In this document: one piece after another, positions 1-64,000 of the stretch | Layout: each line of letters opens with the position of its first letter | Numbering within the stretch: the stretch's first letter is position 1 | Origin: an uncultured Acidimicrobiaceae bacterium | GTDB taxonomy: Bacteria; Actinomycetota; Acidimicrobiia; Acidimicrobiales; Bog-793 | DNA length: 64,000 bases | Assembly (NCBI GenBank): GCA_963804265.1 | Contig: CAWDPZ010000005.1 | Location: 6,799-70,798 of the forward strand | Reading direction: 5' to 3' | Program-made: the position numbers and the translations under genes | Notes under the pieces: model-generated | The model's input: the letters and a program-made list of their open reading frames with translations, nothing else | Told to the model about the DNA's origin: nothing | Databases searched by the model: none

Positions 1-1284
1 AGTGTCGATGTCAGCGGCGATCTGCTCGGCCGTCGCGTCAGGAACGAGTGCTTCTTCTGCAAAGCTGCGCCACTCGGCGACGACTTCCAGCACCTGTTTG
101 ATGACATCGGATGCACCCGGCACCGCAAAGCGGTCGCCGACCTGCATCACATCGCTCCGGGTAATTCCGTTGGCGCGACCATTCACGGCCATCAGATGCT
201 GCCGGGTCCACTTGCTCGATGGTGCGTGGGCGTGCGTCACGTCGTACGCGGGTGATAGTCGCCAAGCTCCAGCTTCCGGAAGCAGGAACGAGAAATTCTT
301 CGTGTGGTCGTCACAGATCGCGGCTGCAACGTTGAAGGTCATGCGGCGAAAGACTTCCTGTCGAGTGTCGGGTCCAAGTCCGAGGCGTTCAAGCAGCAGA
401 AACAACTGTGCGTAGTCGTGAGCACCGATCTGTCTGAAGTCCAAGTGGTTCAAGGCACACAGGGTTTGCGTGTGAATCTTGCGGCCATCGTCGGCGCGAT
501 CAAAGCGACGAGTCATGAAATGCGCTCGACCTCCCTCTTCGAGGAGCCGGCACTCTGTCATCTCGATTCCGGCCGCAAGCGCCATGCGGTGGTAGGCGTA
601 CTCGATCCGGCCGAAGTTGCCGGTCGCTCCGAGGTCGGGGTCTGCGCCAACGCCGTCGAACTTGAGCAGCCATTGCTCGAAGCCAGGATCCGCGGGGACC
701 TGGCCTGAGCGCAGCTCACCGGTTGTCGGGTTGAGCGCGACCACTGCCTTGGCTCGCGCGCCGCCGGCCGAGGTTCCGACCGCGATGAGGTGCTTCAACG
801 CGTCGGTGATGCCGTCCTCGGTACCGATGTCGCCCGCGAGTGCGCTCCTCGCTGCGACGACCAGCTCCGACAGCTCGATCGCGGTCGCCTTGCGTGTTCG
901 CGGGCCGCGCATGGGATGGAACTCAAGTGCTCCGATGCCGCGGCCGGCGAGATACGCAAGACGATCCAGTGGCGTGATGTCCTCGGGGCGGACACCCTCG
1001 TTGGCAAGGTAGGCAGTGGTCAGTGCGTTGCCGAAGTCGTCGGGGAGCGCGTCGGCGATCATCGCTGGCAGTCGGTTGTACGTCTCGACCGGCAGTGTCG
1101 GAAAGACGAACGGCGCCGTCGCCGCAGTTGTGGGCATGTAGAGGGGCGCCAGCTCGACACCGGACGCGACCCATCTGGGTTCGTACTCGAACGCATAGAA
1201 CCCGGACGTGGGGTCGCGTGCGAGCGCACCAACCCGCGCGCCCCAGCATCTGATCTCCACGACGTCGACCGCCTGGTACGGCAT
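1..1284 (-). CDS. hipA: HipA-family serine/threonine kinase toxin (type II TA), C-terminus cut by the window edge
   Basis: My own translation of the minus strand from ATG at 1284 gives an uninterrupted 428-codon frame (MPYQAVDVVEIRCWGARVGAL...GTSAGGARAKAVVALNP...DDHTKNFSFLL...SPAYDVTHAH) with HipA hallmarks. It is absent from the ORF track because no stop lies inside the window. The start shares nt 1284 with the hipB stop (TGATG). Confidence 0.9.
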   Translation of the reverse strand, partial: MPYQAVDVVEIRCWGARVGALARDPTSGFYAFEYEPRWVASGVELAPLYMPTTAATAPFVFPTLPVETYNRLPAMIADALPDDFGNALTTAYLANEGVRPEDITPLDRLAYLAGRGIGALEFHPMRGPRTRKATAIELSELVVAARSALAGDIGTEDGITDALKHLIAVGTSAGGARAKAVVALNPTTGELRSGQVPADPGFEQWLLKFDGVGADPDLGATGNFGRIEYAYHRMALAAGIEMTECRLLEEGGRAHFMTRRFDRADDGRKIHTQTLCALNHLDFRQIGAHDYAQLFLLLERLGLGPDTRQEVFRRMTFNVAAAICDDHTKNFSFLLPEAGAWRLSPAYDVTHAHAPSSKWTRQHLMAVNGRANGITRSDVMQVGDRFAVPGASDVIKQVLEVVAEWRSFAEEALVPDATAEQIAADIDT

Positions 1285-1616
1285 CAGGGGGTAGCTTCCG
1301 GCTTGCGCTTCCGGCTGGCCCGCACTCGTGGCCGCGGTGTCTTCTGCTTGCTACGAAGCAACTGCATCGGCGACACACCCACGGCCGGTGCCAGCGACTC
1401 GATCCAGTCCGTGCGCCCGAGCGCGCGGAGGACGCCGATCAGGGTTCGGAGCGAGGAGCCTTTCCCACGCTCGAGGTTCGAGACGGCTCCGACTGACACG
1501 TCGGCAAGCTCGGCGAGTCGCGCCTGATCCATGCTTCTGGGCGATCCGGACCCGGCGGACTTGGTCGCCGAGGATCGCCTCCCACTGGTCGACGGTTCTA
1601 TAGCTTCGGTCTGCAT
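1284..1616 (-). CDS. hipB: HipB-like XRE-family helix-turn-helix antitoxin
   Basis: 110-aa ORF with an HTH core (QARLAELADVSVGAVSNLERGKGSSLRTLIGVLRALG). It lies immediately upstream of hipA and is translationally coupled to it. Confidence 0.85.
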   Translation of the reverse strand: MQTEAIEPSTSGRRSSATKSAGSGSPRSMDQARLAELADVSVGAVSNLERGKGSSLRTLIGVLRALGRTDWIESLAPAVGVSPMQLLRSKQKTPRPRVRASRKRKPEATP

Positions 1617-1652
1617 CCATAATTCAGCTCATTGATCGAAGAAAATGTGTCT

Positions 1653-1672
1653 ACACGTAGAATACTACGTGT
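1653..1672. promoter_or_regulatory. Perfect 8-4-8 palindrome ACACGTAG-AATA-CTACGTGT, candidate HipB operator
   Basis: Read directly. It lies 37-56 nt upstream of the hipB start, inside a conspicuously AT-rich intergenic stretch (1617-1770). Confidence 0.4.
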
Positions 1673-1686
1673 TAACCGGCTGTCAA

Positions 1687-1742
1687 GTAGATACGGCAAA
1701 AACATAGATATCTGTGTATTAGAGTGGCAGACTGGTATCTAC
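1687..1742. promoter_or_regulatory. Three TAGATA/TATCTA motifs, a second candidate operator set for hipBA
   Basis: The motifs are GTAGATAC at 1687-1694, AGATATCT at 1706-1713 and GTATCTAC at 1735-1742. The outer two are exact reverse complements and the central one is an 8-bp palindrome of the same half-site. Confidence 0.35.
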
Positions 1743-1844
1743 ATCCAAAATTCTAGCTATTCTCCGACGAGGTGGTGATCACCGCAGGGCTGAAGGTCCG
1801 CCGGCAGATCGACCGGCCGGACGGCGCCTCTGCTGTTGCCTGGA

Positions 1845-2381
1845 TCATCGACCTGGGCCGTCCTCAAGGTCTGCGAGTGTCCTCCCGACTTCGTTCGTCA
1901 GGAGATACAAGTCAAGACAGGCCGGGTCCGATGGGTCGAAGGGATGAAATCCGAGTCGTTCCCACCACGAGCGTGCCTGCTCATGGAGCGCCACCACGAC
2001 AACCGCCTTGCAAGCAGCTTTCGCATTGATCTCGAGCGCAGTGGCGAGCACGTGAGCGACGAGGGCCGTGCCAATCCCGAGTCCGGTATGGCGATGGTCG
2101 ACCGCGAGGCGGCCGAGCAGGAGTGCGGGGACAGGTTGAGGCGACTGTTTCGCCATTGACGAAGGTGCGGTTGAGAGGTCCACACCCGTCATGGACAGGG
2201 ACGCGTACGCGACCACCGCGTCATCCTCGTCTGTGATGACCCACGTGGCGGCAGTATTCCCGCGACGGTTCTGTCCGGCGTATCGGCGCAACCAGTCGTC
2301 GAGCGTCGGGTCGCCGCAAGTGAAGTCGCCTCGGTTGTGCCGTGCTGTGTCCAGCAGCTCCGGCCGCCGAAGTTCAGTCAA
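1845..2381 (-). CDS. GNAT-family acetyltransferase toxin (TacT/KacT/AtaT-like)
   Basis: 178-aa ORF with a GNAT core (LLLGRLAVDHRHTGLGIGTALVAHVL...ERLGF). It overlaps the upstream DUF1778 gene by 8 nt. Confidence 0.85.
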   Translation of the reverse strand: MTELRRPELLDTARHNRGDFTCGDPTLDDWLRRYAGQNRRGNTAATWVITDEDDAVVAYASLSMTGVDLSTAPSSMAKQSPQPVPALLLGRLAVDHRHTGLGIGTALVAHVLATALEINAKAACKAVVVVALHEQARSWWERLGFHPFDPSDPACLDLYLLTNEVGRTLADLEDGPGR

Positions 2382-2652
2382 TCCAGGCGAACTTCCGTGG
2401 CCGCCTCAGGGCGCTCGCGAGCCGCTCGTTGACCTGGGCAGGGTGGTCGAGCGCCTCGGCGAACACTTTGGCGGCGCTCGAGGAAAGGCGCACGGCGTCC
2501 CGATCCAACAGGACTTCGTCCGCCCGCATCTCCGCAGCCTGCAGGACAAAAGCAGAGATCGTTAGATGGGAGGTCTCCGCCGCCTCCTCGAGAACCCGCT
2601 TGCGCTCGGGAGCGACCCTGATCTGAAGCCGGTCGTCCTTTGTCGTACTCAT
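2374..2652 (-). CDS. DUF1778 (TacA/KacA-like RHH) antitoxin
   Basis: 92-aa ORF (DDRLQIRVAPERKRVLEEAAETSHLTISAFVLQAA) typical of DUF1778 antitoxins paired with GNAT toxins. Confidence 0.85.
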   Translation of the reverse strand: MSTTKDDRLQIRVAPERKRVLEEAAETSHLTISAFVLQAAEMRADEVLLDRDAVRLSSSAAKVFAEALDHPAQVNERLASALRRPRKFAWID

Positions 2653-3134
2653 GTACTCACAATGGCAGTACGGAACGTGGATGTCAAGTGCGGGGGTACC
2701 TCGCCCGCGGAGAGCGAGCCCGACGTCGACGACGTCACCTACTGGGCGGGCTCCTCACCCACGGTCGACCAGGACGGTGCGATTCGCCACGCCGATTTCG
2801 TAGGCGCGCATATCCGCCATCTACTCCGCCAAAGATGCTCGTCTGGGAATGGCGCGAGACCTCGGAGGCAGCGGCGCGAGACGGACGGCCCGTCACGATA
2901 GAGGATGGCGCGAGCCACTGTCGGTTTCGGTGACGGGTAAGTACACGGTGTCGAGACGCGACGAGAACGTCTCGTGCGGATCAGGCCAGTCGTCACAAGG
3001 TGCTTTGCCTTGTTCGATTCCTTTGCCACCGCCTAAGGTTCCGTGCCTGGGAGCATCTCCGCGCTGGTTGCCCCGCCGAAATCAGGGCGTTGGGATCGAC
3101 ACTGGTTCGCGCGTCCCCATTAAGGAGTTACGAC

Positions 3135-4220
3135 ATGTCACGCCGGGCCCCCCGGAAGATCGGTATCTTGACCTCTGGCGGAGATTGTGCCGGCCTCAAT
3201 ACTGCCATCGCCTCGATCGTCAATTCTGGGCTGCCCCTCGGCTACACATTTCTCGGCTTCGAGAAGGGCTGGGAAGGACTCCTGGATCCGATCATGTGCC
3301 GTGAACTTGACGCGAACACGGTGCGTGGCATCAATCACCTCGGTGGGACGATCCTGCGGACGACCAATCAAGGTCGTTTCGCCGGCAAAATCGGCGGTAA
3401 AGGTGGCCGCAACAGCATCCCGGCCGGCACCTTGAAGATGGCTCGCGACAACTTGGCCAAACTAGGCGTGGAAGGCCTCATCGTCATTGGTGGCGACGGA
3501 ACCCTCTCTGCTGCGATGCAATTAGCAGACTCGGGCGTGCCGATCGTCGGTGTGCCCAAGTCGGTAGACAACGACCTTTCCGGCACTGACGCCACCTTCG
3601 GGTTCAGCACCGCCGTCTCCGTGGCCGTTGAAGCTATGGACAAGATCCACACGACCGCCTCCAGCCACGAGCGGATCTTCTTGGTGGAGTGCATGGGCCG
3701 CCACGCCGGCTGGATCACGCTGCATGCGGGATTGGCAGGTAACGCCAACGCCATCTTGTTGCCGGAGTTCTACCTTGACATCGACGGGCTCATTGAGTTC
3801 CTGGAACGTCGCAACAAGACCATGCACTCGTCTGTCATTGCTGTGGCGGAGGGACTGGATCTCGGTCAAGGACCTCTGAGCGTAGGCATAAGAAGCAGTG
3901 AGGTGAAGTTGCATGGCGTAGCTGACACGCTGATGAACACCATAGAGGAAAAGGTGCCGGGTGTGTTCGAGCTCCGAACGGTAGTGCTGGGCCATACCCA
4001 ACGCGGAGGCGCACCAATTGCTGCTGACCGCTTGCTGGCCAAACGCTTCGGGGTGGCGGCAATCGAAGCTTATGATGCCGGCAAGTTCGGCATGATGGTC
4101 AGGCTGACGGGACATACTGTCGGCCTCACGACCTTGAAGCGCGCCAGAGGCCTGAAGCTCGTTGGCCGGGACGACCCCTGTTATCAGACTGCTCGTAAAC
4201 TCGGCGTCTATCTCAATTGA
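3135..4220 (+). CDS. pfkA: 6-phosphofructokinase (PfkA family; ATP or PPi dependence not decidable)
   Basis: The sequence reads KIGILTSGGDCAGLNTAI...IVIGGDGT...VGVPKSVDNDL...ECMGRHAGW...LGHTQRGG. ATG at 3135 is preceded by AAGGAG (3122-3127). The gene looks lower in GC than most of the window. Confidence 0.9.
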   Translation: MSRRAPRKIGILTSGGDCAGLNTAIASIVNSGLPLGYTFLGFEKGWEGLLDPIMCRELDANTVRGINHLGGTILRTTNQGRFAGKIGGKGGRNSIPAGTLKMARDNLAKLGVEGLIVIGGDGTLSAAMQLADSGVPIVGVPKSVDNDLSGTDATFGFSTAVSVAVEAMDKIHTTASSHERIFLVECMGRHAGWITLHAGLAGNANAILLPEFYLDIDGLIEFLERRNKTMHSSVIAVAEGLDLGQGPLSVGIRSSEVKLHGVADTLMNTIEEKVPGVFELRTVVLGHTQRGGAPIAADRLLAKRFGVAAIEAYDAGKFGMMVRLTGHTVGLTTLKRARGLKLVGRDDPCYQTARKLGVYLN

Positions 4221-4230
4221 GACGCCGATT
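4201..4230 (+). terminator. Hairpin TCGGCGTCT-N10-AGACGCCGA followed by TT, spanning the pfk stop codon
   Basis: 9-bp perfect inverted repeat (4201-4209 / 4220-4228), read directly. The T tract is weak. Confidence 0.35.
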
Positions 4231-4281
4231 CCCGGCGAACAGCTCTGGGCCGTGTGGCGGCCCCGCCGCACCAGGGAGGCC

Positions 4282-4668
4282 TCATAAGGTCGTCTGTGGA
4301 CTGTGACCTCCGCCGCTGTCGGCGCTCGTCGAACGATCGGCGGCGTGAGCCTGTTCGGCGAGTTGCTTGATCGTTCGAAGTCGGCGGTCCCAACGGTTGG
4401 CGACCTCGGACAGCGCCCCGGTCGCTTCGGCTAGGCGCTGTTCGCGGACTTCGTAGCGGACCTCGCGGCCTTGTCGGTGTCCATCGACAAGGCCGACTCG
4501 CTGCAGGATCAGGAGATGTTTGGAGATCGCTTGTCGACTGACGGGCATCTCCGCCGTGAGGGTTGTCGCCGTGGCGTGACCCTGCGCCACGAGGAGGTCG
4601 AGCAGCTTCCGGCGCGTCGGATCGGCCATCGCTTCCCAGAGGTCGTCGTCATCGGACGAGGGTTTCAT
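4282..4668 (-). CDS. ArsR/SmtB-family transcriptional regulator
   Basis: 128 aa from ATG at 4668 (MADPTRRKLLDLLVAQGHATATTLTAEMPVSRQAISKHLLILQRVGLV). The ATGA overlaps the upstream SRPBCC gene stop. Confidence 0.85.
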   Translation of the reverse strand: MKPSSDDDDLWEAMADPTRRKLLDLLVAQGHATATTLTAEMPVSRQAISKHLLILQRVGLVDGHRQGREVRYEVREQRLAEATGALSEVANRWDRRLRTIKQLAEQAHAADRSTSADSGGGHSPQTTL

Positions 4669-5133
4669 GGTGACGATGCGTGTCCCGAGGCAAAGAGGGC
4701 CCGCAAGCGGTCTCCCTGGACCTGCCAGCCGTGACGGTGCTGTTCGAGGAACTTCTGTTTCTCGTCGTCGCCTATGTCCATTTGCTCGAGGCCGGACTCG
4801 ACGACGCGCAGTCGGGTCCGCTCCTCGCCGTCGGCGACGAGCGTGAACGTGACGAGCGTCGAGTTGGCTTCCGTCGCGTGCTCGCCGGGCGGATACACCC
4901 AACGATAAGAGAAACGGTGCGGACGATCGGCGGCGACGACCGTGATCCCGACGATGTTGGGGGCGTCCGTGTCTGCCCGGAAGGTGAGCGATCCGACTGC
5001 GCCGGGTCGCGGCTTCGAGGTCTGCCGCATCGCTGAACCACGTGCGGATCAGTTGCGGTTCGGTGATCGTGCGCCACACGACCTCCACCGGGGCTTCGAT
5101 CTCGATGTCGCGTTCGATCGTGTAGTCGTCCAT
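4665..5133 (-). pseudogene. SRPBCC/AHSA1-domain protein, one frame disruption (pseudogene or consensus error)
   Basis: The N-terminus MDDYTIERDIEIEAPVEVVWRTITEPQLIRTWFSDAADLEA (5133 frame) continues as PGAVGSLTFRADTDAPNIVG...GWQVQGDRLRALFA in the 4665..5030 frame. The junction is near 5005. Confidence 0.75.
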
Positions 5134-5237
5134 CGGCCCAGTCTCGTACAGAGGTCGGGTTCAGCGCTGCCCGGCGATGTTCTTCCGCGCATCGACGCTG
5201 AACCCGACGCAAGGCGGGTACGGAGGTGTCGTCCGCA

Positions 5238-5721
5238 TCACTCCGAGGTGTCGCGCGGCTCGTTCGGCCGGCCGCTTCCGGTCTCGAGGAACTGGCGCAG
5301 GCTGGGCATGAAGTGGTTCCAGCCGGCTCGGCACTGGTCGAAGCAAGCGAAGCGCGGGCCGCAGCCCGACGTGGCGGAACCCGACGGCGTGGGTTCCGTC
5401 GTCGTTCGCCCGCACCGAGAACGAGGGCCTCGTGCCGACCCAGTCCGGCTCGACACATGCGGTGACGGCCCAGGCGACTTCGCCTGTTCCCGGAGAGTGC
5501 TCGACCGTGAAGTCGACGAAGGAGGCGTCGCCGCCTGCGAAGAGTCGCACCTCGTCGCCGTGACGTTCGGAACGGGTCGCAGCGGTCCACCAACGGCTGA
5601 TCACGGCGTCATCGGTCAGGGCCGCGAGGATCTGGGGCAGCGGAACGTCCACCTGCATGCCATAGGTGTAGTCGTCTGACGCTGCCGTGGCCGGAGGGGT
5701 GGAAGGCAAAGGTGTGGTCAT
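5238..5721 (-). pseudogene. Second SRPBCC/AHSA1-domain protein, one frame disruption
   Basis: ATG at 5721 has an AAGGAGAG RBS. The sequence MTTPLP...ILAALTDDAVISRWW...GFRHVGL then switches (near 5350-5360) to the 5238..5456 frame (FACFDQCRAGWNHFMPSLRQFLETG). Confidence 0.7.
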
Positions 5722-5762
5722 GGTCTCTCCTTGTTCGAGCCGCCGGGGCGTTCCCGGGACGT

Positions 5763-5809
5763 GCAACTAATCATTGCACGTTTCTCCGGGACGCGCAACC
5801 ATTAGTTGC
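5763..5809. promoter_or_regulatory. Inverted repeat GCAACTAAT-N29-ATTAGTTGC upstream of the SRPBCC-SRPBCC-ArsR operon
   Basis: 9-bp perfect arms at 5763-5771 and 5801-5809, AT-rich against the GC-rich background. It could be an ArsR-type operator or the terminator of the convergently ending FtsX gene. Confidence 0.3.
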
Positions 5810-5846
5810 GTATTGCTGCCGCGGCTCGAGCCGTCGGGCGGGACTC

Positions 5847-8383
5847 CTAGGCCTCCCGCAGCACCTCGGCGGGGTGACGACGGGATGCGATGGCAGCCGG
5901 CACGATCGCGAGCAGGTTGGCGAACGCGACCACACCTACCGCCAATAGGGCGACGATCGCGGCCGGGACCACCGCCACCGGTACGGCGCCGAGGTTCAAG
6001 ATGAACGGGTTCCAGATGCCGGCGCCGACGGCGAGCCCGGTCGGCACGCCGAGGCCGATCCCGATCAGGGCGACCGTCGTCGCCTGCCAGCACACCGCCG
6101 TGCCGACCTGGATGCGCACGAAGCCCAACACCTTGAGGAGAGCAATCTCACGTCTGCGTCGTACGACGCTCACGAGGAGGAGGTGCGCGAGGGTGGCCGC
6201 TCCGAACAGGGCGAGCATGACGCCGAGGAAGGCCGGGAAGTTGACGGCCTGGCCGAAGTTCACGAGGTTGACCGGCACGGTGAGCACACTCAGGTTCTGG
6301 GCGAGTTGCCGCTCGAGCGTCGCCTTGGCGGCTCTCCCCGCCGCGTCCGGGGCAGTCGCGATCGCCATGCCCCAGTTCGCATAGCCCGCGAGACCGGAGC
6401 TTCGCGAAGAGGCTCTTGATGCACGGCCCCGAGGCCGGACCCGTCGGACATGCAGCGACCGCTGCCGCGTGGAGTGGGAGCACGGCTCCGACGCCGATAC
6501 CGCCGGGACTGAGGTTGGGCGGAAACGCCATGGAACCGACGACGGTGAACTCACTCGTGCGCGAATTGCCCGACGGCCCGATCACCGACAGCGAGACCCT
6601 GGAGCCGACGTGGGCGTGCGCGGAAGACAGTGTCTGGGTTCCGAGGGCGATCTCCCCGTCGCCGCGCGGGTAGCGCCCGTCGATGAGGGAGAAGACCAGG
6701 GGCCCCTTGCCCACCTCCACGAACGTCGCCTGCACAGGGGAACCGTTGACGTTGACGTACTTGCCGTTGATCCCGTAGGTGATCCTCGTCACGGCGGGGT
6801 CCGAGGCGAACTTTGTCACCACTCCTGTGACCTGCCGGTACGTCATGCCGCCCACGTCCACCTGCCAGCCGAGCCCGTAGAGCCTCGGCGTGGCCAGCAG
6901 GTTGGACAGGCTCGCACCGAATACGGTCGTCGCCACGAGGGCGGCGACGGCGACGACCGCGCCCGCGAGCGCGGTCGCAACCGGCACGCTCGAACGCCCC
7001 CGTCCCCGCTCGAGGGCATGGCGTGTCCCGATCAGGATGCTCGGCGGGGCGCCGGTCTCGGCGAGTGCCCGGACGACCCGTCGAAGGGCCGTGGACGGCG
7101 GGTCGGTCATCGCTGCGCAGCGTTGCGCGCACCCGGGAGTCTCGCCACGAAGGGTAGGCGGCGAGCAGCAGGACGACGGCGACAATCGCCACCGTGCCGA
7201 GGCCGAAGACGAGCGTGTCGAAGAGGAAGCCCTCGGTCGGCTCGGCCGCGCGGGCCTCGCCCACCGGCGTCAGCGGCGAGACCGCGACGGCGAAGGCGAG
7301 CGCGCCGAGCATGCCTGTCACCCCGATCACCGCCGCGGAACACACCGAGACCGAAGAGCTGGGCCGGACGAAAGCCGAGCGCCGAGAGCGTCGGATACAT
7401 CTCGCGCTCGACGATGCTTTGGCGCGACAGCGCCTGGCCAACCAAGGCGATCCCCGCCAGCCCCGCCAGAAAGGGCGAAGAGCCACCACCCGATGGCCTG
7501 GGGACGGATCGACCCTTCAATGGCGGTGATCTGGGCGTCCTCGCTCTGGGGGTAGACGAAGTTGCCACCGGAAAGAGGGATGTGGTTGACGGCGTAGGTG
7601 AAGCGCGGAAGGTCGGCTGCGCCGTGGACGAGGCGCACCATCGCGAGGGAACCGGTGACGACGGTGCGCCCGAGCGTGCGGTCGAAAGCTGGGCTCGTGA
7701 AAATCGAGAAGCTGGGGCTGCTCGAGGGAAAGTCGAGCATGCTCGTCTCGAAGCCCACGATGCGAAAGCTGACGAGGGGGCCGTGCGGTGTCGGTGTTCC
7801 GTTGCTGGCGTAGACGGCCTGGCGCTGGGAAGGCGCGTAGAGGGGCACGGTGACGACTGACCCGAGATGGAGGCCGAACTGCTGCTGCATCGAGAAGCCC
7901 GCGAGCGCCTCGAACCGACCGACCGGCAGCCGTCCACCGATCAGCTTGACTATCTCGGCCCGTCGAGGCGCGGGAAGGCTCGAAGACACCGAGGTCGTTC
8001 CCGGGTAGAAATTGCCCGTTCACGACCACATTGCCGTTTGCATAGAAGGTGCTGGTCGACATCGATCGCACGTCGCCCATGTGGGCGATGCTCCCCGGGA
8101 TCGAGGGGGTCGAGGAGAAGAGGCCGGCGTCGAAGCCGTAGCGCGAGACGAACTGAGGAAACGCCGACGAGGTCCGCCGTGCCGCGGACACACCGGCGAG
8201 CACGGTTCCGCCCACGAGCGCAATCAGAACCGCCAAGCGCGACCCATGCCCCGAGCCGACGGCGAACTTCGGTGCGAAACACGATCCGGATGCACCGCAT
8301 CTGGCCACCCCCGCACCCAAGTATGTCTGCTGCATCGGTTGTCGGGCAGTGTGGTAACGCCGAGAACTCGGTCGTGCTAGCAC
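5847..8383 (-). pseudogene. Large double-FtsX-domain ABC transporter permease (about 830-845 aa), at least 5 frame disruptions
   Basis: The protein can be followed through ORF-track pieces 7517..8383, 7327..7989, 7107..7937, 6551..7489, 6148..7185 and 5847..6554. Junctions lie near 7980, 7470, 7340, 7125 and 6410. The C-terminal FtsX motif is EIALLKVLGF. An alternative start is ATG at 8335. No partner ATPase gene is adjacent. Confidence 0.75.
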
Positions 8384-8508
8384 GACCGGCTCAGCGCTTC
8401 GGCCCCGCCGGCCCCGGGCGCGTCAGCGCTGAGAAGCTCAGCCCGTCCTGGCTTCGGCTCGCGGGAGTAGGGCTCAGGCGCGTCAGCTCCGGTGCCGATA
8501 TGTAGGAC

Positions 8509-8943
8509 ATGCGGCTCCCTTCTGGAATCTCGGCACTCGGTCTCGTCGCCTTGCTCGTCGCGGCCGGTATGAGCGCTCGCCCGGTCGCTGGTGCCGCGCC
8601 CAGCACAGCTTCGACCGCCGCCACTCTCCAAGCCACGAGCTCCTACGTCGGCGTCGAATGCGTTGGGACCGGGGCCGGAGGCTTCCGGGCCTTTCCCCAC
8701 CCGCCCGGCACTGGGGCGGTCAGGCACCGCCATCGCCATGCCGGCTTGGGCAACCTCGCCGTCGCGGTACCGCCGATGGTCTTCATCCGCCGGCACGGCG
8801 AGCAGCTGTTCGTCAGCACCAACACAGGAGAGCCGCCTGGAGCAGGGGACATCTTCTACTACGTCGGGCACGGCGGCTACGGCGTCAGCAAGTCCCTGCG
8901 CGACCGGATATTGCGGGACTGCTCGGCCACGGGGCATCGCTGA
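8509..8943 (+). CDS. Hypothetical small secreted protein
   Basis: 144-aa ORF with a signal-peptide-like N-terminus (MRLPSGISALGLVALLVAAGMSARPVAGAAP). I recognise no family, and the RBS is weak. Confidence 0.35.
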   Translation: MRLPSGISALGLVALLVAAGMSARPVAGAAPSTASTAATLQATSSYVGVECVGTGAGGFRAFPHPPGTGAVRHRHRHAGLGNLAVAVPPMVFIRRHGEQLFVSTNTGEPPGAGDIFYYVGHGGYGVSKSLRDRILRDCSATGHR

Positions 8944-9015
8944 GCCCGGACGAGCCGGTGGGCATGCCCACCGGAGTGCAGGATCACTCCTGAGCCTCGG
9001 CGGTCCAGAGGCCCT

Positions 9016-10210
9016 CTAAGGCTCTGTCGCCGACCGTGCCCGGCCTGTGGCGGGAAGACCGAGCTCGGCACGGATCGCCTCGGTGTGCTGCCCGAGCGAG
9101 GGCACCGGCTTCATCGGGGTCTCCCGTCCGTCGACGATCACGGGAGCCTGCAGGGCGTGGAAGGTCCCTGCAGGCGAGTCGACCTCGAGCCATCTGTGCC
9201 TCGCCGCGAGCTGTGGGTGGTCGAACAGCTCCACAGGAGAGCGCAGTCGGGCGTTCGCGATGCCAACGGAGTCGAGGAGCGCCACGACCTCCGAGGCGGC
9301 GAGGTCGGCCAGGGATCCCTCCACGATCGACCGGAGCTCCGCGTCGTGCTCGACCCGGTCGGTGTTGGTCGAGAAACGGGCGTCGGTGGCAAGACCGGGG
9401 CTCCGCAGGACCTTCTCGCAGAACACCGCCCACTCCCGTTCGTTCTGAATCCCGATGAACACCTCGGTCCCGTCGGAGGTGGCGTAGGCGCCGTAGGGGG
9501 AGATCGAGGCGTGTCGGGAGCCTGTCCGGCGCACGGGGCGTTCGCCATAGCCGTAGTAGTAGGCGGGCTGGCTCATCCACTCGCCGAGCGCATCGAGCAG
9601 CGAGATCTCGAGGTTCGTGCCGAGCCCGGTCCGCTCGCGCTCGTAGAGAGCGGCGAGTATGCCGCTGTAGGCGTACATCCCGGCCGAGATGTCCGCCACC
9701 GAGATGCCGACCTTGACCGCCTCCTCGGGTGTTCCCGTCACGGCCAGCACGCCCGCTTCGCACTGCACGAGGAGGTCGTAGGCCTTCTTGTCGCGATAGG
9801 GACCGTCCGAGCCGTAACCCGAGACCGAGCAGGTGATCAGCCGTTCGTGCCGCTGCCGCAGTGCCGCGTGCCCCGAGCCCGAGGCGGTCGGCCGCACCGG
9901 GGGCGAGGTTCTGGATGAAGACGTCGGCCCGGTCGATCAGCGCGTCGAGCACCGCGCGGTCGTCGGGACCCTTGAGGTCGAGCTCGATGCTCTCCTTGCC
10001 CCGGTTCAACCAGACGAAGTAGCTCGACTGGCCGAGGACGGAATGGTCGTAGTCGCGGGCGAAGTCGCCCGTGCCCGGCCGCTCGACCTTGATCACCCGC
10101 GCGCCGAGATCGGCGAGCTGGCGGGTGGCAAAGGGTGCCGCGACGGCCTGCTCGAGCGCGACGACGGTGATCCCGCCGAGGGTGCCCGCCGGTGGCCGAG
10201 CCGCGCTCAT
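9016..10210 (-). pseudogene. Family III (CaiB/BaiF) CoA-transferase, one frame disruption
   Basis: The 8984..10210 frame (GITVVALEQAVAAPFATRQLADLGARVIKVERPGTGD...NLAPGAADRLGLG) joins the 9016..9897 frame (HAALRQRHERLITCSVSGYGSDGPY...). The junction is at the CCCC run 9871-9874. Removing one base restores RLGLGHAALRQRH. Confidence 0.85.
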
Positions 10211-10216
10211 CCGGCC

Positions 10217-11373
10217 TCAGCTGAGCGGGTTGCGCTGGATCAGCTGGCGGGCGATGACGTTGCGCTGGATCTCGTTCGTCCCTTCGCCGACGATCATGAG
10301 CGGGGCGTCCCGGAAGTACCGCTCGACGTCGAATTCGGTCGAGTACCCGTAGCCGCCGTGGATCCGCATGGCGTCGAGGGCGATCTCCATCGCCGTCTCC
10401 GAGGCGAAGAGCTTCGCCATGCCCGCCTCGAGGTCGGCGCGGGCGCCGGAATCGTACCGCCGCGCCGCGTACAGGACGAGCTGGCGGGCAGCCGTCAGCT
10501 TCGTCGCCATGTCGGCGAGGTAGTTGCCGATCGACTGGTGCTTCCAGATCGGCTTACCGAAGGCCTCTCGTTGTTGTGCGTAGCGAAGCGAGTCCTCGAG
10601 GGCGGCGCGGCCGACGCCGAGCGCACGCGATGCGACCTGTATGCGGCCGATCTCGAGGCCGCGCATCATCTGGGCGAAGCCGTGTCCCTCCTGCCCGCCG
10701 AGGAGGCAGGACGCGTCGACGCGCAGCTCGTCGAAAGCTATCTCGCAGCTCTCGACGCCCTTGTAGCCGAGCTTCGGAAGGTCGCCGCGAGACGCTGAAG
10801 CCCGGGCCCTTCTCCACGAGCAGGATGCTGATGCCCCGGTGCGCCGGCTCCGCCGTCGGGTCGGTCTTGCACAAAAGGGCGATGAGCTCGGAGCGACGGG
10901 CATTGCTGATCCAGATCTTCGACCCGTTTATGACGTAACGGTCGTGGTCGCGGATCGCCGTCGTCCTGATCGCCTGCAGGTCCGAGCCGCCGCCGGCTTC
11001 GGTGAGGGCCATGGTCGCCCGGAGCGCGCCGGTGGACATCGCCGGCAGGTAGCGGTCCTTTTGCGCCTCCGTGCCGTGGTCGAGCGAGCAGCTTGGCGAC
11101 GACGGTGTGGCCGCCCATCGCTCCGGCGAGGCTCATCCAGCCCCGGGACAGCTCCTCGGTCACGAGGGCGTAGCACGAGGTGCTCACGCGCACGTTCCCC
11201 CAGGGCTCCGGGATGGCCAGCCCGAAGATCCCGAGCTGTTTCATCTGCTCGATGAGCGCTTCGGGATAGGTGTTGGCGTGCTCGAGCTCCTGCACGACCG
11301 GCAGCACCTCGCGGGCGACGAAGAGCCGCACGACCTCGACGATCGCCTGCTCCTCGTCGCTCAGCTCGTCCAT
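10217..11373 (-). pseudogene. Acyl-CoA dehydrogenase, two frame disruptions
   Basis: Three pieces are involved: 10738..11373 (N-terminus), 10554..11039 (ALTEAGGGSDLQAIRTTA...INGSKIWISNA) and 10217..10903 (...YSTEFDVERYFRDAPLMIVGEGTNEIQRNVIARQL). Junctions lie near 11090 and 10800. Confidence 0.85.
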
Positions 11374-12597
11374 CGCCCTCCAGTCGCAGCCGACGACCTA
11401 GCGGGGACGTGCTCGCGCAGCACCTCGACCGCATGTTCCCACGTCCAGCTCGATCTCTCGAGGTCGAGGCCACGGGTGCAGTCGGCGAGCTTGGCAGCGA
11501 GATCGTCGCGTCCGGCGGCCTTCTGCGGCGAGCCCGGAGGGAACCTCTGGCTCGCCGAGAGCACCGTGCCGTCGGTGATCTCCACCTCGGCGGTGAGCCT
11601 GCCGGAGAGCAGGTCGGTCCCGCCCGGCTCGAGGTCGACCTCGACCATCCCCATGATCTCCCGCGCCTCGTGCCTCGCGTACCGCGGCGTCGGTGAAGCA
11701 GTCGAGTCCCTGGTGGGCGTCGAGGAGCGCCGTGGCGGCCGCGTACTCGATGCTGAACTTGCCTTCCAGCCCCGTCGTAGGGGCGTGGTGGATCAGCGGC
11801 TCCACGGTGGAGGCGGCGGTGTGCAGCACGATCCGCACGACGTCACGCCAGTCCTCCACCTCGCCGGCGAGCCCGGCGAGGGCGCTGATGGGCCGCTGCA
11901 GCGCATAGCAGCAGGGGTAGATCTTCGTCGCCAGGCCTCCAGGAACAGCTGGTCCGCAAAGGTCCAGAGCCGCCGGGTCACCGCCGACGAGGCGCATCCA
12001 CACCTCGAGGGCGGAAGGATCTCCGCGGGCTCCGTCGCCGGCGAGCCTCGCCGCGCGCATCCCCGCCTCCACCGCGAAGCCGACCTGGAGCGCCTTGCCG
12101 TCGGTGCCGAACGACCGCTGCACGCCACCGGCGGCCGGCACCGAGAGGGCGATCGCCGCCGCGGTCTGCTCGGGATCGAGGCCCCAGGCGACGGCCGCAC
12201 CCGCGGCCGCCGCAGGCGCCCCGGCGGTGCAGGTCGCGTGCCACCCGGCCGAGTAGTGCGCCCAGCCGAGGGCGTTGCCGAGCCGTGCCATCACGCCTGC
12301 GGCCGCGAGGTAAGCCCTCGCGCCGCCCCCGGCGGCGAGGGCCGTCGGCACGCAGACGGCGCTGACGTGCGTCGTCGAGGGCACGTGGAGGTCGTCGTAG
12401 TCGAGGACGTGGGCGGCGACGGCCCAGCGCGGTCCGTCGTCGAACCAACGCGTCAGCTCGACGAGCGGGTCTGATCTCGCGGCGAGCATCACCGCCAGCG
12501 AGTCGCGAAGCGACCGGTCGGCGAGCTCGCAGTCGGCCGCACCGGGCCGGAGGTCGTGTGCCCACTGGGCAAGCGCCTCGGCCGGCGTGGTGCTCAA
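11361..12597 (-). pseudogene. MmgE/PrpD-family protein, one frame disruption
   Basis: The 11398..12597 frame is good through ...FSIEYAAATALLDAHQGLDCFTDAAVRE. It then switches near 11670 to the 11361..11654 frame (MGMVEVDLEPGG...PPGSPQKAAGRDDLAAKLADC). Confidence 0.8.
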
Positions 12598-12681
12598 TTG
12601 CCCCTCACCCGGACAGCGACACGCCGGGACCGCCCTGTGCGACCGGCCGCGGCGGGATCGGGCGGTACGACCGGCCGGGCT

Positions 12682-13557
12682 TCAGCTCGAGCGCTCGACG
12701 ACACGGTTGCGCAGGGTGCCGAAGGGCGGGCAGGTGATCTCGACGACGTCGCCGTCGACGAGGAACTCCGGGGGTTCTCGCCAGACTCCCACCCCCGCCG
12801 CCGTCCCGGTCAAGATGACGTCGCCCGGCAGAAGCGCCATCCCGAGCGAGAGGTACGAGATCAGCTTCGGGATCGGGTGGTACATCTCGCCCACCAGGAA
12901 ATCCTGCTTGACGGTTCCGTTCACCGTGAGCACCATGTGCAGTCCCGCCAGATCGGGCACGGACGGGGGAGTGAGTATCGCGGGCCCCAGTGGGCAGAAC
13001 CCGTCGAGGCTCTTGCCCTTGTGCCATTGCGAGGAGGGCCCGTTGGCCGACTGCAGGTCCCTCGCCGAGACGTCGTTGGCGAGGGTGTAGCCGAACACGT
13101 GGCTCATGGCGTCCGCCTCGGCGATGTTCACGCCACCGGTGCCGATCACAACGGCCAGTTCGGCCTCCCAGTCCGCCTTCTCCGTCGCTTTGCGGTCGAG
13201 GACTATGTCGCCCCCCGGCGCGTTGAGCGTCGTCCAGGGTTTCGTGAACACGACCGGGGTCTCCGGCATCGACGAGCTCGCCCGCTTTCCCTCGTCGTGG
13301 TGGCTGACGTAGTTGAGCCCGATGCAGAACATGTTGCGGGGAGGCCGGGTGACGGGGGAGACGAGCGCGACGTCCGCAGGCCAGTGCCCGGCCGCGCCGG
13401 TCGACTCCTCCTCCACGTGCGACCAGGCGCCCTCTCCGGCGGCTATCAGCTCCTCCACCGCCGCGAAACCCCAGTGCCTGAGCGACGCGACCGAGCCGTC
13501 GCCTGTCACCACGCCGCCTTGCTGGCCGTCCGCGGTCTGCACGGTCACGAGGCGCAT
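12682..13557 (-). CDS. Fumarylacetoacetate hydrolase (FAH) family protein
   Basis: Intact 291-aa ORF (FCIGLNYVSHHDEG...DWEAELAVVIG...ANDVSARDLQ...GDVILTGTAAGVG). Confidence 0.9.
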   Translation of the reverse strand: MRLVTVQTADGQQGGVVTGDGSVASLRHWGFAAVEELIAAGEGAWSHVEEESTGAAGHWPADVALVSPVTRPPRNMFCIGLNYVSHHDEGKRASSSMPETPVVFTKPWTTLNAPGGDIVLDRKATEKADWEAELAVVIGTGGVNIAEADAMSHVFGYTLANDVSARDLQSANGPSSQWHKGKSLDGFCPLGPAILTPPSVPDLAGLHMVLTVNGTVKQDFLVGEMYHPIPKLISYLSLGMALLPGDVILTGTAAGVGVWREPPEFLVDGDVVEITCPPFGTLRNRVVERSS

Positions 13558-13594
13558 CGGTTGTCTCCTTGTGTCGGGGGTCTCCGGCCGGCTC

Positions 13595-13972
13595 TCAGCC
13601 GTAGGGCTTGTCTTCGAAGTAGTGGGGCCCGTCGTATATCTCGAACAGTATCGACGGTTCCACCGCCTCGGTGGGGCCGTGCTCGTTGCCGAGCGGGTTC
13701 CAGTAGAAATCGCCCGGTGTCAGCTCGAGCCCGCTCGAGACGTAGTTGTAGCGACCGCTCACGCAGTACATGAACTGGTTGGAGGCGTGCCGGTGGCGCC
13801 GCGGGATGCCCGCCCCCGCCTCGAAGCTGAGCAAGGCGATTGACAGGCCGCCCTCGCGTGCCCAGAGCTCCTTCATGCGAAGCCCGGGGATCTGCGGCAT
13901 CTCCGGCCAGGTCTCGGGCCCGTCGGCTCGGAGGTGGACCTCGCCCCCGGGGCTGTCGTGTTCTTCGGTCAT
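13595..13972 (-). CDS. Cupin-domain protein
   Basis: 125 aa from ATG at 13972 (GIPRRHRHASNQFMYCVSGRYNYVSSGLELTPGDFYWNPLGNEHGP). The ATGA overlaps the upstream amidohydrolase stop. In the ORF track it appears fused into 13595..15400. Confidence 0.75.
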   Translation of the reverse strand: MTEEHDSPGGEVHLRADGPETWPEMPQIPGLRMKELWAREGGLSIALLSFEAGAGIPRRHRHASNQFMYCVSGRYNYVSSGLELTPGDFYWNPLGNEHGPTEAVEPSILFEIYDGPHYFEDKPYG

Positions 13973-15467
13973 GGCAAGGTCCCCTCCTGGGTCTGGGTTT
14001 CGGGCTGAGGATGCGTGCGGTCGAGATAGCGGCCCCGGGGCGCTCCCACCACCTTGGCGTCGCGGAGCACGGGCTCGCCGCGAAGCAGCGTGTGGAGCAC
14101 GCGGGCCTCGAGCGTCATGTTCTCGAAGGGCGTGTACTCCTGGGCGGATCTCGAGTCGGCGGCGTGCACGACCCAGGGGGCGTCGTTCTGCACGAGGGCG
14201 ATGTCGGCGTCGAAACCCTCGGCGATGGCGCCTTTGCGATCGAGGCCGAAACGACGTGCCGGCTCCCAGCTCAGCATGCGGGCGACGGCGTCGTAGCCGA
14301 GCCCCCGGCGGCGGCCCTCGCTGATGAGCCCGGCGAGGAGGTACTCGGTGCCGCCGAAGCCCGACTTGGCGAGGAACACGTCGTCGCGGGGGTCGCCGAA
14401 CTTGACCTCGTCCCGGCAGCAGGCGTGGTCGCTCGCCACCCAGCTGACGTCGCCCGCGCAGCACGTGCTCCCAGAGGGCCTCCACGTCGCGGCGCGGCCG
14501 CAGGGGCGGGTTCACCTTCCCGCCGACGCCCACGGCGGAGTCGCAGTCGGCGAGCAGGTGTCCGATGGTCACCTCGCGGCGGAAGTCGACGGCGGGGAAT
14601 GTCGCGGCCATCTTCATCGCCGCGTCGATCGCCTTCTCGGAGGAGAGATGGAGCAGGTTGATGTTCGCCAGGCCCGTCTCGTAGGCGAGGTAGGAGGCGA
14701 TCGTGACGGCGAGGCCTTCGCTGTGCTGGGGCCGCGAGGCGCTATAGGCGGGAAGCCCCTTCAGCTCGCCGGCCTCCTCGACGAGCTTGGTGTAGGCCGT
14801 CATTATCTCCGGGGTCTCGCAGTGCAGCGAGAGGGAGATCCGGTCCGCGAGGGCGGGCCGGTCGCGCCGGGCGGCTTCGATCGCTCGCATGATGAACTCG
14901 AAGTGCGCCAGGTTGTAGTGCTCCTCCGGCGGCGTCATGAGGAACGAGGACTGGTCCGCCGAGCGTCCGTGCAGCCCGTGGCTCCCGTAGAACATGAAGA
15001 TCTTGAACGAGGTGACGCCGAAGTCGTCGATGATGGAGGGGATCTCGTCGATGTGCTGCTGCATCATCGGCGCGAGGTGGAAGGCGTAGTCGACGAGCGG
15101 GCGGCCCTGCGTCCTCTCCAGCACCTCGGGGAAGAATGTCCGGTACGGCCCAGAGCGGTTCAGGTAGTACTGGCCGGTGCGCATGTAGTTGATGGATGTC
15201 GTGACCCCGCCCTGCGCGCAGGCGCGGCTTTCGACGACGGCGTCGACCTCGATCGGGTTGTAGATGCCCCAGTGCTGATGCGCGTCCACGACCCCGGGGA
15301 CGGCGACGAGCCCGGAGGCGTCGAGGGAGTCGTCAGCGTCGGAGCCGGCCAGCTCGCCGACGGCGGCGATGCGCCCGCCGACGATACCGATGTCGGCCAC
15401 CTTCGGCTCGGGGTCGTCGTGGCGCGGCGACGGCTGCGCCCCGGACGATCAGGTCGTAACGTGCCAT
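13969..15467 (-). pseudogene. Hydantoinase/dihydropyrimidinase-type cyclic amidohydrolase, 1-2 frame disruptions
   Basis: The 13595..15400 frame (GVVDAHQHWGIY...SLHCETPEIM...GGKVNPPLRPRRDVEALWEHVL) switches near 14450 to the 13969..14439 frame (ASDHACC...GFDADIALV...). A likely N-terminus, MARYDLIVRG from ATG at 15467, lies in yet another frame. The alternative is a GTG start at 15400. Confidence 0.8.
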
Positions 15468-15605
15468 CAGCCGCGCGCGACCCTGCGTGGGCGAGAAACG
15501 TGCGTGTTCCGCTTCGCGGACATCTGTTCCAACTTAGCGGCGTGCCGCCGCCCGCGAACGGATGCGCTCGGCGCCGCGGACCTGACCGGCGCAACGGGCG
15601 TGTTG

Positions 15606-16584
15606 TCAGCCAGGGCGGCTCCAGTCCCCTGATTCGGCCAGGAGCCGCCGTGCGGCACGGGCGACAGCCTCGTCGACCATCTTCCCCTGGCCGTCGCGTG
15701 TCACCGCGCCACCCCGGGCTCTGGCCGAGTCGTAGCGGGCGAGGAGCTTCGAGCCTCGGCGAGCTCTCCTTCGCTCGGGCGGAAGATGTCCCGCACGATA
15801 GGGATCTGGCTGGGATGGATCACCGTCCTGCCGCTGAACCCGAGCCGTCGCAAGCGCATAGTCGAGGCCCGCAGGCGCTCGAGGTCGTCGATGGCCGTCT
15901 CGGCCGAACCGACCGGTGGCTCGATGCGGGCGGCCCGCGACACGGCGACGACGAGGCTGCGCCAGGGGAGGAGCTCGATCTCGTCGTCGCTCACCTGGAT
16001 CCCGAGATCGGCCATGAGGTCCCTCTCGCCGATCTGGATCCGCGTCACCCGGGGTGCCCGTGCGAGAGCGCGCATCTCCTCGAGGCCGGTGGCCGACTCG
16101 ATCAAGGGGACGACGGCCACCGAGCCGGCGGGCAGCTGGCGCGCCGCCTCGAGGCGGGAGAGATGGCGGTCGAGCTCCTCGAGATCCCCGAGCAGCTCCG
16201 CCTTCGGGTAGACGACTCCGGTGGCCGCGGGGATGCACGGCAGCCCCGAGGTCCAAGAGCAGCTCCTCCTCGCCGACCGCCGAGCGTGGGTTGACCCGGA
16301 CCCAGATCGGCGCCGGTCCTCGGACCTGGTGTTCTCAGATAGGCGGCGACGAACTCGCGGGCCTCGGGCTTGGCCGAGGAGGCGACGCCGTCCTCCAGGT
16401 CGAAGATGAGCGCGTCGGCCCCCCGCTTCTCTGCTCCTTCGAGCATCGCTTGATTGTCACCTGGGACATAGAGGAGCGTGCGCGCGATTGTCAGGGGTGA
16501 CCTCCGACGGACTTCGGGTACGGATTTATGGAACAGTATTCCAGTTCCTGGAGCATCCTGCGCTTGGCCGGGGGCGGAGGCCAT
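15606..16584 (-). pseudogene. HpcH/HpaI aldolase / citrate-lyase beta (CitE)-like acyl-CoA lyase, three frame disruptions
   Basis: RTLLYVPGDNQAMLEGAEKRGADALIFDLEDGV (16102..16584 frame) leads to IWVRVNPRSAVGEEELLLDLGAAV, then to VVYPKAELLGDLEELD...VPLIESATGLEEMRAL...GFSGRTVIHPSQI (15701..16120 frame), then to KLLARYDSARARGGAVTRDGQGKMVDEAV. Junctions lie near 16335, 16232 and 15745. The start codon is uncertain. Confidence 0.7.
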
Positions 16585-16635
16585 GGTGAAGATGGCCCAT
16601 GGTGCAGATCACCCATGGTGGAGCTGCCCATGGTG
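16581..16635. repeat. Four direct copies of CCATGGTG with a 16/16/15-bp period
   Basis: The copies are at 16581-16588, 16597-16604, 16613-16620 and 16628-16635, read directly. They lie at the junction of the divergent CitE-like and flavoprotein genes. Each copy carries ATG on both strands. Confidence 0.8.
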
Positions 16636-18098
16636 GAGATGAGGAGGAGGCCGGCCTGCCTGACCTGACGACGCCCGAGGTGGACGGGAGACCGGTTATC
16701 ACCGCCGACCTGGTCGCGAAAGCGCGCGCGGGCGCCGCGCCGTCCGACGGTGTCGACCTCGTGGTCGCCGGGGCCGGGGGCGGGCTCGCCGGAGCGATCC
16801 GGGCCGCCGAGCTCGGGCTGCGCGGTGCTCGTGATCGACTCCAGCCCGCACTTCGCGAACGGGAACAACACCTCGATGTCGACGGCGATGCTCCCCGGCG
16901 CCGGCACCCGCTGGCAGGCGGAGGCGGGGATCGAGGACTCGCCCGAGCTGTTCGTCGAGGACATCCTGCGCAAGACCGGATACGAGGCCGACCTTCCCCT
17001 CGCCGTGGGCCTGGCACAGCTCAGCGCCCGGCTCGTCACGTGGCTCGCCGACGACGTCGGCCTGCCGATCGAGCTGACGGTCGACTTCGCCTATCCGGGT
17101 CACAGCCGACTGCGCTGCCACACCATCCCGCGGAGGAAAGGCGCCCTCTTGTTGGCCGGGCTGCTCGAGCGCGCCATGTCCTCGGTCGGCATCGACCTGC
17201 TCGTTCCGGCCCGACTCGTCGACGTGGCGGAGTCGGATCACACGATCACCGGGGCCGTCGTCGAGTACCCGGACGGCGGCTCGGGAGGAGATACCGTGCC
17301 GTGCGGTGCTGCTTGCCACGAACGGCTTCGGGGCGGCCCCCGAGCTCGTCCGCCGGCACATCCCCGAGATCGCGGCCGCCCGGTACCACGGCAGCTCGGA
17401 GTCGCGCGGAGACGCCCTGCGTATCGGGGCCGAGCACGGGGCCGCGACCGCCTTCCTCGACGCCTACCAGGGTCACGGAGCCGTCGCGACACCGCACGCG
17501 ACCCTGGTGGGGTGGGCGACGATCATGCACGGCGCGCTGCTTGTCAACCAGGACGGGCGCCGTTTCGGCGACGAGACCTCCGGCTACTCCGAGTTCGCTC
17601 GCGAGGTGGTCGCCCAGCCGGGCTCTACCGCCGTGCTCGTGCTCGACAAGCGCATCCACGACGCCTGCCTCGTCTTCGACGACTACTGCCAGACGGTCGA
17701 TTCGGGTGCGTTGCGATGGGCGGACGATGCGGCCGAGCTGGCGCGGAGCTTCGGCATCGATCCGGCTCCGCTCGGCGGCCACGCTCGAGGAGGCCGGCAA
17801 GTGCGCCCGCGAGGGCGGGACCGACCGGTTCGGCCGCTCCTCATGGGAGGCCGCGCTGCGGGCGCCGCTCGCCGGCGTGCGTGTGACCGGGGCGCTCTTC
17901 CACACCCAAGGGGGACTGCGCGTCGACGAGCACGCAAGGGTGCTCCGCGCCGATGGGTCGCCGATCGAGGGCCTTTACGCCTCGGGCGGGGCCGCCATGG
18001 GCATCTCGGGGCACGGGGCCGCCGGCTATCTGGCGGGCAACGGGCTGCTGTCGGCGCTGGGACTGGCGTTTCTCGCCGCGGAACACGCCGCCTCCTGA
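16599..18098 (+). pseudogene. FAD-dependent oxidoreductase of the fumarate reductase/succinate dehydrogenase flavoprotein type (KstD/TcuA-like), at least 3 frame disruptions
   Basis: DLVVAGAGGGLAGAIRAAELG (16599 frame) leads to VLVIDSSPHFANGNNTSMSTAMLPGAG... (16750 frame), then to LLATNGFGAAPELVRRHIPE...AYQGHG... (17306 frame), then back to ...ALFHTQGGLRVDEHARVLRADGSPIEGLYASGG (16599 frame). Confidence 0.75.
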
Positions 18099-18180
18099 CT
18101 TTCTCGCCTGAGGCCCGAGGACCTCGACGACGCCCTGCGGGCCGGCGGCGGCACGAGGGCGACCTCTCGACTGGCAAAGG

Positions 18181-18220
18181 CGCGGTAGGTATTATTGATA
18201 CCGCGTTCCGAAGAACGGAA
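18181..18220. other. Two adjacent small inverted repeats (CGCGGTA-N11-TACCGCG and TTCCG-N5-CGGAA)
   Basis: Read directly. The first loop is the AT-rich GGTATTATTGA. The site is about 85 nt downstream of the flavoprotein stop and about 215 nt upstream of the monooxygenase gene. Confidence 0.3.
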
Positions 18221-18433
18221 CCGCTTGCGTGCCTCCTCGAGCCGGCAGGCCGTGCGCCGGAGAAGCGGGGCACGCACCACGGCCTCGGGGGACAGGAGCA
18301 GGCAGTGCGACTTGGCACAGTCAGGATCGGTGGCGGCGGCGGCCGCGTCACCGTCGTCGCCGCGGAAGCGAGGCGAGCCGGAGACGCGGCTGCGCCTCGT
18401 GGACGAGCAGGCCTGATCCTGTGGCACCTCCTC

Positions 18434-19548
18434 CTGAAGGCGGTCGTCCTCGGGGGAGGCATCGGCGGCCTAACCGCGGCCTTGAGCCTGCTCGCGGTGG
18501 GGGTCGAGGTGCAGGTCTTCGAGCAGGCGCCGTCGTTCTCCGAGATAGGTGCCGGGATCCAGGCTTCGCCGAACTCGGCGTGGGTCCTCGTCCATCTCGG
18601 CCTCGCCGACTCGCTCGACGCGGTGGGCGTGCGGCCGGACCGCCTCGAGAGCCGCCACTGGGAGGACGGACGGCTCCTCGGCACGCACGAGGTGAACGGG
18701 GACCCGCCCCCCTACGGGGCGCCCCACTACCTCATGCACCGGGCGGATCTTCTTCGCACCCTTGTCGACGCGCTGCCCGAAGGCGTGATCTCCCTTGGAA
18801 GACGTGCCGTCTCCCTGGAACACGACGGCGACCGGCGAAGGTCGCCTTCGCCGACGGCGGCGAGGCATCGGCCGATGTGGTCATCGCCGCTGACGGCATC
18901 CATTCGGTCGTGAGGTCGTTGCTCTTCGGGCCGGACCTGCCCAGCTTCTCGGGCACGGTCGCCTACCGAGGCCTCGTCCCGGCGCACAAGGTGGCCAGTC
19001 TCGCCATCCCGAACACTTCGACGAAATGGTGGGGCCCGACTCCAGAGCACCATCTCGTCCACTACCACATCGCCGGCGGCCGGCTCGTGAACGTGGTCGG
19101 GGTCGTGCCCGAGCAGTGGGAGACCGAGTCCTGGACGACCAAGGGCGACGTCTCCGACTTCGCGCGGGCCTTCGCCGAGTTCCACAGCCCCGTCCCCGAG
19201 CTCGTCGGGGCAGTCGAGGAGGTCTACAAGTTCGCCATCCACGACAGGCCACCGCTCCGGAGCTGGACCGTCGGCAGGGTGAGCCTGCTCGGCGACGCGG
19301 CCCATCCGATGGTGCCCTTCATGGCCCAGGGCGCCGCCATGGCGATCGAGGACGCCGCCATCCTCGCCCGCTGTTTGCACGGGGCGGGCAGGGCCGAGGT
19401 CACCGGAGCCCTTGTCCGTTACGACCGCACGCGGCGCGATCGTACGGACCGGATGCAGCTCGGCTCCCGCATGGACACCTCCGACACCTGGAATGCGCGT
19501 GACTGGGTCTACGGCTATGACGCCTACACTGCGCCCTTGCTAGATTGA
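18434..19548 (+). pseudogene. FAD-dependent aromatic-ring monooxygenase (salicylate/3-hydroxybenzoate hydroxylase-like), one frame disruption
   Basis: KAVVLGGGIGGLTAALSL...GIQASPNS (tail of the 17306..18913 frame) switches near 18835 to the 18229..19548 frame (ADVVIAADGIHSVVR...LLGDAAHPMVPFMAQGAAMAIEDA). The start codon is unclear (no ATG or GTG before KAVVLGGG). Confidence 0.8.
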
Positions 19549-19591
19549 AACATGATTTCGCTAGCCGGGACGAAGCCGCCGAGCTCTCGTC

Positions 19592-20870
19592 ATGGGCAAT
19601 CGGTCTGACGGAAGGGGGGCGATGAGCGAGAACCGCGACGAGGGACGAGTCACGGGCGAGGGGCACGAGCGCTCCGGCCCACTTTCGGGGCTGCGGGTGC
19701 TCGACTGCTCGACGGTCGTGGCCGGTCCGCTCGCCTGCCAGCTCCTCGGCGACTTCGGAGCCGAGGTGATAAAGATCGAGCACCCCCGCTACGGCGACAC
19801 GCTCCGCGGCCACGGCCCCTCCAAGGACGGGGTGCCCTTGTGGTGGAAGGTGATCAGCCGCAACAAGCGGACGGTCGGCCTCGATCTCGGCGAGCCCGAG
19901 GGGGCCGCGGTGATGCTGCGGCTCGCCGAGACCGCCGACGCCATCGTCGAGTCGTTCCGCCCCGGCACGCTCGAGCGCTGGGGACTGGGATGGGACGTGC
20001 TGCACGCCCGCAACCCCCGGCTGGTGCTCACCCGTGTGACAGGTTTCGGCCAGGACGGCCCCTACTCACCGGGCGCCCCGCCTTCGGGACCCTCATCGAG
20101 GCGATGTCCGGCTTCGCCGCCATGACAGGCGAGCCGGGCGGCGCGCCTGTTGCCCCCCTTCGGTCTCGCCGACGGCATCGCCGCCATCAGTGCCGCCTTC
20201 GCCACCACGCTCGCCCTCTACCATCGCGACGCCCAAGGAGGCGACGGCCAGGTCATCGACCTCGCCATCCTCGACCCGCTCGTCACGGTCCTCGGCCCGC
20301 AGCCGACGGTCTACGACCAGCTGGGCGTCGTGCCCGAGCGGACCGGGAACCGTTCGTCGAGCAACGCGCCGCGGAACACCTACGAGACCTCCGACGGGCG
20401 CTGGGTGGCCGTCTCGACAAGCGCCCTCGAGGTCGCCCGGCAGCCGTCATGCGGCTCGTCGGACGCGAGGACGTGATCAACGAGCCCTGGTTCGTGCACG
20501 GGCAGCGGACGGGCCGAGCACGTGGAGCTGCTCGACGGGGCGGTGGCCGAGTGGATCGCCAAGCGGACCCGGGACGAGGTCATGGACGAGCTCGCCCGCG
20601 CCCAGGCTGCCGTTGCTCCTGTCTACGACGTCGCCGACCTCCTCGCCGACGCCCAAGTCGTGCACCGCGGGTCGATCACCGAGGTCGACGACGCGGATCT
20701 CGGCGCTTTGCGCATGCAGAACGTGCTCTTCCGCATGTCCGCCACACCCGGGAAGATCTCCTTCGGCGGGCGGAGCCCGGGGCGCCGACACCGACGAAGT
20801 TCTGGTCAGCGAGCTCGGCCTGTCCCCGGCCGAGCTCGCTGACCTGCGAGAGCGGGGCATCGTTGCCTGA
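19592..20870 (+). pseudogene. Family III (CaiB/BaiF) CoA-transferase, at least 5 frame disruptions
   Basis: The protein can be followed through 19592..20125 (LRVLDCSTVVAGPLACQLLGDFGAEVIKIEHP), 19840 frame (AFGTLIEAMSGFAAMTGEPGG), 20150..20476, 19840 frame (VMRLVGREDVINEPWF), 20522..20842 and the 20190..20870 tail (DTDEVLVSELGLSPAELADLRERGIVA). An alternative start is ATG at 19622. Confidence 0.75.
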
Positions 20871-22271
20871 GGCGGCCACCCTGCTCGAGGCGCTCGCCGC
20901 CATGGTGTCGGATGCGACCCCGGACCGCCTGCCAAGAGAAGTCCTCGACGACGCCCGCGCCCACCTGCTCGACACGCTCGGCATCTGCCTGGCGGCGACC
21001 GAGCTCGACACCAGCAGGGCCGTCACGGAGTACGCCCTCGGGCAGGGCGGCCGGCCGGAGGCCCATGCCATCGGCGGCGATTCCCGATCCCCGCCGCGCT
21101 GGCGGCGCTCGTGAACGGGACGCTCGCCCATTCCCTCGACTACGACGACACCCACCTGCCATCGGTCGTGCACCCGAGCGCGACGATCGTGCCGGCGTGC
21201 CTGGCCGCCGCCGAGCAGTGCGGAGCGGGGGGTCCGGCGCTGCTGGCCGCCATAACTGCCGGGACCGAGGTCTGCGTGCGACTCGGGATGGCCGGCTACG
21301 ACAGGGCGGGGCGCAACTCGGTGTACTTCGACCGGGGCCAGCATGCCACCTCCATGTGCGGGGCGATCGGCGCCGCCGGGGCGGCCGGGGCGCTCATGGG
21401 CCTCGACCGGGCGGGCATCGCCAATGCCATGGCGATCGCCGCCAGCATGGCCTCGGGCATCATCGAGGCGAACCGGTCGGGCGGGAGCGTGAAACGCCTG
21501 CACTGCGGGTGGGCGGCGCACTCGGCCATCACGGCGGCGGCCCTTACCGGGTTGGGCTTCACGGGGCCGGGGACTGCGCTGGAAGGACGGTTCGGTTTCT
21601 TCGAGGCGTATCTGTCGGGCAGGTTCGATCCCGAGGAGATCACGGGCGGACTCGGCGAGCGCTGGGCGGTGTCCTCGGTGCACTTCAAGCCGTACCCGGC
21701 GAACCACTTCACCCACGCCGGCATCGACGCCGCCCTCGCGATGCGGGCGGGGGGCGTGCGCCTCGAAGAGGTGGCGAGCATCCGTCTCGGCGTCGCCGGC
21801 CCCACGGTCCGTACGATCGGCGAGCCGATCGCGCTGAAGCGAAACCCCGAGACGGGATACCAGGCGCAGTTCAGCGGCCCCGTATACCGTCGTGGCGGCG
21901 CTTCTCGGCGGGGGCGGCCTCGGGCTGGGCCTGGACGACTTCACCGACGAGCTGCCCGCTCGCCGGAGCGGAGACGTCACATGGCCAAGGTGGAGGTCTT
22001 CGAGGACGAGAGCTGCAACGGCATCTTCCCCGACGCCTTCCCGGCCGTGCTCGAGGTCGAGACCGCGGGGGGCCGGGTTGTGACCGAGCGCGTCGAGGTC
22101 AACCGGGGCGGCCCGGAGCGCCGCTCTCGAGCACGGATCTCGAGCTCAAGTTCTCCGACAACGCCCGTCGCGTCCGGAGCGGCGACGCCGTCTCGCGCAT
22201 GCTGGAGGCGGTCGGTGCCCTCGGCGGGCAGGGCACGGTGGCCGAGGTGCTGGCTTCGGTCGCGCGCCTGA
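20863..22271 (+). pseudogene. MmgE/PrpD-family protein (second copy), at least 3 frame disruptions
   Basis: A TTG at 20863 overlaps the CoA-transferase stop by 8 nt. The sequence runs PEAATLLEALAAMVSDATPDRLPREVLDDARAHLLDTLG, then 21111..22271 (NGTLAHSLDYDDTHLPSVVHPSA...FKPYPANHFTHAGIDAAL). Further shifts occur near 21880, 21960 and 22120. The exact C-terminus is uncertain. Confidence 0.7.
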
Positions 22272-22296
22272 GGCACCGCCTTTCCGGCGGCGGGGC

Positions 22297-23118
22297 TCAG
22301 GCCCGGTGGCCCATCCGCGCCGAGACGCCCCGGGTGGCGGCCATGAGCGTTCCCGCCGCCTCCTTGGCCTCCCCCGGAAGCGCTCGGCGGGGCCTGAGAT
22401 CGAGATCACGCCGAGGAGCTGATCGTTCATCCCGAATATCGGCGCCGCCACCGAGCCGGCACTGTCGTCGCGTTCGCCGAAGGAGACGGCGTGGCCCTTC
22501 GCGGATGGACTTCAGCTCGGCACGCAGCTTGACGGGGTCGGTGATCGAGTGCGCCGTCATCGCCACGAGCTCGTGGGAGGCGAGGTACTCCTCCTGCTCC
22601 GGCGTGGGGAGGAAGGCGAGCAGGGCCTTGGACGACGCACCCGTATGGAGGGGGAACGGGCGTCCGATCTGCACGACCATCTTCACGTCACGCTCGGGCG
22701 TGATCTGGTCGATGTAGACGCGGTCCCACCCGACGCGGATCGAGAGCGTCGCCGTCTCGTTCGTCGTCCTGACGAGCTCGGTCATCGCCTCGCGGGCAAT
22801 GACGCGGAAGTCCAGCCGGTCCATGTTGCGCAGCCCGAGCATCAAGATCTTGGGCCCGAGCCGGTAGCGATGGGTCATGTCGTCGATCTCGACGAATTCC
22901 TTCGCCCGGAAGGTGGACAGGATCCTGTGCACGACGGCCTTGGACAGGCCGAGGCTCTGGGCGATCTCGGTGACGCCGAGCGTCTGGGACTCCGCCTCCA
23001 CGAACAGCGAGAGGACATCGAGCGCCCGCTCGATGCCCTGCACGCTCTGGATGCGGGGCTCGGCCGCATCGGCCTGCGTCACTGCCACCTCCGAGAGTCG
23101 AGGAACGCCACGGGCCAA
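22297..23118 (-). pseudogene. IclR-family transcriptional regulator, two frame disruptions
   Basis: IQSVQGIERALDVLSLF...LGVTEIAQSLGLSKAVVHRILSTF...TLSIRVGWDRVYIDQI...PLHTGASSKALLAF. A segment APIFGMNDQLLGVISISGPAERF lies in the 22146..22451 frame, between shifts near 22500 and 22380. Confidence 0.8.
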
Positions 23119-23200
23119 CGTAGCCGACCCGAGGTTCTTTAGGCCTGATTTGCGGGCCGCTGAAGCTGTCTGCCGGGCGACGAAAACCTCCCCGGCCTGT

Positions 23201-24030
23201 TCAGCGCGGCCTGTTCAGCGCCCCGATGGCGACCGGTCTCACGGGCGAGCCGGTGGCGCCGACGAGCTTCAACGGCAGGCAGACGAAAGTGAAGCTCCAC
23301 AGCCGGGCCCTCCACGAGCGCGTCCAGGTCGAGCGCCTCGATGATGTGGATCCCCGACTCGACGAGAAGCACACGGTGGCCGGGAGCAGCCTGTGCCCGG
23401 CTCCGGGCGCGATGTGCTCGAAGGCGATGGTGTCGGACCCGACGGCGAAAGGCGAGGCTGCCGCGAGCCAGCGAGCGCCCGCCTCGCCCGGGCCCGGGAC
23501 ACCGGACTCGAGCCCTACGAAGCGCTCCTTGTCGTCGAAGTGCCGACCCCAGCCGGTGTGGATCAGCACGACCGAGCCGGGCGCCAGCTCGACGCCTCGC
23601 GCTCGGCGGCGAGCTCCAGGTGCCTCGGGCGATATCTCGACGGCGGGCAGCGCAGGTCTGAGACCGAGGGCGCCGGCGACGTCCAGCAGCACGCCCGGCC
23701 GCACGATCGGCTCGATCGTCTCGACCCCGAGCTCGCTGAAGCGCCCCCCGGTCTGAGCAGCCATGGCGTCGACGCCGCCGTGGAGCAGGCCCCGGTGCGA
23801 CACGTGGCAAAGCGCGTCGATGTGCGTCCCGACATGGGTGCCGACAACGAGGAGGTCGTTCGCCGCCGAGGACCCGTCGTCTCTCGGACGTCGCCATGGC
23901 GGCGCTCGAGGGTCATGCGGAAGGCGGGGTGGTTCGGCGACTGCGGCATGCCGACGAACAGCGGCCTGCCGAGGTCGAAGACCATGCCGCCGATCACGTC
24001 AGATCCGACCGCCCCGTCGCCATCCCCCAT
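23201..24030 (-). pseudogene. Cyclase-family protein (kynurenine formamidase-like fold), at least 4 frame disruptions
   Basis: ATG at 24030 has a GGAGGA RBS. The sequence runs MGDGDGAVGSDVIGGMVFDLGRPLFVGMPQSPNHP, then LLVVGTHVGTHIDALCHVSHRGLL (my own translation), then VVLIHTGWGRHF, then FTFVCLPLKLVGATGSPVRPVAIG. The pieces lie in three frames. Confidence 0.7.
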
Positions 24031-24229
24031 GGTCAATGATCCTCCGGGCCCGCCGGCCGCGAGATGCGCCCGGTTCCGAGCCGCTCAGCAACGACGCCCA
24101 GCGGAAGAATGTCGACCGCGGCGTTCCATCAGGCGTAACTCAGTTCCAAACGCTAGGGGAGGGCAGTTGCGGTTGCGAGCGCGCGGGTCCGGGCCGCAGT
24201 TTTCTCCCTCCCGCCGACGCCGGCCACAC

Positions 24230-24259
24230 GTTGACACCGACCGCGTCGCGGCGCTACCT
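24230..24259 (+). promoter_or_regulatory. Promoter candidate TTGACA-N18-TACCTT
   Basis: Read directly in the 360-bp divergent intergenic region, about 130 nt upstream of the FMN reductase/ABC gene string. Confidence 0.3.
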
Positions 24260-24390
24260 TGATCCGTGCGCCGGTATGGGATTCCGGTACATGGAACAAG
24301 CTGGGATGGGGACCGGATCGGCCAGGGGGGATCTGCGACAGCTGTGACCGCGAGACCTGTCACTCCGCTCCTCGTAGCGGGTAAGCAAGT

Positions 24391-25055
24391 ATGACCACTC
24401 AAGCCCTGCGGCTCAAGGTCATCGTGGGGAGCACCGGCCAAAGCGCGCCGCCGACCGTGTCCTGCCGTGGGTGCTCGCCCGGGCGAGCTCGCACGGGGCC
24501 TTCGACGTCGAGCTGCTCGATCTTCGCGACTGGCCCTTGCCCTTTTTCGGCGAGCACATCACCAACGTCGGCGACATCAGGAACCCGACGTACTCCGACC
24601 CCATCGTCAAGGCCTGGAACGACAAGATCCGCGAAGCCGACGCCTTCTTGGTGATCACCCCGGAGTACCTGCACAGCGTCCCGGGCGTGCTGAAGAACGC
24701 TCTCGACAGCGTCTATCTGAGCTTCGGACTGCGCAACAAGCCGATGTCGGGCATCTCCTACAGCATCAGCGTCGCCGGCGGGACCCGCGCCCTCGAGCAT
24801 CTCGCCGACATGGCGATCGAGCAGGAGGCGGTGCCGCTGCGGAACACCGTCATCGTCTCCTACGTGCAGAACGCGTTCGACGAGCAGCAGCGGCCGAAGG
24901 ACCCCCTGACCGACGGGGCTTTGACCGTGCTCCTCGACGACCTCGCATGGTGGGCGGCGCTCCTGGCGAAGGGCCGTGCCGAGGGCCAGCTGCCGCCGGC
25001 AGGACAACGGCCCGCGCCCGCTCCGGCCGCGGGGCCGACGGCCACGGGCGACTAG
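24391..25055 (+). pseudogene. NADPH-dependent FMN reductase family protein, one frame disruption
   Basis: MTTQALRLKVIVGST (24391 frame) should continue as RPKRAADRVLPWVLARASSHGAFDVELLDLRDW...FLVITPEYLHSVPGVLKNALD (24471..25055 frame). The junction is at the short C/G run around 24434-24437. Confidence 0.8.
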
Positions 25056-25081
25056 CGGGCCGATCGGTCGGGGGCCCGGTC

Positions 25082-26096
25082 ATGACCAGATACCTCACCA
25101 AGCGGGCACTCCTCGTGATCCCGCAGCTGGTCGTGGTCGCGGTTCTCACCTTCGTGCTCATCCGGCTGCTCCCGGCCAATCCCGTCGAAGGCATCGTCGG
25201 CCCGGAGGCCACGAAGGCCACCTACGACGCCGAGAGGGCGCGACTCGGGCTCTCCTCGCCGATCATCGACCAGCTCGGCCACTTCCTCAACCGGGCCTTC
25301 CACGGTGACCTCGGGACGTCACTGGCAGTCCAACACGCCGGTGCGCACCGAGATCGCCACCCACCTCCCGATCACGCTGCAGCTGATCGTGCTGGCCCTG
25401 GTCGTGGCCCTCATCGTCGGGATACCGCTCGGCTACCTCCTTTCGACCTCCACGGGCCGGCGCCGGCGCAAGCACCCGATACTGCGCATCTACTCCCTGC
25501 TCGCCGGGTCGCAACCGGACTTTTGGTGGGGACTCGTGTTCATCTACGTGTTCTTCTTCATCGTGCACATCTTCCCGGCACCGCTCGGCGTCACCTCGCC
25601 GACGACGGTGGCGCCGACGCCGGTCACAGGTTTCATCCTCCTCGACTCGTTGATAAGAGGGCAGTTCTCCGTCTTCTGGGACACGTGCCAGCACTTCGCC
25701 CTACCGGCGCTGACGCTGGCGTTCGTGATCACCGGCCCGATCATCCGCATCACCGCCCAGGGCATGCGCTCGGAGGCGAGCTCTGAGTACCTCCTCTACG
25801 CGCGGGCGGCCGGCCTGCCCGAGCGGCGGGTCGGTTGGTACGTGGCGCGCAACGGCCTCGCCCCCGTTCTCACCTTGACCGGGGTCCTCTTCGGGGTGCT
25901 CCTCGGCGGGGCCGTGCTCGTCGAGACGGTCTTCTCCCTCGACGGCCTCGGCGTCTACACCCTGCAGAGCGTGCTCACGCTGAACTACCCCTCCATCGAG
26001 GGCTCCGTTGTCGTCATGACGGCGATCGCCCTCCTCGTCTACATCGGCATGGACGCCCTCTACGCCCTCTTGGACCCCCGGGTGAGGACGCGCTAG
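25082..26096 (+). pseudogene. ABC transporter permease (DppB/OppB type), one frame disruption
   Basis: MTRYLTKRALLVIPQLVVVAVLTFVLIRLLP...HGDLGTS switches near 25320 to the 25305..26096 frame (...LYARAAGLPERRVGWYVARNGLAPVLT...LLDPRVR). Confidence 0.85.
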
Positions 26097-27017
26097 ATGT
26101 CGCTCATCACCGAGGACCCGGGCGAGCAGGCGAGCGCCGGCCTCGCCTCGGGCGCCACCATCGACCCCGGCGTTCTCGGGCACCCCGGGTTGTGGGCCCA
26201 TGTCGTGGACGTCTTCAAGCGCGAGCTCATCCCGAAGATCGGCCTCGGCATCGTCGCGGTCGTGATCTTCTTGATGTTCTTCGGGCCGTTGATCACCCCG
26301 CACAGCCCGATCGCCGCCACGCAGTACGTGAACGTGCCGCCGAGCTGGGCGCACTGGTTCGGGACCGACGCCAGCGGGCTCGACATCTTCTCCCGGGTGA
26401 TCGCCGCCCCGCGGATCGACTTGAGCATCGCCCTGATCGCCACGGCGCTCGCAGTCGTCGTCGGGTCGGCCATCGGCCTTTTCGCGACCTTCGCCGGCGG
26501 CCCGATCGGCGAGCTCGCCATCCGCACGACCGACACGATCCAGGCTTTCCCGGCTCTCATCCTGGCGATCATCGTCGTCGTCCTGACCGGGCACAGCATC
26601 GACAACATCATCTTGGTGATCGCCATCTTGAACATGCCGCTGTACGTCCGGCTCATGCGAAGCCAGGTGTTGTCGCTTCGCGAGCGGGCCTTCGTCGAGG
26701 CGGCGAGGGCGAGCGGCGCCTCCGAGTTCGCCATAGCCTGGCGCCAGGTGCTGCCGAACGCGCTTGCCCCGATCGTCGCCCAGGTGAGCGTGACCATCGG
26801 CTGGGCCGTGCTCGCCACCGCCGGCCTGTCCTTCCTCGGAGCCGGCGTCCTCCCGCCGACGGCGGAGTGGGGCTCGATGATCTCGAGCGGCTCGAGCGAG
26901 GTCATCCTCGGCACGTGGTGGCCCTCGGTCTTCCCGGGCCTCGCCATGGCGATCACCGTCTCGGGCTTCGCGGCGGTCGGCGACGGGATCCAGACAGCCC
27001 TCAGGCGCGAGGGCTGA
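26097..27017 (+). CDS. ABC transporter permease (DppC/OppC type)
   Basis: Intact 306-aa ORF (HWFGTDASGLDIFSRVI...ERAFVEAARASGASEFAIAWRQVLPNA). The ATG directly follows the previous stop. Confidence 0.9.
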   Translation: MSLITEDPGEQASAGLASGATIDPGVLGHPGLWAHVVDVFKRELIPKIGLGIVAVVIFLMFFGPLITPHSPIAATQYVNVPPSWAHWFGTDASGLDIFSRVIAAPRIDLSIALIATALAVVVGSAIGLFATFAGGPIGELAIRTTDTIQAFPALILAIIVVVLTGHSIDNIILVIAILNMPLYVRLMRSQVLSLRERAFVEAARASGASEFAIAWRQVLPNALAPIVAQVSVTIGWAVLATAGLSFLGAGVLPPTAEWGSMISSGSSEVILGTWWPSVFPGLAMAITVSGFAAVGDGIQTALRREG

Positions 27018-27018
27018 A

Positions 27019-28009
27019 CATGCTGTTCGAGGCCCGCCAGATCAGCGTCGAGTACACGAGCCTCGGTCTCGTCAACCGCGCCGTCAACAACGTCGACGTC
27101 GACCTCGGGCGGGGCGAGGTGCTGGGAGTCGTCGGCGAGAGCGGCTGCGGCAAGTCGACCCTGGCGCTGGCGCTGCTCGGGCTCACCCGCCCCGGGGCGA
27201 AGATCACCTCCGGCTCGATCAAGCTCGACGACGTCGAGCTCCTCGCCGGTTCGCAGGACAGGTGGAAGTCGACGTGGGGCGCCAAGATCGGCCTTGTCAC
27301 GCAGAATCCGAGGGCGAGCCTGAACCCGACGATGCGCATCGGCAGGCAGATCTCGACCGTCTATCAGGCCCACACACAGGCGAACGCAAAGCAGGCCCGG
27401 GCGGCGACGATCGCCGCGCTCCAGCTGGTCGGGATGAACGACCCCGAGCGCCGCTACGACGCCTATCCCCACGAGCTGTCGGGCGGGATGGCCCAGCGCG
27501 CCCTTATCGCCATGGCGACTGTCACAAAGCCCACGGTCGTGATCGCCGACGAGCCGACGAGCCGGTTGGACGTCACCATCCAGGCCCAGATCCTCGACGA
27601 CCTCGTCCGGGCCGTGGGCGAGGTGGGCTCGGCCCTCGTGCTCATCACCCAGGACCTCGGTGTCGTGGCGAACTACGCGGACCGTGTCTATGTGCTGCAC
27701 GCCGGCGAGGTGGTCGAGGTGGCCGACACCACGAGCTTTTTCGACATGCCCACGCATCCGACCAGCATTTCGCTGCTTGCCGCCGAGCTCGGCACCGAGG
27801 ACGGCGCGAGCAAGCTGACGGGCCTGCCCGCCGACGGCCGGCACCTGCCCGAGGTGGGCTGCTGGCTGCAGGGCCGCTGCCCGTACGCGGACGAGGGGAG
27901 CGGGTGTCTCGCCGACCATCCGGGTCTCAGCGACGTGGGCGGGGGGCACCTCGCCCGCTGCCACCGCTGGGCGATGCTGCGTGAGCAGGGAATCGGAGCC
28001 CTGCGATGA
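27019..28009 (+). CDS. ABC transporter ATP-binding protein (DppD/OppD type)
   Basis: ATG at 27019. Walker A is GESGCGKST, the signature is LSGGMAQR and Walker B is VVIADEPTSRLD. It has an oligopeptide-type C-terminal Cys-rich tail. Confidence 0.9.
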
Positions 28010-29018
28010 CCGCGGTGGTCCCCGTCCTCAAGATCGAGAACCTCAGCGTGCACTTCCCGATCCGGGGGACGAGGCGCGTGGTGCACGCCTGCGACGAAGT
28101 GAGCTTCGAGCTCATGGCGGGCCAGACCCTCGGGCTCATCGGCGAGAGCGGGAGCGGCAAGACCACGATCGGTCGCTGCACCTTGCGCCTCCTCGATCCC
28201 ACCTCAGGCTCGGTGCTCTTGAAGGGCGAGGACATCAGCCGCCTGAAGCGCCGCCAGCTGCGCCGGCTGCGGGCGAACATGCAGATCGTCTTCCAGGAAC
28301 CTCTCGAGTCGTTCAGCCCCGCCCTCACTGTCGGGAGCCAGATCGAGCTTCCCTTGAGGGTGTTCTCAGGCCTCAACTCCTCGGCGAGAAAAGCCCGCGT
28401 CTTCGAGCTGCTCGAGCGCGTGGGCGTGCCGACCGGGAGCGCGGGGGTCCTCCCGAGTTCGCTGCCTGCCGGCGTGCTGCAAAAGTGCGCCATAGCCCGG
28501 GCGCTCGCCACCGACCCGCAGCTGCTCGTGCTCGACGAGCCGACCTCGGCGCTCGCGCCGGAGGCGGAGGCCGAGGTGATGGAGCTCCTGGGCAGACTGC
28601 AGCGCGACTCGGGCTCGCCTACCTCTTCATCTCCCACAACCTGTCGCTCGTGCGCAGCTTCTGTGATCTCGTGGCGGTCATGTACCTCGGCCAGATCGTG
28701 GAGTTCGGCCCGCAGTCCACCGTCTACGACTCACCGAGCCACCCGTACACACAGGCCCTTTTGAACTCGATTCTCCGCCCCGATCCGCGCCAGCGCCTCG
28801 AGCGGGAGGGAGGGCGCGCCGACCTGCAGGGCGAGATTCCGAGCCCGATCGACCTCCCGCCCGGTTGCTATCTCGCCACGCGCTGCAAGTTCGCCGTGGA
28901 CCGCTGCCACACCGAGCGCCAGGAGCTGACCGAATTCGAGCCCGGGCGCCAGGCGCGCTGCTGGCGGGTCAACGAGCTCTCCGGCAGCTCGGGACCGGTC
29001 GCTTCGTTGCCTCGCTGA
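28006..29018 (+). pseudogene. ABC transporter ATP-binding protein (DppF/OppF type), one frame disruption and a degenerate signature motif
   Basis: Walker A is GESGSGKTT and Walker B is LLVLDEPTSAL. The signature position reads LPAGVLQK instead of LSGGQRQR. A shift near 28610 leads into the 27981..29018 frame (YLFISHNLSLVRSFCDLVAVMYLGQIVE...SHPYTQALL). The ATGA overlaps the previous gene. Confidence 0.85.
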
Positions 29019-29055
29019 GAGCCGCCGCCGGCGGCGATCAGCGGACGCCGGCCCT

Positions 29056-29144
29056 TTGATCAGGGGACGACGGCCGTTGATCAGGGGACAACGGCCCGTT
29101 GATCAGGGACGCCGGCCCGTTGATCAGGACCGGCCCGTTGATCA
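29056..29144. repeat. Five tandem units (18-22 bp) of GGCC(C)GTTGATCAGGGGAC(R)AC, each with a TGATCA core
   Basis: TGATCA occurs at 29057, 29078, 29100, 29121 and 29139, read directly. The array fills the convergent gap between the ABC ATPase stop (29018) and the oxidoreductase stop (29142-29144). The last copy contains that stop codon. Confidence 0.85.
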
Positions 29145-30115
29145 GGGGACAACGGCCACGAGCTTTCCGCAGACGGTGTTGCTCTCCATCGTGCGGTGGG
29201 CCTCGGCGATCTCCTCGAGCTGGAACACCCCGGCGATATTGGGGCGGTAGGCACCTTCCTCGACACCTTCGACGATCCGCTGCAGGGTCGAGCCGTAGGT
29301 CGCCCGTGTGATGACGCCGCTGCGGAACCTCGCGAGGCGTACGGTTCCGAGCTTGCCCGTCAACTGGTCGAAGTCCCACGAGTTCCCGAGGAACCCGGTC
29401 ACACAGACCACGCCTCGCTCCGCGAGGCGGGAGCTGTCGATCGTCGTCGCCGGGCCGACGAGCTCGAGGGCGACCGTCGCGCCGTCCGGGAGGACTTCGC
29501 GGACCGCCGTTGCGATGTCGCCGCCATCGATCAGGACGATGTCGGCGCCCGCGTCGAGAAGAGAGGGTTGCTTCTTCTTGTCGTGGGTGGTGGCCACGAC
29601 CGTCGCGCCGAGCGAGCTCGCGATCGACAGCGCGGCCATCCCGACCGAGGAGGTGGCACCTCTTATCAAGATGGACTGGCCCTCGCGGAGCCCGAGCGTG
29701 TTCACGACCGAGCCCCAGGCGGTCCCGTAGCTCTCAGGGATGGCGGCGAGCTCGGTCCAAGCGAGCGAGGTGGTGACGGGTATGACCGAGGAGGCCGGGA
29801 CGCTCAGGAGCTCGGCGTAGCTGCCGTCGATCTCCTTTCCCATCTGCCCCATGAGCGCCACGACCGACTGGCCGGGCTGCAGGCCCTCGCAGTCCGGGGC
29901 CTCGATCACCTCGCCGGCGCATTCGATGCCGAGCACGCGCGGGAACGTGACGCCGTGACCGGAGTCAGTAGCGCGCGTCACGACCTCGGACCGGTTGATC
30001 CCGAAGGCCCGCACGCGCGGATCAGGGCCCATCCGGAACGAGGCAAGGGATCGGGTACCTCGCGGATCTCGAGGACCTCGGGGCCTCCGGGGCGGCTGAC
30101 GACGACTGCTTTCAC
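29142..30115 (-). pseudogene. Zinc-type alcohol dehydrogenase-like / NADPH:quinone oxidoreductase, one frame disruption
   Basis: A GTG at 30115 has an AAGGAG RBS (30121-30126). VKAVVVSRPGGPEVLEIREVPDPLPRSGWALIR shifts near 30017 to VRAFGINRSEVVTR...GIECAGEV...ILIRGATSSVGMAAL. The ORF-track N-terminal extension to 30344 is rejected. Confidence 0.8.
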
Positions 30116-30245
30116 TAGGGCTCCTTCGTGCCGGTGCGGTGCAGGAGAGGGTGCAGGCGAGCTGGCTAAGCTCAGCGGAACGATGTTCCGAAAATGATAA
30201 CCCCGGGCCCGCCGGCGAAACGGCGCCGAATCTGCCGGCCTGACC

Positions 30246-30332
30246 GGCCCGCCGCAAGAGGCCGGCCCGCCGCAAGAGGCCGGCCCGCCGCAAGAGGCCG
30301 GCCCCCTGCAAGAGGCCGGCCCCCTGCAAGAG
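30246..30332. repeat. 18-bp tandem repeat array: about 3 copies of GCCGGCCCGCCGCAAGAG, then 2 copies of GCCGGCCCCCTGCAAGAG
   Basis: Exact units lie at 30261-30278, 30279-30296, 30297-30314 and 30315-30332, with a partial unit at 30246-30260. The array ends 1 nt before the AAAGGA RBS of the dienelactone hydrolase gene. Confidence 0.9.
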
Positions 30333-30342
30333 AAAGGACGTC

Positions 30343-31086
30343 ATGTTCCCGAGCCTGACCGCCGAAGAGATCCGCTTTCAGGGCCACGGCGGCGACGAGA
30401 TCGCCGGCTACCTGGCCCGTCCCGGCGGGAGGGGGCCCTTCCCGGGCGTGGCGGTGCTCCACCACATGACTGGTCTCGACGAGGCGACGCTCGAGATCGT
30501 GAACAGGTTCGCAGCCCATGGATACGTCTCGGTGGCGCCGAGCCTGCACTTCCGGGAAGGGGCGGAGGCGGCACCCGACGATGCCGCCGCCGCGAGCAGG
30601 GCCGCCGGGGGGGTGCCGGACGCCCGCATGCTCGGCGACCTCGACGGGGCCGTCCGCCACCTGCGGTCGCTCTCCGAGTGCAGCGGCAAGGTCGGAGTGA
30701 TCGGCTACTGCTCGGGCGGGCGCCAGGCGTTCCTCGCCGCCTGTTCGCTCGCCATCGACGCGGCGGCGGACTGCTACGGCTCCTTCGTCAACACGACGCC
30801 TCCGAGCACGACGCCGCTCACCTACCTCCCTGTTCTCGATCGGGCCGCCGAGATGCGCTGTCCCCTGCTCGGCATCTTTGGCGGGGAGGATCCCAACCCC
30901 TCGCCCGAGCACGCCACGGAGATCTCCGAGGAGCTCCAGCGCCTCGGCAAGGTGCACGAGTTCCACGTCTACCCGGACGCGGGGCACGGCTTTTTCGACA
31001 CGTCCTCGGTGCGCTACAGCCCGGCGGCGGCGAGGGACGGATGGGAGAAGGTGTTCGGCTTCTTCGGGAGGTACCTCACCGGCTGA
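30343..31086 (+). CDS. Dienelactone hydrolase family protein
   Basis: Intact 247-aa ORF (PGVAVLHHMTGLDE...KVGVIGYCSGGRQA...HVYPDAGHGFF). Confidence 0.85.
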   Translation: MFPSLTAEEIRFQGHGGDEIAGYLARPGGRGPFPGVAVLHHMTGLDEATLEIVNRFAAHGYVSVAPSLHFREGAEAAPDDAAAASRAAGGVPDARMLGDLDGAVRHLRSLSECSGKVGVIGYCSGGRQAFLAACSLAIDAAADCYGSFVNTTPPSTTPLTYLPVLDRAAEMRCPLLGIFGGEDPNPSPEHATEISEELQRLGKVHEFHVYPDAGHGFFDTSSVRYSPAAARDGWEKVFGFFGRYLTG

Positions 31087-31199
31087 GGACTCGATCCGCG
31101 CCCGCCGGCGTGGCACACTGGCGCCACATTGGAATCAGGTACCGCTAAGCGGGACAGTCTTCCTGCCCGCGGCGCGGTCGCGTTCGAAAGGACAGGTCG

Positions 31200-31607
31200 A
31201 TGACGGCACCGACGCGTCGTGAGTTCCGGGTCAGCTCGCTGTTCGAGCCCATCAGTCATTACACCGACGCCGTCGCGCTCGGTGACCTCCTGTTCGTCTC
31301 CGGCTGCGCCGCGACCGATGAGTCCGGCGGCATCGTCGGCGGGGACGACGCCGCGGCCCAGGCACGCCAGGCGCTCGCCAACCTCGTGAGCGTCCTCGAG
31401 GCGGCCGGCTCGAGCATCCGCGAGGTGCTGAAGATGACGGTGTTCCTGACCGACATCAACGACCGGGAGAAGATCAACCCCGTGCGCCAGGAGTTCTTCG
31501 GCGACGTCCGCCCCGCGAGCACCCTCGTCGAGATCTCCCGCCTCGCCATTCCGGGCGCCAGGGTCGAGATCGAGCTCGTCGCCCGCATCCCGGGCGGGAC
31601 CGCGTAA
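31200..31607 (+). CDS. RidA/YjgF/TdcF-family protein
   Basis: Intact 135-aa ORF (YTDAVALGDLLFVSGCAA...AQARQALANLVSVLEAAGSSIREVLKMTVFLTD...PASTLVEISRLAIPGARVEIELVA). Confidence 0.9.
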   Translation: MTAPTRREFRVSSLFEPISHYTDAVALGDLLFVSGCAATDESGGIVGGDDAAAQARQALANLVSVLEAAGSSIREVLKMTVFLTDINDREKINPVRQEFFGDVRPASTLVEISRLAIPGARVEIELVARIPGGTA

Positions 31608-31660
31608 TCGCCCCAGGCCGAAATTCTCAGGAGAAAAGGCAGCAATACGACTGCCAACTC

Positions 31661-31688
31661 TTGACGTTGCGGGCGCCGATGATAAACT
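31661..31688 (+). promoter_or_regulatory. Promoter candidate TTGACG-N16-TAAACT
   Basis: Read directly in a lower-GC 180-bp gap, about 105 nt upstream of the FAH-family gene start. Confidence 0.35.
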
Positions 31689-31791
31689 GGAACACGGTTC
31701 CGCTGAGAGTGGCAACCAAGACGACGGGCAAATTGCCGCCTGGGTGCTGCTCGGATGGGCCGCGCTCTTTCGGCGAACAAGAGGGGGGATT

Positions 31792-32790
31792 ATGCGACTC
31801 GGCACGGTGCGTATTCGTGGGACGGCCGCGCGACCGGTCGGCCTGGTGGACGATCGGGTCATCGACATCGCCGAGGCGGCGTTCGACCTCGGCTTGATCG
31901 AGGGGCCGTACTCGGCACCCCACCCACGGACGCTCGTCGAGCTGTTCGACCTCGGCCGCTACGGCGACGCCCTGCTGGCCGACCTCGAAAAAGCCGTGCA
32001 CGACCACGGCGATCTCGCCAGTGCTCCCTGGGCATTCGGCCTCGACGAGGTCGCGTTCCTCGCGCCCGTGCCGCGGCCGGGCAAGGTCGTCTGCGTCGGT
32101 GGAAACAAGGAGAATCCCGGCGACCCCCTCGACGCCTCCATGCAGGACGAGTGGCCGAGGCCGATCTACTTCGAGAAGGCTCCGTCGGCTGTCACCGGAC
32201 ACGGCGCCACGGTCGAGGCGTGGGGTGTGATGCGCCCCGTGCAGGTCGAGGGCGAGATCTGCCTCATCATCGGAAAGCGCGGCCGGCACCTCAAGGCGGC
32301 GGACGCCATGTCGGTAGTCGCCGGCTGCGCCCTTTTGAACGACATGTCCGCCGGGCGCTTCGGCCTGCAGGACGGCATGGCGATCTACATCTCCAAAGGT
32401 GTCGGCAACCCCAAGGAGGAGATGATCACCCGCTCGATGACGCGGGCGAAGATCCCCGACGGCATGTGCCCGATCGGGCCATGGCTGGTGCCGATCGCCG
32501 ACCTCGGTGTCCCCTTCGAGGACCTCGTGGTCACGACCCAGGTCGGGCCGAACATCGTTCAGGAAGGCTCTGTGGGCAGCTACGGCTTCAGCGCCGGCCG
32601 CTGCCTCGAGGAGATCTCGAAGTGGATCACCCTTGAGCCCGGGGACGTCGTCTCGCTCGGAGCCTTTGCCCAGAAGCCCGACCACCCGCTTCGGTTCACC
32701 GACGCGGCGTCGGAGGGGAACCAGAAGGTCGTGGTGTCCTGCCCGCAGCTCGGCGAGCTCGTGACGTACGTCACGCTCGTCGACGCCTGA
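31792..32790 (+). CDS. Fumarylacetoacetate hydrolase (FAH) family protein (second copy)
   Basis: ATG at 31792 follows a G-rich RBS. The sequence reads MRLGTVRIRGTAARPVGLVDD...GKVVCVGGN...VEGEICLIIGKRG...NDMSA...GDVVSLG. Confidence 0.85.
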   Translation: MRLGTVRIRGTAARPVGLVDDRVIDIAEAAFDLGLIEGPYSAPHPRTLVELFDLGRYGDALLADLEKAVHDHGDLASAPWAFGLDEVAFLAPVPRPGKVVCVGGNKENPGDPLDASMQDEWPRPIYFEKAPSAVTGHGATVEAWGVMRPVQVEGEICLIIGKRGRHLKAADAMSVVAGCALLNDMSAGRFGLQDGMAIYISKGVGNPKEEMITRSMTRAKIPDGMCPIGPWLVPIADLGVPFEDLVVTTQVGPNIVQEGSVGSYGFSAGRCLEEISKWITLEPGDVVSLGAFAQKPDHPLRFTDAASEGNQKVVVSCPQLGELVTYVTLVDA

Positions 32791-32888
32791 TTCTTCGAAA
32801 TTCCACGCCGCACGCGAAGAGCCCGGCGCTTCGTCCGGGGGCTTGTCGTGCGGCACCGTTGCTGTATCTCAAAGGGGGGTAAGAGAGC

Positions 32889-34685
32889 ATGACGAAACGA
32901 CAGGAAAACGAGACGGAGCGTTCCGCCTTCACCTTCATGCAGAGGCCGGTCACGCGCCGGGGTTTCCTGGCCGGAGGTGCGGCGACGGGAGGGATGCTGG
33001 CGGCGCACCCACTCCTCACGAGGAGCGAGGCACTGCTGCGCGACGGCGTCGCCGCCTCGACGCGCTCGGCGGGCGGGATCAAGGTACTGACGGCGGTCAC
33101 GTCGTCGGTGGCGAGCGGCTTCGACCGGGACGGGCCCAACACCGACCCTGGATTCGGTGAGGCGAACTACAATTGCTTCTACCCGCTCATCCATTACCCG
33201 CAGCCGCTCTCGAACGGCGCCTACGTGCCGAACTTCTCCGCCAAGGCGAACCAGTTCGTCCCGGTGCTGGCCGAGTCGTGGCAGAGCGAAGGCCCACTGC
33301 GGTGGGTCATGAAGCTGCGCAAGGGTGTCTACAGCGCCGCCGGCAACGAGTTCAACTCTGAAGACGTCGTGTACACCTTCGCGCGGGCGAAGTCGATCAG
33401 CGGCAGCGCCTCGAACTCGTGGTTCCTGTCCAATGTGGCCGGGATCCTCTCCTTCGCGCCGGTGCTGCCCGGTGCGAAGCCGTCCGACAAGAAGCTGCAC
33501 GGCGAGGTCGTTGCCCTGGACCGCTACACGGTGCAGTTCAACCTGTTCGAGCCGAGCGGGCTCTTCTTCTTCATGGCCTTGACCGACATCAACCTCTCCC
33601 CGTTCGACTCGGTCGAGATGAAGAAGCACGCCACCGCCGCCGACCCCTGGTCGCACACCTGGGGCAACGCCAACGCCGCCGGCTACGGGCCCTATCACGT
33701 CACCTCCTGGAACCCGGGGGTCGAGCTCATCTACCAGGCGACCCCGAACTGGTTCCAGGGCAAGCCCGAGTACGGGACGGTCGTGACGACGGCCGTGGCC
33801 GAGGGCGGGAGCCGCCTCGCCGCCCTCGAGGCGGGGGACGCCCAGATCGCCAGCTACCTCGAGCCGCCCGAGCTCGCGAAGCTGAAGACCAACTCGAGCG
33901 TGAGCCTGATCGGTGCCTACACGAACCAGATCAACTTCATGTGCCTGAGCTACAACTACGCGCCTTGGAATCTGCCGAAGAACCAGCTGCTCCGTCAGGC
34001 AGTCGCCTACTCGATCCCTTACGACGACATCGTGAAGCTGAACTACCTCGGCTTCGGCCGGCGCATGTACAGCCAGGTACCGTCGAGCTTCGCCGGCTAC
34101 AAGCAGATCAAGACCTACTCGACGAACCTGTCGAAGGCGCGGTCGTTGCTCGCCCAGGCCGGTTTCCCGGGCGGTTCGGGGCTTTCCCAGTACAGCTCGG
34201 GCCTGCAGATGTACTTCGTCAGCGAGCGGTCGACGCTTCTCGAGCCGATAGCCAACCAGATCCGCACCAACCTGGCGTCCATCGGCATCAACGTCACCCT
34301 CCAGCCGCTGCCGCAGGCGGAATTCGCCACCAAACAACTGCAGACGCACGACCTGCCGATGTCCATCTTCGACTTCTCGTCGCCGTCGGTCCCGGACGCG
34401 GGCTTCGTGTGCCAGCTGCTCTACCAGTCGCAGAAGGCGGGCGGCCTGGTCGACCCGACGAATTTCGCCAACGCGAACTTCGACAAGCTGTCGGGAGAGG
34501 CGAAGAGCGCCACCGGAGCCAAGCGGACCGCGCTGCTCCACGAGATGCAGGACATCTTGATGTCCCAGCTGCCCACCATCCCGCTCGTCGAGGCGCTGCC
34601 CATCGAGGCCATGCGCAAGCCGGTCACAGGCTGGTTCGTGCCGACCGAGGCGACCGTACCGCTCTACGCCTACGTCAAGTCCTGA
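32889..34685 (+). CDS. ABC transporter substrate-binding protein, family 5 (peptide/nickel type), Tat-type signal
   Basis: Intact 598-aa ORF with a twin-arginine leader (VTRRGFLAGGAATGGMLAA). The body is typical of family 5 binding proteins. No permease or ATPase gene is directly adjacent. Confidence 0.9.
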   Translation: MTKRQENETERSAFTFMQRPVTRRGFLAGGAATGGMLAAHPLLTRSEALLRDGVAASTRSAGGIKVLTAVTSSVASGFDRDGPNTDPGFGEANYNCFYPLIHYPQPLSNGAYVPNFSAKANQFVPVLAESWQSEGPLRWVMKLRKGVYSAAGNEFNSEDVVYTFARAKSISGSASNSWFLSNVAGILSFAPVLPGAKPSDKKLHGEVVALDRYTVQFNLFEPSGLFFFMALTDINLSPFDSVEMKKHATAADPWSHTWGNANAAGYGPYHVTSWNPGVELIYQATPNWFQGKPEYGTVVTTAVAEGGSRLAALEAGDAQIASYLEPPELAKLKTNSSVSLIGAYTNQINFMCLSYNYAPWNLPKNQLLRQAVAYSIPYDDIVKLNYLGFGRRMYSQVPSSFAGYKQIKTYSTNLSKARSLLAQAGFPGGSGLSQYSSGLQMYFVSERSTLLEPIANQIRTNLASIGINVTLQPLPQAEFATKQLQTHDLPMSIFDFSSPSVPDAGFVCQLLYQSQKAGGLVDPTNFANANFDKLSGEAKSATGAKRTALLHEMQDILMSQLPTIPLVEALPIEAMRKPVTGWFVPTEATVPLYAYVKS

Positions 34686-34702
34686 CAGGGTCCTGTCTCT
34701 GC

Positions 34703-34730
34703 GCCCGGCGATCAGCGTCGATCGCCGGGC
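34703..34730 (+). terminator. GC-rich hairpin GCCCGGCGAT-N8-ATCGCCGGGC after the binding-protein gene
   Basis: 10-bp perfect inverted repeat, read directly. It is preceded by a smaller GACAGG/CCTGTC hairpin (34684-34697). There is no T tract. Confidence 0.4.
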
Positions 34731-34790
34731 GACAGGACGCCGGGCGAAGGGCACCGGCGCCGGATCGGGCGCCGTGATGCAGGCGGCCGA

Positions 34791-35489
34791 GTGATGAGCA
34801 CCGAGGAGGATGATGGCCGGGGAACAAGTGCGCTAGCGCCTACCAGGCAGACCGGGAGGCGCTCGTCGAAGCCGTTCGGGCGCTGTTCACAAACGGGGTC
34901 ATGTCGAGCACTGGGCACGGGGACGTCTCCCACAGGATCGACGGGGAGCACATGCTCCTCACCGTCCCCGGGCGTCTGCGTACCTTGCAGGCGGACGACC
35001 TGGCGGTGGTCGCCCTCGACGGTCAGGTCGTCGAAGGAGAGATCGACTCGCTGAAGGCGGAGATCGCCGACCTGCATTCGGAGATCTACCGCCTGCGTGA
35101 GGACATCAGGGTCATCATCCACACCCATTCGCCGAGCGTCCTCGCCTTCGCCATGGCCAATCGCGTCCTGCCCTGCCGCTACGAGGCGATGAGGTTCGGC
35201 CAGCCCTCGGAGGTCCCCGTGGTGCCATGGGCGCGCCGCGGGACTCCGGCATGGATCTCGGGCATCGTCGCGGTGCTCGCCGAGCACCCGTCCACCCACG
35301 CCCTGATCCTCGGCAATCACGGGGTTCTCGTGTTCGGCGCCGACCTTGCCGCGGACAGTCACGCTGTCGACTGTCCTCGAGGAGGCGGCCGCGGGCGAGC
35401 TCGGGGCTGACCGGCTCGGAGGTGCCGTGGCGATACCGCTCGGTGCCGCGGCTCCGGCCCCCGGGGGATCTCACGGGGCAAAGCCGTGA
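34791..35489 (+). pseudogene. Class II aldolase/adducin-domain protein, about 2 frame disruptions
   Basis: The core is EALVEAVRALFTNGVMSSTGHGDVSHRIDGEHMLLT...VIIHTHSPSVLAFA...GNHGVLVFGADL. The N-terminus has no in-frame start, which implies a shift near 34830-34860. A C-terminal shift near 35350 leads to VTLSTVLEEAAAGELGADRLGG...SHGAKP, ending at TGA 35487-35489. Confidence 0.7.
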
Positions 35490-35866
35490 CCGAAGAGCTG
35501 GCCGAGCAGATCCGGGCGCTGTACACGGGCCGCGGCGTGCCGGTGCCGGCAGCCATCGAGGGCCGGATCGAGGTGGCGAGCCGAGTGGGCCGCTTGGAGG
35601 CGCTCGAGGCCGTGGAGCTGGTCAAACGGCGACTTGTTGCCGGCAACACCCTCGGACGAAAGCTCGTGCAGCTGATCCAGTTCTCGCAGCTTCTCGGCAT
35701 CGGCCATCAGCAGACCGCCAGCCTGCACGCTCGCGCCGCGATGAAAGAAGGAGCGACCGTCGAGGAGCTGGCGGCGGTCGCCGAACTCGCCCTGATCACG
35801 GGCGGCCTTCCCGCCTACGTGATGGGCATGGACATCCTCGCCGGGATCTTCGCTGAGGAGAAGTGA
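35486..35866 (+). CDS. Carboxymuconolactone decarboxylase (AhpD-like) family protein
   Basis: 126-aa ORF with a GTGA overlap onto the aldolase stop. The CMD-like core is KLVQLIQFSQLLGIGHQQTASLHARAAMKEGATVEELAAVAELALITGG. Confidence 0.7.
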   Translation: MTEELAEQIRALYTGRGVPVPAAIEGRIEVASRVGRLEALEAVELVKRRLVAGNTLGRKLVQLIQFSQLLGIGHQQTASLHARAAMKEGATVEELAAVAELALITGGLPAYVMGMDILAGIFAEEK

Positions 35867-35933
35867 AGCTGCCGCGCGACGGTGACCGTGCGCGGCTGCG
35901 ACTGACGATCGATGCAACTTCGACGGGAGGAAC

Positions 35934-36335
35934 ATGACGACCGAATTCATCAACCCCCCGGACATGTGGAATTCGGGGCCACGCGGATACAGCCACGTCG
36001 TGAAGGTCAGCCAGCCGGGGACGATGTACTTCGTCGCGGGGGTCGCGGCCGTGGACAAGGACCTGAAGGTGCAGCACGTCGACGACATCGAGGGCCAGAC
36101 GAGGCTCGTCTTTGAGAACATCAAGAAGGACCTGGAAGCCTCAGGGGCGACCCTGGCCGATATCGTCAAGATGACCGTTTACCTCAGAGACAAGGACCAT
36201 CAATGGCCGGTCCGCAACGTCCGCAGCGAGTTCTTCGAGCAGGGCCGGTTCCCTGTGTCGACGATGATCGAGGTGAAGGACTTCTGCGTCGAGGGGATGC
36301 TCATCGAGGTCGACGCCATCGCCATCACCCCCTAG
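35934..36335 (+). CDS. RidA/YjgF-family protein (second copy)
   Basis: Intact 133-aa ORF (GYSHVVKVSQPGTMYFVAGVAAVD...GQTRLVFENIKKDLEASGATLADIVKMTVYLRD...STMIEVKDFCVEGMLIEVDAIA). Confidence 0.9.
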   Translation: MTTEFINPPDMWNSGPRGYSHVVKVSQPGTMYFVAGVAAVDKDLKVQHVDDIEGQTRLVFENIKKDLEASGATLADIVKMTVYLRDKDHQWPVRNVRSEFFEQGRFPVSTMIEVKDFCVEGMLIEVDAIAITP

Positions 36336-36365
36336 CGCCTGACCGGACGAGCTGACCGGTCGCTC

Positions 36366-37884
36366 GTGCGCCGGCAGCTCAGACCGATCGGGTCGAGGCC
36401 CCGTGCCGGCTCAGGACTCGGCGGCGGCCCGGGCCGCGACGATGGCGGCCTGAGCTCGCTCTCGAGCGGCCGGCGGATCGGAGTTCTGGCGATCTGCTGC
36501 CTGAGCCTGTTCATAATCCAGCTCGACATCACGATCGTCAACGTGGCGCTCCCGTCCATCGGCAGGGAGCTCCACGCCTCGGTGTCGGGCCTGCAGTGGA
36601 CGATCGACGCCTACACCCTTGTGATCGCGAGCCTTTTGATCCTCGCCGGATCAACGGCCGACAGGATCGGCAGGCGGAAGGTCTTCAGGATCGGACTGTG
36701 GGTGTTCACTCTCGGCTCGGCAGCCTGCAGCCTCGCGCCGAGCCTCGCCTGGCTGGTCGTCTTCCGGATAGTCCAGGCCATCGGCGGGTCGATGCTCAAT
36801 CCTGTCGCGATGTCGATCATCCGCAACACCTTCGACGACCCGCGAGAAAGGGCGCAGGCAATCGGCATCTGGGGCGCCGTGACCGGGCTCGGGATGGCGA
36901 TCGGCCCGGTGCTCGGTGGCGCGCTCGTGCAGAGCGTCGGCTGGCGGTCCATCTTCTGGGTGAACATCCCCGTGGGGCTCGCCGCGGTGATGCTCACGAC
37001 GCTGTTCGTGCCGGAGTCGAAGGCACCGGCTGGACGGCGCACGGATCCTCTGGGCCAGGTGCTCGTGACGGTGATGCTCGCCAGCCTCACCTACGGGATC
37101 ATCGAGGGCCCGGAGCGCCGATGGAGCTCGCCCGAGATCCGCAGCCTCTTCGCCTTGTCCCTTGTCGGTGTCGTCGCCTTCGTCGCCTGGGAGAAAAGAC
37201 GACGCCAGCCATTGGTCGAGATGCGCTTCTTCCGCAGCGTGCCCTTCACGGCCGCGACCGTGATCGCGGTGGTGTCGTTCGTCGCCTTCGGAGGGTTCCT
37301 CTTCTTGAACACGTTGTACCTGCAAGAGGTCAGGGGACTGTCGGCACTCCGGACCGGGCTTGACACCTTGCCGATGGCCGCCGCCATGGCGGTCATGTCG
37401 TCGATCTCCGGGCGCCTGGTCGGGCGCCTCGGCACGAGACCCTCGCTCGTCTTCGCCGGAACCTGCATGGCCGCCGCGACCCTGCTGCTGACAGGGCTGT
37501 CGCCCACGACGTCGTTCGCCCAGCTGTTCCTCGCCTATGTGATCTTCGGCGCAGGATTCGGGGCGGTCAACGCGCCGATCACGAACACGGCGGTATCGGG
37601 GATGCCGGCCAGCCAGGCGGGCGTAGCGGCCGCGCTCGCGTCGACGAGCCGCCAGATCGGCGCCACGCTCGGTGTCGCCATTGTCGGCTCGGCCGCAGCC
37701 GCGGGCCTTGCCCACGGGGTGGTGACGAGGCATTTCGCCGAAGCCACCCACGTCTGCTGGTGGATCCTCACCGGATGCGGTGACGCCGTCCTTGCTGCTC
37801 GGCTTGTTCAGCACAACGGGATGGGCGCTGGAGACCGCGGCACGCGCCGCGGCGCGGCTGGAGGTCGCGGGGCCCTCGAGGTGA
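36366..37884 (+). pseudogene. MFS transporter, DHA2/EmrB-like (14-TMS type), C-terminal frame disruption
   Basis: FIIQLDITIVNVALPSIGREL...LAGSTADRIGRRKVF...RIVQAIGGSMLNPVAMS. After WWILTGCG (near 37785) the plausible continuation VTPSLLLGLFSTTGWALETAARAAARLEVAGPSR lies in another frame and ends at TGA 37882-37884. The uninterrupted ORF-track version ends at 37910. Confidence 0.8.
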
Positions 37885-38164
37885 GGCGGAGGCTCTGGCG
37901 ATGTCCTTGACGGTCGATCTCCGAGGTCCCAGATTCCCGAGACTTCCGCCGATTTCGACGCGTCCCTCGTCCCGCCGTCTCGCCCCTGTTGCGCAAAGCG
38001 GCAATGGCGCACAATCGTGGCTCTCCCGTCGATGCGGAGGCTGATGGGTGCGCAAAGGCGCGCAGTAGTTCAGTGGAGGAACGGTGGCCGTGCGAGGATG
38101 GGCTCGATCAGCCGAGGGCGGTCAGACCCCCTCGCGGTAGGTACCACCGGAGAAGGAGCGAGAT

Positions 38165-39132
38165 GTGACTGCAGCACCGACACGCTGGGGGACTGATCGG
38201 CACGGGGCTGATCGCGGATTGGTTCGCCAAGGACTTGACGGTGACCGACACGGGCCGGGCGGTCGCCGTCGGATCCCGCAGCCAGCAGGCGGCCGACCGG
38301 TTCGCCGACAAGTTCGGCATCCCGAACCGCCATGCCTCCTACGAGGCTCTCGTGTCCGACCCGGAGGTGGACGTCGTCTACGTGGCGACACCCCATCCGA
38401 TGCACCACGCCAATACGCTGCTCGCGCTCGATGCGGGCAAGCCGGTCCTCGTCGAGAAGGCCTTCACGATGACCGCCGCCGAGGCTCGGGAGCTGGTCGC
38501 CAGTGCTCGCTCGAAAGGGCTGTTCCTCATGGAGGCGATGTGGACGCGCTTCCTGCCTCACATAGCCGAGGTCAATCGACTTGTCGCTGAAGGAGCGCTC
38601 GGCGAGATCGTCACTCGTCACCGCCGATCACGGCCAGTGGTTCGTCAAGGATCCCGCCTTCCGCCTCTTCGCGCCCGAGCTCGGCGGGGGAGCGGTCCTC
38701 GACCTCGGCGTCTACCCGATCTCGTTCGCGTCGATGGTGCTCGGCAAGCCGGAGCGGATCGTGTCCATGATCACCCCGGCCTTCACCGGCGTCGACGCTC
38801 AGACCTCGATGATCTTCGGCTACGCCAGCGGCGCCCAGGCGTACTTGAACTGCACGTCCTACGCCAGGACTCCGACCACGGCGGTGATCTCCGGTACTGA
38901 GGCCCGCATCGAGATCGACGGCTTCTTCTACGCACCCGCTCCGTTCGCGCTCGTCAGCCGCGACGGGGCCTCGACCCGCTTCGATGTCCCCTACGAAGGA
39001 AAGGGCCTGCATTACGAGGCCGACGAGGTGGCCCGATGCCTCCGCGCCGGACTGCTCGAGAGCCCGCTGATGCCCCTGGACGAGACCATCGAGATCATGG
39101 AGACCATGGAAACGGTGCTGGCCCAGGCGTAG
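38165..39132 (+). pseudogene. Gfo/Idh/MocA-family oxidoreductase, two frame disruptions
   Basis: MTAAPTRWG should continue as LIGTGLIADWFAKDLTVTDTGRAVAVGSRS. Removing one base at the G5 run 38187-38191 (or the A at 38192) restores it. The second shift, near 38605, leads into 38581..39132 (ADHGQWFVKDP...GGGAVLDLGVYPISF...). Confidence 0.8.
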
Positions 39133-39213
39133 TCGGATACCCGGTGCGGCTCCGAGCTCGACGAATAGGCTCGCCCTCGGCCGGCGAGGCTGAGCACGGA
39201 GGAGTTGGGAATC

Positions 39214-39989
39214 ATGAGCGCAACAGGCGGCGATCTCGGCAGCGTGGATCTCAGTGGCCGCCGGGCCCTTGTGACCGGAGGCGCCAGCGGCATCGGTCTC
39301 GCCTGTGCCCGGCGGTTGGCAACGGCGGGGGCGGCGGTCACCGTCGCCGACCGCGACGCAGAGGCCACCGCCGCCGTAGCTGCTGCAGATCGGCGCCGAG
39401 TCCTGGATCGTGGATCTCGCCGAGACTTCTGCGCTCGCCGGGCGCGGAGCTCGACTTCGACATCCTCGTGAACAACGCCGGCTTCCAGCACGTCGCCCCG
39501 ATCGTGGAGTTCCCGCCCGAGGTCTTCGCCACGATGCTGAAGGTCATGCTGGAAGCGCCCTTTCTCCTCATCCGTGCCGTCCTGCCCGGGATGTACCGGA
39601 GAGGGTTCGGCCGGATCGTCAACATCTCGAGCGTGCACGGCCTGCGGGCCTCGGCGTTCAAGTCGGCCTACGTGGCCGCCAAGCACGGCCTGGAAGGGCT
39701 TTCCAAGGTCGTCGCATTGGAAGCGGCAGAGCACGGCGTCACCTCGACGACGATCTGTCCGGGCTACGTCCGCACGCCGCTCGTCGAGCACCAGATCGAG
39801 GCGCAGGCCCTCGCGCACGGCATCTTGGCGGACGAGGTCCTCGAACAGGTGCTGCTGAAGGAGTCAGCCATCAAACGCCTCATCGAACCTGAGGAGGTGG
39901 CCGAGCTCGTGGCTTTCCTGTGCGGGCCGGCGGCGTCGTTCGCGACCGGGGCCCCGTTCGTGCTCGACGGGGGCTGGACCGCCCGATGA
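39214..39989 (+). pseudogene. Short-chain dehydrogenase/reductase (3-hydroxybutyrate dehydrogenase-like), two frame disruptions
   Basis: ATG at 39214 follows GGAGGAG. LSGRRALVTGGASGIGLACARRLATAGAAVTVADRD shifts near 39375 and 39445, then continues DILVNNAGFQHVAPIVEF...NISSVHGLRASAFKSAYVAAKHGLEGLSK... Confidence 0.8.
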
Positions 39990-40038
39990 CAGGCGCCCAC
40001 ACGTCCCGGGGCCACGTCACGGCGAGCCCGGGACCCGA

Positions 40039-40054
40039 TTGCGGCGCCGCAATG
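40039..40054. other. 16-bp perfect palindrome ATTGCGGCGCCGCAAT
   Basis: Read directly. It lies 50 nt downstream of the SDR stop in a 390-bp intergenic gap. Confidence 0.5.
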
Positions 40055-40183
40055 GAGCCTGCCGCGACGTCGTGCCAGAGGCTCGAAAGCCGCCTGCTGA
40101 TCGGCAACGGGGCGGAAGCCCTTCTCCCGTCTGGGATTGGTACCCGCACACCCCGGCAATGAGGCCGAAGCGTGCATCGTCCT

Positions 40184-40212
40184 TGACGGACCATCACCTC
40201 CGGGTTAAGGTC
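40184..40212 (+). promoter_or_regulatory. Promoter candidate TTGACG-N17-TAAGGT
   Basis: Read directly, about 165 nt upstream of the GTG start at 40376. Confidence 0.35.
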
Positions 40213-40375
40213 GGGTGGAATCGATTGTTGGACCCTGGCCAGGGAAGCGACGGAGCTCGCGCCACGACAGCCGTGGTCATGCGATCGTGCCGCGTTCCGT
40301 GTCCGCCCCGTCGTGCGGGCGCAACAGCGGAACCTGGGCCGCAGCTGAAGCTCGAGGGACGGGGGAGGGAGCGAC

Positions 40376-41221
40376 GTGAAGCTATCTTGCGCCGACTACA
40401 CGTGGCCGGCACTCGGGCACAAGGCCGTCATGGCCGTCGTGGCGGACCTCGGTTTCACGGGCATCGATCTCGGCGTGTTCGGCGACGACACGCAGGTCAA
40501 GCTGAGCTCGGTCGTCCATGACCCGGCCGCCGAGGCGGCGCGAGTGGGTCGGGTGGCAGAGGCGGTGGGTCTCGCCATTGCGGACGTCTTCTTGATCCCG
40601 GCCAACGACCTCGAGAACCTGGCGCCGAACCATCCCGATCCCGCCGTCCGGGAGGCTTCCCTGGCCCTCTACCGCAGCACGCTCGCCTTCGCCCGGGCCC
40701 TCGGCGCACCCGGGGTCACCGTGCTGCCCGGGGTCTGCTTCGACGGCGAGAGCGTCGGGCAGGCGATCGCCCGCGCCTCGGAGGACCTCGGTCGACGGGT
40801 CGAGCTAGCCGACGCGCTCGGCCTCAGGTTGTCGATCGAGGGCCACAGCGGGTCGTGCGTGGAGACGCCGGAGGACTTCGCCGACCTGCTCGAGCGCACC
40901 CCGGGCCTGCTGGCGACGCTCGACCCGTCCCACTACGCCTATGCCGGCTACTCGGCCCCGGACCTCGACCCGCTCGTGCCCCGCACCGGCCACGTGCAGA
41001 TCCGCCCGTCCGGTCGCGGCCTGATGCAGGGTCGCCTCCCCGACAACACCTTCGATCTCGAGCATCTGGTGGCCTCGCTCAAGGCCGGCGGCTACGGCGG
41101 CTGGGTGGCGACCGAGTTCGTGTGGATGGAGAAGTGGTCGTGCGACCGCGTCGACAACACGAGCGAGACGGCACGGCTGATGCAATATCTGTCCGAGCTC
41201 GGCCAGCGGGCCGGGCTCTAG
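40376..41221 (+). CDS. Sugar phosphate isomerase/epimerase (xylose isomerase-like TIM barrel) family protein
   Basis: Intact 281-aa ORF (LGFTGIDLGVF...GAPGVTVLPG...LRLSIEGHSGS...GYGGWVATEFVW). Confidence 0.8.
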   Translation: MKLSCADYTWPALGHKAVMAVVADLGFTGIDLGVFGDDTQVKLSSVVHDPAAEAARVGRVAEAVGLAIADVFLIPANDLENLAPNHPDPAVREASLALYRSTLAFARALGAPGVTVLPGVCFDGESVGQAIARASEDLGRRVELADALGLRLSIEGHSGSCVETPEDFADLLERTPGLLATLDPSHYAYAGYSAPDLDPLVPRTGHVQIRPSGRGLMQGRLPDNTFDLEHLVASLKAGGYGGWVATEFVWMEKWSCDRVDNTSETARLMQYLSELGQRAGL

Positions 41222-41236
41222 GAAGGAGCGCGCAAA

Positions 41237-42644
41237 GTGGCTTCCACGACCAAGGCCGCACCGGGCGACCTGCTCGCCGGCGTCGCCCGGATCGACATCA
41301 CACCGCCGATGCCGGCCGATTGCATGGGCTTCGTGCGCCGGGCGGCGCCCGCGACCGGCGTGCTCGCGCCACTGACGGCGACCGCTCTCGTGCTCGAGGA
41401 CTCAAATGGCCGGCGCTGCCGTGATAGTCGCCATGGACCTCGTCGCGATCGGGATGGCCCAGGCCGAGCGCATCCGCGAGATGGTCGGTGAGGCCGTCGG
41501 CGCCTCTCCCGACGCGGTGTTCTTGAACTACAGCCACACCCATGCCGGCCCGCACGTGACCGAAGGCTCGCTCCGCAAGCTCGGCGGCTCGATGCGGACG
41601 ATCTTCGAGAAGGAGCGGCTCTACATAGCGAGCCTTCCCTACGAGCTCGTGGGCGTGGCGACGATGGCGGCTCGGGACCTCGAGCCCGTCCGGCTCGCCG
41701 GAGGTTCGATCGCCGTGCCGGGGATATCGGCGAACCGGCGGGAGCGGACGGCGGACGGTCGGACGATCCTCGGGTGGAACCCTGACGAGCCGCTCGACGA
41801 CGAGCTGATCGTGCTCAAGCTGGCCAAAAAGGACGGCAATCCTCTGGCCGTCGTGGCGAACTTCGCCTGCCACCCGGTGGTGCTGGGAGGCGAGAACCCC
41901 AACGTCGGGCCCGACTTCCCCGGGGCATTGCGGGAGCTCGTGGAGCGCAATCTCGGCGGGAAGTGCTTGTTCTTGGCGGGGGCGGCCGGCAACGTGCTGC
42001 CCCTGGAAGGCTTCCACGAGGAGGAAGGCCCCGAGATCGTCTTCGGTGAGCGCCTCGGCTACGCCGCGTTGCACGTGGCGGCGCAGACCTTCCCCTACGT
42101 GACGCACATCGAGAAGCTGGACTACGGCTCTGTGACGCCGATCTCGCTCTACCGCCGGGTGCTGGACGATCCGCAAAAGCCGCAACCCATATCGTGGGGT
42201 GCGGTACGGGCCGAGCTGCCGCTGAAACCGCTCCCGAGCCTCGCGGACGTGGAGAAGCTCCTCGACGAGTACCGCGCCAACCTGCAGCGCGCCGTCGACG
42301 CCGGCCGCCCCCAGGCCGAGCTGAACCCGCTCGACTACCACGTGCAGTGGGCCGAGCACTCGGTCGACCGGCTGAAGTCCGGGGAGGAGATCGAGACCTC
42401 GGTGACCGCCTACGTGCAGGCCATCCGCATCGGCGACGTGGCCATCGTCGGGCTGCCGGGGGAGCCCTTCAACGAGATCGGGCGGGCCGTGAAGGACCGC
42501 TCGAGCGCCCCGTTCACCTTGTTCGCCGGTTATTCGAACGGCTATATCGGCTACTTCCCGACCGCGGCCGAGTACCCCTACGGGGGCTACGAGCCGTCCT
42601 ACTCGCACCACAACACCGAGCTGCTCGAGCAGGTCGCGCCCTGA
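41237..42644 (+). pseudogene. Neutral/alkaline ceramidase-like hydrolase (family assignment tentative), one frame disruption
   Basis: A GTG at 41237 follows AGGAAGGAG. LLAGVARIDITPPMPADCMGF...ATALVLEDS shifts near 41410 into 41406..42644 (AAVIVAMDLVAIG...LNYSHTHAGP...VANFACHPVVLGG...GYSNGYIGYFPT). Confidence 0.55.
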
Positions 42645-42766
42645 GAGCGAGGCGATCCTCGTGCGTTCCTGCCTCGAGGCCGTTGCCCTGGCTTTTTCCG
42701 AGGGCCGCCCGTGACCGCCCGCGGCAAGAAGGCCGCAGTCGCCCACGAAGCAACGGACGGCCCGAC

Positions 42767-43534
42767 ATGAGCTGGGACGCCGGCGCCGGGCTCAAGGGAA
42801 AACGCGTCGTCGTGACGGGTGCCGCCGGCACGATCGGCGCTGCCGTTGTGCGTGCCTTCGCGGGCGCCGAGGCCCGTGTCTGCCTCGTGGACGTGGCCCT
42901 CGGGCCGATAGAGGACCTGCGCGGCACGCTCGCCGATCCCGGGACGCACATCGCCCTCGCATGTGACCTCTGCGCCGTCGCGGAGATGGAGTCGATGTTC
43001 GACGAGGTGCGCTCTTTGTTCGGCGGCCTCGACGTCCTCGTGCATGTCGCCGGGGTCCTCGCGAGGACCCAGGTGGAGGACGTGACGGAGGAGATCTGGG
43101 ACTGGCACCTCGACAACAACTTGAAGGCGACCTTCTTCGTCGACCGGGCCGCGGCGCGCCTCATGCGCGAAGGCGGGAAAGGCGGCCGGATCATCAATTT
43201 CGCCTCGGACGCCTGGTGGACCGGCGGCCTCCACGCCGCCACCGCCTACGCGGCTTCGAAAGGTGGCGTCGTCTCGGTGTCGCGGGGCCTGGCGAAAGCC
43301 TTCGCCCACGACGGGATCACCGTGAACTGCGTCGCGCCGGGGACCGTTGACAGCCGCATGCTGCGCTCGGGCCTCTCGGAATACCAGATCGCCCACATGA
43401 CCGACGTCATCCCGCTCGGGCGTCTCGCACAGCCCGAGGATGTGGCGGCGGCGACGGTGTTCCTCGCTTCTGACCACGCCGGCTTCATCACCGCCACGAC
43501 GTTGAACGTTTCGGGGGGCGAGCTGATCTACTGA
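42767..43534 (+). CDS. Short-chain dehydrogenase/reductase
   Basis: ATG at 42767. The sequence reads LKGKRVVVTGAAGTIGAAVVRAF...VLVHVAGV...ATAYAASKGGVVSVSRGLA...NVSGGELIY and is intact. Confidence 0.9.
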   Translation: MSWDAGAGLKGKRVVVTGAAGTIGAAVVRAFAGAEARVCLVDVALGPIEDLRGTLADPGTHIALACDLCAVAEMESMFDEVRSLFGGLDVLVHVAGVLARTQVEDVTEEIWDWHLDNNLKATFFVDRAAARLMREGGKGGRIINFASDAWWTGGLHAATAYAASKGGVVSVSRGLAKAFAHDGITVNCVAPGTVDSRMLRSGLSEYQIAHMTDVIPLGRLAQPEDVAAATVFLASDHAGFITATTLNVSGGELIY

Positions 43535-43669
43535 GGAGGGAGCCCTTGGGCTTGGCGGCCGGAGCGACCGGTCAGGTTGGGAATCGATTCCGCCGACCGC
43601 CCGGGGCAGGAGTGATTTCGCATTGTCGTGACGGGGCCGCCGGGCATCGTCGAGGAGAGGAGCCATCGA

Positions 43670-44798
43670 GTGAAGATCACGAAGGTCGACGCGATTCCGG
43701 TCGCCTACCCGGAGCCGAACGACTGCGACGCCACGCGGTATCTGGTCTTCTGCCGGCTCGAGACGGCCGACGGCGTCGTCGGGTGGGGTGAGGCGATCAC
43801 CCAGTTCCCCGAGTCGACCAGAGCCACGGCCGTGCTCCTGGACGGCCTCTCCGAGGTGCTCGTCGGCCGGGACCCCTTGCAGCACCTGGCGATCTGGGAG
43901 GACCTCATCAAGCGGTCCTGGTGGTACGGGTACGAAGGGGGGCTCGCCTGGTTCGCCATCAGCGCCATCGACGTCGCCCTCTGGGACCTCAAGGGCAAGA
44001 TCCTCGGGGCATCGGTGAGCGAGCTCATCGGGGGAGCGGTGCGGACCGAGCTGCCCGTGATCGCCTCCACGCACGCCTTCAACCCGAGCCTGGACTTCGA
44101 GATCGAGCGCCACGGGCGGTATGTGACCGAGGAGAAGTACCAGGGCGTCAAGATCGGCATGGGCAAGAAGGGCGAGGCCCGGCTCGGCTACGAGTTCGAC
44201 CGCGACGTGGCCTTCGTGGCGGGGCTGCGCGAGGCGATCGGCCCCGAGGCGCTCTTGATGATGGACCGGGGCCAGAGCCTGGCTTGGGACGTGGCGACCG
44301 CGATCCGAAGGACGCAGGCTTTCAGCGAGCACGGGCTCACCTGGATGGAGGAACCTCTCGAGCCGACGGACGTGGAAGGCTTCCGCCGCCTGCGCCAGCA
44401 GGTCAGCTGCCTGATCGGCACGGGGGAGCGGGAGTTCACCATGCGCGGCTACCGCCGTGTCGTCGAGAGCGGCATCAGCGACGTCATCGGATTTCGACCC
44501 CGGTCGCGCCGGCGGGATCACGGGGGGTCTGCAGGTGATCGAGCTCGTCGAAGCAGCCGACATCTGGTTCAACGCCCACACCTGGAGCAGCGCCGTCTCT
44601 ACGGCGGCGAGCCTGGCGCTGTCCGCGAGCACGCGCCGTTGCCTCACCTTCGAGCTCAAGCCCTTGGCGAACCCTATGCAGCACGAGCTCGTCCCGGAGC
44701 CGTTTGCCCAGCAAAATGGCTGGATCAGCGTCGGCAAAAAGCCCGGGCTCGGCATCGAGGTCATCGAGCCGGTGCTCGAGAAGTACCGGCTCAAGTAA
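43670..44798 (+). pseudogene. Enolase-superfamily enzyme (mandelate racemase/muconate lactonizing type), one frame disruption
   Basis: A GTG at 43670 follows GAGGAGAGG. VKITKVDAIPVAYP...AISAIDVALWDLKGK...LMMDRGQSL...WMEEPL...GEREF...ISDVI shifts near 44490 into 44457..44798 (DPGRAGGITGGLQV...NAHTWSSAVSTAASLAL). Confidence 0.8.
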
Positions 44799-44832
44799 GC
44801 ACTGCAGCGTCGGGACTTCGGGGAGGGATCAC

Positions 44833-45587
44833 ATGGCCGACAAGTTGCTAGCCGGCAGGCGGGCGATCGTCACCGGCGGCGGCGGTGGGATCGGCTCGGC
44901 GGTCGTGGCCGGGCTGCACGCCTCGGGTGCCGCCGTCGCGGCCGTGGGCCGCTCCGCGAGCGTCCACCACACCGTCGTAGCCCTGCCGCAAGGAGGCCCC
45001 TTCGCGGTGGGCGTCGAGGCGGACCTTTCCGGGCGGAGCGGTTGCGAGGACGGCTTCGCGGGCGCTCGAGCAGCTCGGAGGGCTCGACATCCTCGTGACG
45101 GCGCACGGCCATGTCCGCCCGCAGCCCTCGGCGCTGGTGGACGAGGAGGACTGGGAGCGCACGCTCGCGACGAACCTCACCTCGGTGTTCCGGCTCTCCC
45201 AACTGGCCTTCGCGGAGATGGAGCCGCAGGGCAGGGGCAAGATCATCCACATCGCCTCCATGTACGCCTTCCTCGGCGGTCTCCGGGTCGCCGCCTACGC
45301 CGCCAGCAAAGGCGGCGTAGGCCAGCTCACAAAGAGCCTGGCGATCGAGTGGGCGCCGTCCGGGGTGAACGTGAACGCCATCGCCCCCGGCTACATCAGA
45401 ACCCAGTTGAACCGGCACATCTGGAACGAACCGGAGCGCGCCGCGCAGGTGATCAGGCCGCATTCCCGCCGGCCGGTGGGGCGAGCCCGAAGACCTGCTC
45501 GGCGCGGTGAGGTTCCTCGCCTCCGCCATGTCCGACTACGTCCACGGCATCGTGCTCCCGGTCGATGGCGGCTACCTCGCCCGCTAG
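44833..45587 (+). pseudogene. Short-chain dehydrogenase/reductase (KduD/FabG-like), two frame disruptions
   Basis: ATG at 44833. LAGRRAIVTGGGGGIGSAVVAGL shifts near 45065 to LDILVTAHGHV...IASMYAFLGGLRVAAYAASKGGVGQLTKSLA...NAIAPGYIRT. It then shifts near 45460 to [41 protein letters not shown], ending at TAG 45585-45587 (my own translation). Confidence 0.8.
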
Positions 45588-45699
45588 CGGGCGGCGGGCG
45601 GACCCCCGCCGGCCGCCCTTGTCCGGACCCGGGCGCATGTGAGCGAGTCCGGGTCCGGTCGCGGATCCGCCTGGACCGCCAAGGCCTCCGAGGCTCGGC

Positions 45700-46552
45700 G
45701 TGGACAGCTTCTCCTTCCACCGGTTCTTCGGCGAGACGAACCGGTGGGAGGTGCCGATCGGTCAGCGTTGGGCCCTCGGCGACCTCCTCGCTTACGTCGA
45801 GGGCCTCGGCGCAGACGTGCTCTCTTTGCAGACGATCCACGTCGCGGACAAGAGCGCGCTCGGCGATCGAGCGAGCTGCGCGACGAGCTCGGCCGGATAG
45901 GCGTCGAGTGCATCTACGCCTGGGGTCACCGCAACGGGCTGGAGAACGGCCGCAGCCCCGAGAAGCTCGCCGATGCGCTCGCAGCGGTGCGTGCCGCGAG
46001 CGAGCTCGGCTGCCGCACGGTCCGGGTCGTATGCGGCGACCAGGACTCCTGGAGCAGAGACCGCGGCGACGGGGTCTGCAGATATCCCAGCTGCGGGCGC
46101 CTCTGGCGGATATCGGCCGGGAAGCGGAGCGGCTCGGGCTCGTCGTGGCCGTCGAGAACCACGCCGACCGTCCGGTCGCCGACGTCGTCGACCTCGTCGC
46201 CGGCGTCGGGTCCGCTCACGTCGGCATCTGCCTCGACGTCGGCAACGCCGTCCGGGTGGGCGACGATCCGGTGGAAGCCGTCGAGGCGGCCTCGCCCTGG
46301 ATCGTCATGACGCATCTTCGGGACCTCAGTACCGCCGGCGCCCCGCACGGGGATCCCGCGGGATGGTGGCCGTGCGTGGCCCTCGGCGAGGGCGACCTCG
46401 ACATCCCGGGCATTCTCGGGGCTCTGCAGCGCGCCCCGCGTTGTGATGACTGGGTCGTCGAGATCTCGAACGTCTGGCCCCGCACCTCCGAGCTCGCCGT
46501 CCTCGACGCCAGCCTCGCCTATCTAAGGGCCTGGCTCACCGCCCGGGCTTGA
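45700..46552 (+). pseudogene. Sugar phosphate isomerase/epimerase (TIM barrel) family protein, at least 2 frame disruptions
   Basis: VDSFSFHRFFGE... (45700..45900) leads to ELRDELGRIGVECIYAWGH...GCRTVRVVCGD (45639 frame), then to LGLVVAVENHADRPVADVVDLV...ICLDVGNA...VMTHLRD (45095..46552 frame). The start is uncertain. Confidence 0.65.
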
Positions 46553-47386
46553 CGCGATGGAAGCGGAGAGAGCGGTCGTCACGGTGCCGTCCGACTTCCT
46601 CGCCTCGAGGAGGCACGAGGTGTCGTCCTCCCGCAGGATGTAGACGTCGACCCCTTCGCCGTCGAACACCGCAGCCTTCGAGCGGAACTCGAGGGTGAGC
46701 GACGATCCGAGCTCCCGCTCGGCCTCGCGGGCGAGCAGCATCGTGAGCAGCGGACCGTGCACGACGAGACCGGGGTAGCCCTCCTCGCCGGTCGCATAGC
46801 CGCGGTCGTAGTGGATCCGGTGCGAATTCCACGTCGCGGCCGAGAAACGGAAGAGAGCGACTGAGCTGAACTCGACATGGCGGACGACCTCCCAGGAACC
46901 CTGGGCTGTTTGCGGTGCCTCGCCGGCTCGGGCGCCCGGGCTCGCCGGCCTTTGCTCTTCGGTCCTCGCCGGCAGGTAGACGAGCGACTGCATCTCCTCG
47001 AGCGCGGTGGCCCCGCTCTGGAGGTAGGTGTGGCGCCACTGGCACACGACGAGGTCGCCGCTTCGCCCGTGGTGCTCGCGCATCTCGACGATCTCGGAGA
47101 GCTTCTCCGCCGGCTCCCCGACGACGAGTCCTCTCAGCTGCTGCACCCTGCCGCCGCCCGCCATGCGGCGCGGGAATCTCTGCGCCAGCTCGTCGTCCCG
47201 GCGCGGGTGCCCGTCCGGGCCGAGCTCGGCGAGCGGCGCGAGCTCGGGGAAATACGCCCAGTGCCACAGCGCCGGCAGGAGGTCGCCCCCCTCGAAGCGC
47301 CTCCCGGGCCCGACCGCGGAGGCCAGCCTCTCGGCGACCTCGGGCGACATCGAATCGGTGCGGGTCAGACGGGCCTCCGTGCTCAA
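46523..47386 (-). CDS. MaoC-like double hot-dog acyl dehydratase/enoyl-CoA hydratase
   Basis: LPALWHWAYFPE...GGRVQQLRGLVVGE...VALFRFSAATWNSHRIHYDRGYATGEEGYPGLVVHGPLLTMLLA. The start is TTG at 47386 or ATG at 47350. The 3' end overlaps the convergent TIM-barrel gene by about 30 nt. Confidence 0.75.
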   Translation of the reverse strand: MSTEARLTRTDSMSPEVAERLASAVGPGRRFEGGDLLPALWHWAYFPELAPLAELGPDGHPRRDDELAQRFPRRMAGGGRVQQLRGLVVGEPAEKLSEIVEMREHHGRSGDLVVCQWRHTYLQSGATALEEMQSLVYLPARTEEQRPASPGARAGEAPQTAQGSWEVVRHVEFSSVALFRFSAATWNSHRIHYDRGYATGEEGYPGLVVHGPLLTMLLAREAERELGSSLTLEFRSKAAVFDGEGVDVYILREDDTSCLLEARKSDGTVTTALSASIASSPGGEPGP

Positions 47387-47420
47387 AGAACCCGGCCTCT
47401 TGCCGTGGTGGCGGGCCGCC

Positions 47421-48492
47421 TCACCGCGCCGCGGCCCTCCTCGCCGCCACGCGCTGGTGAGCCTCGGCACGGGGGCGCTGGGTCGATTCGCGTTGTACGT
47501 AGTAGGTGGGCAGCACGATGCTGCGCAGGGGCGAGTCGCTCTCCTCGAGGCGGGCGAGGAGCAGCTCGGCGGCGACCGTGCCCATCTTCTCGGCGTCACG
47601 GGCGACCACGCTCACCGGCGGGTCCATCAGGCGGAGCAGCTCGACGTCGTCACAGATCACGAGGGAGACGTCCTCCCCGTGGCGCAGCCCGCGTTCGTTC
47701 AGTGCCGCCAGCGTGCCGACCCCGAGCTGCGAGTTCCCGGCGATGATGGCTGTCGGCGGCTTGTCACGGTCGAGCAGGCTCGTGGCGGCGTTGAAGCCGT
47801 CGTCGCGTGAGTAGGAGCTGACCTCGGCCACGAAGTCGTCCGAGGAGGAGATGCCGGCCGACATGCAAGCCGCCCGGAAGCCCTTCAACCGCTCGCGCGA
47901 GCCACGCGTCTCGCCCGAGCCCACGATGAGGCTGATCCTGCGGTGGCCGAGCTTCAAGAGGGCCGTCGTCGCCTCGCCCACCCCGGCCGAGTGGTCGAAG
48001 AACACGGCGTCGGAGGCGACCCCCTTGATCTCCCGGTCGAGGAACACGATCGGCGTCGACTGGTTCTTCAACGCCCGCACCGTGTCGGCGTTCGTCTCCG
48101 ACTGCAGGGAGAGGATCAGTCCGTCCACGCGGCGTTGGCGCAGCACGCCGACATGCTTGGCATCGAGCATCGGATCGCCCAGCGAGTTCATGAGGAGTAT
48201 GGAATAGCCGTGGCTCTCCAGCTCCTGTTCGGCTCCCTTGACGATCCCCGCGAAGAGGGGGTTCGAGATGTCGCGCACGACGAAGCCGATGGTCCGTGTG
48301 GCACCGAGGCGGAGGCTCTGGGCGAGGAAGTCCGGCTTGTAGCCGAGCTGCTCGACGGCGTGCATGACGCGGGCGCGCATGTCCGGGCTCACGTCCGGAT
48401 GGTCGTTGAGGGCGGCGCGAGACCGACGAGGCCGCGACCCCGGCCAGGCGCGCCACCTCCTTGATCGTTGCCTGCTGTTCGTTGGGAGCCAT
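47421..48492 (-). pseudogene. LacI-family transcriptional regulator, one frame disruption in the HTH region
   Basis: ATG at 48492. MAPNEQQATIKEVARLAGVAASSVSR (47764..48774 frame) shifts near 48425 to ALNDHPDVSPDMRARVMHAVEQLGYKPDFLAQSLR...IGFVVRDISNPLF... (47421..48392 frame). Confidence 0.85.
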
Positions 48493-48510
48493 CAGCCTTC
48501 CGAGGGACTG

Positions 48511-48600
48511 CCGTCTGTGTGGTGCCGGTCTGTATGGGCAGGTCTGTGTGGTGCAGGTCTGTGCTGTCCCGGCCTTCGCGGTGCCGGCCTGTGTAGTGCC
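48511..48600. repeat. Six tandem degenerate 15-bp units, consensus GGTCTGTGTGGTGC(C/A)
   Basis: The units are at 48511-25, 48526-40, 48541-55, 48556-70, 48571-85 and 48586-600, read directly. The array lies 19-108 nt upstream of the LacI-family start codon. Confidence 0.8.
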
Positions 48601-48627
48601 AAATAATACGTGCGCCGCGGCGCGACG
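48601..48627 (-). terminator. Candidate intrinsic terminator after the lipoyl-carrier gene
   Basis: On the minus strand there is a GC hairpin around the GCGCCGCGGCGC palindrome (48609-48627). It is followed by UAUUAUUU (forward AAATAATA, 48601-48608). The stem is short. Confidence 0.35.
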
Positions 48628-48691
48628 CCGGGTGATGCGGTCCCGGGTGGGCGCCCACGGTCTGCTGCCGGGCCGCCGGACGTGCCACGGC

Positions 48692-48928
48692 TCAGCTCTC
48701 GATGACGCAGACGGGCGCCCCGACGTCGACCTCGTCGCCCTCCGAAGCGAGGTGCTCGACGACGGTGCCGGCAACGGGTGAGGGCACCTCGATCGTGACC
48801 TTGTCGGTCTCGACGACCATCAGGGTCGAGCCGACCTCGACGCGCTCGCCCACCGAGGCCGTCCATTCCGCGATGAGCGCGGTTTGTGTGGTGTCTCCCG
48901 GGCGGGGGAGTTTGACGATATGACGCAT
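48692..48928 (-). CDS. Free-standing lipoyl-attachment domain protein (78 aa)
   Basis: ATG at 48928. MRHIVKLPRPGDTTQTALIAEWTASVGERVEVGSTLMVVETDKVTIEVPSPVAGTVVEHL carries the lipoyl-lysine motif ETDK. It has no E2 catalytic domain. It starts 5 nt after the E1 alpha stop. Confidence 0.8.
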   Translation of the reverse strand: MRHIVKLPRPGDTTQTALIAEWTASVGERVEVGSTLMVVETDKVTIEVPSPVAGTVVEHLASEGDEVDVGAPVCVIES

Positions 48929-48933
48929 GGTTC

Positions 48934-49961
48934 TCAGCTCTCCGAGGCGGCTACGCGGGTGAACATGTGGGCAGTGGTTGGCCGGGGACTTTCCAGCACC
49001 CGGGCGAGCGTTGCCTCGAGGGCTGCCCGCTGTTCGGCCCAGATGCGCTCGATGCCGTCCTCGTCGAGGGTGCCGGCGGCCACGAGCTTGTCGCCGTAGA
49101 GCCTTATCGGGTCCCGCTCGAGCCACGCCTCGAGCTCGCCCTCGGGGCGGTAGGTCGCCTTGTCCGAGCGCGAGTGGCCTGAATAGCGGTAGGTCTTGGC
49201 TTCGAGGAAGCTCGGGCCGTCTCCTGTCGGGCCCGGGCGGCCGCCCGTTCGACGGCGTCGCGGACGGCGTCGACGTCCTGGCCGTCGACGGTCTCGCTCG
49301 GGATGGCGTAGCCCGCTGCCCGCAGCGCCAGGTCGGCCACGGGGGTGGTCCGGTTGATGCGGGAGTACTCGCCGTAGAGGTTGTTCTCGCACACGAACAC
49401 GACGGGAAGCCGCCAGATCGACGCCAGGTTGAGCCCCTCGTGGAATCCGCCGATGTTCGTCGCTCCGTCGCCGAAGACTGAGACCGCGACCCGGTCCGTT
49501 CCGAGAACCTGTGCCGTCAGGGCGGCCCCGGCCGCGACCGGGACGCTCGCCCCGACGATCGCCATCGTCGGCAGCAGTCCGACGGAGGGGTCGCTCAGGT
49601 GCATCGAGCCGCCGAGGCCGCCCATGCACCCGATCTGGCGGCCGAGGATCTCGCCGAGCACGGCTTCGGGCAGCATCCCGAGAGCAAGGGCGATGCCGTG
49701 ACCGCGATAGGTGCACACGACAGTGTCGTCAGGACGCGTGGCTCCTGCGATGCCCAGGGCGACGGCCTCCTGGCCCTGGGAGGTGTGCGTCGTGCCCGGG
49801 ATGAGCCCTTCTCCGAACAGCTCTATCACCCGGTCCTCGATGAGTCGGATCTCGATCATGCGCCCGAGGCAGGCCGCCTTGTCGCTCGTGACCGCCTGGC
49901 GCCTGGCGATGGTGCTCGAGTGCGAGATGGCCTGACCGCTTTCGATCCCGGAAGTGCTCAT
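48934..49961 (-). pseudogene. Thiamine-diphosphate-dependent 2-oxoacid/acetoin dehydrogenase E1 alpha subunit, one frame disruption
   Basis: ATG at 49961 follows a GAAGGAG RBS. CTYRGHGIALALG...GGSMHL...VFGDGATNIGGFHEGLNLASIWRLPVVFVCENNLYGEYS shifts near 49215 into the 48934..49716 frame (PSFLEAKTYRYSGHSRSDKATYRPEGELEAW). Confidence 0.85.
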
Positions 49962-50969
49962 CGCTCCTTCTCCCACCAGTGCTCGGGCGCCCTGCCCGTC
50001 GAGACCAGGGCCGCGATCTGGGTCGCGGCGTATTCGGCCGAGGGCAGGAACCGCAGCTCGAGCTCTGAACCGTAGGGAACATGGACGTCCGGTGCCGTTA
50101 CACGCGCCACAGGGGCCCGCAGGCTCGTCGTGGCACCTGGAGGCGACATGAGAGGCGATCTCGGCGCCCCATCCTCCCGTGAGCTGGTTCTCCTCGACCG
50201 TGACCAGCCGTCCGGTCTTGGACACCGACCGCTCCACGATCTCCTTGTCCCAGGGCATCAAGGTCCGAAGGTCGATGACCTCGGCGTCAAAGCCTTCGGC
50301 CTGCGCGGCGGCCTCGAGGGCGACGGCGACCGTCTGCCCGAGAGCGACGACGGTCACGTCGCCTCCCTGCCTGGCGATCTCGCCCACGCCGAGGGGGACG
50401 ACGGCATCCTCGTTCGGCTCGAACTCCTCGCGGCGCCCGTACAGGGTCCGGGGCTCGAGCACGACGACAGGGTCGGGGTCGCGGATCGCCGCCTTGGTCA
50501 GCCCGTAGGCCGAGCGGGCGCCGGACGCGACGGCAAGCTTCAGTCCGGGCGTGCCGAGGAGCCACCGCTCCAATGTCTGGGAGTGCTGGCATCCGAAGCC
50601 GAGTCCCGATCCGCACGAGGCCCGCACCGTGAGGGGAGCGTTCAGCCTCCCCCCGGACAGGTAGTGCATCATCGCCGCTTCGGTGACCACCTGGTCGAGG
50701 GCGACACCGAGGAACTCGATGAACATGATCTCCACGACGGGGCGCAATCCGGTTAGGGCCGCCCCTACGGCTGCGCCGAGGAATCCCATCTCGGATATCG
50801 GCGTGTCGCGGACCCGGACCGGGCCGAAGCGCTCGAGGAGCCCCTCGGAGGTCTTGAACGGGCCCTCGGCCTCGGCGATGTCCTCCCCGAAGACCACAAC
50901 CGTCGGGTCACGCTCCATCTCCTCGCGGATCGCCAACGTGATCGCCTGGTTCATCCTGAGTCTTGCCAC
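49958..50969 (-). pseudogene. 2-oxoacid/acetoin dehydrogenase E1 beta subunit, one frame disruption
   Basis: MARLRMNQAITLAIREEMERDPTVVVFGEDI...RVRDTPISEMGFLGAAVGAALTGLRPVVEIMF...EENQLTGGWGAEIASHVA shifts near 50135 into 49958..50149 (LRAPVARVTAPDVHVPYGSELE). The ATGA overlaps the E1 alpha start. Beta precedes alpha. Confidence 0.85.
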
Positions 50970-50994
50970 GCCTCACCACATCCTCGTCACGTCG

Positions 50995-52305
50995 TCAGTC
51001 CCCGTTCCTCACGTCACCGGCCTTCGCGTGGCCGCTCCGATCCCCGAACCCGCCTGCGGTCCCGAGCGACTCGATCTCGTCGTCGCGCAGTCCGAGCACC
51101 TCCTCGAGCACCTCGCGAGTGTGCTCGCCGAGGAGGGGTCCGCGCCGGCGCACCGGCCCGGCTCCGCCCATGCGGGCCGCGCCTGCGACCTGGCGGACCG
51201 TGCCGAGGCTGGGGTGCTCGGTCTCGACGATCATGCCTCTTTCGGCGACCAGGGGATCGGCGAGGGCGCCGCCGACGTCGTTGACCGGTCCGCAAGGGAT
51301 GCCTTTCGACGACAGGGCCGCGAGCCACTCGTCCGTCGAGCGCTGCGAGAACAGTTCGCACAGCTGCGGCACGACGACATCGGCGTTGCGCCGGCGCGCC
51401 TCGAAGCTGGCGTAGTCCGGGTCGGTCTTCCACTCGGGCCTGCCGAGCTCGTCGACGAGGCGGCTCCAGAACTTCTCCTTCGGGCAGGCCACGACGATCC
51501 AGCCGTCGGCGGTCGGGAAGTTCTGGAACGGGACCATCGAGGGATGTGCCGACATCGGCATGCGGCGTGGTTGGTAGCCGCCGCTCAGGTGCCACGTGGC
51601 GACGTAGCTCAGCATCGAGACGGCCACGTCGAACAAGGCGACATCGCAGTCGGTGCCGACGCCGGTCTGCCGGGCGGCGACGACTCCGGCGAGGAGCGCC
51701 ATCGCCGCCGCAAGCCCCGTCGAGAAGTCGACGACGGAGAGACCCGCCTTCGCCGGTGGTTCATCGGGGCCCCCGGTGAGTGACATCCAGCCCGCCCGGC
51801 CCTGCATGATGTAGTCGTAGCCCGGCTCCGCCTGGGCGGAGCCGGTCATGCCGTAAGAGGTGAGGAAGCAGCAGACGATGCGCTCGTTGAGGTGGCGCAG
51901 GTCGGCGTACCTGATCTTGAGCTTCTCCGGCACGTCGCCGCGGACGTTGGCGAAGACCGCGTCCGACTTCTCGACGAGACGGTTGAACACGGCGCGCCCT
52001 GACGGGTTCTCGACATCCAGGAGAATGCTGCGCTTTCCGCGGTTGAAGGTCTCGAAGAACAGGCTCGAGTCCTCGCTCCGGAACGGTGGCACGGACCGGC
52101 CGACGTCACCCCCGCTCGAAGGGTCCTCGACCTTGATCACGTCCGCGCCGAGATCGACCAGCTGCGACGTGCCGAAAGGCCCGGCGCCGTACTGCTCGAG
52201 GGCGAGGATCCTCAGGCCGTGCAGGGGTCCTCGGGCAACCGTGCCCCCGGCATCGGTGCCGTCCGCGGGCGAGTCGGTGCGTGCCGTCTCCTCAGAGCCG
52301 GCCAA
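50995..52305 (-). CDS. Family III (CaiB/BaiF) CoA-transferase (third copy, intact)
   Basis: Intact 436-aa ORF (LRILALEQYGAGPFGTSQLVDLGADVIKVEDP...VFANVRGDVPEKLKIRYADL...CCFLTSYGMTG...). Confidence 0.9.
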   Translation of the reverse strand: MAGSEETARTDSPADGTDAGGTVARGPLHGLRILALEQYGAGPFGTSQLVDLGADVIKVEDPSSGGDVGRSVPPFRSEDSSLFFETFNRGKRSILLDVENPSGRAVFNRLVEKSDAVFANVRGDVPEKLKIRYADLRHLNERIVCCFLTSYGMTGSAQAEPGYDYIMQGRAGWMSLTGGPDEPPAKAGLSVVDFSTGLAAAMALLAGVVAARQTGVGTDCDVALFDVAVSMLSYVATWHLSGGYQPRRMPMSAHPSMVPFQNFPTADGWIVVACPKEKFWSRLVDELGRPEWKTDPDYASFEARRRNADVVVPQLCELFSQRSTDEWLAALSSKGIPCGPVNDVGGALADPLVAERGMIVETEHPSLGTVRQVAGAARMGGAGPVRRRGPLLGEHTREVLEEVLGLRDDEIESLGTAGGFGDRSGHAKAGDVRNGD

Positions 52306-52344
52306 TCGAGCCCTCGCAGTCGGCGCCGAGCTCTGTCGTAGCGG

Positions 52345-53460
52345 TCACTTGTCGGCCCGGAACTCAGCGATGAAGTCTTCGTCGAGCTCCCAGCCGAGCC
52401 CCGGCCCATCGGGCAGCTTGAACAGCCCGTTCTCGAGCTCCGGCCTGTTGGCGAGCATGCGCCAGAAGATGGGGTCGCGCTCGGGGTGGAACGCCTCGGC
52501 GTAGGTGCCGTGCGGGATCGAGGCGAGGAGATGGCTCGAGAGGTGGGCCTCCTCGTGATGGGCCATCTCCACTCCGAAGCTCATCGCCATCTGCGCCACC
52601 CTGCGCCACTCCGTCGGTCCGCCGCCCCAGGAGGCGTCGAAGTTGGACACGTCGATCGCCTCGCCGGTCATGAGGTCCCGCATCGCCACCCGATTGATCT
52701 CCGTCTGGCCGGCGGCGACCGGAACGCCCGTCTTCAGGCGGACGGTCTGCATGGAGCGGCGGTCGTCCGGCCACTGGCACGGCTCCTCGAACCAGCGCAG
52801 CTGGACGAAGTCTCGCGTCCCCTCGACGAACTCGATCGCCTGGGAGGCCGTCCAGCCCTGATTCGCGTCGACGAGGAACACGAAGCCCGGGCGGGCCGTC
52901 TTCACGGCGCGGCGGAGCCGCTGCAGGTCCTCCTCGGGCGAGGCGCCGCCGATCTTGAACTTCATGCCGACAAAGCCCCCGTCGGAGAAGAAGCTGACCT
53001 CCTTCTCGATGTTGGCGGGATCGTCGGTGTAGTAGCCGCCGATGCCGATCATGGGGATGTCGGAGCGGAACCCGCCCCAGAGGCGGTAGAGCGGCGTCTC
53101 GAGCGCCTTGCCGACGGCGTCCCAGAGGGCCGTGTCCACGCAGCCGATCGCCTGCATGGCAAAGCGGCGGTCACGCAGCTGGTCGAAGGTGATGCGGCGC
53201 ATGGCCTCCCAGCAGTCCTCTATAGCAAAGGCGTCCCGTCCCACGAGTAGAGGCGTCAGCTCGTCGCGCACGATCGTCATGATCGCGGCCTGCTCGTCGT
53301 CGGCATCCGCGTTGTACGACTCGCCGACGACGCCCTCCTCGGTCGTGACGCGGGTGATGATCGTGCATCGGCGCGGCATGCGGTAGTAGCTGCCGCGGTA
53401 GAGCCGCGCCAGGGTGACGCGCACCGGTACGGTCTCGATCGATCGGATGCGAAGTCGCAC
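52345..53460 (-). CDS. Enolase-superfamily enzyme (mandelate racemase/muconate lactonizing type)
   Basis: I prefer the GTG at 53460, preceded by GGGGGG (VRLRIRSIETVPVRV...). The ORF track extends it to a TTG at 53565. Motifs are AIGCVDTALWDAVGK, FKIGG, LVDANQGW, WFEEP and AAGQTE. The gene is intact. Confidence 0.85.
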   Translation of the reverse strand: MRLRIRSIETVPVRVTLARLYRGSYYRMPRRCTIITRVTTEEGVVGESYNADADDEQAAIMTIVRDELTPLLVGRDAFAIEDCWEAMRRITFDQLRDRRFAMQAIGCVDTALWDAVGKALETPLYRLWGGFRSDIPMIGIGGYYTDDPANIEKEVSFFSDGGFVGMKFKIGGASPEEDLQRLRRAVKTARPGFVFLVDANQGWTASQAIEFVEGTRDFVQLRWFEEPCQWPDDRRSMQTVRLKTGVPVAAGQTEINRVAMRDLMTGEAIDVSNFDASWGGGPTEWRRVAQMAMSFGVEMAHHEEAHLSSHLLASIPHGTYAEAFHPERDPIFWRMLANRPELENGLFKLPDGPGLGWELDEDFIAEFRADK

Positions 53461-53584
53461 TGCCCCCCAACTTTCGTATCGTTCCGTGTCCTCTGGCGAG
53501 CGGAGATCCTGTCCGCCGTCACGCACTTTCACACTGGCGAGGATGGCACTGACTTTCCTCGCCAAATTACTGGTATCGATTCCG

Positions 53585-53614
53585 AGACTAGTCGGCCCAG
53601 AGATGCGTCGTCAA
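53585..53614 (-). promoter_or_regulatory. Promoter candidate (minus strand) TTGACG-N18-TAGTCT
   Basis: The reverse complement of 53609-53614 is TTGACG and that of 53585-53590 is TAGTCT. The site is about 120 nt upstream of the enolase GTG start. Confidence 0.3.
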
Positions 53615-53682
53615 CCAGCCAGCCCTGCCTTCAGCTGCCCCGTCGCGAAACCGAAACCTTGGATTCCGTCCGTTCCGAGCAA

Positions 53683-53701
53683 GGGCATGAAACGTTTGCC
53701 C
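53683..53701. promoter_or_regulatory. LacI-family operator-like site GGGCA-TGAAACGTTTGC-CC (perfect AAACGTTT core)
   Basis: Read directly. The 12-mer TGAAACGTTTGC (53688-53699) matches its own reverse complement at 10/12 positions and is centred on CG, as in LacI/PurR/CcpA-type operators. It is the only AAACGTTT I noticed in the window. Confidence 0.45.
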
Positions 53702-53894
53702 TGCAGCCGTCAGGGCGAGACTCCGGCGTGTTGCCATCGCCAAGTCACCTTCGGCTCAGGCCGGTGACGCGGTATGCGGCCGGCCGCGATCGGAATTCTC
53801 GCGGACCGGGAGTTTCGGACCGGAGCACCTCTTTGCGGGGCGGCGGGGCCTACGAACAGGTGCTGGAACACCTCCGGCCACCATGAGCGACGGC

Positions 53895-53911
53895 GAACCG
53901 GCACCCGGTTC
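53895..53911 (+). other. Perfect hairpin GAACCGG-CAC-CCGGTTC followed by a pyrimidine/T-rich stretch
   Basis: Read directly inside the approximately 800-bp noncoding gap. Its function is unknown (weak terminator or leader structure). Confidence 0.25.
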
Positions 53912-54148
53912 TGCATCCTCTTTACTCCGGGCCGACCGGAGGATCCCCTGCGCGCCAGCCGCCCGGAGCTCGCCAGGTCTCAATCCTTTCGCCTGAGCAC
54001 CCCTGTTTCCAAGGCTTCTAGCAGCTCAAGATCCGGCTCCTGCCGTCGCTCAGCGCCTTCGCCCAGATCGGCGGGAAGATCCAGGCCCGTCGCCCGGGGA
54101 GCGGGGAGCGGTTCGGGGCCGATACGCTTCGGCGACCGATCCCGGTTC

Positions 54149-54177
54149 TTGACGTCTCCGTGTGGTCCAGATACAGT
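54149..54177 (+). promoter_or_regulatory. Promoter candidate TTGACG-N17-TACAGT
   Basis: This is the best sigma-70/SigA-like match I found in the window. It lies about 90 nt upstream of the bicupin GTG start. Confidence 0.45.
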
Positions 54178-54268
54178 TTGGCCACAATCGATTCCGGTCC
54201 CGAGGGGGGGAGTCGTCGGCGGCGCTGGGGAGATCAGCGCCCCGACGATGCGGAGAAGGAGGCTGCAC

Positions 54269-55207
54269 GTGACGGACAGCAAGCTTGATTGGGAGACGCT
54301 GACGCAGTGGTCCAAGGGCTTCCCCTTCCGTGGGAACAAGCAGGTCCCGACGGTGATACCCCGGCGGTCCATCCCGTTCTCGTCGTGGGGGCCGGACCCC
54401 GACGGCTGGCACCGCACGCCGTGCTGGATCTACACGAGCACCCCGCAGATCGGTTTCGTGTGCACGATGTCGGTCGCGCCCGGCGACTTCTTCGAGAACG
54501 GCAACCACCCGAACGTCGAGACCTACTACCAGATGTCCGGCACGCTGCATGTGCAGAACGCCGACACCGGGCAGGTCATCGAGGTGCGTCCCGGCGACGG
54601 CTTCGTCATGCCGGCCTTCGAGTACCACATAGGCCACAACTTCTCGACCGAGGAGTCGGTCACCTTGTGCTGCGTTCCCGGCGAGTCGCACACCGAGGAG
54701 TTCCACAAGAACCCGATCCTGGCGGAGAACTACGCCCGCGAGCCCGTGACGCTGTTCGGGAAGTCCAACTCGAACTCCGGGTTCCCGTCCCAGCTGCGCC
54801 ACCTCGCGGAGTGGCCTTCCATGAACCCGAACTCGCGCGGCAAGAGCGACTTCGTGAGCGTGCCCCGCGCCGACTGGCTGAACGTCGTGCTCGGCGCGGA
54901 CCCTCGTCACGCGCTGCTGGCGTCGTTCTATTACAGCTCGCCGCAGCTGGCCGCCTACAGCGTCACGGTGCCGCCGAACCGTATCGGCCAGGCACACGCC
55001 ATCAACGGCGAGACGGTGATCTACGTCAAGGAGCTCGACGTGATCATCGACGTGCTGGAGACCGGCGAGAGTCTCTACGCCGAGGAAGGCGACGCCGTCT
55101 TCATTCCGCCAGGCGTCAAGTTCCAGTACCAGAACCGGCGCGACAAGACCGTGGAGGTGATGGTGTTCAGCTCGCCGTGGGACCCGGCGACTTTGGTCCC
55201 GAGTTGA
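54269..55207 (+). CDS. Hypothetical protein, probable double-cupin fold
   Basis: A GTG at 54269 lies 6 nt after AGAAGGAGG (54254-54262). The two cupin-like halves are GDFFENGNHPNVETYYQMSGTLHVQN...GDGFVMPAFEYHIGHN and IGQAHAINGETVIYV...GDAVFIPPGVKFQYQN. The ORF-track extension to 53774 is rejected. Confidence 0.55.
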   Translation: MTDSKLDWETLTQWSKGFPFRGNKQVPTVIPRRSIPFSSWGPDPDGWHRTPCWIYTSTPQIGFVCTMSVAPGDFFENGNHPNVETYYQMSGTLHVQNADTGQVIEVRPGDGFVMPAFEYHIGHNFSTEESVTLCCVPGESHTEEFHKNPILAENYAREPVTLFGKSNSNSGFPSQLRHLAEWPSMNPNSRGKSDFVSVPRADWLNVVLGADPRHALLASFYYSSPQLAAYSVTVPPNRIGQAHAINGETVIYVKELDVIIDVLETGESLYAEEGDAVFIPPGVKFQYQNRRDKTVEVMVFSSPWDPATLVPS

Positions 55208-55297
55208 TTCAGCGACGGCGGAGGCGCCGCCGTGGGCCGCAGGCTCAGGGCGCCGCACCGGCAACAAAGCATCTCTTTCAACTACCAAGGGGGGTTT

Positions 55298-56881
55298 ATG
55301 GAAAATCTGTCACGTAGGGAGTTCCTCGGCTACGGCGCGGCGGCGGCGGCTGGTGGGGTCGCGCTCGGTCTCGGTGCTCCGGCGCTCGGAGCCGGCGCGA
55401 CCGAGCGCCACCAGGCTGAGGCTGAGGAGCCCCATGCCGGCAACACCGGCTCGATCACGGTCGGGATGCGTGCCATCCTCACCAGCTTGAGCCCGTTCGC
55501 CATCCAGGGCTACCAGTGGTCCCAGATGATGGGATTCGTCCTCTACGACCCGCTCGTGCAGGTCATGGCGGACGGCACCCTGGCACCTGTCGCGGCGGCG
55601 TCGTGGGACACCTCGAGCCCGACCCAGACGATCATCCACGTGCGGCCCGGGATGCACTTCCACAACGGTGCGGAAGTCACCGCGAAGGACGTCGCCTACT
55701 CGATCGCCGCCCGCTGCGACCCGAAGGTCATCGCGGTCACGAGCGGTCGGCCGGTGATGTCGCCCAAGCAGTGGGCGGGCGTCACGACGCCGAGCAAGTA
55801 CACCGTCGTCGTGCACACGACCTCCCGCGTTCGCCTGCTCGAGAACCCGCAGCCGATCCTCGTCGTGCCCTACAACGCCTTCAAGCTCTTCAACGTCAAC
55901 ACCCAGGACGTCGGGTCCGGGCCGTTCACGCTCGAGAACTTCGTGAGCGGCAGCAGCCTGGCCGTGGCGGCGAACCCGAACTACTGGGGCGGCGAGCCGA
56001 AGATCCGCACGCTGACCTTCCGGCTCTTCAACGACGTCTCCGAGGAGGCGCTCAACATCCGCTCCGGCGAGGTGCAGGGCATCTACGACGTCGACCCGCT
56101 GAACTTCAAGCAGGTCTCGGGCGTGCCGAACACCAAGGTCATCCGCGAGGCGACGTACGCCAACTGGTGGATCATCCAGATGGGCCAGCCGCCGTTCGAC
56201 AACCCGGCGGTGCGCAGAGCCATCCGCTATTGCTTCAACATGCCGCTCATCAACAAGACGGCTTTCGGCGGCCTCGGCACCCACCCCTGGGACGGGTTCG
56301 GCTTCTACCCGCCCTCCTGGCAGATCAGCCAGAAGTACACGGGCGGCTACGACCCGGCCAAGGCGGCGTCGCTGCTCAAGGCGGCCGGTGTCAAGACGCC
56401 GTTCAACGTCGGGCTGATCGGCCTGAACAACTACCAGGACTCGATCAACGAGGGCCAGGTCATCCAGCAGGGGCTGAAGGCGGCCGGGCTCAACGCCACC
56501 TTCCAGGCCCTCACCGACGGGGACTGGCTGTCGTCGACCTACGGCAAGGGCAACTGGACGGGTCTCGCCTTCAACGCGGGCAACATCCCGTTCCCGTTCC
56601 TCAACTTCTGGGACTACCTCGTCGACCCCTCGAGCCTGCTGAGCGCCTACAAGAAGGGCTATCCGAACCCGACCGTGGCGGCGCTCTACAACAAGGTGGA
56701 GGCCGGCACGGATCCGCAGGAGCCGGCGCTGCTGAAGCAGGCCCAGACGATGATCCTGAACGACGCCGTCGTGTACTTCATGTTCGGCGGACCGGTCAAC
56801 ATGATCCTGCCCAACAACGTCCACGGTGTGATCGTGAACGGATACGGTGACGTGAGGTGGCACAAGGCTTCCTTCTCGTAA
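55298..56881 (+). CDS. ABC transporter substrate-binding protein, family 5 (peptide/nickel type), Tat-type signal
   Basis: ATG at 55298 follows GGGGGG. MENLSRREFLGYGAAAAAGGVALGLGAP is followed by an intact family-5 body. Confidence 0.9.
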   Translation: MENLSRREFLGYGAAAAAGGVALGLGAPALGAGATERHQAEAEEPHAGNTGSITVGMRAILTSLSPFAIQGYQWSQMMGFVLYDPLVQVMADGTLAPVAAASWDTSSPTQTIIHVRPGMHFHNGAEVTAKDVAYSIAARCDPKVIAVTSGRPVMSPKQWAGVTTPSKYTVVVHTTSRVRLLENPQPILVVPYNAFKLFNVNTQDVGSGPFTLENFVSGSSLAVAANPNYWGGEPKIRTLTFRLFNDVSEEALNIRSGEVQGIYDVDPLNFKQVSGVPNTKVIREATYANWWIIQMGQPPFDNPAVRRAIRYCFNMPLINKTAFGGLGTHPWDGFGFYPPSWQISQKYTGGYDPAKAASLLKAAGVKTPFNVGLIGLNNYQDSINEGQVIQQGLKAAGLNATFQALTDGDWLSSTYGKGNWTGLAFNAGNIPFPFLNFWDYLVDPSSLLSAYKKGYPNPTVAALYNKVEAGTDPQEPALLKQAQTMILNDAVVYFMFGGPVNMILPNNVHGVIVNGYGDVRWHKASFS

Positions 56882-56898
56882 GCACGCTGCAGTAGGAC

Positions 56899-56935
56899 GG
56901 CCACCTCTCCTGCGGGGGAGGTGGCCGTTTCGATT
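56899..56935 (+). terminator. Intrinsic terminator/attenuator hairpin GGCCACCTC-N10-GAGGTGGCC + GTTTCGATTTCG
   Basis: 9-bp perfect stem (56899-56907 / 56918-56926) followed by a T-rich tract. It lies between the binding-protein and permease genes. Confidence 0.55.
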
Positions 56936-57010
56936 TCGTCCTCGGGGTGCTCCGGTCACGGCAAGGACCGGGCGCCCCGGCAGTATTGGAAACAGCCGAT
57001 AAGGGGTGGA

Positions 57011-57979
57011 GTGGCAAAGATCCTCGCGAGCAAGCTCCTTCAGCTCGTTCTTGTCCTGCTTGCCATCTCGGCCATCACGTTCTTCCTCCTGAGCGCGCTC
57101 CCCGGCAACGCCGCGCTCTACCGGATCGGGCCCCTGCCGAGCTACACGCCCCAAGAGCGCGCCGCGCTCATCGCCAAGCTGTCGGCGCAGCTGGGCCTCA
57201 ACAAGCCGCTCATCGTGCAGTACTGGATCTGGCTCACCCATGCCGTCCGCGGGGACTTCGGCCTCACGACCCAGGGCGAGCAGGTCACGACGCTGCTCGG
57301 CTCCTCGGTCTGGGCGAGCGTGGAGCTGGCGATCGCCGGCCTCGTGCCGAGCCTCATCGCCTCGTTCGCCGTGGCGCTCTGGGCGTTCCGGACGAGGTGG
57401 CGCCGAATGCAGGCGCTCGTGCAGGGCATCATGTCGACCCTCTTCGTGATCCCGAGCTTCTGGCTGGGGTTCCTCCTCGTCTACCTGCTGGCGGTGAAGA
57501 CCCAGTCGTTCCCGGCATCCGGCTTCGTGCCTCTCGCCCAATCGGCGTCCGGCAACTTCTCCCACCTCGTGCTGCCGGCGCTTACGCTCGCATGCCCGCT
57601 CACGGCCCTCTTCTTCCGCTACCTGCTGGCGGGGCTCGAAGAGGCCGAGATGGGGGCCTTCGTCGTCGCGGCGCGGGCCAAGGGCATCTCGGACCGCGCC
57701 GTCGCCTACAAGCACGTGCTCCCGAACGGCTTCCTGCCCACGATCACGATCGTCGGCCTCGCGACCGGTTCGCTGCTCAGCTCGCTCGTGATCGTCGAGT
57801 CGGTGTTCTCCTGGCCCGGGCTCGGGTCGCTCCTCGTGCAGTCGGTGACGGTACGCGACTTCAACACCCTCGTGGCGATCGTGCTCTTAACGGCGGCCGT
57901 CTTCGTGTTCACCTCGATCGTCGTCGACCTCATCTACTGGTTCGCCGACCCGCGGACCCGCCGTCCGGGGCAGGTGTAG
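57011..57979 (+). CDS. ABC transporter permease (DppB/OppB type)
   Basis: A GTG at 57011 follows AAGGGGTGGA. The sequence VAKILASKLLQLVLVLLAISAITFFLLSALPGN...ARAKGISDRAVAYKHVLPNGFLPT...WFADPRTR is intact. Confidence 0.9.
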   Translation: MAKILASKLLQLVLVLLAISAITFFLLSALPGNAALYRIGPLPSYTPQERAALIAKLSAQLGLNKPLIVQYWIWLTHAVRGDFGLTTQGEQVTTLLGSSVWASVELAIAGLVPSLIASFAVALWAFRTRWRRMQALVQGIMSTLFVIPSFWLGFLLVYLLAVKTQSFPASGFVPLAQSASGNFSHLVLPALTLACPLTALFFRYLLAGLEEAEMGAFVVAARAKGISDRAVAYKHVLPNGFLPTITIVGLATGSLLSSLVIVESVFSWPGLGSLLVQSVTVRDFNTLVAIVLLTAAVFVFTSIVVDLIYWFADPRTRRPGQV

Positions 57980-57982
57980 CCG

Positions 57983-58879
57983 GTGTCCCTCGCCTCGATC
58001 GCCGCCCCCCGCAAGGTTCTCGCCCCCGTCCGGGCCTTCTTCCGTCTGCCGAAGGCGCTCGTCGCGGCTGTCATCCTGCTCTTCCCGTTCGCCCTCATGG
58101 CCGTCATCCCCAGCCTCATCGCGCCCTACAGCCCTTACACGACCGTCGGGATCCCGCTTTCTGGACCGAGCGGCAGCAACTGGCTCGGGACCGACGAGAT
58201 CGGGCGCGACGTGCTGAGCCGCGTCATCTTCAGCGCCCAGAGCGACGTCGTCATCAGCCTCGCCGCCACAGCGATCGCCTTCATCGTCGGGTCGCTCATC
58301 GGCGTCTTCCTCGGCTACCGGGGAGGCTGGGTGGACACGGCCGGGACGCGGGTCGTCGACGTCGCGCTGGCCTTCCCGGCCATCGTGCTCGCCCTGTTCC
58401 TCATCGCCATCTTCGGCCACGGCGAGCTCGTCGAGATCGTCGCCATCGCGGCGGTGATGATGCCGTCCATGGCACGCTTTGCCCGCGGCACCAGCCTCCT
58501 TTTGAGAAACCGTGCCTACATCGAGTCGAGCGAGATCCTCCGTGCATCCCGTGCCTATGTGATCCGCCGGCATCTCGTGCCGAACGCCCTGCGCTCTCTG
58601 CTCGTGGCGGCGTCTGTCCTCGGGGCGAGCGCCGTGCTCATCTCCGCCGCGCTCAGCTACCTCGGCCTGGGCGTGACCCCTCCCACCCCGAGCTGGGGCA
58701 CGATGCTTTACAACGCCTTCCAGAACGTGTTCCAGGCGCCCATCTACGGCGTGGCCCCGGGCGTCTGCATCACCGTCCTCGCCTATGGCTACATGCTCCT
58801 CGGGCGCGGCCTCGGTGAGCTGCAGGGTCGCACAGGGCGCCAGGAACGCGCCTTTCGGACCTCGGTGACCCGGGTATGA
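57983..58879 (+). CDS. ABC transporter permease (DppC/OppC type)
   Basis: Intact 298-aa ORF (NWLGTDEIGRDVLSRVIF...RAYIESSEILRASRAYVIRRHLVPNA). Confidence 0.9.
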   Translation: MSLASIAAPRKVLAPVRAFFRLPKALVAAVILLFPFALMAVIPSLIAPYSPYTTVGIPLSGPSGSNWLGTDEIGRDVLSRVIFSAQSDVVISLAATAIAFIVGSLIGVFLGYRGGWVDTAGTRVVDVALAFPAIVLALFLIAIFGHGELVEIVAIAAVMMPSMARFARGTSLLLRNRAYIESSEILRASRAYVIRRHLVPNALRSLLVAASVLGASAVLISAALSYLGLGVTPPTPSWGTMLYNAFQNVFQAPIYGVAPGVCITVLAYGYMLLGRGLGELQGRTGRQERAFRTSVTRV

Positions 58880-61005
58880 CCGGGCCCGGGGCCACCGGCC
58901 TCCTCGAGACCACCGGTCTCCTCGAGGTGACCGGGCTCACCGTCGACTACCTCGGCCGCGGCGATGCCGTGCGCGCCGTCGACGACGTCTCGCTCGAGCT
59001 GCCCGCGGGCGGCCGCCTCGGCATCGTCGGCGAGTCGGGGTCGGGCAAGACGACGCTCGGCCTGGCCCTCGCCGGGCTGCTCCCGCGCACGGCACGCGTC
59101 GTCTCGGGGAGCATCACCCACGAGGGCAAGCAGATCGTGGGGCTTCGCGAGCGCGCGCTCCGCGACATCCGCGGCAAACAGGTCTCGGTCGTGTTCCAGG
59201 ACGCGAAGACGGCTCTCGACCCGGTCAGGACCATCGGCTCGCAGATCGGAGAGGCGGTCCGCGCCCACAGCTCGGCCAGCCGCCAGGAGGCGCTCGCCGT
59301 CGCGCTCGGTCTGCTGCGCGAGGTGGAGCTGCCCGATCCCGAGAACCGCCTGCGCCAGTACCCCCACGAGCTCTCCGGCGGCCAGCGCCAGCGGGCGATG
59401 ATCGCCATGGCACTGGCTGGCCAGCCGAAGCTCCTCGTCGCCGACGAGCCGACGAGCGCCCTCGACGTCACGACCCAGGCGAAGATCATCGACCTGTTGC
59501 ACCGGCTCGGCGAGGAGCGGGGCATGGCGACGATCCTCGTCACCCACGACCTCGGCGTCGTCGCAGGCTTCGCCGAGACGGTCCTCGTCATGTACGCCGG
59601 TGCCGTCGTCGAGACCGGCCTCGTCGGCGACATCTTCGGGCGGCCCTCCCACCCCTACACACGGGCGTTGATCGAGGCCGTCCCCTCGCTCACAGGTGCC
59701 CGCGTGCGCCGGCTCCCCTTCATCCCCGGGGGGCTCCCGCGCAGCAGCTCGGCTGCGGCCGGCTGCCGTTTCGAGCCCCGATGCTCGGTCGGCCAGGGCA
59801 ACCCGCGTTGCCAGGCGTCCGAGCCCGAGCTGAGCCTCACCGCCTCAGGCACGGTGGCGGCCTGTCACTTTCCCGGTCGACGGGCCGCTGCGGGTCGGCT
59901 CGCCTGCCGGGGCGGTCAAAGAGGCCCAGGTCGCCCAGAGCTCGGCGGGGGATGCTGCGCCCGCCGGCCCGGCTCCGGCGCTCCTCGAGGTGACCGACGT
60001 CGTCAAGACCTTCCGGGTCACCCGCGGCGGGAGCTCCACCGTGCGCCTGCGGGCGGTCGGGGGAGTGTCGCTCGTCGTGCGCAAGGGCGAGTCGTTCGGC
60101 ATCGTCGGCGAGTCGGGCTCGGGCAAGACCACCCTCGCCCGGATCCTCGTCGGCCTCGAGAGCGCCGATTCCGGCACGCTGAACTTCTCGGGCGAGGAGG
60201 CAGTGGCGGCCTCGAGCGCCGCCCGGCGCCGCCGCTGCGTCGCGGCCCGGCGAGATCCAGATGATCTTCCAGGACCCGGGCGACTCCCTCGACCCGCTCA
60301 TGACCGTCGAGCATCTCATCGCGGAGCCGCTCGAGATAACCCGCGGCGGGCGGGCCCACCGGTACCGCAGCCGAGGTGGCCGGGGCGCTCTCGGAGGTCG
60401 GCCTCCCGGAGACCATGATGAGCCGGAGGGCGAGCCAGCTCTCGGGCGGCCAGCGCCAGCGGGTCGCCATCGCCCGGGCGCTCACGACCAAGCCGCGGCT
60501 GCTCGTGGCCGACGAGGCGGTGGCTTCCCTCGACATGTCGGCGAGAGGCCAGGTGCTCAACCTCCTCTCCGACGTCCAGGACGAGGGCGACCTCACCTGC
60601 ATCCACATATCGCACGACCTCTCCATGGTGCGCAACGTCTGCGAGCGTGTCGCGGTCATGCACGCCGGCCGCATCGTCGAGGTTGCTGACGCCGAGGAGC
60701 TGTTCACGAGCCCCCGCCACCCCTACACCGCCGGGCTCATCTCGGCCATCCCCGTCCCGGACCCGACCTACGAGCGGACCCGCACGCGGATCGAGGTCGT
60801 GGGGGAGCTGCCGGATCTCACCCATCGCGTCGTCGGGTGCGCCTACAGGTCACGGTGCCCGAACGCCCAGGAACGCTGCGCGGCCGAGGACCCGCCCCTT
60901 GTGGAGTGGGACCCGGCGCACTCCTGGGCCTGTCACTATCCGGAGCCGCCGAAGCTGGAGCTGGCAACGGTTCCCGCCCCGGTGACGGACGCGACGTCAG
61001 CATGA
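58876..61005 (+). pseudogene. Fused double ABC ATPase (GsiA/YejF-like, about 710 aa), at least 3 frame disruptions
   Basis: Domain 1 is intact (GESGSGKTT, LSGGQRQR, LLVADEPTSALD, ...ACHFP). There is no stop before domain 2, but a shift near 59870 leads to a linker (VDGPLRVGSPAGAVKEAQVAQSSAGDAAPAGPAPA). Domain 2 follows (LLEVTDVVKTF...GESGSGKTT), with shifts near 60240 and 60350, then 60376..61005 (LSGGQRQRVAIARAL...LLVADEAVASLD...RHPYTAGL). Confidence 0.8.
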
Positions 61006-61012
61006 ACGGGAG

Positions 61013-62051
61013 GTGGACCTGGTGAGTGGTCTCGGTGCGGTCACGGTCCTCGGTGTCGTCGACGCCGACAACCTCGGACTCGTGCTCCCCCACGAGCACC
61101 TGACCGTGGACAACCGGGTGCATCTCGCCACGGGCCCGGAGTACGACCCTGACGCGGCCCTCACCCTCAAGACCCTGCCCCAGGCCCGGCTCGCGCCGCG
61201 CTCGATCGCCGAGAACATCGTCATGGACGACGACGCCGCGTCTGCGGCCGCCCTCCTCCGCTACCGCGAGGCCGGCGGGGGCACGATCGTCGAGCTGACG
61301 CCGACCGGCATGGGGCGGGACCTTGCCCGTCTTCGCGCCATCTCGTCCGCCACGGGGGTGAACGTCGTCGCCGCGACCGGCTACTACGTCGAGCGGGCCC
61401 ACAAGGGCCGGGTGGCGGGCCGGAGCGAGGAGGACCTCGCCGCCGAGTTCGTCGCCGAGCTCACTGCCCCGGTCGACGGGGAGTCGCGCTGCGGAGTCAT
61501 CGGCGAGATCGGCATCTCCCCGCCGCCCCATCCCGACGAGCTCCTCGTCCTCAGCGCGGCCCTGCGGGCCCAGGACCTCACGGGCGCACCGATCTGGATC
61601 CACGTCACCGGCCGGCGCCCGGTGCCGCCCCTGCTGGACTTCCTGGAGCGGACGGGCAGGGACCTGAGCCGCGTCGCCGTCTCGCACATGGACTACGACC
61701 TCGACGACCTCGGCGACCACGTGCGGGCGCTCCGGCTCGGGCTCTACGTGGAGTTCGACCTCTTCGGGTTCCCGATCTGGAACGCCGGCAATTTCCTCCA
61801 CATGCCGACCGACACCCGGCGGGTGCAGGCGATCATGGACCTGGCCGGTCGCGGGTATGCCGGCACAGCTGTTGATGAGCCACGACGTCTGCATGAAGAT
61901 GCAGCTGCCGGACTGGGGCGGCTTCGGCTACGCCCACATCCCGAGCAACGTGCTCCCGATCTTCGAGCTCCTCGGCGCCGAGCCCGGCCTCGCCGGCCAG
62001 ATCACCCGGGACAACCCGCGGCGCCTCCTCTGCTGGGCCGAGACATCGTGA
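61013..62051 (+). pseudogene. Phosphotriesterase-family (PTE/PHP-like amidohydrolase) protein, one frame disruption
   Basis: GLVLPHEHLTVD...GGGTIVELTPTGMGRD...VVAATGYY...GVIGEIG...IWIHV...HMD shifts near 61862 into 61857..62051 (QLLMSHDVCMKMQL...GGFGYAHI). The likelier start is GTG at 61022, 8 nt after GGGAGG. Confidence 0.8.
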
Positions 62052-62992
62052 AGGTCGCCTTCTACGGGGCCGGCAGCGTGTCGCGCTCGGCGGCCGAGGT
62101 GCTGTCGCGCCGGGACGGCTACGAGGTGGTCGGCGTCTTCGGGAGGGACGGGCGCGAGGCGGCCCTCACCTCCGGCGCGGACGTGGTCGTGATCGCCACG
62201 ACCTCGTTCCTCGAACAGGTCGCACCGGACATCCGTCTCGCGCTCGAGCACGGGTCGAACGTGCTCACGACGGCGGAGGAGGCGGCCTTTCCCTGGAGGG
62301 CGCACGGCGAGCTGGCAAGGGACCTCGACGCCCTCGCCCGCGAGCACGGCGTCTCGATCCTCGGCGGCGGGGTGAACCCCGGCTACGCCTTCGACGCCCT
62401 CGTGCTCACTGCGACAGGCGCCTGCTGGGACGTCGCCTCGATCGAGGTGGAGCGGGTCGTCAACCTCTCGGGGTTCAGCGAGACGATCCTCGCCCGCCTC
62501 GGCATCGGTTACGAGCTGGACGAGTTCGAGCGGCTCGTCGCGAGCGGGGACATCACGGGCCATATCGGCTTCCCGCAGTCGATGAACGTCGTCGCCGGCG
62601 GCCTCGGCGTCTTGATCGAGCGGATCGACCGGGTGATGACGCCGGTGCTCGGAGACCGCCTCTACGAGCGGCCGCACGGCAGCACCCCGGCGGGGCTCAC
62701 CGCCGGCTTCCGCCAGCACTACACGGCCGTCGTCGCCGGCAAGCCCTGGTTCACGGCGCTGTTCACCGGGCACCTCGACCCGGCCGACCTCGGCCTCGCG
62801 CCTCGCGACAGCATCACTGTCGGATCGAGCACGCCCGTCCACATGGAGATCGTGCCGGGACTCAACCCGCAGCTCGCCTCGGTGGCCCTCGTGGCGAACT
62901 CGCTCCGCCGCCTCGTGGCGGCACGGGCGGGCTGGGTGAGCGTCGCCGAGCTGCCGCCGGCCACGCCCGCCTCCGCGCCGACGGCGGGCTGA
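62048..62992 (+). CDS. Dihydrodipicolinate reductase-like NAD(P)-binding protein (amine dehydrogenase-type family, tentative)
   Basis: The GTGA overlaps the PTE stop. VKVAFYGAGSVSRSAAEVL...VVVIATTSF...ILGGGVNPGYAFDALVL... gives an intact 314 aa. Confidence 0.65.
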   Translation: MKVAFYGAGSVSRSAAEVLSRRDGYEVVGVFGRDGREAALTSGADVVVIATTSFLEQVAPDIRLALEHGSNVLTTAEEAAFPWRAHGELARDLDALAREHGVSILGGGVNPGYAFDALVLTATGACWDVASIEVERVVNLSGFSETILARLGIGYELDEFERLVASGDITGHIGFPQSMNVVAGGLGVLIERIDRVMTPVLGDRLYERPHGSTPAGLTAGFRQHYTAVVAGKPWFTALFTGHLDPADLGLAPRDSITVGSSTPVHMEIVPGLNPQLASVALVANSLRRLVAARAGWVSVAELPPATPASAPTAG

Positions 62993-63066
62993 GGCACCGC
63001 GGGCCGCCGGGGATGTCGGGAATCTGAGCGTCGTCGCAGGGCCTCTAGGCAAGGAGCCGACAGCAT

Positions 63067-64000
63067 ATGGGCAAGGTTCGAATCGGAGTGATCGGTGCCG
63101 GTGTCTGGGCGACCACGTCCCATCTCCCGGTGCTCGCCCGGCGGCCGCAGGACGTGGAGTTCGTGGCGGTGTGCCGGACGGGAGGGGCCGAGGTGAAGGC
63201 GGTGGCGGAGCAGTTCGGCTTCGCCATCGCCACCGAGGACTACCGGGAAGTCCTGGACGCGGGTGTCGACGCCTGCATCGTCTCGAGCCCCGCCTATCTC
63301 CACCACGAGCACGCCCGCGCCGCCCTCGACGCCGGCTGTCATGTCCTGCTCGAGAAGCCCGTGACGGTCACCTCCGCCGACGCCTGGGACCTCGTCGAGC
63401 GGGCCCAGGCCGCCCGTTTGCACCTCGTCATCTCCTTCGGCTGGAACTACCTGCCGACCTATGTCGCCGCCCGAGAGCTCCTCGACACCCACGGCATCGG
63501 CGATGTGACAGGCATGAGCGTGCACATGGACTCGGGCATACGCGAGCTGCTGCTCGGCGCCTCCCTGAGCTCGACGGGCGACCCGAACGACCGGGCCGAT
63601 ACGGCCACGTGGACCTCGAGGCAGATCTCGGGCGGCGGGTACGCGCAGGCGGCGCTCCCCCACGCCCTCGGACTGGCGCTCGGCCTGGCGGGGATCCGGG
63701 CGAAGACCGTGCACGGCTTGGTGGCGGGCGGCGGAGACACGGGCATCGAGCTCTACGACGCCATCGCCGTGGAGTTCGCCGGCGGCGCCGTCGGCACCGT
63801 CTCGGGGATGGCACACCATCTCGGCGCCGCGCTGCGCCACGAGCTCGAGATCCGCATCTTCGGGACCGAGGGCCAGATCCACCTCGACTACTTCCGGGAC
63901 TACGTCCGCCTCTGGAACACCTCCGGCGCGGACGAGCAGCCGCCGCTCCCGCCCGACGCCGGTCTCTACAACTGCGACGGGCCGCCCAACGCCCTCATCG
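63067..64000 (+). CDS. Gfo/Idh/MocA-family oxidoreductase, 3' end beyond the window
   Basis: My own translation from ATG at 63067 (AAGGAG at 63051-63056) reads MGKVRIGVIGAGVWATTSHLPVLARRP...CIVSSPAYLHHEHARAALDAGCHVLLEKP... It is open to the window end and absent from the ORF track for lack of a stop. Confidence 0.85.
   Translation, partial: MGKVRIGVIGAGVWATTSHLPVLARRPQDVEFVAVCRTGGAEVKAVAEQFGFAIATEDYREVLDAGVDACIVSSPAYLHHEHARAALDAGCHVLLEKPVTVTSADAWDLVERAQAARLHLVISFGWNYLPTYVAARELLDTHGIGDVTGMSVHMDSGIRELLLGASLSSTGDPNDRADTATWTSRQISGGGYAQAALPHALGLALGLAGIRAKTVHGLVAGGGDTGIELYDAIAVEFAGGAVGTVSGMAHHLGAALRHELEIRIFGTEGQIHLDYFRDYVRLWNTSGADEQPPLPPDAGLYNCDGPPNALI

Follow-up and report, generated by a model that had tools for sequence, protein, structure and literature searches.

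Gene-fragmenting indel errors in long-read assemblies have reportedly been pointed out by Watson and Warr 2019, and the usual consensus error of Nanopore data is the homopolymer deletion. In reductive genome evolution with mass pseudogenisation, as in Mycobacterium leprae or recent host-restricted pathogens, many genes are interrupted while gene order is kept. Systematic Nanopore basecalling errors tied to methylation gather at one short sequence motif. Long-read (Nanopore or PacBio) assemblies and metagenome-assembled genomes (MAGs) carry errors that are of the indel type only and split genes across reading frames (e.g. PMC8103633; the Kastor tool, PMC12007338). These errors are private to the assembly, can be mended against relatives, and spread truncated proteins into databases. 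Among Nanopore MAGs, frameshift pseudogenes stand out more in contigs of low coverage (PMC8103633).

Here, we analysed the whole 64-kb stretch of DNA presented above, hereafter the window, in which about half of the genes are interrupted by small frame changes. The lesions of the window resemble the long-read errors in being indel-only and private, in splitting genes across frames, in being mended against relatives and in the spread of truncated proteins into databases, and are unlike them in being dominated by non-homopolymer single-base insertions with a bias towards CGCG-rich sequence. Very probably, the frameshifts are consensus errors of a deposited assembly built from noisy long reads, and do not represent real gene decay.

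Frame-breaking indels in the window

Indels were called by nucleotide alignment of the window to contigs of 94-98% identity drawn from seven other datasets (JGI 3300036894, 3300037093, 3300014502, Ga0181519 and 3300041809; ENA ERZ28653740; Logan SRR11569230). This alignment to close relatives identified 67 window-specific indels of a length not divisible by three, which break 32 of the 59 genes (Table 1), in line with a preliminary description of at least 57 events in 31 of about 60 genes. Single-base insertions prevail (45 events), followed by deletions of one (14) and two bases (5) and insertions of two bases (3), with insertions representing 72% of all events. A further +1 at 34829, in the class II aldolase, is common to a long-read sister contig and was left out of this count.

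Frame-breaking lesions in the window genes are always 1 or 2 nt long, and larger deletions and mobile elements or insertion sequences are absent among them. No true nonsense codon was found in 11,393 codons, and in silico removal of the indels leaves every gene open throughout, without internal stop, as expected from the earlier statement that only frame changes are involved. The single TGA that was flagged (1624-1626) is located upstream of the 111-aa start used in most relatives. The net shift is zero modulo three in 5 of the 15 genes hit more than once, which equals the chance expectation. Non-coding and coding sequences are struck alike. Several 1-nt indels were also observed at 2697-3047, in non-coding or doubtful sequence.

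Altered or truncated products stand in the public record for the 143,381-bp NCBI/ENA contig (P0079, 293 aa; P0206, 82 aa; P0252, 173 aa; P0068, 514 aa), and the lesions are therefore present in the deposited sequence.

Table 1. Stretches free of frame-breaking indels and broken genes of the window, with the position of each frame-breaking indel.
Feature	Coordinates	Strand	Indels and products
Longest stretch free of frame-breaking indels	50129..59868		six intact genes, clean 5' part of Transket_pyr and start of fused ABC ATPase
Second clean stretch	30015..35352		DLH, RidA, FAA hydrolase and SBP intact
HTH_3 (HipB-like) gene	1284..1632	-	+1 at 1537; public product 82 aa, 111-115 aa in ~20 relatives
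Polyketide_cyc2/AHSA1 gene	4665..5133	-	+1 at 5012; norm 155 aa in 40 cluster members
Hypothetical 160-aa gene	5238..5721	-	+1 at 5349
FtsX permease	5847..8300	-	+1 at 6387, 7080, 7472, 7980, 8236; -2 at 7338; public fragment 173 aa, 816 aa in relatives
CoA-transferase III	9016..10210	-	+1 at 9867-9869; public fragment P0079 293 aa, 397 aa in relatives
Acyl-CoA dehydrogenase	10217..11373	-	+1 at 10786, 11086
MmgE/PrpD (a)	11370..12597	-	+1 at 11677
Hydantoinase-like amidohydrolase	13969..15467	-	+1 at 14456, 15429
HpcH/HpaI-like aldolase	15606..16446	-	-1 at 15749; +1 at 16226, 16328
FAD_binding_2 gene	16680..18098	+	+1 at 16823, 17277, 17773; net +3
FAD_binding_3 monooxygenase	18272..19548	+	-1 at 18833
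CoA-transferase III (b)	19592..20870	+	+2 at 20067, -2 at 20148, +2 at 20440, +1 at 20497, +1 at 20779
MmgE/PrpD (b)	20863..22271	+	-1 at 21083, +1 at 21882, -1 at 21954, -1 at 22121, +1 at 22261
IclR regulator	22297..23082	-	-1 at 22372, -2 at 22500; net -3
Cyclase, densest gene	23215..24030	-	-2 at 23218, +1 at 23308, -1 at 23382, -1 at 23595, +1 at 23623, +1 at 23649, -1 at 23660, -1 at 23887
Flavodoxin_2 gene	24391..25055	+	-1 at 24436
ABC permease (BPD_transp_1)	25082..26096	+	+1 (A) at 25321
ABC ATPase 2	28006..29018	+	-1 in G4 run at 28611-28614
Zn alcohol dehydrogenase	29142..30115	-	+2 (CG) at 30014; also in-frame -3 at 29428
Class II aldolase	34810..35489	+	+1 at 35353
MFS transporter	36366..37884	+	+1 at 37794, giving a false C-terminus; 514 aa vs 505
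GFO_IDH_MocA oxidoreductase	38165..39132	+	+1 at 38192, 38615
Short-chain dehydrogenase 1	39214..39989	+	+1 at 39382, 39444
Neutral ceramidase-like gene	41237..42714	+	+1 at 41417, 42638
MR/MLE enolase-superfamily gene	43670..44798	+	+1 at 44491
Short-chain dehydrogenase 3	44833..45587	+	-2 (CG) at 45057, +1 at 45455
AP_endonuc_2 (b)	45700..46552	+	+1 at 45864, +1 at 45869, -1 at 46070
LacI regulator	47424..48499	-	+1 at 48415 (codon 26); single reference
E1 dehydrogenase alpha	48934..49961	-	-1 at 49229; single reference
E1 beta (Transket_pyr)	49958..50954	-	+1 at 50128
Fused double ABC ATPase, 708 aa in relatives	58876..61005	+	+1 at 59869, 60237, 60369; net +3
Phosphotriesterase-family gene	60989..62051	+	+1 at 61862

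Comparison with relatives and sister contigs

Comparison of the same loci in relatives, as proposed in the preliminary description, found none of the 67 disruptions: wherever a short-read-type contig of the same species-level group spans a site, the indel is missing. At 48 sites, two to four independent contigs all lack the indel; the remaining 19 are covered by one short-read-type contig, and at 17 of these a long-read sister contig also lacks it. For the cyclase, the absence of indels is unanimous in four independent short-read-type contigs. The relatives carry full-length genes with complete Pfam matches.

Two sister contigs from another sample (ERZ25039479 contig_36252 and contig_53887), both with Flye-style names, carry private coding indels of their own, 38 in the former and about 10 in the latter, mostly of one nucleotide and clustered. 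In contig_36252, 31 of the 38 fall within 10.4-12.6 kb (window coordinates). The genes hit by the sister-contig indels (GNAT, PFK, HTH_20, SBP, Htd2 and LacI) are unbroken in the window. The same kind of lesion is thereby present at other sites in the sister long-read contigs, and was found in none of the seven short-read-type datasets. It is probable that the window contig was made in the same way as these sisters.

Selection on broken and intact genes

Purifying selection acts alike on broken and intact genes. For the 32 broken genes pN/pS is 0.139, compared with 0.110 for the 27 intact ones (p = 0.12). Substitutions specific to the window lineage fall into synonymous, nonsynonymous and stop classes as 274:94:0 in the former and 286:99:0 in the latter (odds ratio 1.01). 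Where a gene has at least 2 events per kb, nonsynonymous differences are modestly more frequent (32% vs 23-25%), a rise that could come from accompanying substitution errors or from a slight relaxation. By a rough estimate, at most about 80 unconstrained substitutions stand beside the indels, placing the ratio of indels to substitutions near 1:1. In natural bacterial mutation spectra this ratio is roughly 1:10.

Distribution and sequence context

The events are patchy along the window, as the preliminary description had indicated, with a variance-to-mean ratio of 2.49 per 2-kb bin (p = 3e-5) and a longest clean run of 8,653 nt of coding sequence (P = 0.0014 for a uniform distribution). We found 20 events in 19.6-24.0 kb, where at least 14 had been claimed, and the alignment to relatives shows no frame-breaking indel in 30.1-34.8 kb or 50.1-59.9 kb, which agrees with the zero counts given for 30.1-34.8 and 51.0-58.9 kb. 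The zero count given for 1-4.6 kb was incorrect, since the HipB-like gene is shifted there. The stretch at 18-25 kb is deletion-rich, the type of indel changing there. Uneven density had been held against a uniform error process; it is no evidence against error, because the sister long-read contigs are equally patchy, with their patches elsewhere. The probable source of the patchiness is usable read depth or polishing that differs locally, over distances of about a read length (several kb).

Sequence context also shapes the events. CGCG is found within 6 nt of 18 of the 67 events (5.8 expected, p = 1e-5), and local GC (+/-10 nt) is 0.73 at events vs 0.69 at background sites, with no enrichment of GATC at events. 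All 2-nt events are slippage of short CG or GC repeats. Among the +1 insertions, the added base differs from both neighbours in 31 of 45 (69%), and 5 of 45 lie in runs of 3 or more vs 19% expected, showing no homopolymer concentration of the kind typical of Nanopore, 454 and Ion Torrent data; 6 of the 14 single-base deletions lie in such runs, compared with 13% of background bases, which is suggestive only. Errors appear to be biased towards very GC-rich, CGCG-containing sites, on top of the patchiness.

Four junctions had earlier been resolved to the nucleotide and tied to short G/C runs or a GCGCG context. All four are within 5 nt of the places given, but three are not changes in run length: at 9867-9869 one base is added 2-4 nt ahead of a CCCC run, at 38192 an A is added behind a G5 run that is itself unchanged, and at 24436 one base is lost between CC and GG. 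The fourth, placed at about 30017, proved to be an added CG in a CGCG repeat at 30014. With most insertions unlike both neighbours and few in runs, the events show no general tie to G/C runs.

Origin of the frameshifts

We attribute the indels to long-read consensus error because they are private and indel-only, selection on the broken genes is unrelaxed, and the sister contigs have lesions of their own. These findings support the reading favoured, though left unsettled, in the preliminary description. The window contig was most likely produced from noisy long reads of modest depth by a Flye-style metagenome assembly, in which residual 1-2 nt indels, chiefly spurious single-base insertions, would have outlasted polishing. 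Local usable read depth or polishing may have generated both the kb-scale patches and the change of indel type at 18-25 kb, and the bias towards CGCG-containing, very GC-rich sites would be superposed on this local effect. As a counterpoint, the spectrum (72% insertions, 69% of single-base insertions unlike their neighbours) differs from the usual Nanopore pattern of homopolymer deletion. A large soil MAG project has combined Flye with one Medaka round at a read N50 of ~6 kb (PMC12313526); its relation to the accessions studied here is a lead only.

Co-assembly of 95-98% identical strains might instead have misled the consensus caller, leaving indels at strain differences. Many closely related strains do occur in public metagenomes, and real indel and repeat-number variation exists between strains in intergenic regions. 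However, a mismatch lies within 2 nt of 13% of frameshift sites and 13.5% of random coding sites, and within 3 nt of 20% and 18%, respectively, and event density is unrelated to divergence per 2-kb bin (rho = 0.05). A mixed population is an unlikely source. About as unlikely is DNA modification at a CGCG-type motif that disturbs basecalling, so that errors mark modified sites. The enrichment of CGCG and the raised GC near events speak for it and recall the errors known at methylation motifs, but of the 644 CGCG sites just a few percent carry an event, the kb-scale patches do not follow from CGCG density (rho = 0.16, p = 0.39), the 2-nt slippage events fit plain context difficulty, and GATC is not enriched. 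We consider it equally doubtful that the CGCG bias, the patches and the deletion-rich 18-25 kb together express a real property of the DNA, such as CGCG modification or minority true indel polymorphisms.

Genuine, very recent pseudogenisation, in a lineage undergoing genome decay with real indels fixed in the population, is very improbable. The indels do exist in the deposited sequence, the most heavily struck genes are somewhat higher in nonsynonymous fraction, and selection could in principle have spared some operons. As in M. leprae, many genes are interrupted and gene order is kept; unlike in such decay, the window has no nonsense codons, large deletions or expansion of insertion sequences, and pN/pS is near 0.14, with synonymous to nonsynonymous changes at 3:1 in broken and intact genes alike. 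Moreover, no lesion is common to any of the 94-98% identical relatives, one 816-nt gene, only about 4% diverged from its relative, holds as many as 8 indels, the estimated indel to substitution ratio is far from the natural one, and the lesions of the sister long-read contigs are different ones in different genes. Programmed ribosomal frameshifting, transcriptional slippage or phase variation, for which nothing speaks beyond the presence of +/-1 shifts, is effectively refuted: no orthologue has the shifts, which share no conserved site or motif, lie in mutually unrelated contexts without slippery heptamer or long repeat tract, and number up to 8 in a single gene, and the base added by most single-base insertions matches neither neighbour.

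Implications

In this contig, half of the predicted proteins are truncated, fused or given false termini, and several of the faulty products have already entered public protein collections, among them the 82-, 173- and 293-aa fragments and the 514-aa MFS protein with its wrong C-terminus. Even without reads, assembly error can be told from decay by the sequence together with its public relatives, and useful tests are the privacy of lesions, an unchanged ratio of synonymous to nonsynonymous changes, and differing lesions in sister assemblies. The frameshifts are almost certainly not a real feature of this organism, and the finding is a data-quality warning rather than biology. Users of the genome bin should correct the frameshifts first, whether they reconstruct metabolism, count pseudogenes, estimate completeness or analyse gene families.

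Relatives of the contig and its public record

The window varies between 62 and 72% GC and holds ordinary metabolic and transport genes, among them peptide ABC transporters, CoA-transferases, MmgE/PrpD, dehydrogenases and two toxin-antitoxin pairs. Exact protein look-ups show that the public record, a single 143,381-bp NCBI/ENA contig, includes the window's intact proteins together with several truncated ones. Near-identical proteins bear names that indicate MAGs of Acidimicrobiales or Acidimicrobiaceae. Syntenic relatives with 94-98% DNA identity were obtained via exact-protein and peptide-pattern look-ups; one scan of species-representative genomes found no relative. The short-read-type set that served as indel reference comprises contigs from JGI 3300036894 (two contigs), 3300037093, 3300014502, Ga0181519 and 3300041809, from ENA ERZ28653740 and from Logan SRR11569230. 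Two further relatives, contig_36252 and contig_53887 of ENA ERZ25039479, bear Flye-style names and are referred to as sister long-read contigs. Taken together, these contigs cover the window almost fully. In the relatives that lack the window's indels, the genes have their full length and match Pfam families completely.

Frame-breaking indels in about half of the genes

At 70% GC, the simple form of the GC3 frame plot was too noisy. A GC3-based, seven-state Viterbi frame track was usable above ~66% GC but not in the first 5.9 kb, where GC is 62%; in this track, frame switches far outnumber genes. When probed with the relatives' proteins (TBLASTN), the same genes are split over frames, and each indel was positioned to the nucleotide by BLASTN alignment against the relatives. 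The final catalogue contains 67 window-specific indels of a length not divisible by three (45 of +1, 14 of -1, five of -2 and three of +2), which fall in 32 of the 59 genes at a rate of 1.17 per kb over 57.1 kb of coding sequence. These numbers match the preliminary description, which had counted by eye 31 broken genes out of about 60 and at least 57 events. The window's genes contain no true nonsense codon, and every gene reads through in silico once the indel bases are deleted or restored. Frameshifts are net-compensated in 5 of the 15 genes hit more than once, no more than chance.

Several candidates were left out of this count. L088, a sister long-read contig, was initially the sole reference for 1-10 kb and gave false calls: the apparent events at 1861, 4294 and 3427 proved to be its own errors once L090, a JGI contig covering the left end, was added. 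Three candidates at 12617-12666 are intergenic, 30344 adjoins a start codon, 48487 lies within a repeat, and 18434 and 34829 are common to the window and a sister long-read contig. At 34829, the window and the sister contig L087 have the same +1 relative to three short-read-type contigs, and the C-terminus of the ceramidase carries an independent +1 in each of the two (42638 in the window, 42646 in L087), within 8 nt; each case may be a site of systematic error or a genuine variant of the strains. Compared with L090, the window also has five or six 1-nt indels close together at 2652-3050; these were excluded as well, because it is doubtful that the stretch is coding (the L090 ORF there is 95 aa without a Pfam match).

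The lesions are almost certainly consensus errors

Four lines of evidence argue that these lesions are not real mutations, supporting the consensus indel errors favoured in the preliminary description. The first is privacy. Independent short-read-type contigs cover 48 of the 67 sites two to four times over, and every one lacks the indel; the remaining 19 sites have one such contig each, and at 17 of these sites the indel is missing from a long-read sister as well. The second is that the broken genes evolve as working genes, with a pN/pS of 0.139 against 0.110 in intact genes (p = 0.12). Substitutions private to the window lineage amount to 274 synonymous, 94 nonsynonymous and no stop in broken genes and to 286, 99 and none in intact ones (odds ratio 1.01; the gene list used for this test was an earlier one that counted two more small genes as broken). 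The third is the indel-only spectrum. Up to eight indels occur in a single gene of 816 nt that diverges from its relative by only ~4%; from mutation spectra, natural decay is expected to bring a far larger number of substitutions, along with larger deletions and some nonsense codons.

The fourth line comes from the sister long-read contigs, which carry 38 and ~10 private coding indels of their own, mostly of +/-1 nt and clustered. Most of those in contig_36252 (31 of 38) map to 10.4-12.6 kb of the window. The genes hit in the sister contigs (GNAT, PFK, HTH_20, SBP, Htd2, LacI) are intact in the window, and the short-read-type contigs showed no private lesions of this kind. Patchy, indel-only breakage is therefore a property of the kind of assembly and not of the loci. 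We conclude that the lesions are consensus errors of long-read metagenome assembly, the method that we infer for the window's own contig.

Similar products were seen in other contigs. The public protein collection holds a false Cyclase-IclR fusion protein of 491 aa from the sister contig L093 (6179-7654) and a PFK without its N-terminus from L088 (9602-10384; 260 aa instead of 350 aa). In L006, contig_4893 of ENA ERZ25039454 and a more distant relative (74-80% nucleotide identity), the locus at 11165-14509 has split genes for SBP (436 + 146 aa) and RidA (79 + 54 aa). ERZ25039454 and ERZ25039479 come from one series of ENA accession numbers, and the split genes suggest the same error process throughout that data set.

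Sequence context and patchiness of the errors

The preliminary description had linked the breaks to short G/C runs. This does not hold for insertions: only 5 of 45 lie in runs of three or more, and the added base is unlike both neighbours in 31 of the 45 +1 insertions (50% expected under random insertion). Homopolymers were rejected as a general cause. Single-base deletions are somewhat enriched in such runs, which contain 13% of bases but 6 of the 14 deletions. The eight 2-nt events all occur at GC-rich sites or in short repeats of CG or GC. CGCG occurs within 6 nt of 18 of the 67 events (5.8 expected, p = 1e-5), and local GC is 0.73 at events against a background of 0.69. The events favour very GC-rich, CGCG-containing contexts; an enrichment of GATC at events was rejected.

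Along the window, events are strongly clustered, with a variance/mean of 2.49 in 2-kb bins (p = 3e-5) and a longest event-free run that extends from 50,129 to 59,868 and includes 8,653 coding nt (P = 0.0014). A single change point fits best near 24.5 kb, where the rate falls from 2.0 events per kb on the left to 0.67 on the right, and the ratio of insertions to deletions is 9:13 in 18-25 kb against 38:6 elsewhere (p = 3e-4). The dense patch previously noticed at 19.6-24.0 kb contains 20 events, and the stretches described as free of breaks at 30.1-34.8 and 51.0-58.9 kb have none in the final catalogue; the low-GC left end, also given as free, has one event in 1-4.66 kb (1537, in the HipB-like gene). 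By bin, event density shows weak or null correlation with GC (rho = 0.34, p = 0.07), divergence (rho = 0.05) and CGCG density (rho = 0.16). Since these variables and closeness to strain SNPs fail to explain the kb-scale patches, the explanation left, and the probable cause, is that usable read depth or polishing differs from place to place over distances of about a read length. Published work on Nanopore MAGs finds that frameshift pseudogenes stand out more where coverage is low (PMC8103633), which fits an explanation by depth. A large soil MAG project used metaFlye and one Medaka round at a read N50 of ~6 kb (PMC12313526); ERZ25039454 and ERZ25039479 gave no match to paper text, and this project is a lead only.

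Other explanations were weighed against long-read consensus error. A consensus drawn from mixed strains is improbable, as it finds no support at individual sites and a proximity of events to SNPs was rejected. Marginally less probable is a contribution from a modification-linked error process at CGCG, which would leave the kb-scale patches unexplained. Real, very recent pseudogenisation is very unlikely, as it conflicts with all four lines of evidence. The one observation that points towards it is that nonsynonymous differences are modestly more frequent in the genes with the most hits (32% versus 23-25%), and accompanying substitution errors or misalignment beside indels would explain this equally well. 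Programmed frameshifting or phase variation is excluded, there being no conserved site or motif.

Strain variation and left-end genes

Both toxin-antitoxin pairs are located in the lower-GC (62%) left end of the window, at 1-2652. The segment with the TacA antitoxin (window 2341-2812) is present in L090 and absent from L088 (11007-11042); either the strains truly differ here or the segment was lost in the assembly of L088.

Toxin-antitoxin genes at the left end of the window
Gene	Position	Remarks
HipA	1-1284, cut by window start	Pair one, with HTH_3/HipB-like gene
HTH_3/HipB-like gene	1284-1632	Partner of HipA
GNAT acetyltransferase	1845-2381	Pair two, with TacA1
TacA1 antitoxin	2374-2652	Pfam PF08681, E = 1.5e-19

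Four intergenic arrays of tandem repeats, with a repeat unit of 15-21 nt, lie at 16581-16641, 29036-29157, 30244-30332 and 48509-48600. Copy number varies between the window and its relatives in three of the four arrays (all except 30244-30332), producing in-block alignment gaps of 12-39 nt. Compared with two JGI contigs, the window has a 21-nt in-frame deletion at 52277, which shortens the N-terminus of a CoA-transferase (436 aa versus 443 aa). This deletion looks like a real polymorphism, because lengths of 433, 436, 443 and 448 aa all occur in the 90% cluster of this protein.

Implications

The frameshifts are an artefact in the deposited sequence, and in practice they serve as a caution: about half of this contig's predicted proteins are wrong, and public protein collections already contain some of these.

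Follow-up and report, generated by a model that had tools for sequence, protein, structure and literature searches.

The gene string at positions 9,016–16,584 of the window (the whole 64,000-nucleotide stretch analysed) is, on balance, best read as two conserved actinomycete catabolic modules juxtaposed in one species-level lineage, with frame breaks that are most probably artefacts and with one module, A, following the logic of the methylsuccinate isomerase (Msi), methylsuccinyl-CoA dehydrogenase (Mcd) and itaconate CoA-transferase (Ict) set. Both modules centre on an MmgE/PrpD-family protein together with a family III CoA-transferase. Our search of the literature found no paper describing module A or module B.

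Gene content of the region

All seven predicted gene families were found between 9016 and 16584, co-directional on the minus strand (Table 1). The original prediction of seven such genes agrees with both the Pfam families (HpcH_HpaI/C-C_Bond_Lyase for the CitE-like protein, Amidohydro_1/3, Cupin_7, FAA_hydrolase, MmgE_PrpD_N and C, Acyl-CoA_dh_N/1/2 and CoA_transf_3) and the end coordinates, 9016 being the CoA-transferase stop and 16584 an ATG of the lyase. The lyase start is uncertain, and lies at this ATG or further downstream. The cupin start and the amidohydrolase stop overlap by 4 nt, the start of the acyl-CoA dehydrogenase (ACAD) overlaps the PrpD1 stop, and 84 nt separate the FAH and PrpD1 genes. 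Given the shared direction and close spacing of all seven genes in the window lineage, modules A and B may be co-transcribed there and are perhaps functionally linked. The cluster had been described as lacking a hydratase, and our searches of the window likewise detected no gene for one. The sole MaoC gene that had been placed 30 kb away could not be recovered: Pfam detected none on the ORFs scanned at 36–64 kb, and the best tblastn hit in the window to a MaoC of the mesaconyl-CoA-hydratase type had an E-value of 0.38. The region at 16.7–24 kb, which had been overlooked, contains a second CoA-transferase/PrpD pair, two FAD enzymes, an IclR regulator and a cyclase that go with part of the flagged cluster.

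Table 1 Genes of modules A and B in the window.
Feature	Coordinates	Strand	Module	Remarks	Basis
Family III CoA-transferase CoAT1, 397 aa	9016..10210	−	A		Pfam, reconstruction
ACAD, 384 aa	10217..11373	−	A	FadE3 orthologue	Pfam, reconstruction
MmgE/PrpD-family protein PrpD1, ~408 aa	11361..12597	−	A	TTG start	Pfam
FAH-family protein, 291 aa	12682..13557	−	B	Intact	Pfam
Small cupin, Cupin_7/ChrR-like, 125 aa	13598..13975	−	B	Intact	Pfam
Allantoinase/dihydroorotase/hydantoinase-like amidohydrolase, ~498 aa	13972..15467	−	B	Signature enzyme	Pfam, frameshift-aware alignment
CitE-like acyl-CoA lyase (HpcH_HpaI/C-C_Bond_Lyase)	15609..16584	−	B		Pfam, manual three-frame reconstruction
FAD_binding_2 oxidoreductase, ~471 aa	16681–18098	+	B	Divergent, several frame breaks	Pfam
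FAD_binding_3 oxidoreductase, ~371 aa	18434–19548	+	B	Divergent, several frame breaks	Pfam
Second family III CoA-transferase, CoAT2	~19600–20870	+	B	Core; 5 frame breaks	tblastn, frameshift-aware alignment to L005
Second MmgE/PrpD protein, PrpD2	~20860–22271	+	B	Core; 4 frame breaks	tblastn, frameshift-aware alignment to L005
IclR regulator	22297–23214	−	B	2 frame breaks	tblastn, reconstruction
PF04199 cyclase-family metal hydrolase	23225–23991	−	B	3 frame breaks	tblastn, reconstruction

Frame breaks are most likely consensus errors

Of the seven genes, only FAH and cupin are intact ORFs; indels of 1–2 nt break the other five. Three frame corrections are needed in the CitE-like lyase gene (near 16328, 16227 and 15748, as indels relative to contig L006), two in the amidohydrolase gene (15429 and 14456; the gene is intact in L006), one in PrpD1 (11677; an intact homologue, P0121, is 95% identical), two in the ACAD gene (11086 and 10786) and one in CoAT1 (9867). 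The breaks are private to the window's record. In L006 and L007, metagenome contigs from two JGI samples that are collinear with the window at ~96% nucleotide identity, every gene is intact and the order is as in the window. The window has 49 private indels, of which 44 are of 1–2 nt and 35 fall in coding sequence; those of at least 3 nt are all intergenic, and some parts of the window are denser in indels than others.

It is improbable that the frameshifts are true mutations in a decaying, non-functional cluster of a lineage that is losing both modules. At least nine breaks across five of seven genes, more than 20 in neighbouring genes, and a break density that seems higher at 7–24 kb than at 25–36 kb would fit decay. 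Against this stand the two intact relatives, split genes further along the window at 25, 28.6, 35 and 44–46 kb, and a GC3 that stays at 0.8–0.97 in every gene fragment. Bacterial pseudogenes typically show deletion bias, and the window's indels are the opposite: the 1-nt events comprise 25 insertions and 12 deletions, with no enrichment in homopolymers. Substitutions give a dN/dS of 0.19, with no difference between broken and intact genes, and not one premature stop occurs among 4,573 codons, so that consensus errors are favoured over decay. Judged by comparison with relatives, the breaks are most likely errors of consensus or assembly, and the genes are to be read as functional.

Module A is conserved across Actinomycetes

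The PrpD1–ACAD–CoAT1 triad (9.0–12.6 kb) is conserved across Actinomycetes. Our survey covered 80 named actinomycete loci or genomes carrying triad genes, 75 of them untruncated, with median identities of 80% for the ACAD and 69% for the CoA-transferase. An ACAD 75–83% identical to that of the window directly follows PrpD1 in 42 loci, and a CoA-transferase 64–72% identical to CoAT1 lies downstream of PrpD1 in 68. The full triad is present in 37 of the 75 untruncated loci and PrpD followed by the CoA-transferase in 31; because the triad lacks the ACAD in those 31, the dehydrogenation step of module A is not universal. In other genomes module A forms an operon of its own, generally accompanied by a divergent GntR/HutC regulator, and a GntR+UTRA regulator is the sole recurrent neighbour of the triad (42/80 loci). 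CitE, amidohydrolase, cupin, FAH and FAD genes were found near the triad in none of the 80 loci.

The solved structures nearest to PrpD1 are those of iminodisuccinate epimerase (PDB 2HP0/2HP3) and the Bacillus subtilis "IRG1" homologue (PDB 7BRA), at 97–103 bits, which is family-level similarity only; the latter is without demonstrated activity (PMC12290011). All seven active-site residues of the epimerase align with PrpD1, including Tyr145: His63, Asp66, His77, Tyr115, His120, Lys168 and Lys225 of PrpD1 correspond to His85, Asp88, His99, Tyr145, His150, Lys198 and Lys266 and are invariant in alignment A1. The second-base Tyr is present in four of four ACAD-adjacent PrpD paralogues compared and in neither of two module B PrpDs, PrpD2 having Phe in its place. 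Of six paralogues, PrpD1 resembles the characterised Msi genes least, scoring 97 and 73 against the two of them where shuffled sequences score 49–63. Among the PrpDs compared, its best match outside its own family is a Pontibrevibacter PrpD that lies beside a true Mcd orthologue. The nearest PDB relatives of the CoA-transferase are the dicarboxylate-type family III transferases YfdE, SUGCT and Frc.

The triad ACAD aligns end to end with FadE3 (PDB 4IV6; 630 bits, ~80% identity) and therefore belongs to the FadE3 orthologue group; we found no assigned substrate for FadE3. Its second-best solved relative is the (2S)-methylsuccinyl-CoA dehydrogenase PdMCD (PDB 6ES9, PMC5798300), with which it has in common the catalytic Glu and the carboxylate-binding Arg-421. 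In the triad ACAD, PdMCD Arg-252 is replaced by His, Arg-376 by Lys and the methyl-pocket Ala-285 by Met, and the 170-residue N-terminal extension of PdMCD is missing. In PdMCD, Arg-252 is essential. As two of the three PdMCD arginines and the methyl-pocket Ala are replaced, a carboxylated substrate for the ACAD is only partly supported. Identity between the ACAD and PA0879 (Mcd) is 35%, compared with 62% for a true orthologue.

Module B is a rearranged copy of a second conserved operon

The CitE-like lyase and the amidohydrolase belong to another conserved operon, IclR–CoA-transferase–cyclase–PrpD–amidohydrolase(–lyase), of which the window's module B is a rearranged copy. Module B consists of the lyase, amidohydrolase, cupin and FAH genes together with the six genes at 16.7–24 kb; an ABC transporter and other genes as far as 36 kb probably belong to it as well. 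The amidohydrolase is 64–70% identical to orthologues within CoA-transferase–cyclase–PrpD–amidohydrolase operons of four genera, and such operons were seen in Nonomuraea, Pseudonocardia, Micromonospora and the 20-kb locus L005, almost all of which has orthologues at 12.7–36.3 kb of the window. CoAT2 and PrpD2 are 60–65% identical to the operon CoA-transferase and PrpD of the three named genera, and the cyclase and IclR proteins are 59–61% and 46–63% identical to those of the operons in cultured genomes. An HpcH/CitE gene adjoins the amidohydrolase gene in Micromonospora, Streptomyces (both at 38% identity) and L005, and a FAD_binding_2 orthologue (61% identical) lies near it in Streptomyces. 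The cupin and FAH proteins are 72% and 63% identical to the cupin and FAH298 of L005; the cupin is absent from all four amidohydrolase loci of cultured genomes. Both FAD genes, CoAT2 and PrpD2 are intact in L006.

Among solved structures, the amidohydrolase is related to allantoinase and D-hydantoinase, the FAH protein to the FAH family, OPET decarboxylase and HpcE, and the cupin weakly to 2,4'-dihydroxyacetophenone dioxygenase (E 8e-6). No cluster protein reaches an NCBIfam equivalog cut-off. The scores, with the cut-offs, were 198 bits versus 700 for succinyl-CoA:mesaconate CoA-transferase, 121 versus 375 for the lyase with RipC_Ccl, 216 versus 358 for the amidohydrolase with allantoinase, and 173 versus 500 for the FAH protein with its best match, 2,4-didehydro-3-deoxy-L-rhamnonate hydrolase.

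Proposed functions and alternative readings

By analogy with Msi, Ict and Mcd, PrpD1 would epimerise a free 2-substituted succinate by a His/Tyr two-base mechanism, CoAT1 would then form its CoA thioester, probably from succinyl-CoA, and the ACAD would oxidise the thioester to a 2-enoyl (fumaryl-type) CoA ester, with hydration and C-C cleavage left to enzymes encoded elsewhere. In module B, the two metal hydrolases may open a cyclic amide, ureide or imide with a succinate-type backbone; PrpD2 would then act on the product, which would be turned into a CoA ester and cut by the CitE-like lyase.

The seven genes might instead form one integrated pathway, in which the amidohydrolase opens a cyclic amide or imide, the cupin and FAH proteins process the product, and a branched C5-dicarboxylate is degraded by an itaconate/methylsuccinate-type route of epimerase, CoA-transferase, ACAD and citramalyl-CoA-type lyase. 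We regard this as unlikely. The co-directional genes with their overlaps and short gaps, an order kept in L006 and L007, the presence of four out of five types of enzyme known from the Msi/Mcd/Ict/Ich/Ccl cluster (PMC12290011) and RipC as the nearest solved relative of the lyase all speak for it. However, the seven-gene association occurs only in these two same-species contigs and is missing from the 80 other actinomycete genomes with the triad, the lyase and amidohydrolase go with a different CoA-transferase/PrpD pair in five other lineages, and the route lacks both a hydratase gene in the window and proteins that reach an equivalog cut-off or are orthologous to Msi and Mcd. The original prediction had named non-orthology and unconserved synteny as what would undermine an itaconate-like reading, and both are largely what we found: the characterised itaconate/methylsuccinate enzymes are not orthologous, and in 0/80 other actinomycete genomes does the triad lie beside lyase, amidohydrolase, cupin or FAH genes. 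That reading survives at the family level, for the CoA-transferase, the lyase and the PrpD/ACAD/CoA-transferase architecture; orthology and seven-gene synteny do not bear it out. The proposed ring- or amide-opening front end is still plausible, as a part of module B and not of the triad.

It is similarly doubtful that module A truly serves methylsuccinate utilisation, as a Gram-positive Msi/Mcd/Ict set diverged beyond recognition in sequence. An operon that unites three like enzyme families, the complete set of two-base residues, the kinship of the ACAD to 6ES9 with Arg-421 kept, and the Pontibrevibacter match of PrpD1 point that way. Yet PrpD1 barely exceeds the shuffled null against both characterised Msi genes, the ACAD is distant from PA0879 and substituted at PdMCD Arg-252 and Ala-285, and it is missing from 31/75 loci, although Msi is reported always to adjoin Mcd (PMC12290011). 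Under the two-module reading that we favour, methylsuccinate itself is probably not what module A acts on or, at the least, the enzymes of the module are not Msi/Mcd orthologues.

Comparison with known systems

The alignment of the window amidohydrolase with allantoinase and hydantoinases spans the entire protein, which nevertheless scores below every equivalog cut-off. In contrast to allantoinase, D-hydantoinase/dihydropyrimidinase and dihydroorotase, this enzyme has as conserved partners a CoA-transferase, a PF04199 cyclase-family hydrolase and a protein of the PrpD family, all of them foreign to purine and pyrimidine catabolism. The closest relatives of the window lyase are RipC/Ccl (S)-citramalyl-CoA lyase, CitE and CLYBL, of the same fold family; RipC (3QLL) is its best solved match, yet at only 98.6 bits, and unlike RipC/Ccl its gene goes with the amidohydrolase/CoAT2/PrpD2 module, without a hydratase.

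The itaconate/methylsuccinate cluster of Pseudomonas aeruginosa (PA0878–PA0883) and Cupriavidus necator encodes Ich, Mcd, Msi, Ict and Ccl (Gonner et al. 2025, PMC12290011), and in it the PrpD-family protein is the methylsuccinate isomerase, the ACAD the methylsuccinyl-CoA dehydrogenase and the CoA-transferase the itaconate CoA-transferase. The original prediction was thus right in placing an ACAD and an MmgE/PrpD gene in the P. aeruginosa cluster as well. The window differs in that its proteins are non-orthologous, it lacks an itaconyl-CoA/mesaconyl-CoA hydratase, the lyase is unlinked to the triad in other genomes, the ACAD is not constant among loci and the host phylum is Actinomycetota, in which an HMM survey found Msi only in Rubrobacterales (PMC12290011). 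A Pontibrevibacter plasmid shows the logic of module A as a complete pathway, with a GntR gene, the PrpD gene, the true Mcd orthologue, a TRAP transporter for C4-dicarboxylates, a CoA-transferase, an HMG-CoA-lyase-like gene and an enoyl-CoA hydratase. Like the P. aeruginosa/C. necator cluster, module A unites in one operon a family III CoA-transferase with an ACAD and an MmgE/PrpD protein; PrpD1 retains the two catalytic bases, His and Tyr, along with the His, Asp and Lys residues that bind carboxylate, and a CitE-family lyase is part of the window's co-directional gene string. In its logic, module A thus parallels the Msi/Mcd/Ict set for methylsuccinate, with enzymes that are similar but not orthologous.

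Gene content of the cluster

The segment at 9016–16584, in a window with a G+C content of about 69%, carries seven minus-strand genes. Pfam assigned them to seven families, so the gene content given in the original prediction was correct, with the caveat of broken frames: the FAH-family and cupin genes are the only intact ORFs in the segment, and the other five are interrupted at positions that were located by frameshift-aware protein-to-DNA alignment and manual reading. The PrpD1 fragments scored 71 bits against MmgE_PrpD_N and 47 bits against MmgE_PrpD_C, compared to a Pfam cut-off of 32.1, and PrpD1 is thus a member of this superfamily; the database names of its family give no function. The gene downstream of CoAT1 encodes an FtsX-like permease of 472 aa that is unrelated to the catabolic genes and is intact in L007, a metagenome contig of a close relative.

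Features of the window with their coordinates, strand, basis of assignment and state of the reading frame
Feature	Position	Strand	Basis	Frame
FtsX-like permease	5850–8300	-		5 small indels
Family III CoA-transferase CoAT1	9016–10210 (seventh in minus-strand order)	-	Pfam	1 frame break
Acyl-CoA dehydrogenase (ACAD)	10217–11373 (sixth)	-	Pfam	2 frame breaks
MmgE/PrpD-family protein PrpD1	11361–12597 (fifth)	-	Pfam	1 frame break
FAH-family protein	12682–13557	-	Pfam	intact ORF
Small Cupin_7 protein	13598–13975	-	Pfam	intact ORF
Allantoinase/hydantoinase-like amidohydrolase	second in order	-	Pfam	2 frame breaks
CitE-like HpcH/C-C-bond lyase	15609–16584 (first)	-	Pfam	3 frame breaks
CoA-transferase CoAT2	within 19.6–24 kb			5 breaks
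PrpD2	within 19.6–24 kb			4 breaks
Cyclase	within 19.6–24 kb			3 breaks
IclR	within 19.6–24 kb			2 breaks
Dpp/Opp-type ABC transporter	25.1–29.0 kb			
Binding protein	32.9–34.7 kb			
MR_MLE gene	~44480	+		in two frames
SDR gene	~45080	+		in two frames
622-aa ORF, E1-beta and E1-alpha domains	49104–50972	-		
Third family III CoA-transferase	51043–52227	-		intact
MR_MLE enolase-superfamily gene	52345–53610	-		
668-aa ORF, phosphotriesterase-family (PTE) and DAP_DH_C domains	60986–62992	+	Pfam	

The third CoA-transferase is 55% identical to the one that stands beside ACAD and PrpD genes in L001 and L003, two FAH-anchored metagenome loci. It is flanked by the MR_MLE enolase-superfamily gene and by the 622-aa ORF, in which E1-beta domains precede an E1-alpha domain and which represents either a genuine beta-alpha fusion or a pair of genes that an indel has joined.

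Origin of the frame breaks

Breaks also affect the neighbouring CoAT2, PrpD2, cyclase and IclR genes; there is one break each at 25.3 kb and at 28.6 kb, and genes are split at 34.8–35.3 and 44–46 kb. The split MR_MLE and SDR genes of the last interval show that small indels occur far from the cluster too. Between 30 and 64 kb many ORFs of 1.2–2.0 kb are unbroken, and indels are unevenly spread over the window.

Through an intact PrpD1 homologue (P0121), which is 95% identical and has both MmgE_PrpD domains, we found the JGI metagenome contigs L006 and L007, which are collinear with window positions 6882–22618 at ~96% nucleotide identity. The genes on both contigs are intact, except for the L007 amidohydrolase, which is split by a 1-nt deletion of L007's own. 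This deletion, in a five-G run at L007 position 1026 (window equivalent 14302), gives ORFs of 351 aa and 102 aa, and L006 equals the window there; it is a homopolymer error, in contrast to the non-homopolymer indels of the window. The window has 49 indels of its own compared to the two contigs, which concur at all seven shared sites. Among them 44 are 1–2 nt long, and 35 fall in coding sequence (14.75 kb); the five of at least 3 nt are all intergenic, and the 1-nt events comprise 25 insertions and 12 deletions. The substitutions between the window and its relatives give a dN/dS of 0.19 (264 synonymous and 150 non-synonymous differences), as under purifying selection, and their pattern is the same in the broken genes as in the two intact ones. 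No premature stop was found in 4,573 frame-corrected codons.

The frameshifts could be real and the genes decayed, as the number of broken frames would at face value suggest. Small indels are many and show no deletion bias, the substitutions are under selection and nonsense codons are absent; this combination fits consensus errors and not decay, and we regard the pseudogene explanation as very unlikely. Programmed frameshifting was rejected, as it would involve dozens of events with no common motif, none of which is found in the 96%-identical relatives. The breaks are thus best read, from these sequence comparisons, as consensus-sequence errors in genes that are probably functional. Homopolymer-type long-read error is not supported as the specific cause, since 68% of the 1-nt events fall outside homopolymers (run length 1), compared to a background of 57%. 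The record carries ~2–3 small indels per kb in the region of the cluster, a load at which automated annotation would wrongly call a field of pseudogenes. Given this load, the 668-aa ORF may be two genes fused by error.

Two separate conserved operons

The original prediction treated the seven genes as one unit; they instead belong to two independent synteny patterns, here called modules A and B. Module A is the triad of PrpD1, ACAD and CoAT1. An alignment of 20 PrpD1-family members, used to scan one genome per species (GTDB), returned 80 loci, all from Actinomycetes, with a best match 67% identical to PrpD1. Carriers of the module include Streptosporangiaceae MAGs, many long-read soil MAGs, Acrocarpospora phusangensis, Pedococcus and Jatrophihabitans. 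PrpD, ACAD and CoA-transferase genes occur in the window's order and strand in 37 of the 75 untruncated loci; PrpD is followed directly by the CoA-transferase in 31, by the ACAD only in three, and stands alone in four. In the window, as in 40/75 untruncated loci, the gene directly after PrpD1 encodes an ACAD. This ACAD is 75–83% identical (median 80%, 42 loci) and the CoA-transferase of the module A loci is 64–72% identical (median 69%). Genes for a CitE-like lyase, amidohydrolase, cupin, FAH or FAD enzyme were found within 10 kb of the PrpD1 family in none of the 80 loci, the sole exception being a weak 29% CitE-like match in Pedococcus. One neighbour alone recurs, a divergently oriented GntR+UTRA (HutC-type) regulator gene, in 42/80 loci. 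Judged by this distribution, PrpD1, ACAD and CoAT1 form a separate unit that now lies downstream of the FAH gene in the window lineage, across a gap of 84 nt.

The amidohydrolase marks module B. It forms a well-conserved orthologue group, 66–73% identical in cultured Actinomycetes, and in Nonomuraea coxensis, Pseudonocardia thermophila and Micromonospora aurantiaca its gene is the last of an (IclR-)CoA-transferase-cyclase-PrpD-amidohydrolase operon. The HpcH/CitE gene directly follows the amidohydrolase gene in Micromonospora, and in Streptomyces the lyase gene is divergent from it. The window counterparts of the CoA-transferase, PrpD, cyclase and IclR genes, 59–65% identical to those of the cultured-genome operons, lie outside the seven-gene segment, which places the lyase and amidohydrolase with the CoAT2/PrpD2 pair. 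L005, a MAG locus, has the same operon together with a cupin, an FAH and a divergent lyase gene. Nearly all 20 kb of L005 have orthologues at 12.7–36.3 kb of the window, at 50–74% identity and in a different order. These include the Dpp/Opp-type ABC transporter and binding protein and, within 12700–36330, DLH, two RidA, a second FAH, class II aldolase, CMD, IclR and cyclase genes, so that the catabolic island is ~25 kb long and far larger than the seven-gene segment.

The two modules are conserved actinomycete operons, each with a PrpD and a CoA-transferase gene, that lie side by side in one species, and no description of PrpD + family III CoA-transferase operons of either kind was found in the literature searched. 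The MmgE/PrpD family has a member in about one fifth of prokaryotic species and only five assigned reactions (PMC12290011). Cultured carriers are known for module A (Acrocarpospora phusangensis, Pedococcus) and for module B (Micromonospora aurantiaca, Pseudonocardia thermophila, Nonomuraea coxensis), and both operons are therefore directly testable.

Proposed functions of the two modules

Family memberships, conserved residues, two independent synteny patterns and genes that are intact in close relatives are the observations from which we propose a function for each module. In module A, PrpD1 would convert a free 2-substituted succinate from one enantiomer to the other and back, CoAT1 would activate one of the two, and the FadE3-type ACAD would oxidise the thioester to an enoyl-CoA; the hydratase and lyase needed to complete the pathway would be encoded elsewhere. 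For module B, where the proposal is weaker, the dihydroorotase/allantoinase-like amidohydrolase and the PF04199 'cyclase' might act on a cyclic amide, ureide or imide by ring opening and deacylation, giving a product with a C4-dicarboxylate backbone, which to our knowledge is common to all known MmgE/PrpD substrates. PrpD2, which is without the second-base Tyr, might then transform the opened product, CoAT2 activate it and the CitE-like lyase cleave it; the two FAD enzymes, cupin and FAH may be lineage-variable accessories.

The combined proposal, a triad pathway for a 2-substituted succinate other than methylsuccinate and, separately, a new module B route that takes a succinate-backbone cyclic amide, ureide or imide via a CoA ester to CitE-type cleavage, is tentative and in our judgement possible rather than probable. 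If it is true, a function would for the first time be attached to the FadE3 orthologue group, and both modules would enlarge the known MmgE/PrpD chemistry. The chemistry is mechanistically unsurprising, and the significance lies in two well-defined gaps in MmgE/PrpD and FadE3 annotation, the module A operon including the orthologue of mycobacterial FadE3.

Comparison with characterised itaconate and methylsuccinate enzymes

The original prediction stated, rightly, that the P. aeruginosa itaconate cluster contains an additional ACAD and an additional MmgE/PrpD gene. In P. aeruginosa and C. necator these encode an (RS)-methylsuccinyl-C4-CoA dehydrogenase (Mcd) and an (S)-(R)-methylsuccinate isomerase (Msi), which act together with the itaconate CoA-transferase (PMC12290011). 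Msi residues, in P. aeruginosa numbering, are His88, Glu/Asp91, His102, Tyr148, His152, Lys202 and Lys266 (PMC12290011). PrpD1 shares this full catalytic and substrate-binding set: H63/D66/H77/Y115/H120/K168/K225, which align to H85/D88/H99/Y145/H150/K198/K266 of IDS-epimerase, are all present in the window's own sequence and are invariant in 20 family members. In a small set of PrpD paralogues, the second-base Tyr is found in 4/4 that adjoin an ACAD, and both module-B PrpDs have Phe or Leu in that position.

At the level of overall sequence, PrpD1 is not orthologous to Msi. The authors of the Msi study assigned membership by an HMM score >550 (PMC12290011); here, instead, six PrpD paralogues were aligned to the synthesised Msi genes (PA0881, Q0K3E6) of their supplement. 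The DNA text of the supplement had dropped characters (OCR noise), and a frameshift-tolerant alignment and a shuffled null were therefore used; with such noise the ranking of the scores alone is reliable. The scores of PrpD1 were 97 with the C. necator gene and 73 with the P. aeruginosa gene, near the null of 49–63 and the lowest of the six, while the PrpDs of L001 and L003, at 286–354, were the most Msi-like. L001 and L003 have the order SDR-FAH-RidA-CoA-transferase-ACAD-PrpD, L001 has in addition a separate amidohydrolase-SDR-MaoC(MC_hydratase)-CoA-transferase-HpcH string, and the two loci may stand nearer than the window triad to a true methylsuccinate/mesaconate route. The Msi HMM survey listed 14 Actinomycetota, all Rubrobacterales (PMC12290011 supplement), and the Msi gene always adjoins the Mcd gene (PMC12290011). 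The neighbour of PrpD1, in contrast, is a FadE3-type ACAD or, in 31 loci, the CoA-transferase directly.

The triad ACAD is likewise not orthologous to Mcd. The window-lineage ACAD scored 304–372 against PA0879 (Mcd) at 35% identity, compared to 975–1047 and 62% for an ACAD from a Pontibrevibacter plasmid, as expected of a true orthologue. Its best solved match is FadE3 (PDB 4IV6; 630 bits over residues 4–383 of 384), and it is on this sequence match assigned as a FadE3 orthologue. The structure of FadE3 has been solved, and we found no substrate assigned to it. In mycobacteria, we take fadE3 (Rv0215c) to adjoin Rv0216, a double-hotdog hydratase, which could be the missing hydratase type. The next closest solved relative is the methylsuccinyl-CoA dehydrogenase 6ES9 of the ethylmalonyl-CoA pathway. 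Compared to 6ES9, the triad ACAD has the same catalytic residue, Glu-535, and the same carboxylate-binding Arg-421, but Lys stands in place of Arg-376, His in place of the essential Arg-252 and Met in place of Ala-285 (residue roles from PMC5798300), so that a carboxylated acyl-CoA substrate is supported only in part.

No protein of the cluster reached an NCBIfam equivalog cut-off. The CitE-like lyase is nearest to RipC (98.6 bits) and lies below the cut-offs of RipC_Ccl (NF038242; 121.5 bits against 375), the (S)-citramalyl-CoA lyase family, and of the citE equivalog (134 against 443), scores that come from a frame-corrected reconstruction and may be slightly lowered. CoAT1 is a family III CoA-transferase nearest to YfdE, SUGCT and Frc, and is below all equivalog cut-offs. 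The pair specific to the itaconate pathway is Ich (itaconyl-CoA hydratase) and Ccl (PMC12290011). No MaoC/MC_hydratase match, and hence no Ich/RipB-type hydratase of an Ict-Ich-Ccl pathway, was found by Pfam in the region of the cluster or in the window ORFs scanned, and tblastn of the window with a MaoC protein of the mesaconyl-CoA-hydratase type gave a best E-value of 0.38; the MaoC gene that had been placed in the window was not recovered. FAH or cupin as a substitute hydratase received no support, and both are missing from nearly all loci of either module. The itaconate-type reading thus holds as a family-level resemblance, but the proteins are not orthologues of the itaconate or methylsuccinate enzymes.

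The five-gene proteobacterial Msi cluster was sought in a plasmid collection, and none of the four loci retrieved was suitable: a lone PrpD in Cupriavidus EM10 and in Rhizobium, a Yersinia-type RipCBA cluster in Paraburkholderia and a Variovorax locus without PrpD. This last, betaproteobacterial locus, from Variovorax paradoxus (CP063167.1, 708–725 kb), has genes for a CoA ester lyase, amidohydrolase, cupin, ACAD, two CoA-transferases, MaoC dehydratase and GntR, an enzyme mix that resembles the seven-gene cluster by gene content. The Pontibrevibacter nitratireducens plasmid NZ_CP049813.1 carries at 48.6–58.0 kb a GntR and then an MmgE/PrpD gene, followed by genes for the ACAD that shares 62% identity with PA0879, for a TRAP C4-dicarboxylate transporter, for a CoA-transferase and for an HMG-CoA-lyase-like protein; an enoyl-CoA hydratase gene lies upstream. 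This locus looks like a methylsuccinate-type cluster with non-homologous hydratase and lyase families, and in it the logic proposed for module A is present as a complete gene set.

What the first reader, a model, noticed from the sequence alone, without database searches (positions are those of the whole stretch)
46523..53460. E1 beta / E1 alpha / free-standing lipoyl carrier operon with no E2 catalytic or E3 gene, embedded among CoA-transferase, enolase-superfamily and MaoC genes
- **Gene string.** The minus-strand order is enolase-superfamily enzyme, family III CoA-transferase, E1 beta, E1 alpha, a 78-aa lipoyl-domain protein (ETDK motif), a terminator-like hairpin plus repeat array, a LacI regulator, and a MaoC double hot-dog dehydratase.
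- **Departure from the canonical complex.** Canonical 2-oxoacid and acetoin dehydrogenase complexes encode the lipoyl domain fused to an E2 acyltransferase core and pair it with E3. Here the lipoyl domain is a stand-alone protein, and no E2 core or E3 is present anywhere in the 64 kb.
- **Subunit order.** Beta precedes alpha, the reverse of the usual alpha-beta order. The two are ATGA-coupled.
- **Hypothesis (inference).** The context suggests a non-canonical oxidative decarboxylation step feeding a CoA-transferase/hydratase route for a dehydrated sugar acid or dicarboxylate.
Basis: partly seen in the sequence, partly recalled or inferred. Interest (0 to 1): 0.6.

Follow-up and report, generated by a model that had tools for sequence, protein, structure and literature searches.

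The report
E1 enzyme with free lipoyl carrier
A sugar-acid breakdown operon encodes the first enzyme of a pyruvate-dehydrogenase-type complex plus a free 78-residue lipoyl carrier protein but no E2 or E3 partner, and this layout is conserved in a distinct bacterial clade that has apparently never been studied.

Summary

**What is there.** The minus-strand gene string is: enolase-superfamily dehydratase, family III CoA-transferase, E1 beta, E1 alpha, a 78-aa lipoyl protein, a LacI regulator, and a double hot-dog hydratase.
A 95-98% identical contig is intact at all three sites and broken elsewhere. Frame switches pervade the window, so these are most likely long-read assembly errors.
- The "MaoC" gene is an itaconyl-CoA hydratase homologue.

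**No E2 or E3.** No E2 catalytic core or E3 is detectable anywhere in the 64 kb.

**Not an E2 remnant.** The lipoyl protein has 40 homologues, 35 of them exactly 78 aa. Lys43 is invariant in all 39 aligned, and the fold model is confident.

**A distinct clade.** In an E1 alpha tree of 85 loci, all 13 beta-alpha-carrier loci form one clade: Acidimicrobiia, Nanopelagicaceae, other Actinomycetota and Mesorhizobium isolates. None has an E2 core or E3 within 10 kb. An enolase-superfamily dehydratase lies within 10 kb in all but one truncated context.

**Best reading.** A dedicated E1 plus mobile lipoyl carrier oxidatively decarboxylates a 2-keto-3-deoxy sugar acid. Reoxidation and acyl off-loading come from elsewhere. 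Substrate and off-loading step are inferred. No description turned up in eight literature searches.

The parts
52345..53565 (-). Enolase-superfamily (MR/MLE) putative acid-sugar dehydratase. Longest ORF is 406 aa. Orthologues are about 371-382 aa, so the true start is probably downstream of the TTG.
   Evidence: Pfam MR_MLE_N and MR_MLE_C, full-length. Best NCBIfam hits are arabinonate dehydratase and talarate/galactarate dehydratase, all far below cut-off. An MR_MLE gene is present in all but one related context.
50995..52305 (-). Family III CoA-transferase, 436 aa.
   Evidence: Pfam CoA_transf_3, E 1e-116, covering 1-366 of 366. Nearest solved structures are formyl-CoA transferase and succinate-hydroxymethylglutarate CoA-transferase. 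A CoA-transferase is linked to the trio in the window and L002, L009, L011, L014, L015, L017 and L018. It is absent from L004/L013, L012, L016, L092, L093 and L094.
49958..50969 (-). E1 beta subunit, 336 aa after repair. As assembled it is broken by a 1-nt insertion near 50128. Its TGA stop overlaps the E1 alpha ATG (ATGA).
   Evidence: Three-frame reading. L001 lacks the extra base at 50128. Pfam Transket_pyr and Transketolase_C. Intact 334-336 aa orthologues exist in L002, L011, L004, L092 and L093.
48934..49961 (-). E1 alpha subunit, about 342 aa after repair. As assembled it is broken by a 1-nt deletion near 49226.
   Evidence: Three-frame reading. L001 has the extra base at 49226. Pfam E1_dh, E 3e-73. 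The ThDP motif GDG...NN and the YRYSGHSRSD loop are conserved.
48692..48928 (-). Free-standing lipoyl carrier protein, 78 aa, intact. The predicted lipoyl-lysine is K43, in VETDKV. Its ATG lies 5 nt after the E1 alpha stop.
   Evidence: Pfam Biotin_lipoyl, E 2e-19. Of 40 homologues, 35 are exactly 78 aa. K43 is invariant in the 39-sequence alignment. AlphaFold2 pLDDT is 93, and TM-scores of 0.92-0.97 match E2 lipoyl domains.
48612..48628 (-). Terminator-like GC-rich hairpin (7 bp stem, 3-nt loop) followed by a weak T-rich tail, downstream of the carrier gene.
   Evidence: Consensus scan found 2 sites in the region against 0.2 expected. The hairpin is conserved in L001 only.
48509..48600 (.). 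Imperfect 15-nt tandem repeat array, 6.3 copies, 75% matches, between the hairpin and the LacI start. Copy number varies, and the array is not conserved outside this species.
   Evidence: Tandem Repeats Finder. About 2 copies in L001 and none in L002 or L011.
47421..48491 (-). LacI-family regulator, 356 aa after repair. As assembled it is broken by a 1-nt insertion near 48414, between the HTH and the rest of the protein.
   Evidence: Three-frame reading. L001 lacks the extra base. Pfam LacI plus Peripla_BP_1/3. Intact 356-361 aa orthologues occupy the same position in L002 and L011.
46523..47350 (-). Itaconyl-CoA hydratase-like double hot-dog protein, 275 aa.
   Evidence: No Pfam hit at E 1e-3. 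phmmer against PDB gave 8khg 'Itaconyl-CoA hydratase' and 8huc 'MaoC_dehydrat_N domain-containing protein', both 275 aa, E 2e-38. The orthologue in L011 is followed by a CitE/HpcH_HpaI-type lyase with a 4-nt overlap.

Best explanation
The operon encodes a dedicated, heterotetramer-type, ThDP-dependent E1 (beta and alpha subunits, translationally coupled). Its acceptor substrate is a separately encoded 78-residue lipoyl carrier protein (LCP). The lipoyl domain is not tethered to an E2 core.

**Proposed mechanism**
1. The neighbouring enolase-superfamily dehydratase turns a sugar acid into a 2-keto-3-deoxy sugar acid.
2. E1 decarboxylates this 2-oxo acid on ThDP.
3. E1 reductively acylates lipoyl-Lys43 of the LCP.
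4. The acyl group (a 2-deoxy-aldonyl, that is 3-hydroxyacyl, thioester) is passed on or released.
5. The dihydrolipoyl-LCP is reoxidised by the cell's general dihydrolipoamide dehydrogenase, encoded elsewhere. The LCP thus shuttles between proteins as the glycine-cleavage H protein does.
6. In this window the product is then handled as a CoA ester by the family III CoA-transferase and the itaconyl-CoA-hydratase-like enzyme.

**Shown:** gene identities, conservation of the free carrier, absence of E2 and E3 nearby, monophyly of the arrangement, conserved catalytic motifs, and linkage to acid-sugar dehydratases.

**Inferred:** the substrate, lipoylation itself, E3 acting in trans, and how the acyl group leaves the carrier.
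For: **A conserved free carrier.** Of 40 homologues, 35 are exactly 78 aa, at 56-99% identity. In the 39-sequence alignment E40, D42 and K43 of the (E)-T/S-D-K motif are invariant, as are P8, G11-T14 and W22. A lipoyl-site pattern recalled from memory matches 37 of 39. The model has pLDDT 93, with K43 in the hairpin between strands 35-40 and 45-49. TM-scores of 0.92-0.97 match E2 lipoyl domains.

**Tight coupling.** Beta and alpha overlap by 4 nt. The carrier ATG lies 2-14 nt after the alpha stop in the window, L002, L011 and L004.

**One clade.** In an NJ tree of 85 E1 alpha sequences, all 13 beta-alpha-LCP loci form a single clade. It includes two Mesorhizobium isolates and Nanopelagicaceae. 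All 71 orientable other loci are alpha-then-beta, mostly with a canonical E2.

**No E2 core or E3 nearby.** No clade locus has either within 10 kb (Pfam tables; local HMM). The window has none in 64 kb.

**E1 looks catalytically competent.** The ThDP motif GDG-x26-NN and the YR(Y/F)xGHSRxD loop are conserved throughout the clade. From general knowledge, the His in that loop is needed for reductive acylation of lipoamide in PDH and BCKDH E1.

**Linkage to dehydratases.** An MR_MLE dehydratase is in every context except the truncated L021. It is directly adjacent to the trio in L014, L016, L017, L092, L093, L094 and L009. No KD-sugar-acid aldolase or FAH hydrolase is annotated beside the trio in most contexts.

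**Precedent for trans use of lipoyl domains in Actinobacteria.** OdhA's E2 domain depends on the lipoyl residues of AceF (Hoffelder et al. 2010, cited in PMC5301498).
Against: - No biochemical data exist, and the substrate is inferred from neighbourhood only.
- In the window, E1 beta and E1 alpha are frameshifted as assembled. If the shifts are real, this copy is dead. This is judged unlikely.
- E1 alpha is most similar to pyruvate dehydrogenase E1 alpha (human 1ni4, 195 bits; TIGR03182, 308 bits). Pyruvate as substrate cannot be excluded.
- The neighbourhoods are heterogeneous: rhamnose/fucose-like, apionate-lactonase-like and itaconate-like. A single common substrate is unlikely.
- Whether an E2 or E3 exists elsewhere in these genomes could not be checked.
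- The Lpd search had no positive control other than the query itself.
Confidence: 0.55

Rival explanations
1. Accessory pyruvate dehydrogenase. The E1 acts on pyruvate, an end product of many sugar-acid routes. The LCP only delivers acetyl groups to the housekeeping E2 core and electrons to E3. It would be needed because an alpha/beta-type E1 cannot dock on the actinobacterial AceE-type complex.
For: The best matches of E1 alpha and E1 beta are PDH models. TIGR03182 scores 308 bits. PRK09212 scores 320.9 bits against a cut-off of 321. The top PDB hit is human PDH E1 alpha.
Against: - Scores are below the equivalog cut-off for alpha (308 against 394).
- The clade is separate from the canonical alpha-beta-E2 operons.
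- Most contexts show no aldolase or hydrolase that would release pyruvate.
- A clade-specific substitution occurs in a conserved E1 alpha motif: GKGGSMH becomes G[LVIM]GGSMH in 13 of 13 loci.
Confidence: 0.15
2. Acetoin-dehydrogenase-like C-C cleavage. The E1 does not decarboxylate. It cleaves an alpha-hydroxyketone or diketone intermediate, for example a keto-sugar or a 2,4-diketo-3-deoxy acid made by the neighbouring SDRs. One fragment is transferred onto the LCP and an aldehyde is released.
For: - One to three SDR genes accompany the trio in nearly every context.
- The lipoyl protein scores well against the acetoin-type E2 model PRK14875 (62 bits, lipoyl part only).
- From general knowledge, E1-type enzymes that load a fragment of a ketose onto lipoate are known (QncN/QncL in quinocarcin biosynthesis).
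Against: There is no specific sequence evidence for an acetoin-type E1. The most constant neighbour is a dehydratase that produces a 2-oxo acid, which is the classic E1 substrate.
Confidence: 0.15
3. Decayed or mis-assembled canonical operon. The lipoyl ORF is the stump of an E2, and the frameshifted E1 genes are pseudogenes.
For: There are three 1-nt frameshifts in E1 beta, E1 alpha and LacI. A repeat array lies just downstream of the lipoyl gene.
Against: - The 78-aa length is conserved in 35 of 40 homologues and across phyla.
- Intact 336, 340-341 and 78 aa orthologues occur in L002 and L011.
- L001 is intact at each window frameshift and broken at other sites.
- At least 12 further within-gene frame switches are spread over the whole window. 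This pattern fits consensus errors.
- Only about 200 nt separate the lipoyl stop from lacI, and no E2-like sequence is found in any frame.
Confidence: 0.05
4. The LCP is not the E1's acceptor. It is a biotinyl or regulatory domain protein, or a lipoate-relay protein, that merely sits in the operon. On this reading the E1 uses another electron acceptor.
For: The fold is shared with biotinyl domains, and BCCP structures are among the top fold hits. From general knowledge, H-protein-like carriers act as lipoate relays in some bacteria.
Against: - The motif is ETDK, not the biotinyl MKM.
- All top-scoring sequence models are E2 lipoyl domains.
- The strict beta-alpha-LCP synteny, with gaps of 2-14 nt, is shared across Actinomycetota contexts.
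Confidence: 0.05

Closest known systems
Heterotetrameric (alpha2beta2) E1 of pyruvate, branched-chain 2-oxoacid and acetoin dehydrogenase complexes (PdhA/PdhB, BkdA, AcoA/AcoB)
   Same: - Same domain families: E1_dh, and Transket_pyr plus Transketolase_C.
- The ThDP motif and the GHS-loop histidine are conserved.
- Best database matches are PDH E1 alpha and beta.
   Different: - Gene order is beta then alpha. All 71 orientable other relatives are alpha then beta.
- Scores are below the PDH equivalog cut-offs.
- No E2 or E3 gene is in the operon or within 10 kb.
- A clade-specific Lys-to-hydrophobic change occurs in the GKGGSMH motif.
Lipoyl domains of E2 acyltransferases (AceF, SucB, AcoC)
   Same: - Same fold (TM-scores 0.92-0.97) and same ETDK lipoyl-lysine hairpin.
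- Same N-terminal 'LPxLG...W' region.
   Different: It is a complete protein of 78 aa. It has no linker, no peripheral-subunit-binding domain and no catalytic core. The family-specific invariant motif is GDTT(Q).
Glycine cleavage H protein (GcvH) and LbpA of sulfur oxidisers
   Same: These are free, mobile lipoyl carriers that shuttle between separate enzymes and rely on a shared E3 (general knowledge; LbpA in PMC6067878).
   Different: - The fold subfamily differs. The GCV_H Pfam match is below cut-off: 20.8 against 22.2 bits.
- The partner here is a 2-oxoacid-dehydrogenase-type E1, not a P-protein or an sHdr system.
Actinobacterial OdhA/Kgd system
   Same: It is a precedent in the same phylum for an E1 working with lipoyl domains supplied in trans by another protein (Hoffelder 2010, cited in PMC5301498; PMC10415282).
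   Different: OdhA carries its own E2 catalytic domain and borrows the lipoyl domain of AceF. The present system has its own lipoyl domain and lacks the E2 catalytic domain.
Alphaproteobacterial PdhB with an N-terminal lipoyl domain (NCBIfam PRK11892; Zymomonas type, from general knowledge)
   Same: The lipoyl domain is associated with E1 rather than only with E2. The LCP matches residues 5-78 of that model.
   Different: In that system the domain is fused to E1 beta and a normal E2 and E3 are still present. Here the domain is a separate gene downstream of alpha, with no E2 or E3.
Itaconate degradation module (Ict family III CoA-transferase, Ich hydratase, Ccl CitE-type lyase)
   Same: The 275-aa protein is a clear homologue of itaconyl-CoA hydratase. 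A family III CoA-transferase is in the operon. In L011 a CitE/HpcH_HpaI-type lyase follows the hydratase.
   Different: No lyase is adjacent in the window; a CitE-like fragment lies 30 kb away. The module is embedded in a sugar-acid operon with E1 and LCP. The CoA-transferase scores far below the equivalog cut-offs.

Membership tests
2-oxoacid dehydrogenase E1, alpha/beta type | E1_dh domain in alpha; Transket_pyr plus Transketolase_C in beta | tested here: met
   Pfam E-values of 3e-73, 4e-37 and 3e-34 on frameshift-repaired proteins.
2-oxoacid dehydrogenase E1, alpha/beta type | ThDP-binding motif GDG-x(25-30)-NN, and the histidine of the YRxxGHS loop | tested here: met
   [31 protein letters not shown] and TYRYSGHSRSD are conserved in all 13 clade members. 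The functional role of these motifs is from general knowledge.
2-oxoacid dehydrogenase E1, alpha/beta type | Uninterrupted reading frames | tested here: not met
   There are 1-nt indels near 50128 (beta) and 49226 (alpha). They are probably assembly errors. L001 is intact at both sites and the window has many other frame switches.
Pyruvate dehydrogenase E1 (NCBIfam equivalog level) | Score at or above the curated cut-off | tested here: not met
   Alpha: TIGR03182 scores 308.3 against a cut-off of 393.85. Beta: PRK09212 scores 320.9 against 321, and PRK11892 scores 315 against 454.
Canonical 2-oxoacid or acetoin dehydrogenase complex operon | Lipoyl domain fused to an E2 catalytic (2-oxoacid_dh) core | tested here: not met
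   The protein ends 2 residues after the lipoyl domain. No E2 core is found in six frames of the window, best E 4.3. None is found in any clade locus.
Canonical 2-oxoacid or acetoin dehydrogenase complex operon | E3 (dihydrolipoamide dehydrogenase) encoded in or near the operon | tested here: not met
   tblastn and phmmer with E. coli Lpd found no hit in the window (best E 0.3) or in any of the loci held at that point. The Pfam tables of all contexts, including L092-L094, show no Pyr_redox family.
Canonical 2-oxoacid or acetoin dehydrogenase complex operon | E2 and E3 present elsewhere in the same genome | not testable with these tools
   Only 64 kb of the source genome and 10-kb flanks of related loci were available.
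Lipoyl domain (Biotin_lipoyl, lipoylated subclass) | Pfam Biotin_lipoyl match, and a lysine in the (E)TDK(V/A) hairpin rather than the biotinyl MKM | tested here: met
   E 2e-19. VETDKV is present, with K43 invariant in 39 of 39 sequences.
Lipoyl domain (Biotin_lipoyl, lipoylated subclass) | Flattened beta-barrel fold with the modified lysine at a beta-turn tip | tested here: met
   AlphaFold2 pLDDT 93, with K43 between strands 35-40 and 45-49. Foldseek TM-scores of 0.92-0.97 match PDH L2 lipoyl domains.
Lipoyl domain (Biotin_lipoyl, lipoylated subclass) | Actual lipoylation and reductive acylation by E1 | not testable with these tools
   This requires mass spectrometry and an enzyme assay.
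Glycine cleavage H protein | GCV_H family match above the gathering score | tested here: not met
   20.8 bits against a cut-off of 22.2, covering only 35 residues.
Itaconate degradation module (Ict/Ich/Ccl) | Ich-type hydratase, CoA-transferase and CitE-type lyase encoded together | tested here: inconclusive
   The Ich homologue (E 2e-38) and a family III CoA-transferase are present. No lyase is adjacent in the window. It is present next to the hydratase in L011, and a fragment lies at 15773-16282.
Enolase-superfamily acid-sugar dehydratase | MR_MLE_N plus MR_MLE_C domains, and a match to a characterised dehydratase equivalog | tested here: inconclusive
   Both domains are present. The best equivalogs, arabinonate dehydratase (156 bits against 650) and talarate/galactarate dehydratase (134 against 500), are far below cut-off.

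The most novel reading that the evidence does not exclude
This would be a genuinely E2-free, lipoate-dependent route for 2-keto-3-deoxy sugar acids. It would stand as a third fate beside aldol cleavage and the dehydratase/dehydrogenase (Weimberg-type) route.

- E1 loads a 2-deoxy-aldonyl group onto the free carrier.
- The thioester is resolved without a CAT-fold E2. One option is intramolecular attack of the acyl chain's 4-hydroxyl, giving a 2-deoxy-aldono-1,4-lactone. The other is transfer by the adjacent family III CoA-transferase, acting as a surrogate acyltransferase.
- The free acid or lactone would then need re-activation. That would explain why CoA-transferases, a CoA ligase (Mesorhizobium), lactonase-type genes and hydratase/lyase genes recur around the trio.
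Probability: 0.2. Interest if true: 0.8.

Novelty: new variant of a known kind. Interest (0 to 1): 0.6.

Why it matters
**Breaking the textbook architecture.** 2-Oxoacid dehydrogenases are described as E1-E2-E3 machines whose lipoyl arm is tethered to the E2 core. Here a monophyletic group of E1 enzymes has detached the lipoyl arm into a 78-residue shuttle protein and dropped E2 and E3 from the locus.

**Ecological reach.** The group occurs in abundant environmental lineages: soil Acidimicrobiia, freshwater Nanopelagicaceae and other Actinomycetota, and in cultivable Mesorhizobium.

**A possible unrecognised catabolic step.** The group is consistently wired to acid-sugar dehydratases. If the inferred function is right, it defines oxidative decarboxylation of 2-keto-3-deoxy sugar acids as a step in carbohydrate catabolism.

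**A tractable system.** It would offer a minimal, soluble E1/carrier pair for studying how E1 recognises lipoyl domains. The Mesorhizobium isolates make it directly testable.

**Annotation.** Current annotation mislabels the carrier as 'sucB' or 'E2 component'. This inflates predictions of TCA-cycle and PDH capacity in MAGs.

Tried and rejected
- **E2 remnant idea.** Rejected on length conservation and on the absence of any E2-like sequence in the 200-nt downstream spacer.
- **Pseudogene idea.** Largely rejected after base-by-base comparison with L001 and a window-wide count of frame switches.
- **The repeat array and hairpin as a conserved regulatory element.** Rejected. The array varies in copy number, and both features are absent outside the species. 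Rfam found nothing in the window.
- **CoA-transferase as an obligatory surrogate E2.** Weakened, because about half the contexts lack it.
- **Profile search with the LCP alignment against 1.84 billion representatives.** Uninformative for family size. Multi-lipoyl E2 proteins dominate the top 150, and only five stand-alone 78-81 aa representatives appeared.
- **Literature searches.** Eight full-text searches found no description of an E1 with a free lipoyl carrier in sugar-acid clusters. One further search call failed on a term-length error.
- **Pfam scan of every coding segment of the window.** Prepared but replaced by local profile searches for E2 and E3 to save budget. Most of positions 1-38 kb therefore has no Pfam annotation; only selected ORFs there were scanned.

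Full report
**1. What is in the sequence**

The window is about 69% G+C. Coding frames can be followed by third-position G+C content. On the minus strand between 53565 and 46523 lie seven genes. Their identities were confirmed with Pfam, NCBIfam and searches against PDB sequences.

| Gene | Coordinates (-) | Evidence |
|---|---|---|
| Enolase-superfamily protein | 53565-52345 | MR_MLE_N and MR_MLE_C |
| Family III CoA-transferase | 52305-50995 | CoA_transf_3, E 1e-116 |
| E1 beta | 50969-49958 | Transket_pyr, Transketolase_C |
| E1 alpha | 49961-48934 | E1_dh, E 3e-73 |
| Lipoyl protein, 78 aa | 48928-48692 | Biotin_lipoyl, E 2e-19 |
| LacI regulator | 48491-47421 | LacI plus Peripla_BP domains |
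| 275-aa hot-dog protein | 47350-46523 | PDB homologues only |

- The 275-aa protein has no Pfam hit at E 1e-3. It is an evident homologue of itaconyl-CoA hydratase (8khg and 8huc, E 2e-38).
- The beta stop and alpha start overlap as ATGA.
- The carrier ATG lies 5 nt after the alpha stop.
- Downstream of the carrier gene is a terminator-like hairpin at 48628-48612, then a 15-nt tandem array at 48509-48600.

**2.

E1 beta, E1 alpha and LacI are each interrupted by a single-base indel, near 50128, 49226 and 48414. The Pfam results above were obtained on repaired proteins. Three lines of evidence point to assembly errors rather than gene decay.

- A metagenomic contig 95-98% identical to the window (L001) is intact at all three positions. 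It carries its own indels at other positions in the same genes.
- More distant orthologues are intact with exactly the repaired lengths: 336, 340-341, 78 and 356-361 aa in L002 and L011.
- At least a dozen further within-gene frame switches are scattered across the whole window, in transporters and unrelated enzymes.

The related records come from the same series of assemblies (the ERZ250395xx records and the MFD bins). I suspect these are long-read assemblies, but that is an inference.

**3. No E2 or E3 in 64 kb**

- tblastn with the catalytic domains of E. coli AceF and SucB, and with Lpd, found nothing better than E 0.8 in the window.
- A profile built from 36 E2 cores found all the E2s in the canonical loci but nothing in the six-frame translation of the window, best E 4.3. 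The 36 cores are 34 from related canonical operons plus the two E. coli proteins.
- Lpd gave nothing in the window, best E 0.3.
- The only lipoyl domain in the window is the 78-aa protein.

**4. The 78-aa protein is a conserved free-standing protein**

- A search of 5.8 billion proteins returned 40 relatives at 56-99% identity. Thirty-five are exactly 78 aa, and the rest are 69-87 aa.
- The alignment of 39 of these sequences has an invariant E-(T/S)-D-K site and an invariant N-terminal GDTT motif.
- A lipoyl-site signature recalled from memory matches 37 of 39 sequences.
- AlphaFold2 gives pLDDT 93, with K43 at a beta-hairpin tip.
- Foldseek matches E2 lipoyl domains at TM-scores of 0.92-0.97.
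- The 200-nt spacer before lacI holds no E2-like sequence.

**5. The arrangement is a clade character**

A scan of 185,579 species genomes with the repaired E1 alpha returned 80 loci. I classified each locus by gene order and by what carries the lipoyl domain. I then built a neighbour-joining tree of 85 E1 alpha sequences.

- All 13 loci with the order beta, alpha, small lipoyl protein form one clade. These are the window, L002, L004, L009, L011-L018 and L021.
- Its members are Acidimicrobiia and other Actinomycetota MAGs, a Nanopelagicaceae MAG, and two cultured Mesorhizobium strains. In the Mesorhizobium strains the carrier gene has moved a few kb away.
- All 71 other loci whose gene order could be determined are alpha then beta. 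Most have a canonical lipoyl-E2 gene or no lipoyl gene nearby.
- Free carriers next to alpha-beta E1 genes also occur sporadically elsewhere (L022, L046, L050). The detachment may therefore have happened more than once.
- No clade locus has an E2 core or E3 within 10 kb. The same holds for three further contexts, L092-L094.

The second refutation criterion is not met either.

**6. Context**

- The most constant neighbour is an enolase-superfamily dehydratase. It is present in every context except one truncated contig, and is often directly adjacent. SDR genes, a LacI regulator and a sugar or oligopeptide-type ABC transporter are also frequent.
- Beyond that the contexts differ.
  - L004, L005 and L013 have a rhamnose/fucose-like set: rhaM, GFO_IDH_MocA, Amidohydro_2, Iso_dh and an aldolase-SDR fusion.
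  - L009 has apionate-lactonase domains.
  - L092 and L093 have Peptidase_M24, glyoxalase, an MIase-like gene and a large FAD-oxidase.
  - The Mesorhizobium loci have Iso_dh, Amidohydro_2, an acyl-CoA ligase and a CoA-transferase.
- A family III CoA-transferase is linked to the trio in about half of the contexts, including the window, L002, L009 and L011.
- The itaconyl-CoA-hydratase-like gene is present in the window, L001, L002 and L011. In L011 it is followed by a CitE-type lyase.

The E1/carrier trio thus behaves as a module plugged into different sugar-acid pathways.

**7. Mechanistic reading**

*Shown.* The E1 has all the sequence hallmarks of an active enzyme capable of reductive acylation. 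The carrier has all the hallmarks of a lipoylatable domain. The genes are translationally coupled. The module is tied to enzymes that make 2-keto-3-deoxy sugar acids, which are 2-oxo acids.

*Inferred.* E1 oxidatively decarboxylates that product and loads the resulting 2-deoxy-aldonyl group on the carrier. The carrier is reoxidised by a general E3. The acyl group leaves either through a housekeeping E2 core in trans, through the CoA-transferase, or by self-lactonisation of the 4-hydroxyacyl thioester.

The recurrent CoA-transferase and CoA-ligase genes are easier to understand if the E1/carrier step does not itself deliver a CoA ester. This is only an argument from parsimony.

The rivals cannot be excluded and are scored accordingly. 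They are an accessory pyruvate dehydrogenase and an acetoin-type cleavage of a hydroxyketone or diketone.

**8. Comparison with known systems**

At the family level the E1 is a member of the alpha/beta 2-oxoacid dehydrogenase E1 family, and the carrier is a lipoyl domain. The system fails the defining features of a canonical complex operon: it has no E2 fusion and no E3. It also falls below the PDH equivalog thresholds.

It works most like a hybrid of a 2-oxoacid dehydrogenase E1 and the glycine-cleavage logic of a free H-protein shuttle. Actinobacterial OdhA is a precedent for lipoyl domains used in trans (PMC5301498, reference 40; PMC10415282).

NCBIfam has no dedicated model for the carrier. 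Sources label it 'sucB' or 'E2 component'. Eight literature searches found no description.

**9. Verdict**

This is a real, conserved, apparently uncharacterised variant of a well-known enzyme system. The window's own copy is blemished by probable assembly errors. I score interest at 0.6 and class it as a new variant of a known kind.

Noticed in passing
whole window; e.g. 9073-10192(-), 10220-11397(-), 14029-15448(-), 16702-17698(+), 25007-26093(+), 28003-28991(+), 38193-39129(+), 43625-44795(+), 44830-45481(+), 59870-60930(+): Pervasive single-base frame switches occur inside otherwise well-conserved genes: at least 12 besides the 3 in the finding. The 95-98% identical contig L001 has reciprocal 1-nt indels, about 60 over 20 kb. 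The pattern looks like consensus error in a long-read metagenome assembly, so any ORF-based annotation of this record will be fragmented.
   Followed up: partly
window 48509-48600: A 15-nt imperfect tandem array (consensus TGCCGGTCTGTGTGG, 6.3 copies) lies between the carrier gene's hairpin and lacI. The near-identical contig L001 has only about 2 copies, and more distant relatives have none. It is either a variable-number repeat or an assembly artefact. No function is apparent.
   Followed up: partly
E1 alpha, window protein positions 114-121 (GGLGGSMH): The motif GKGGSMH is conserved in at least 80% of the 72 other E1 alpha relatives. In all 13 members of the beta-alpha-carrier clade the Lys is replaced by Leu, Val, Ile or Met. 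This may be a specificity determinant of the clade. A second clade-enriched difference is TSQGQEA against L.lGQEA at positions 60-66.
   Followed up: no
window 9073-22000: A second concentration of organic-acid/CoA genes lies here. It holds two more family III CoA-transferases (9073-10192(-), 19613-20785(+)), an acyl-CoA dehydrogenase (10220-11397(-)) and MmgE/PrpD-like proteins (11683-12597(-), 21081-21881(+)). It also holds FAH-like proteins and a CitE/HpcH_HpaI-type lyase fragment (15773-16282(-)). The lyase could be the missing partner of the itaconyl-CoA-hydratase-like gene. Only the lyase fragment was checked with Pfam; the other identities are read from the translations.
   Followed up: partly
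window 1-5800: This stretch has lower G+C (62% against about 69%) and lacks the high-GC3 coding signature. It contains a phosphofructokinase (3000-4220(+)), a GNAT acetyltransferase (1845-2381(-)) and an ArsR-type HTH protein (4282-5133(-)). No Rfam RNA was found in the window.
   Followed up: partly
window 41298-42746 region (+ frame); L002 1055-2560; L011 754-2256; L017 2812-4269, 14420-15883, 15880-17331: A neutral/alkaline ceramidase-family (Ceramidase_alk) gene of about 485-500 aa recurs in these sugar-acid clusters. L017 appears to carry three copies by sequence clustering. It sits next to AP_endonuc_2, SDR and GFO_IDH_MocA genes. This is an unexpected family for a carbohydrate locus, and its role is unknown.
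   Followed up: no
L015 13319-15772(-); L015 6954-8480(+): In Mesorhizobium comanense the E1 beta/alpha cluster is flanked by an 817-aa homodimer-type E1-like protein (Transketolase_N, PDH_E1_M, Transketolase_C_1) and an AMP-binding acyl-CoA ligase. The carrier gene sits on the opposite strand, upstream of E1 beta. A 336-aa protein with no Pfam match lies between E1 alpha and the CoA-transferase.
   Followed up: no
L022 9787-10026; L046 11987-12229; L050 11939-12178: Free 79-80 aa lipoyl proteins also sit next to alpha-then-beta E1 genes in unrelated lineages: an Actinomycetes MAG, a Spirochaetota MAG and a betaproteobacterial MAG. None has an E2 core within 10 kb. Detachment of the lipoyl domain may have arisen more than once.
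   Followed up: no
L092 10247-10549; L093 10263-10559; L094 4110-4397; L009 12500-12784: A small MIase-family protein of about 95-100 aa (muconolactone-isomerase-like) follows the carrier gene directly or closely in several contexts. L004 has an rhaM-type mutarotase nearby. It may be a further conserved accessory of the module.
   Followed up: no
window 53774-55207(+): A bicupin-like protein (two Cupin_2 stretches) is transcribed divergently from the operon, next to an SBP_bac_5-type ABC transporter (55232-60900). The same pairing occurs in L001.
   Followed up: no
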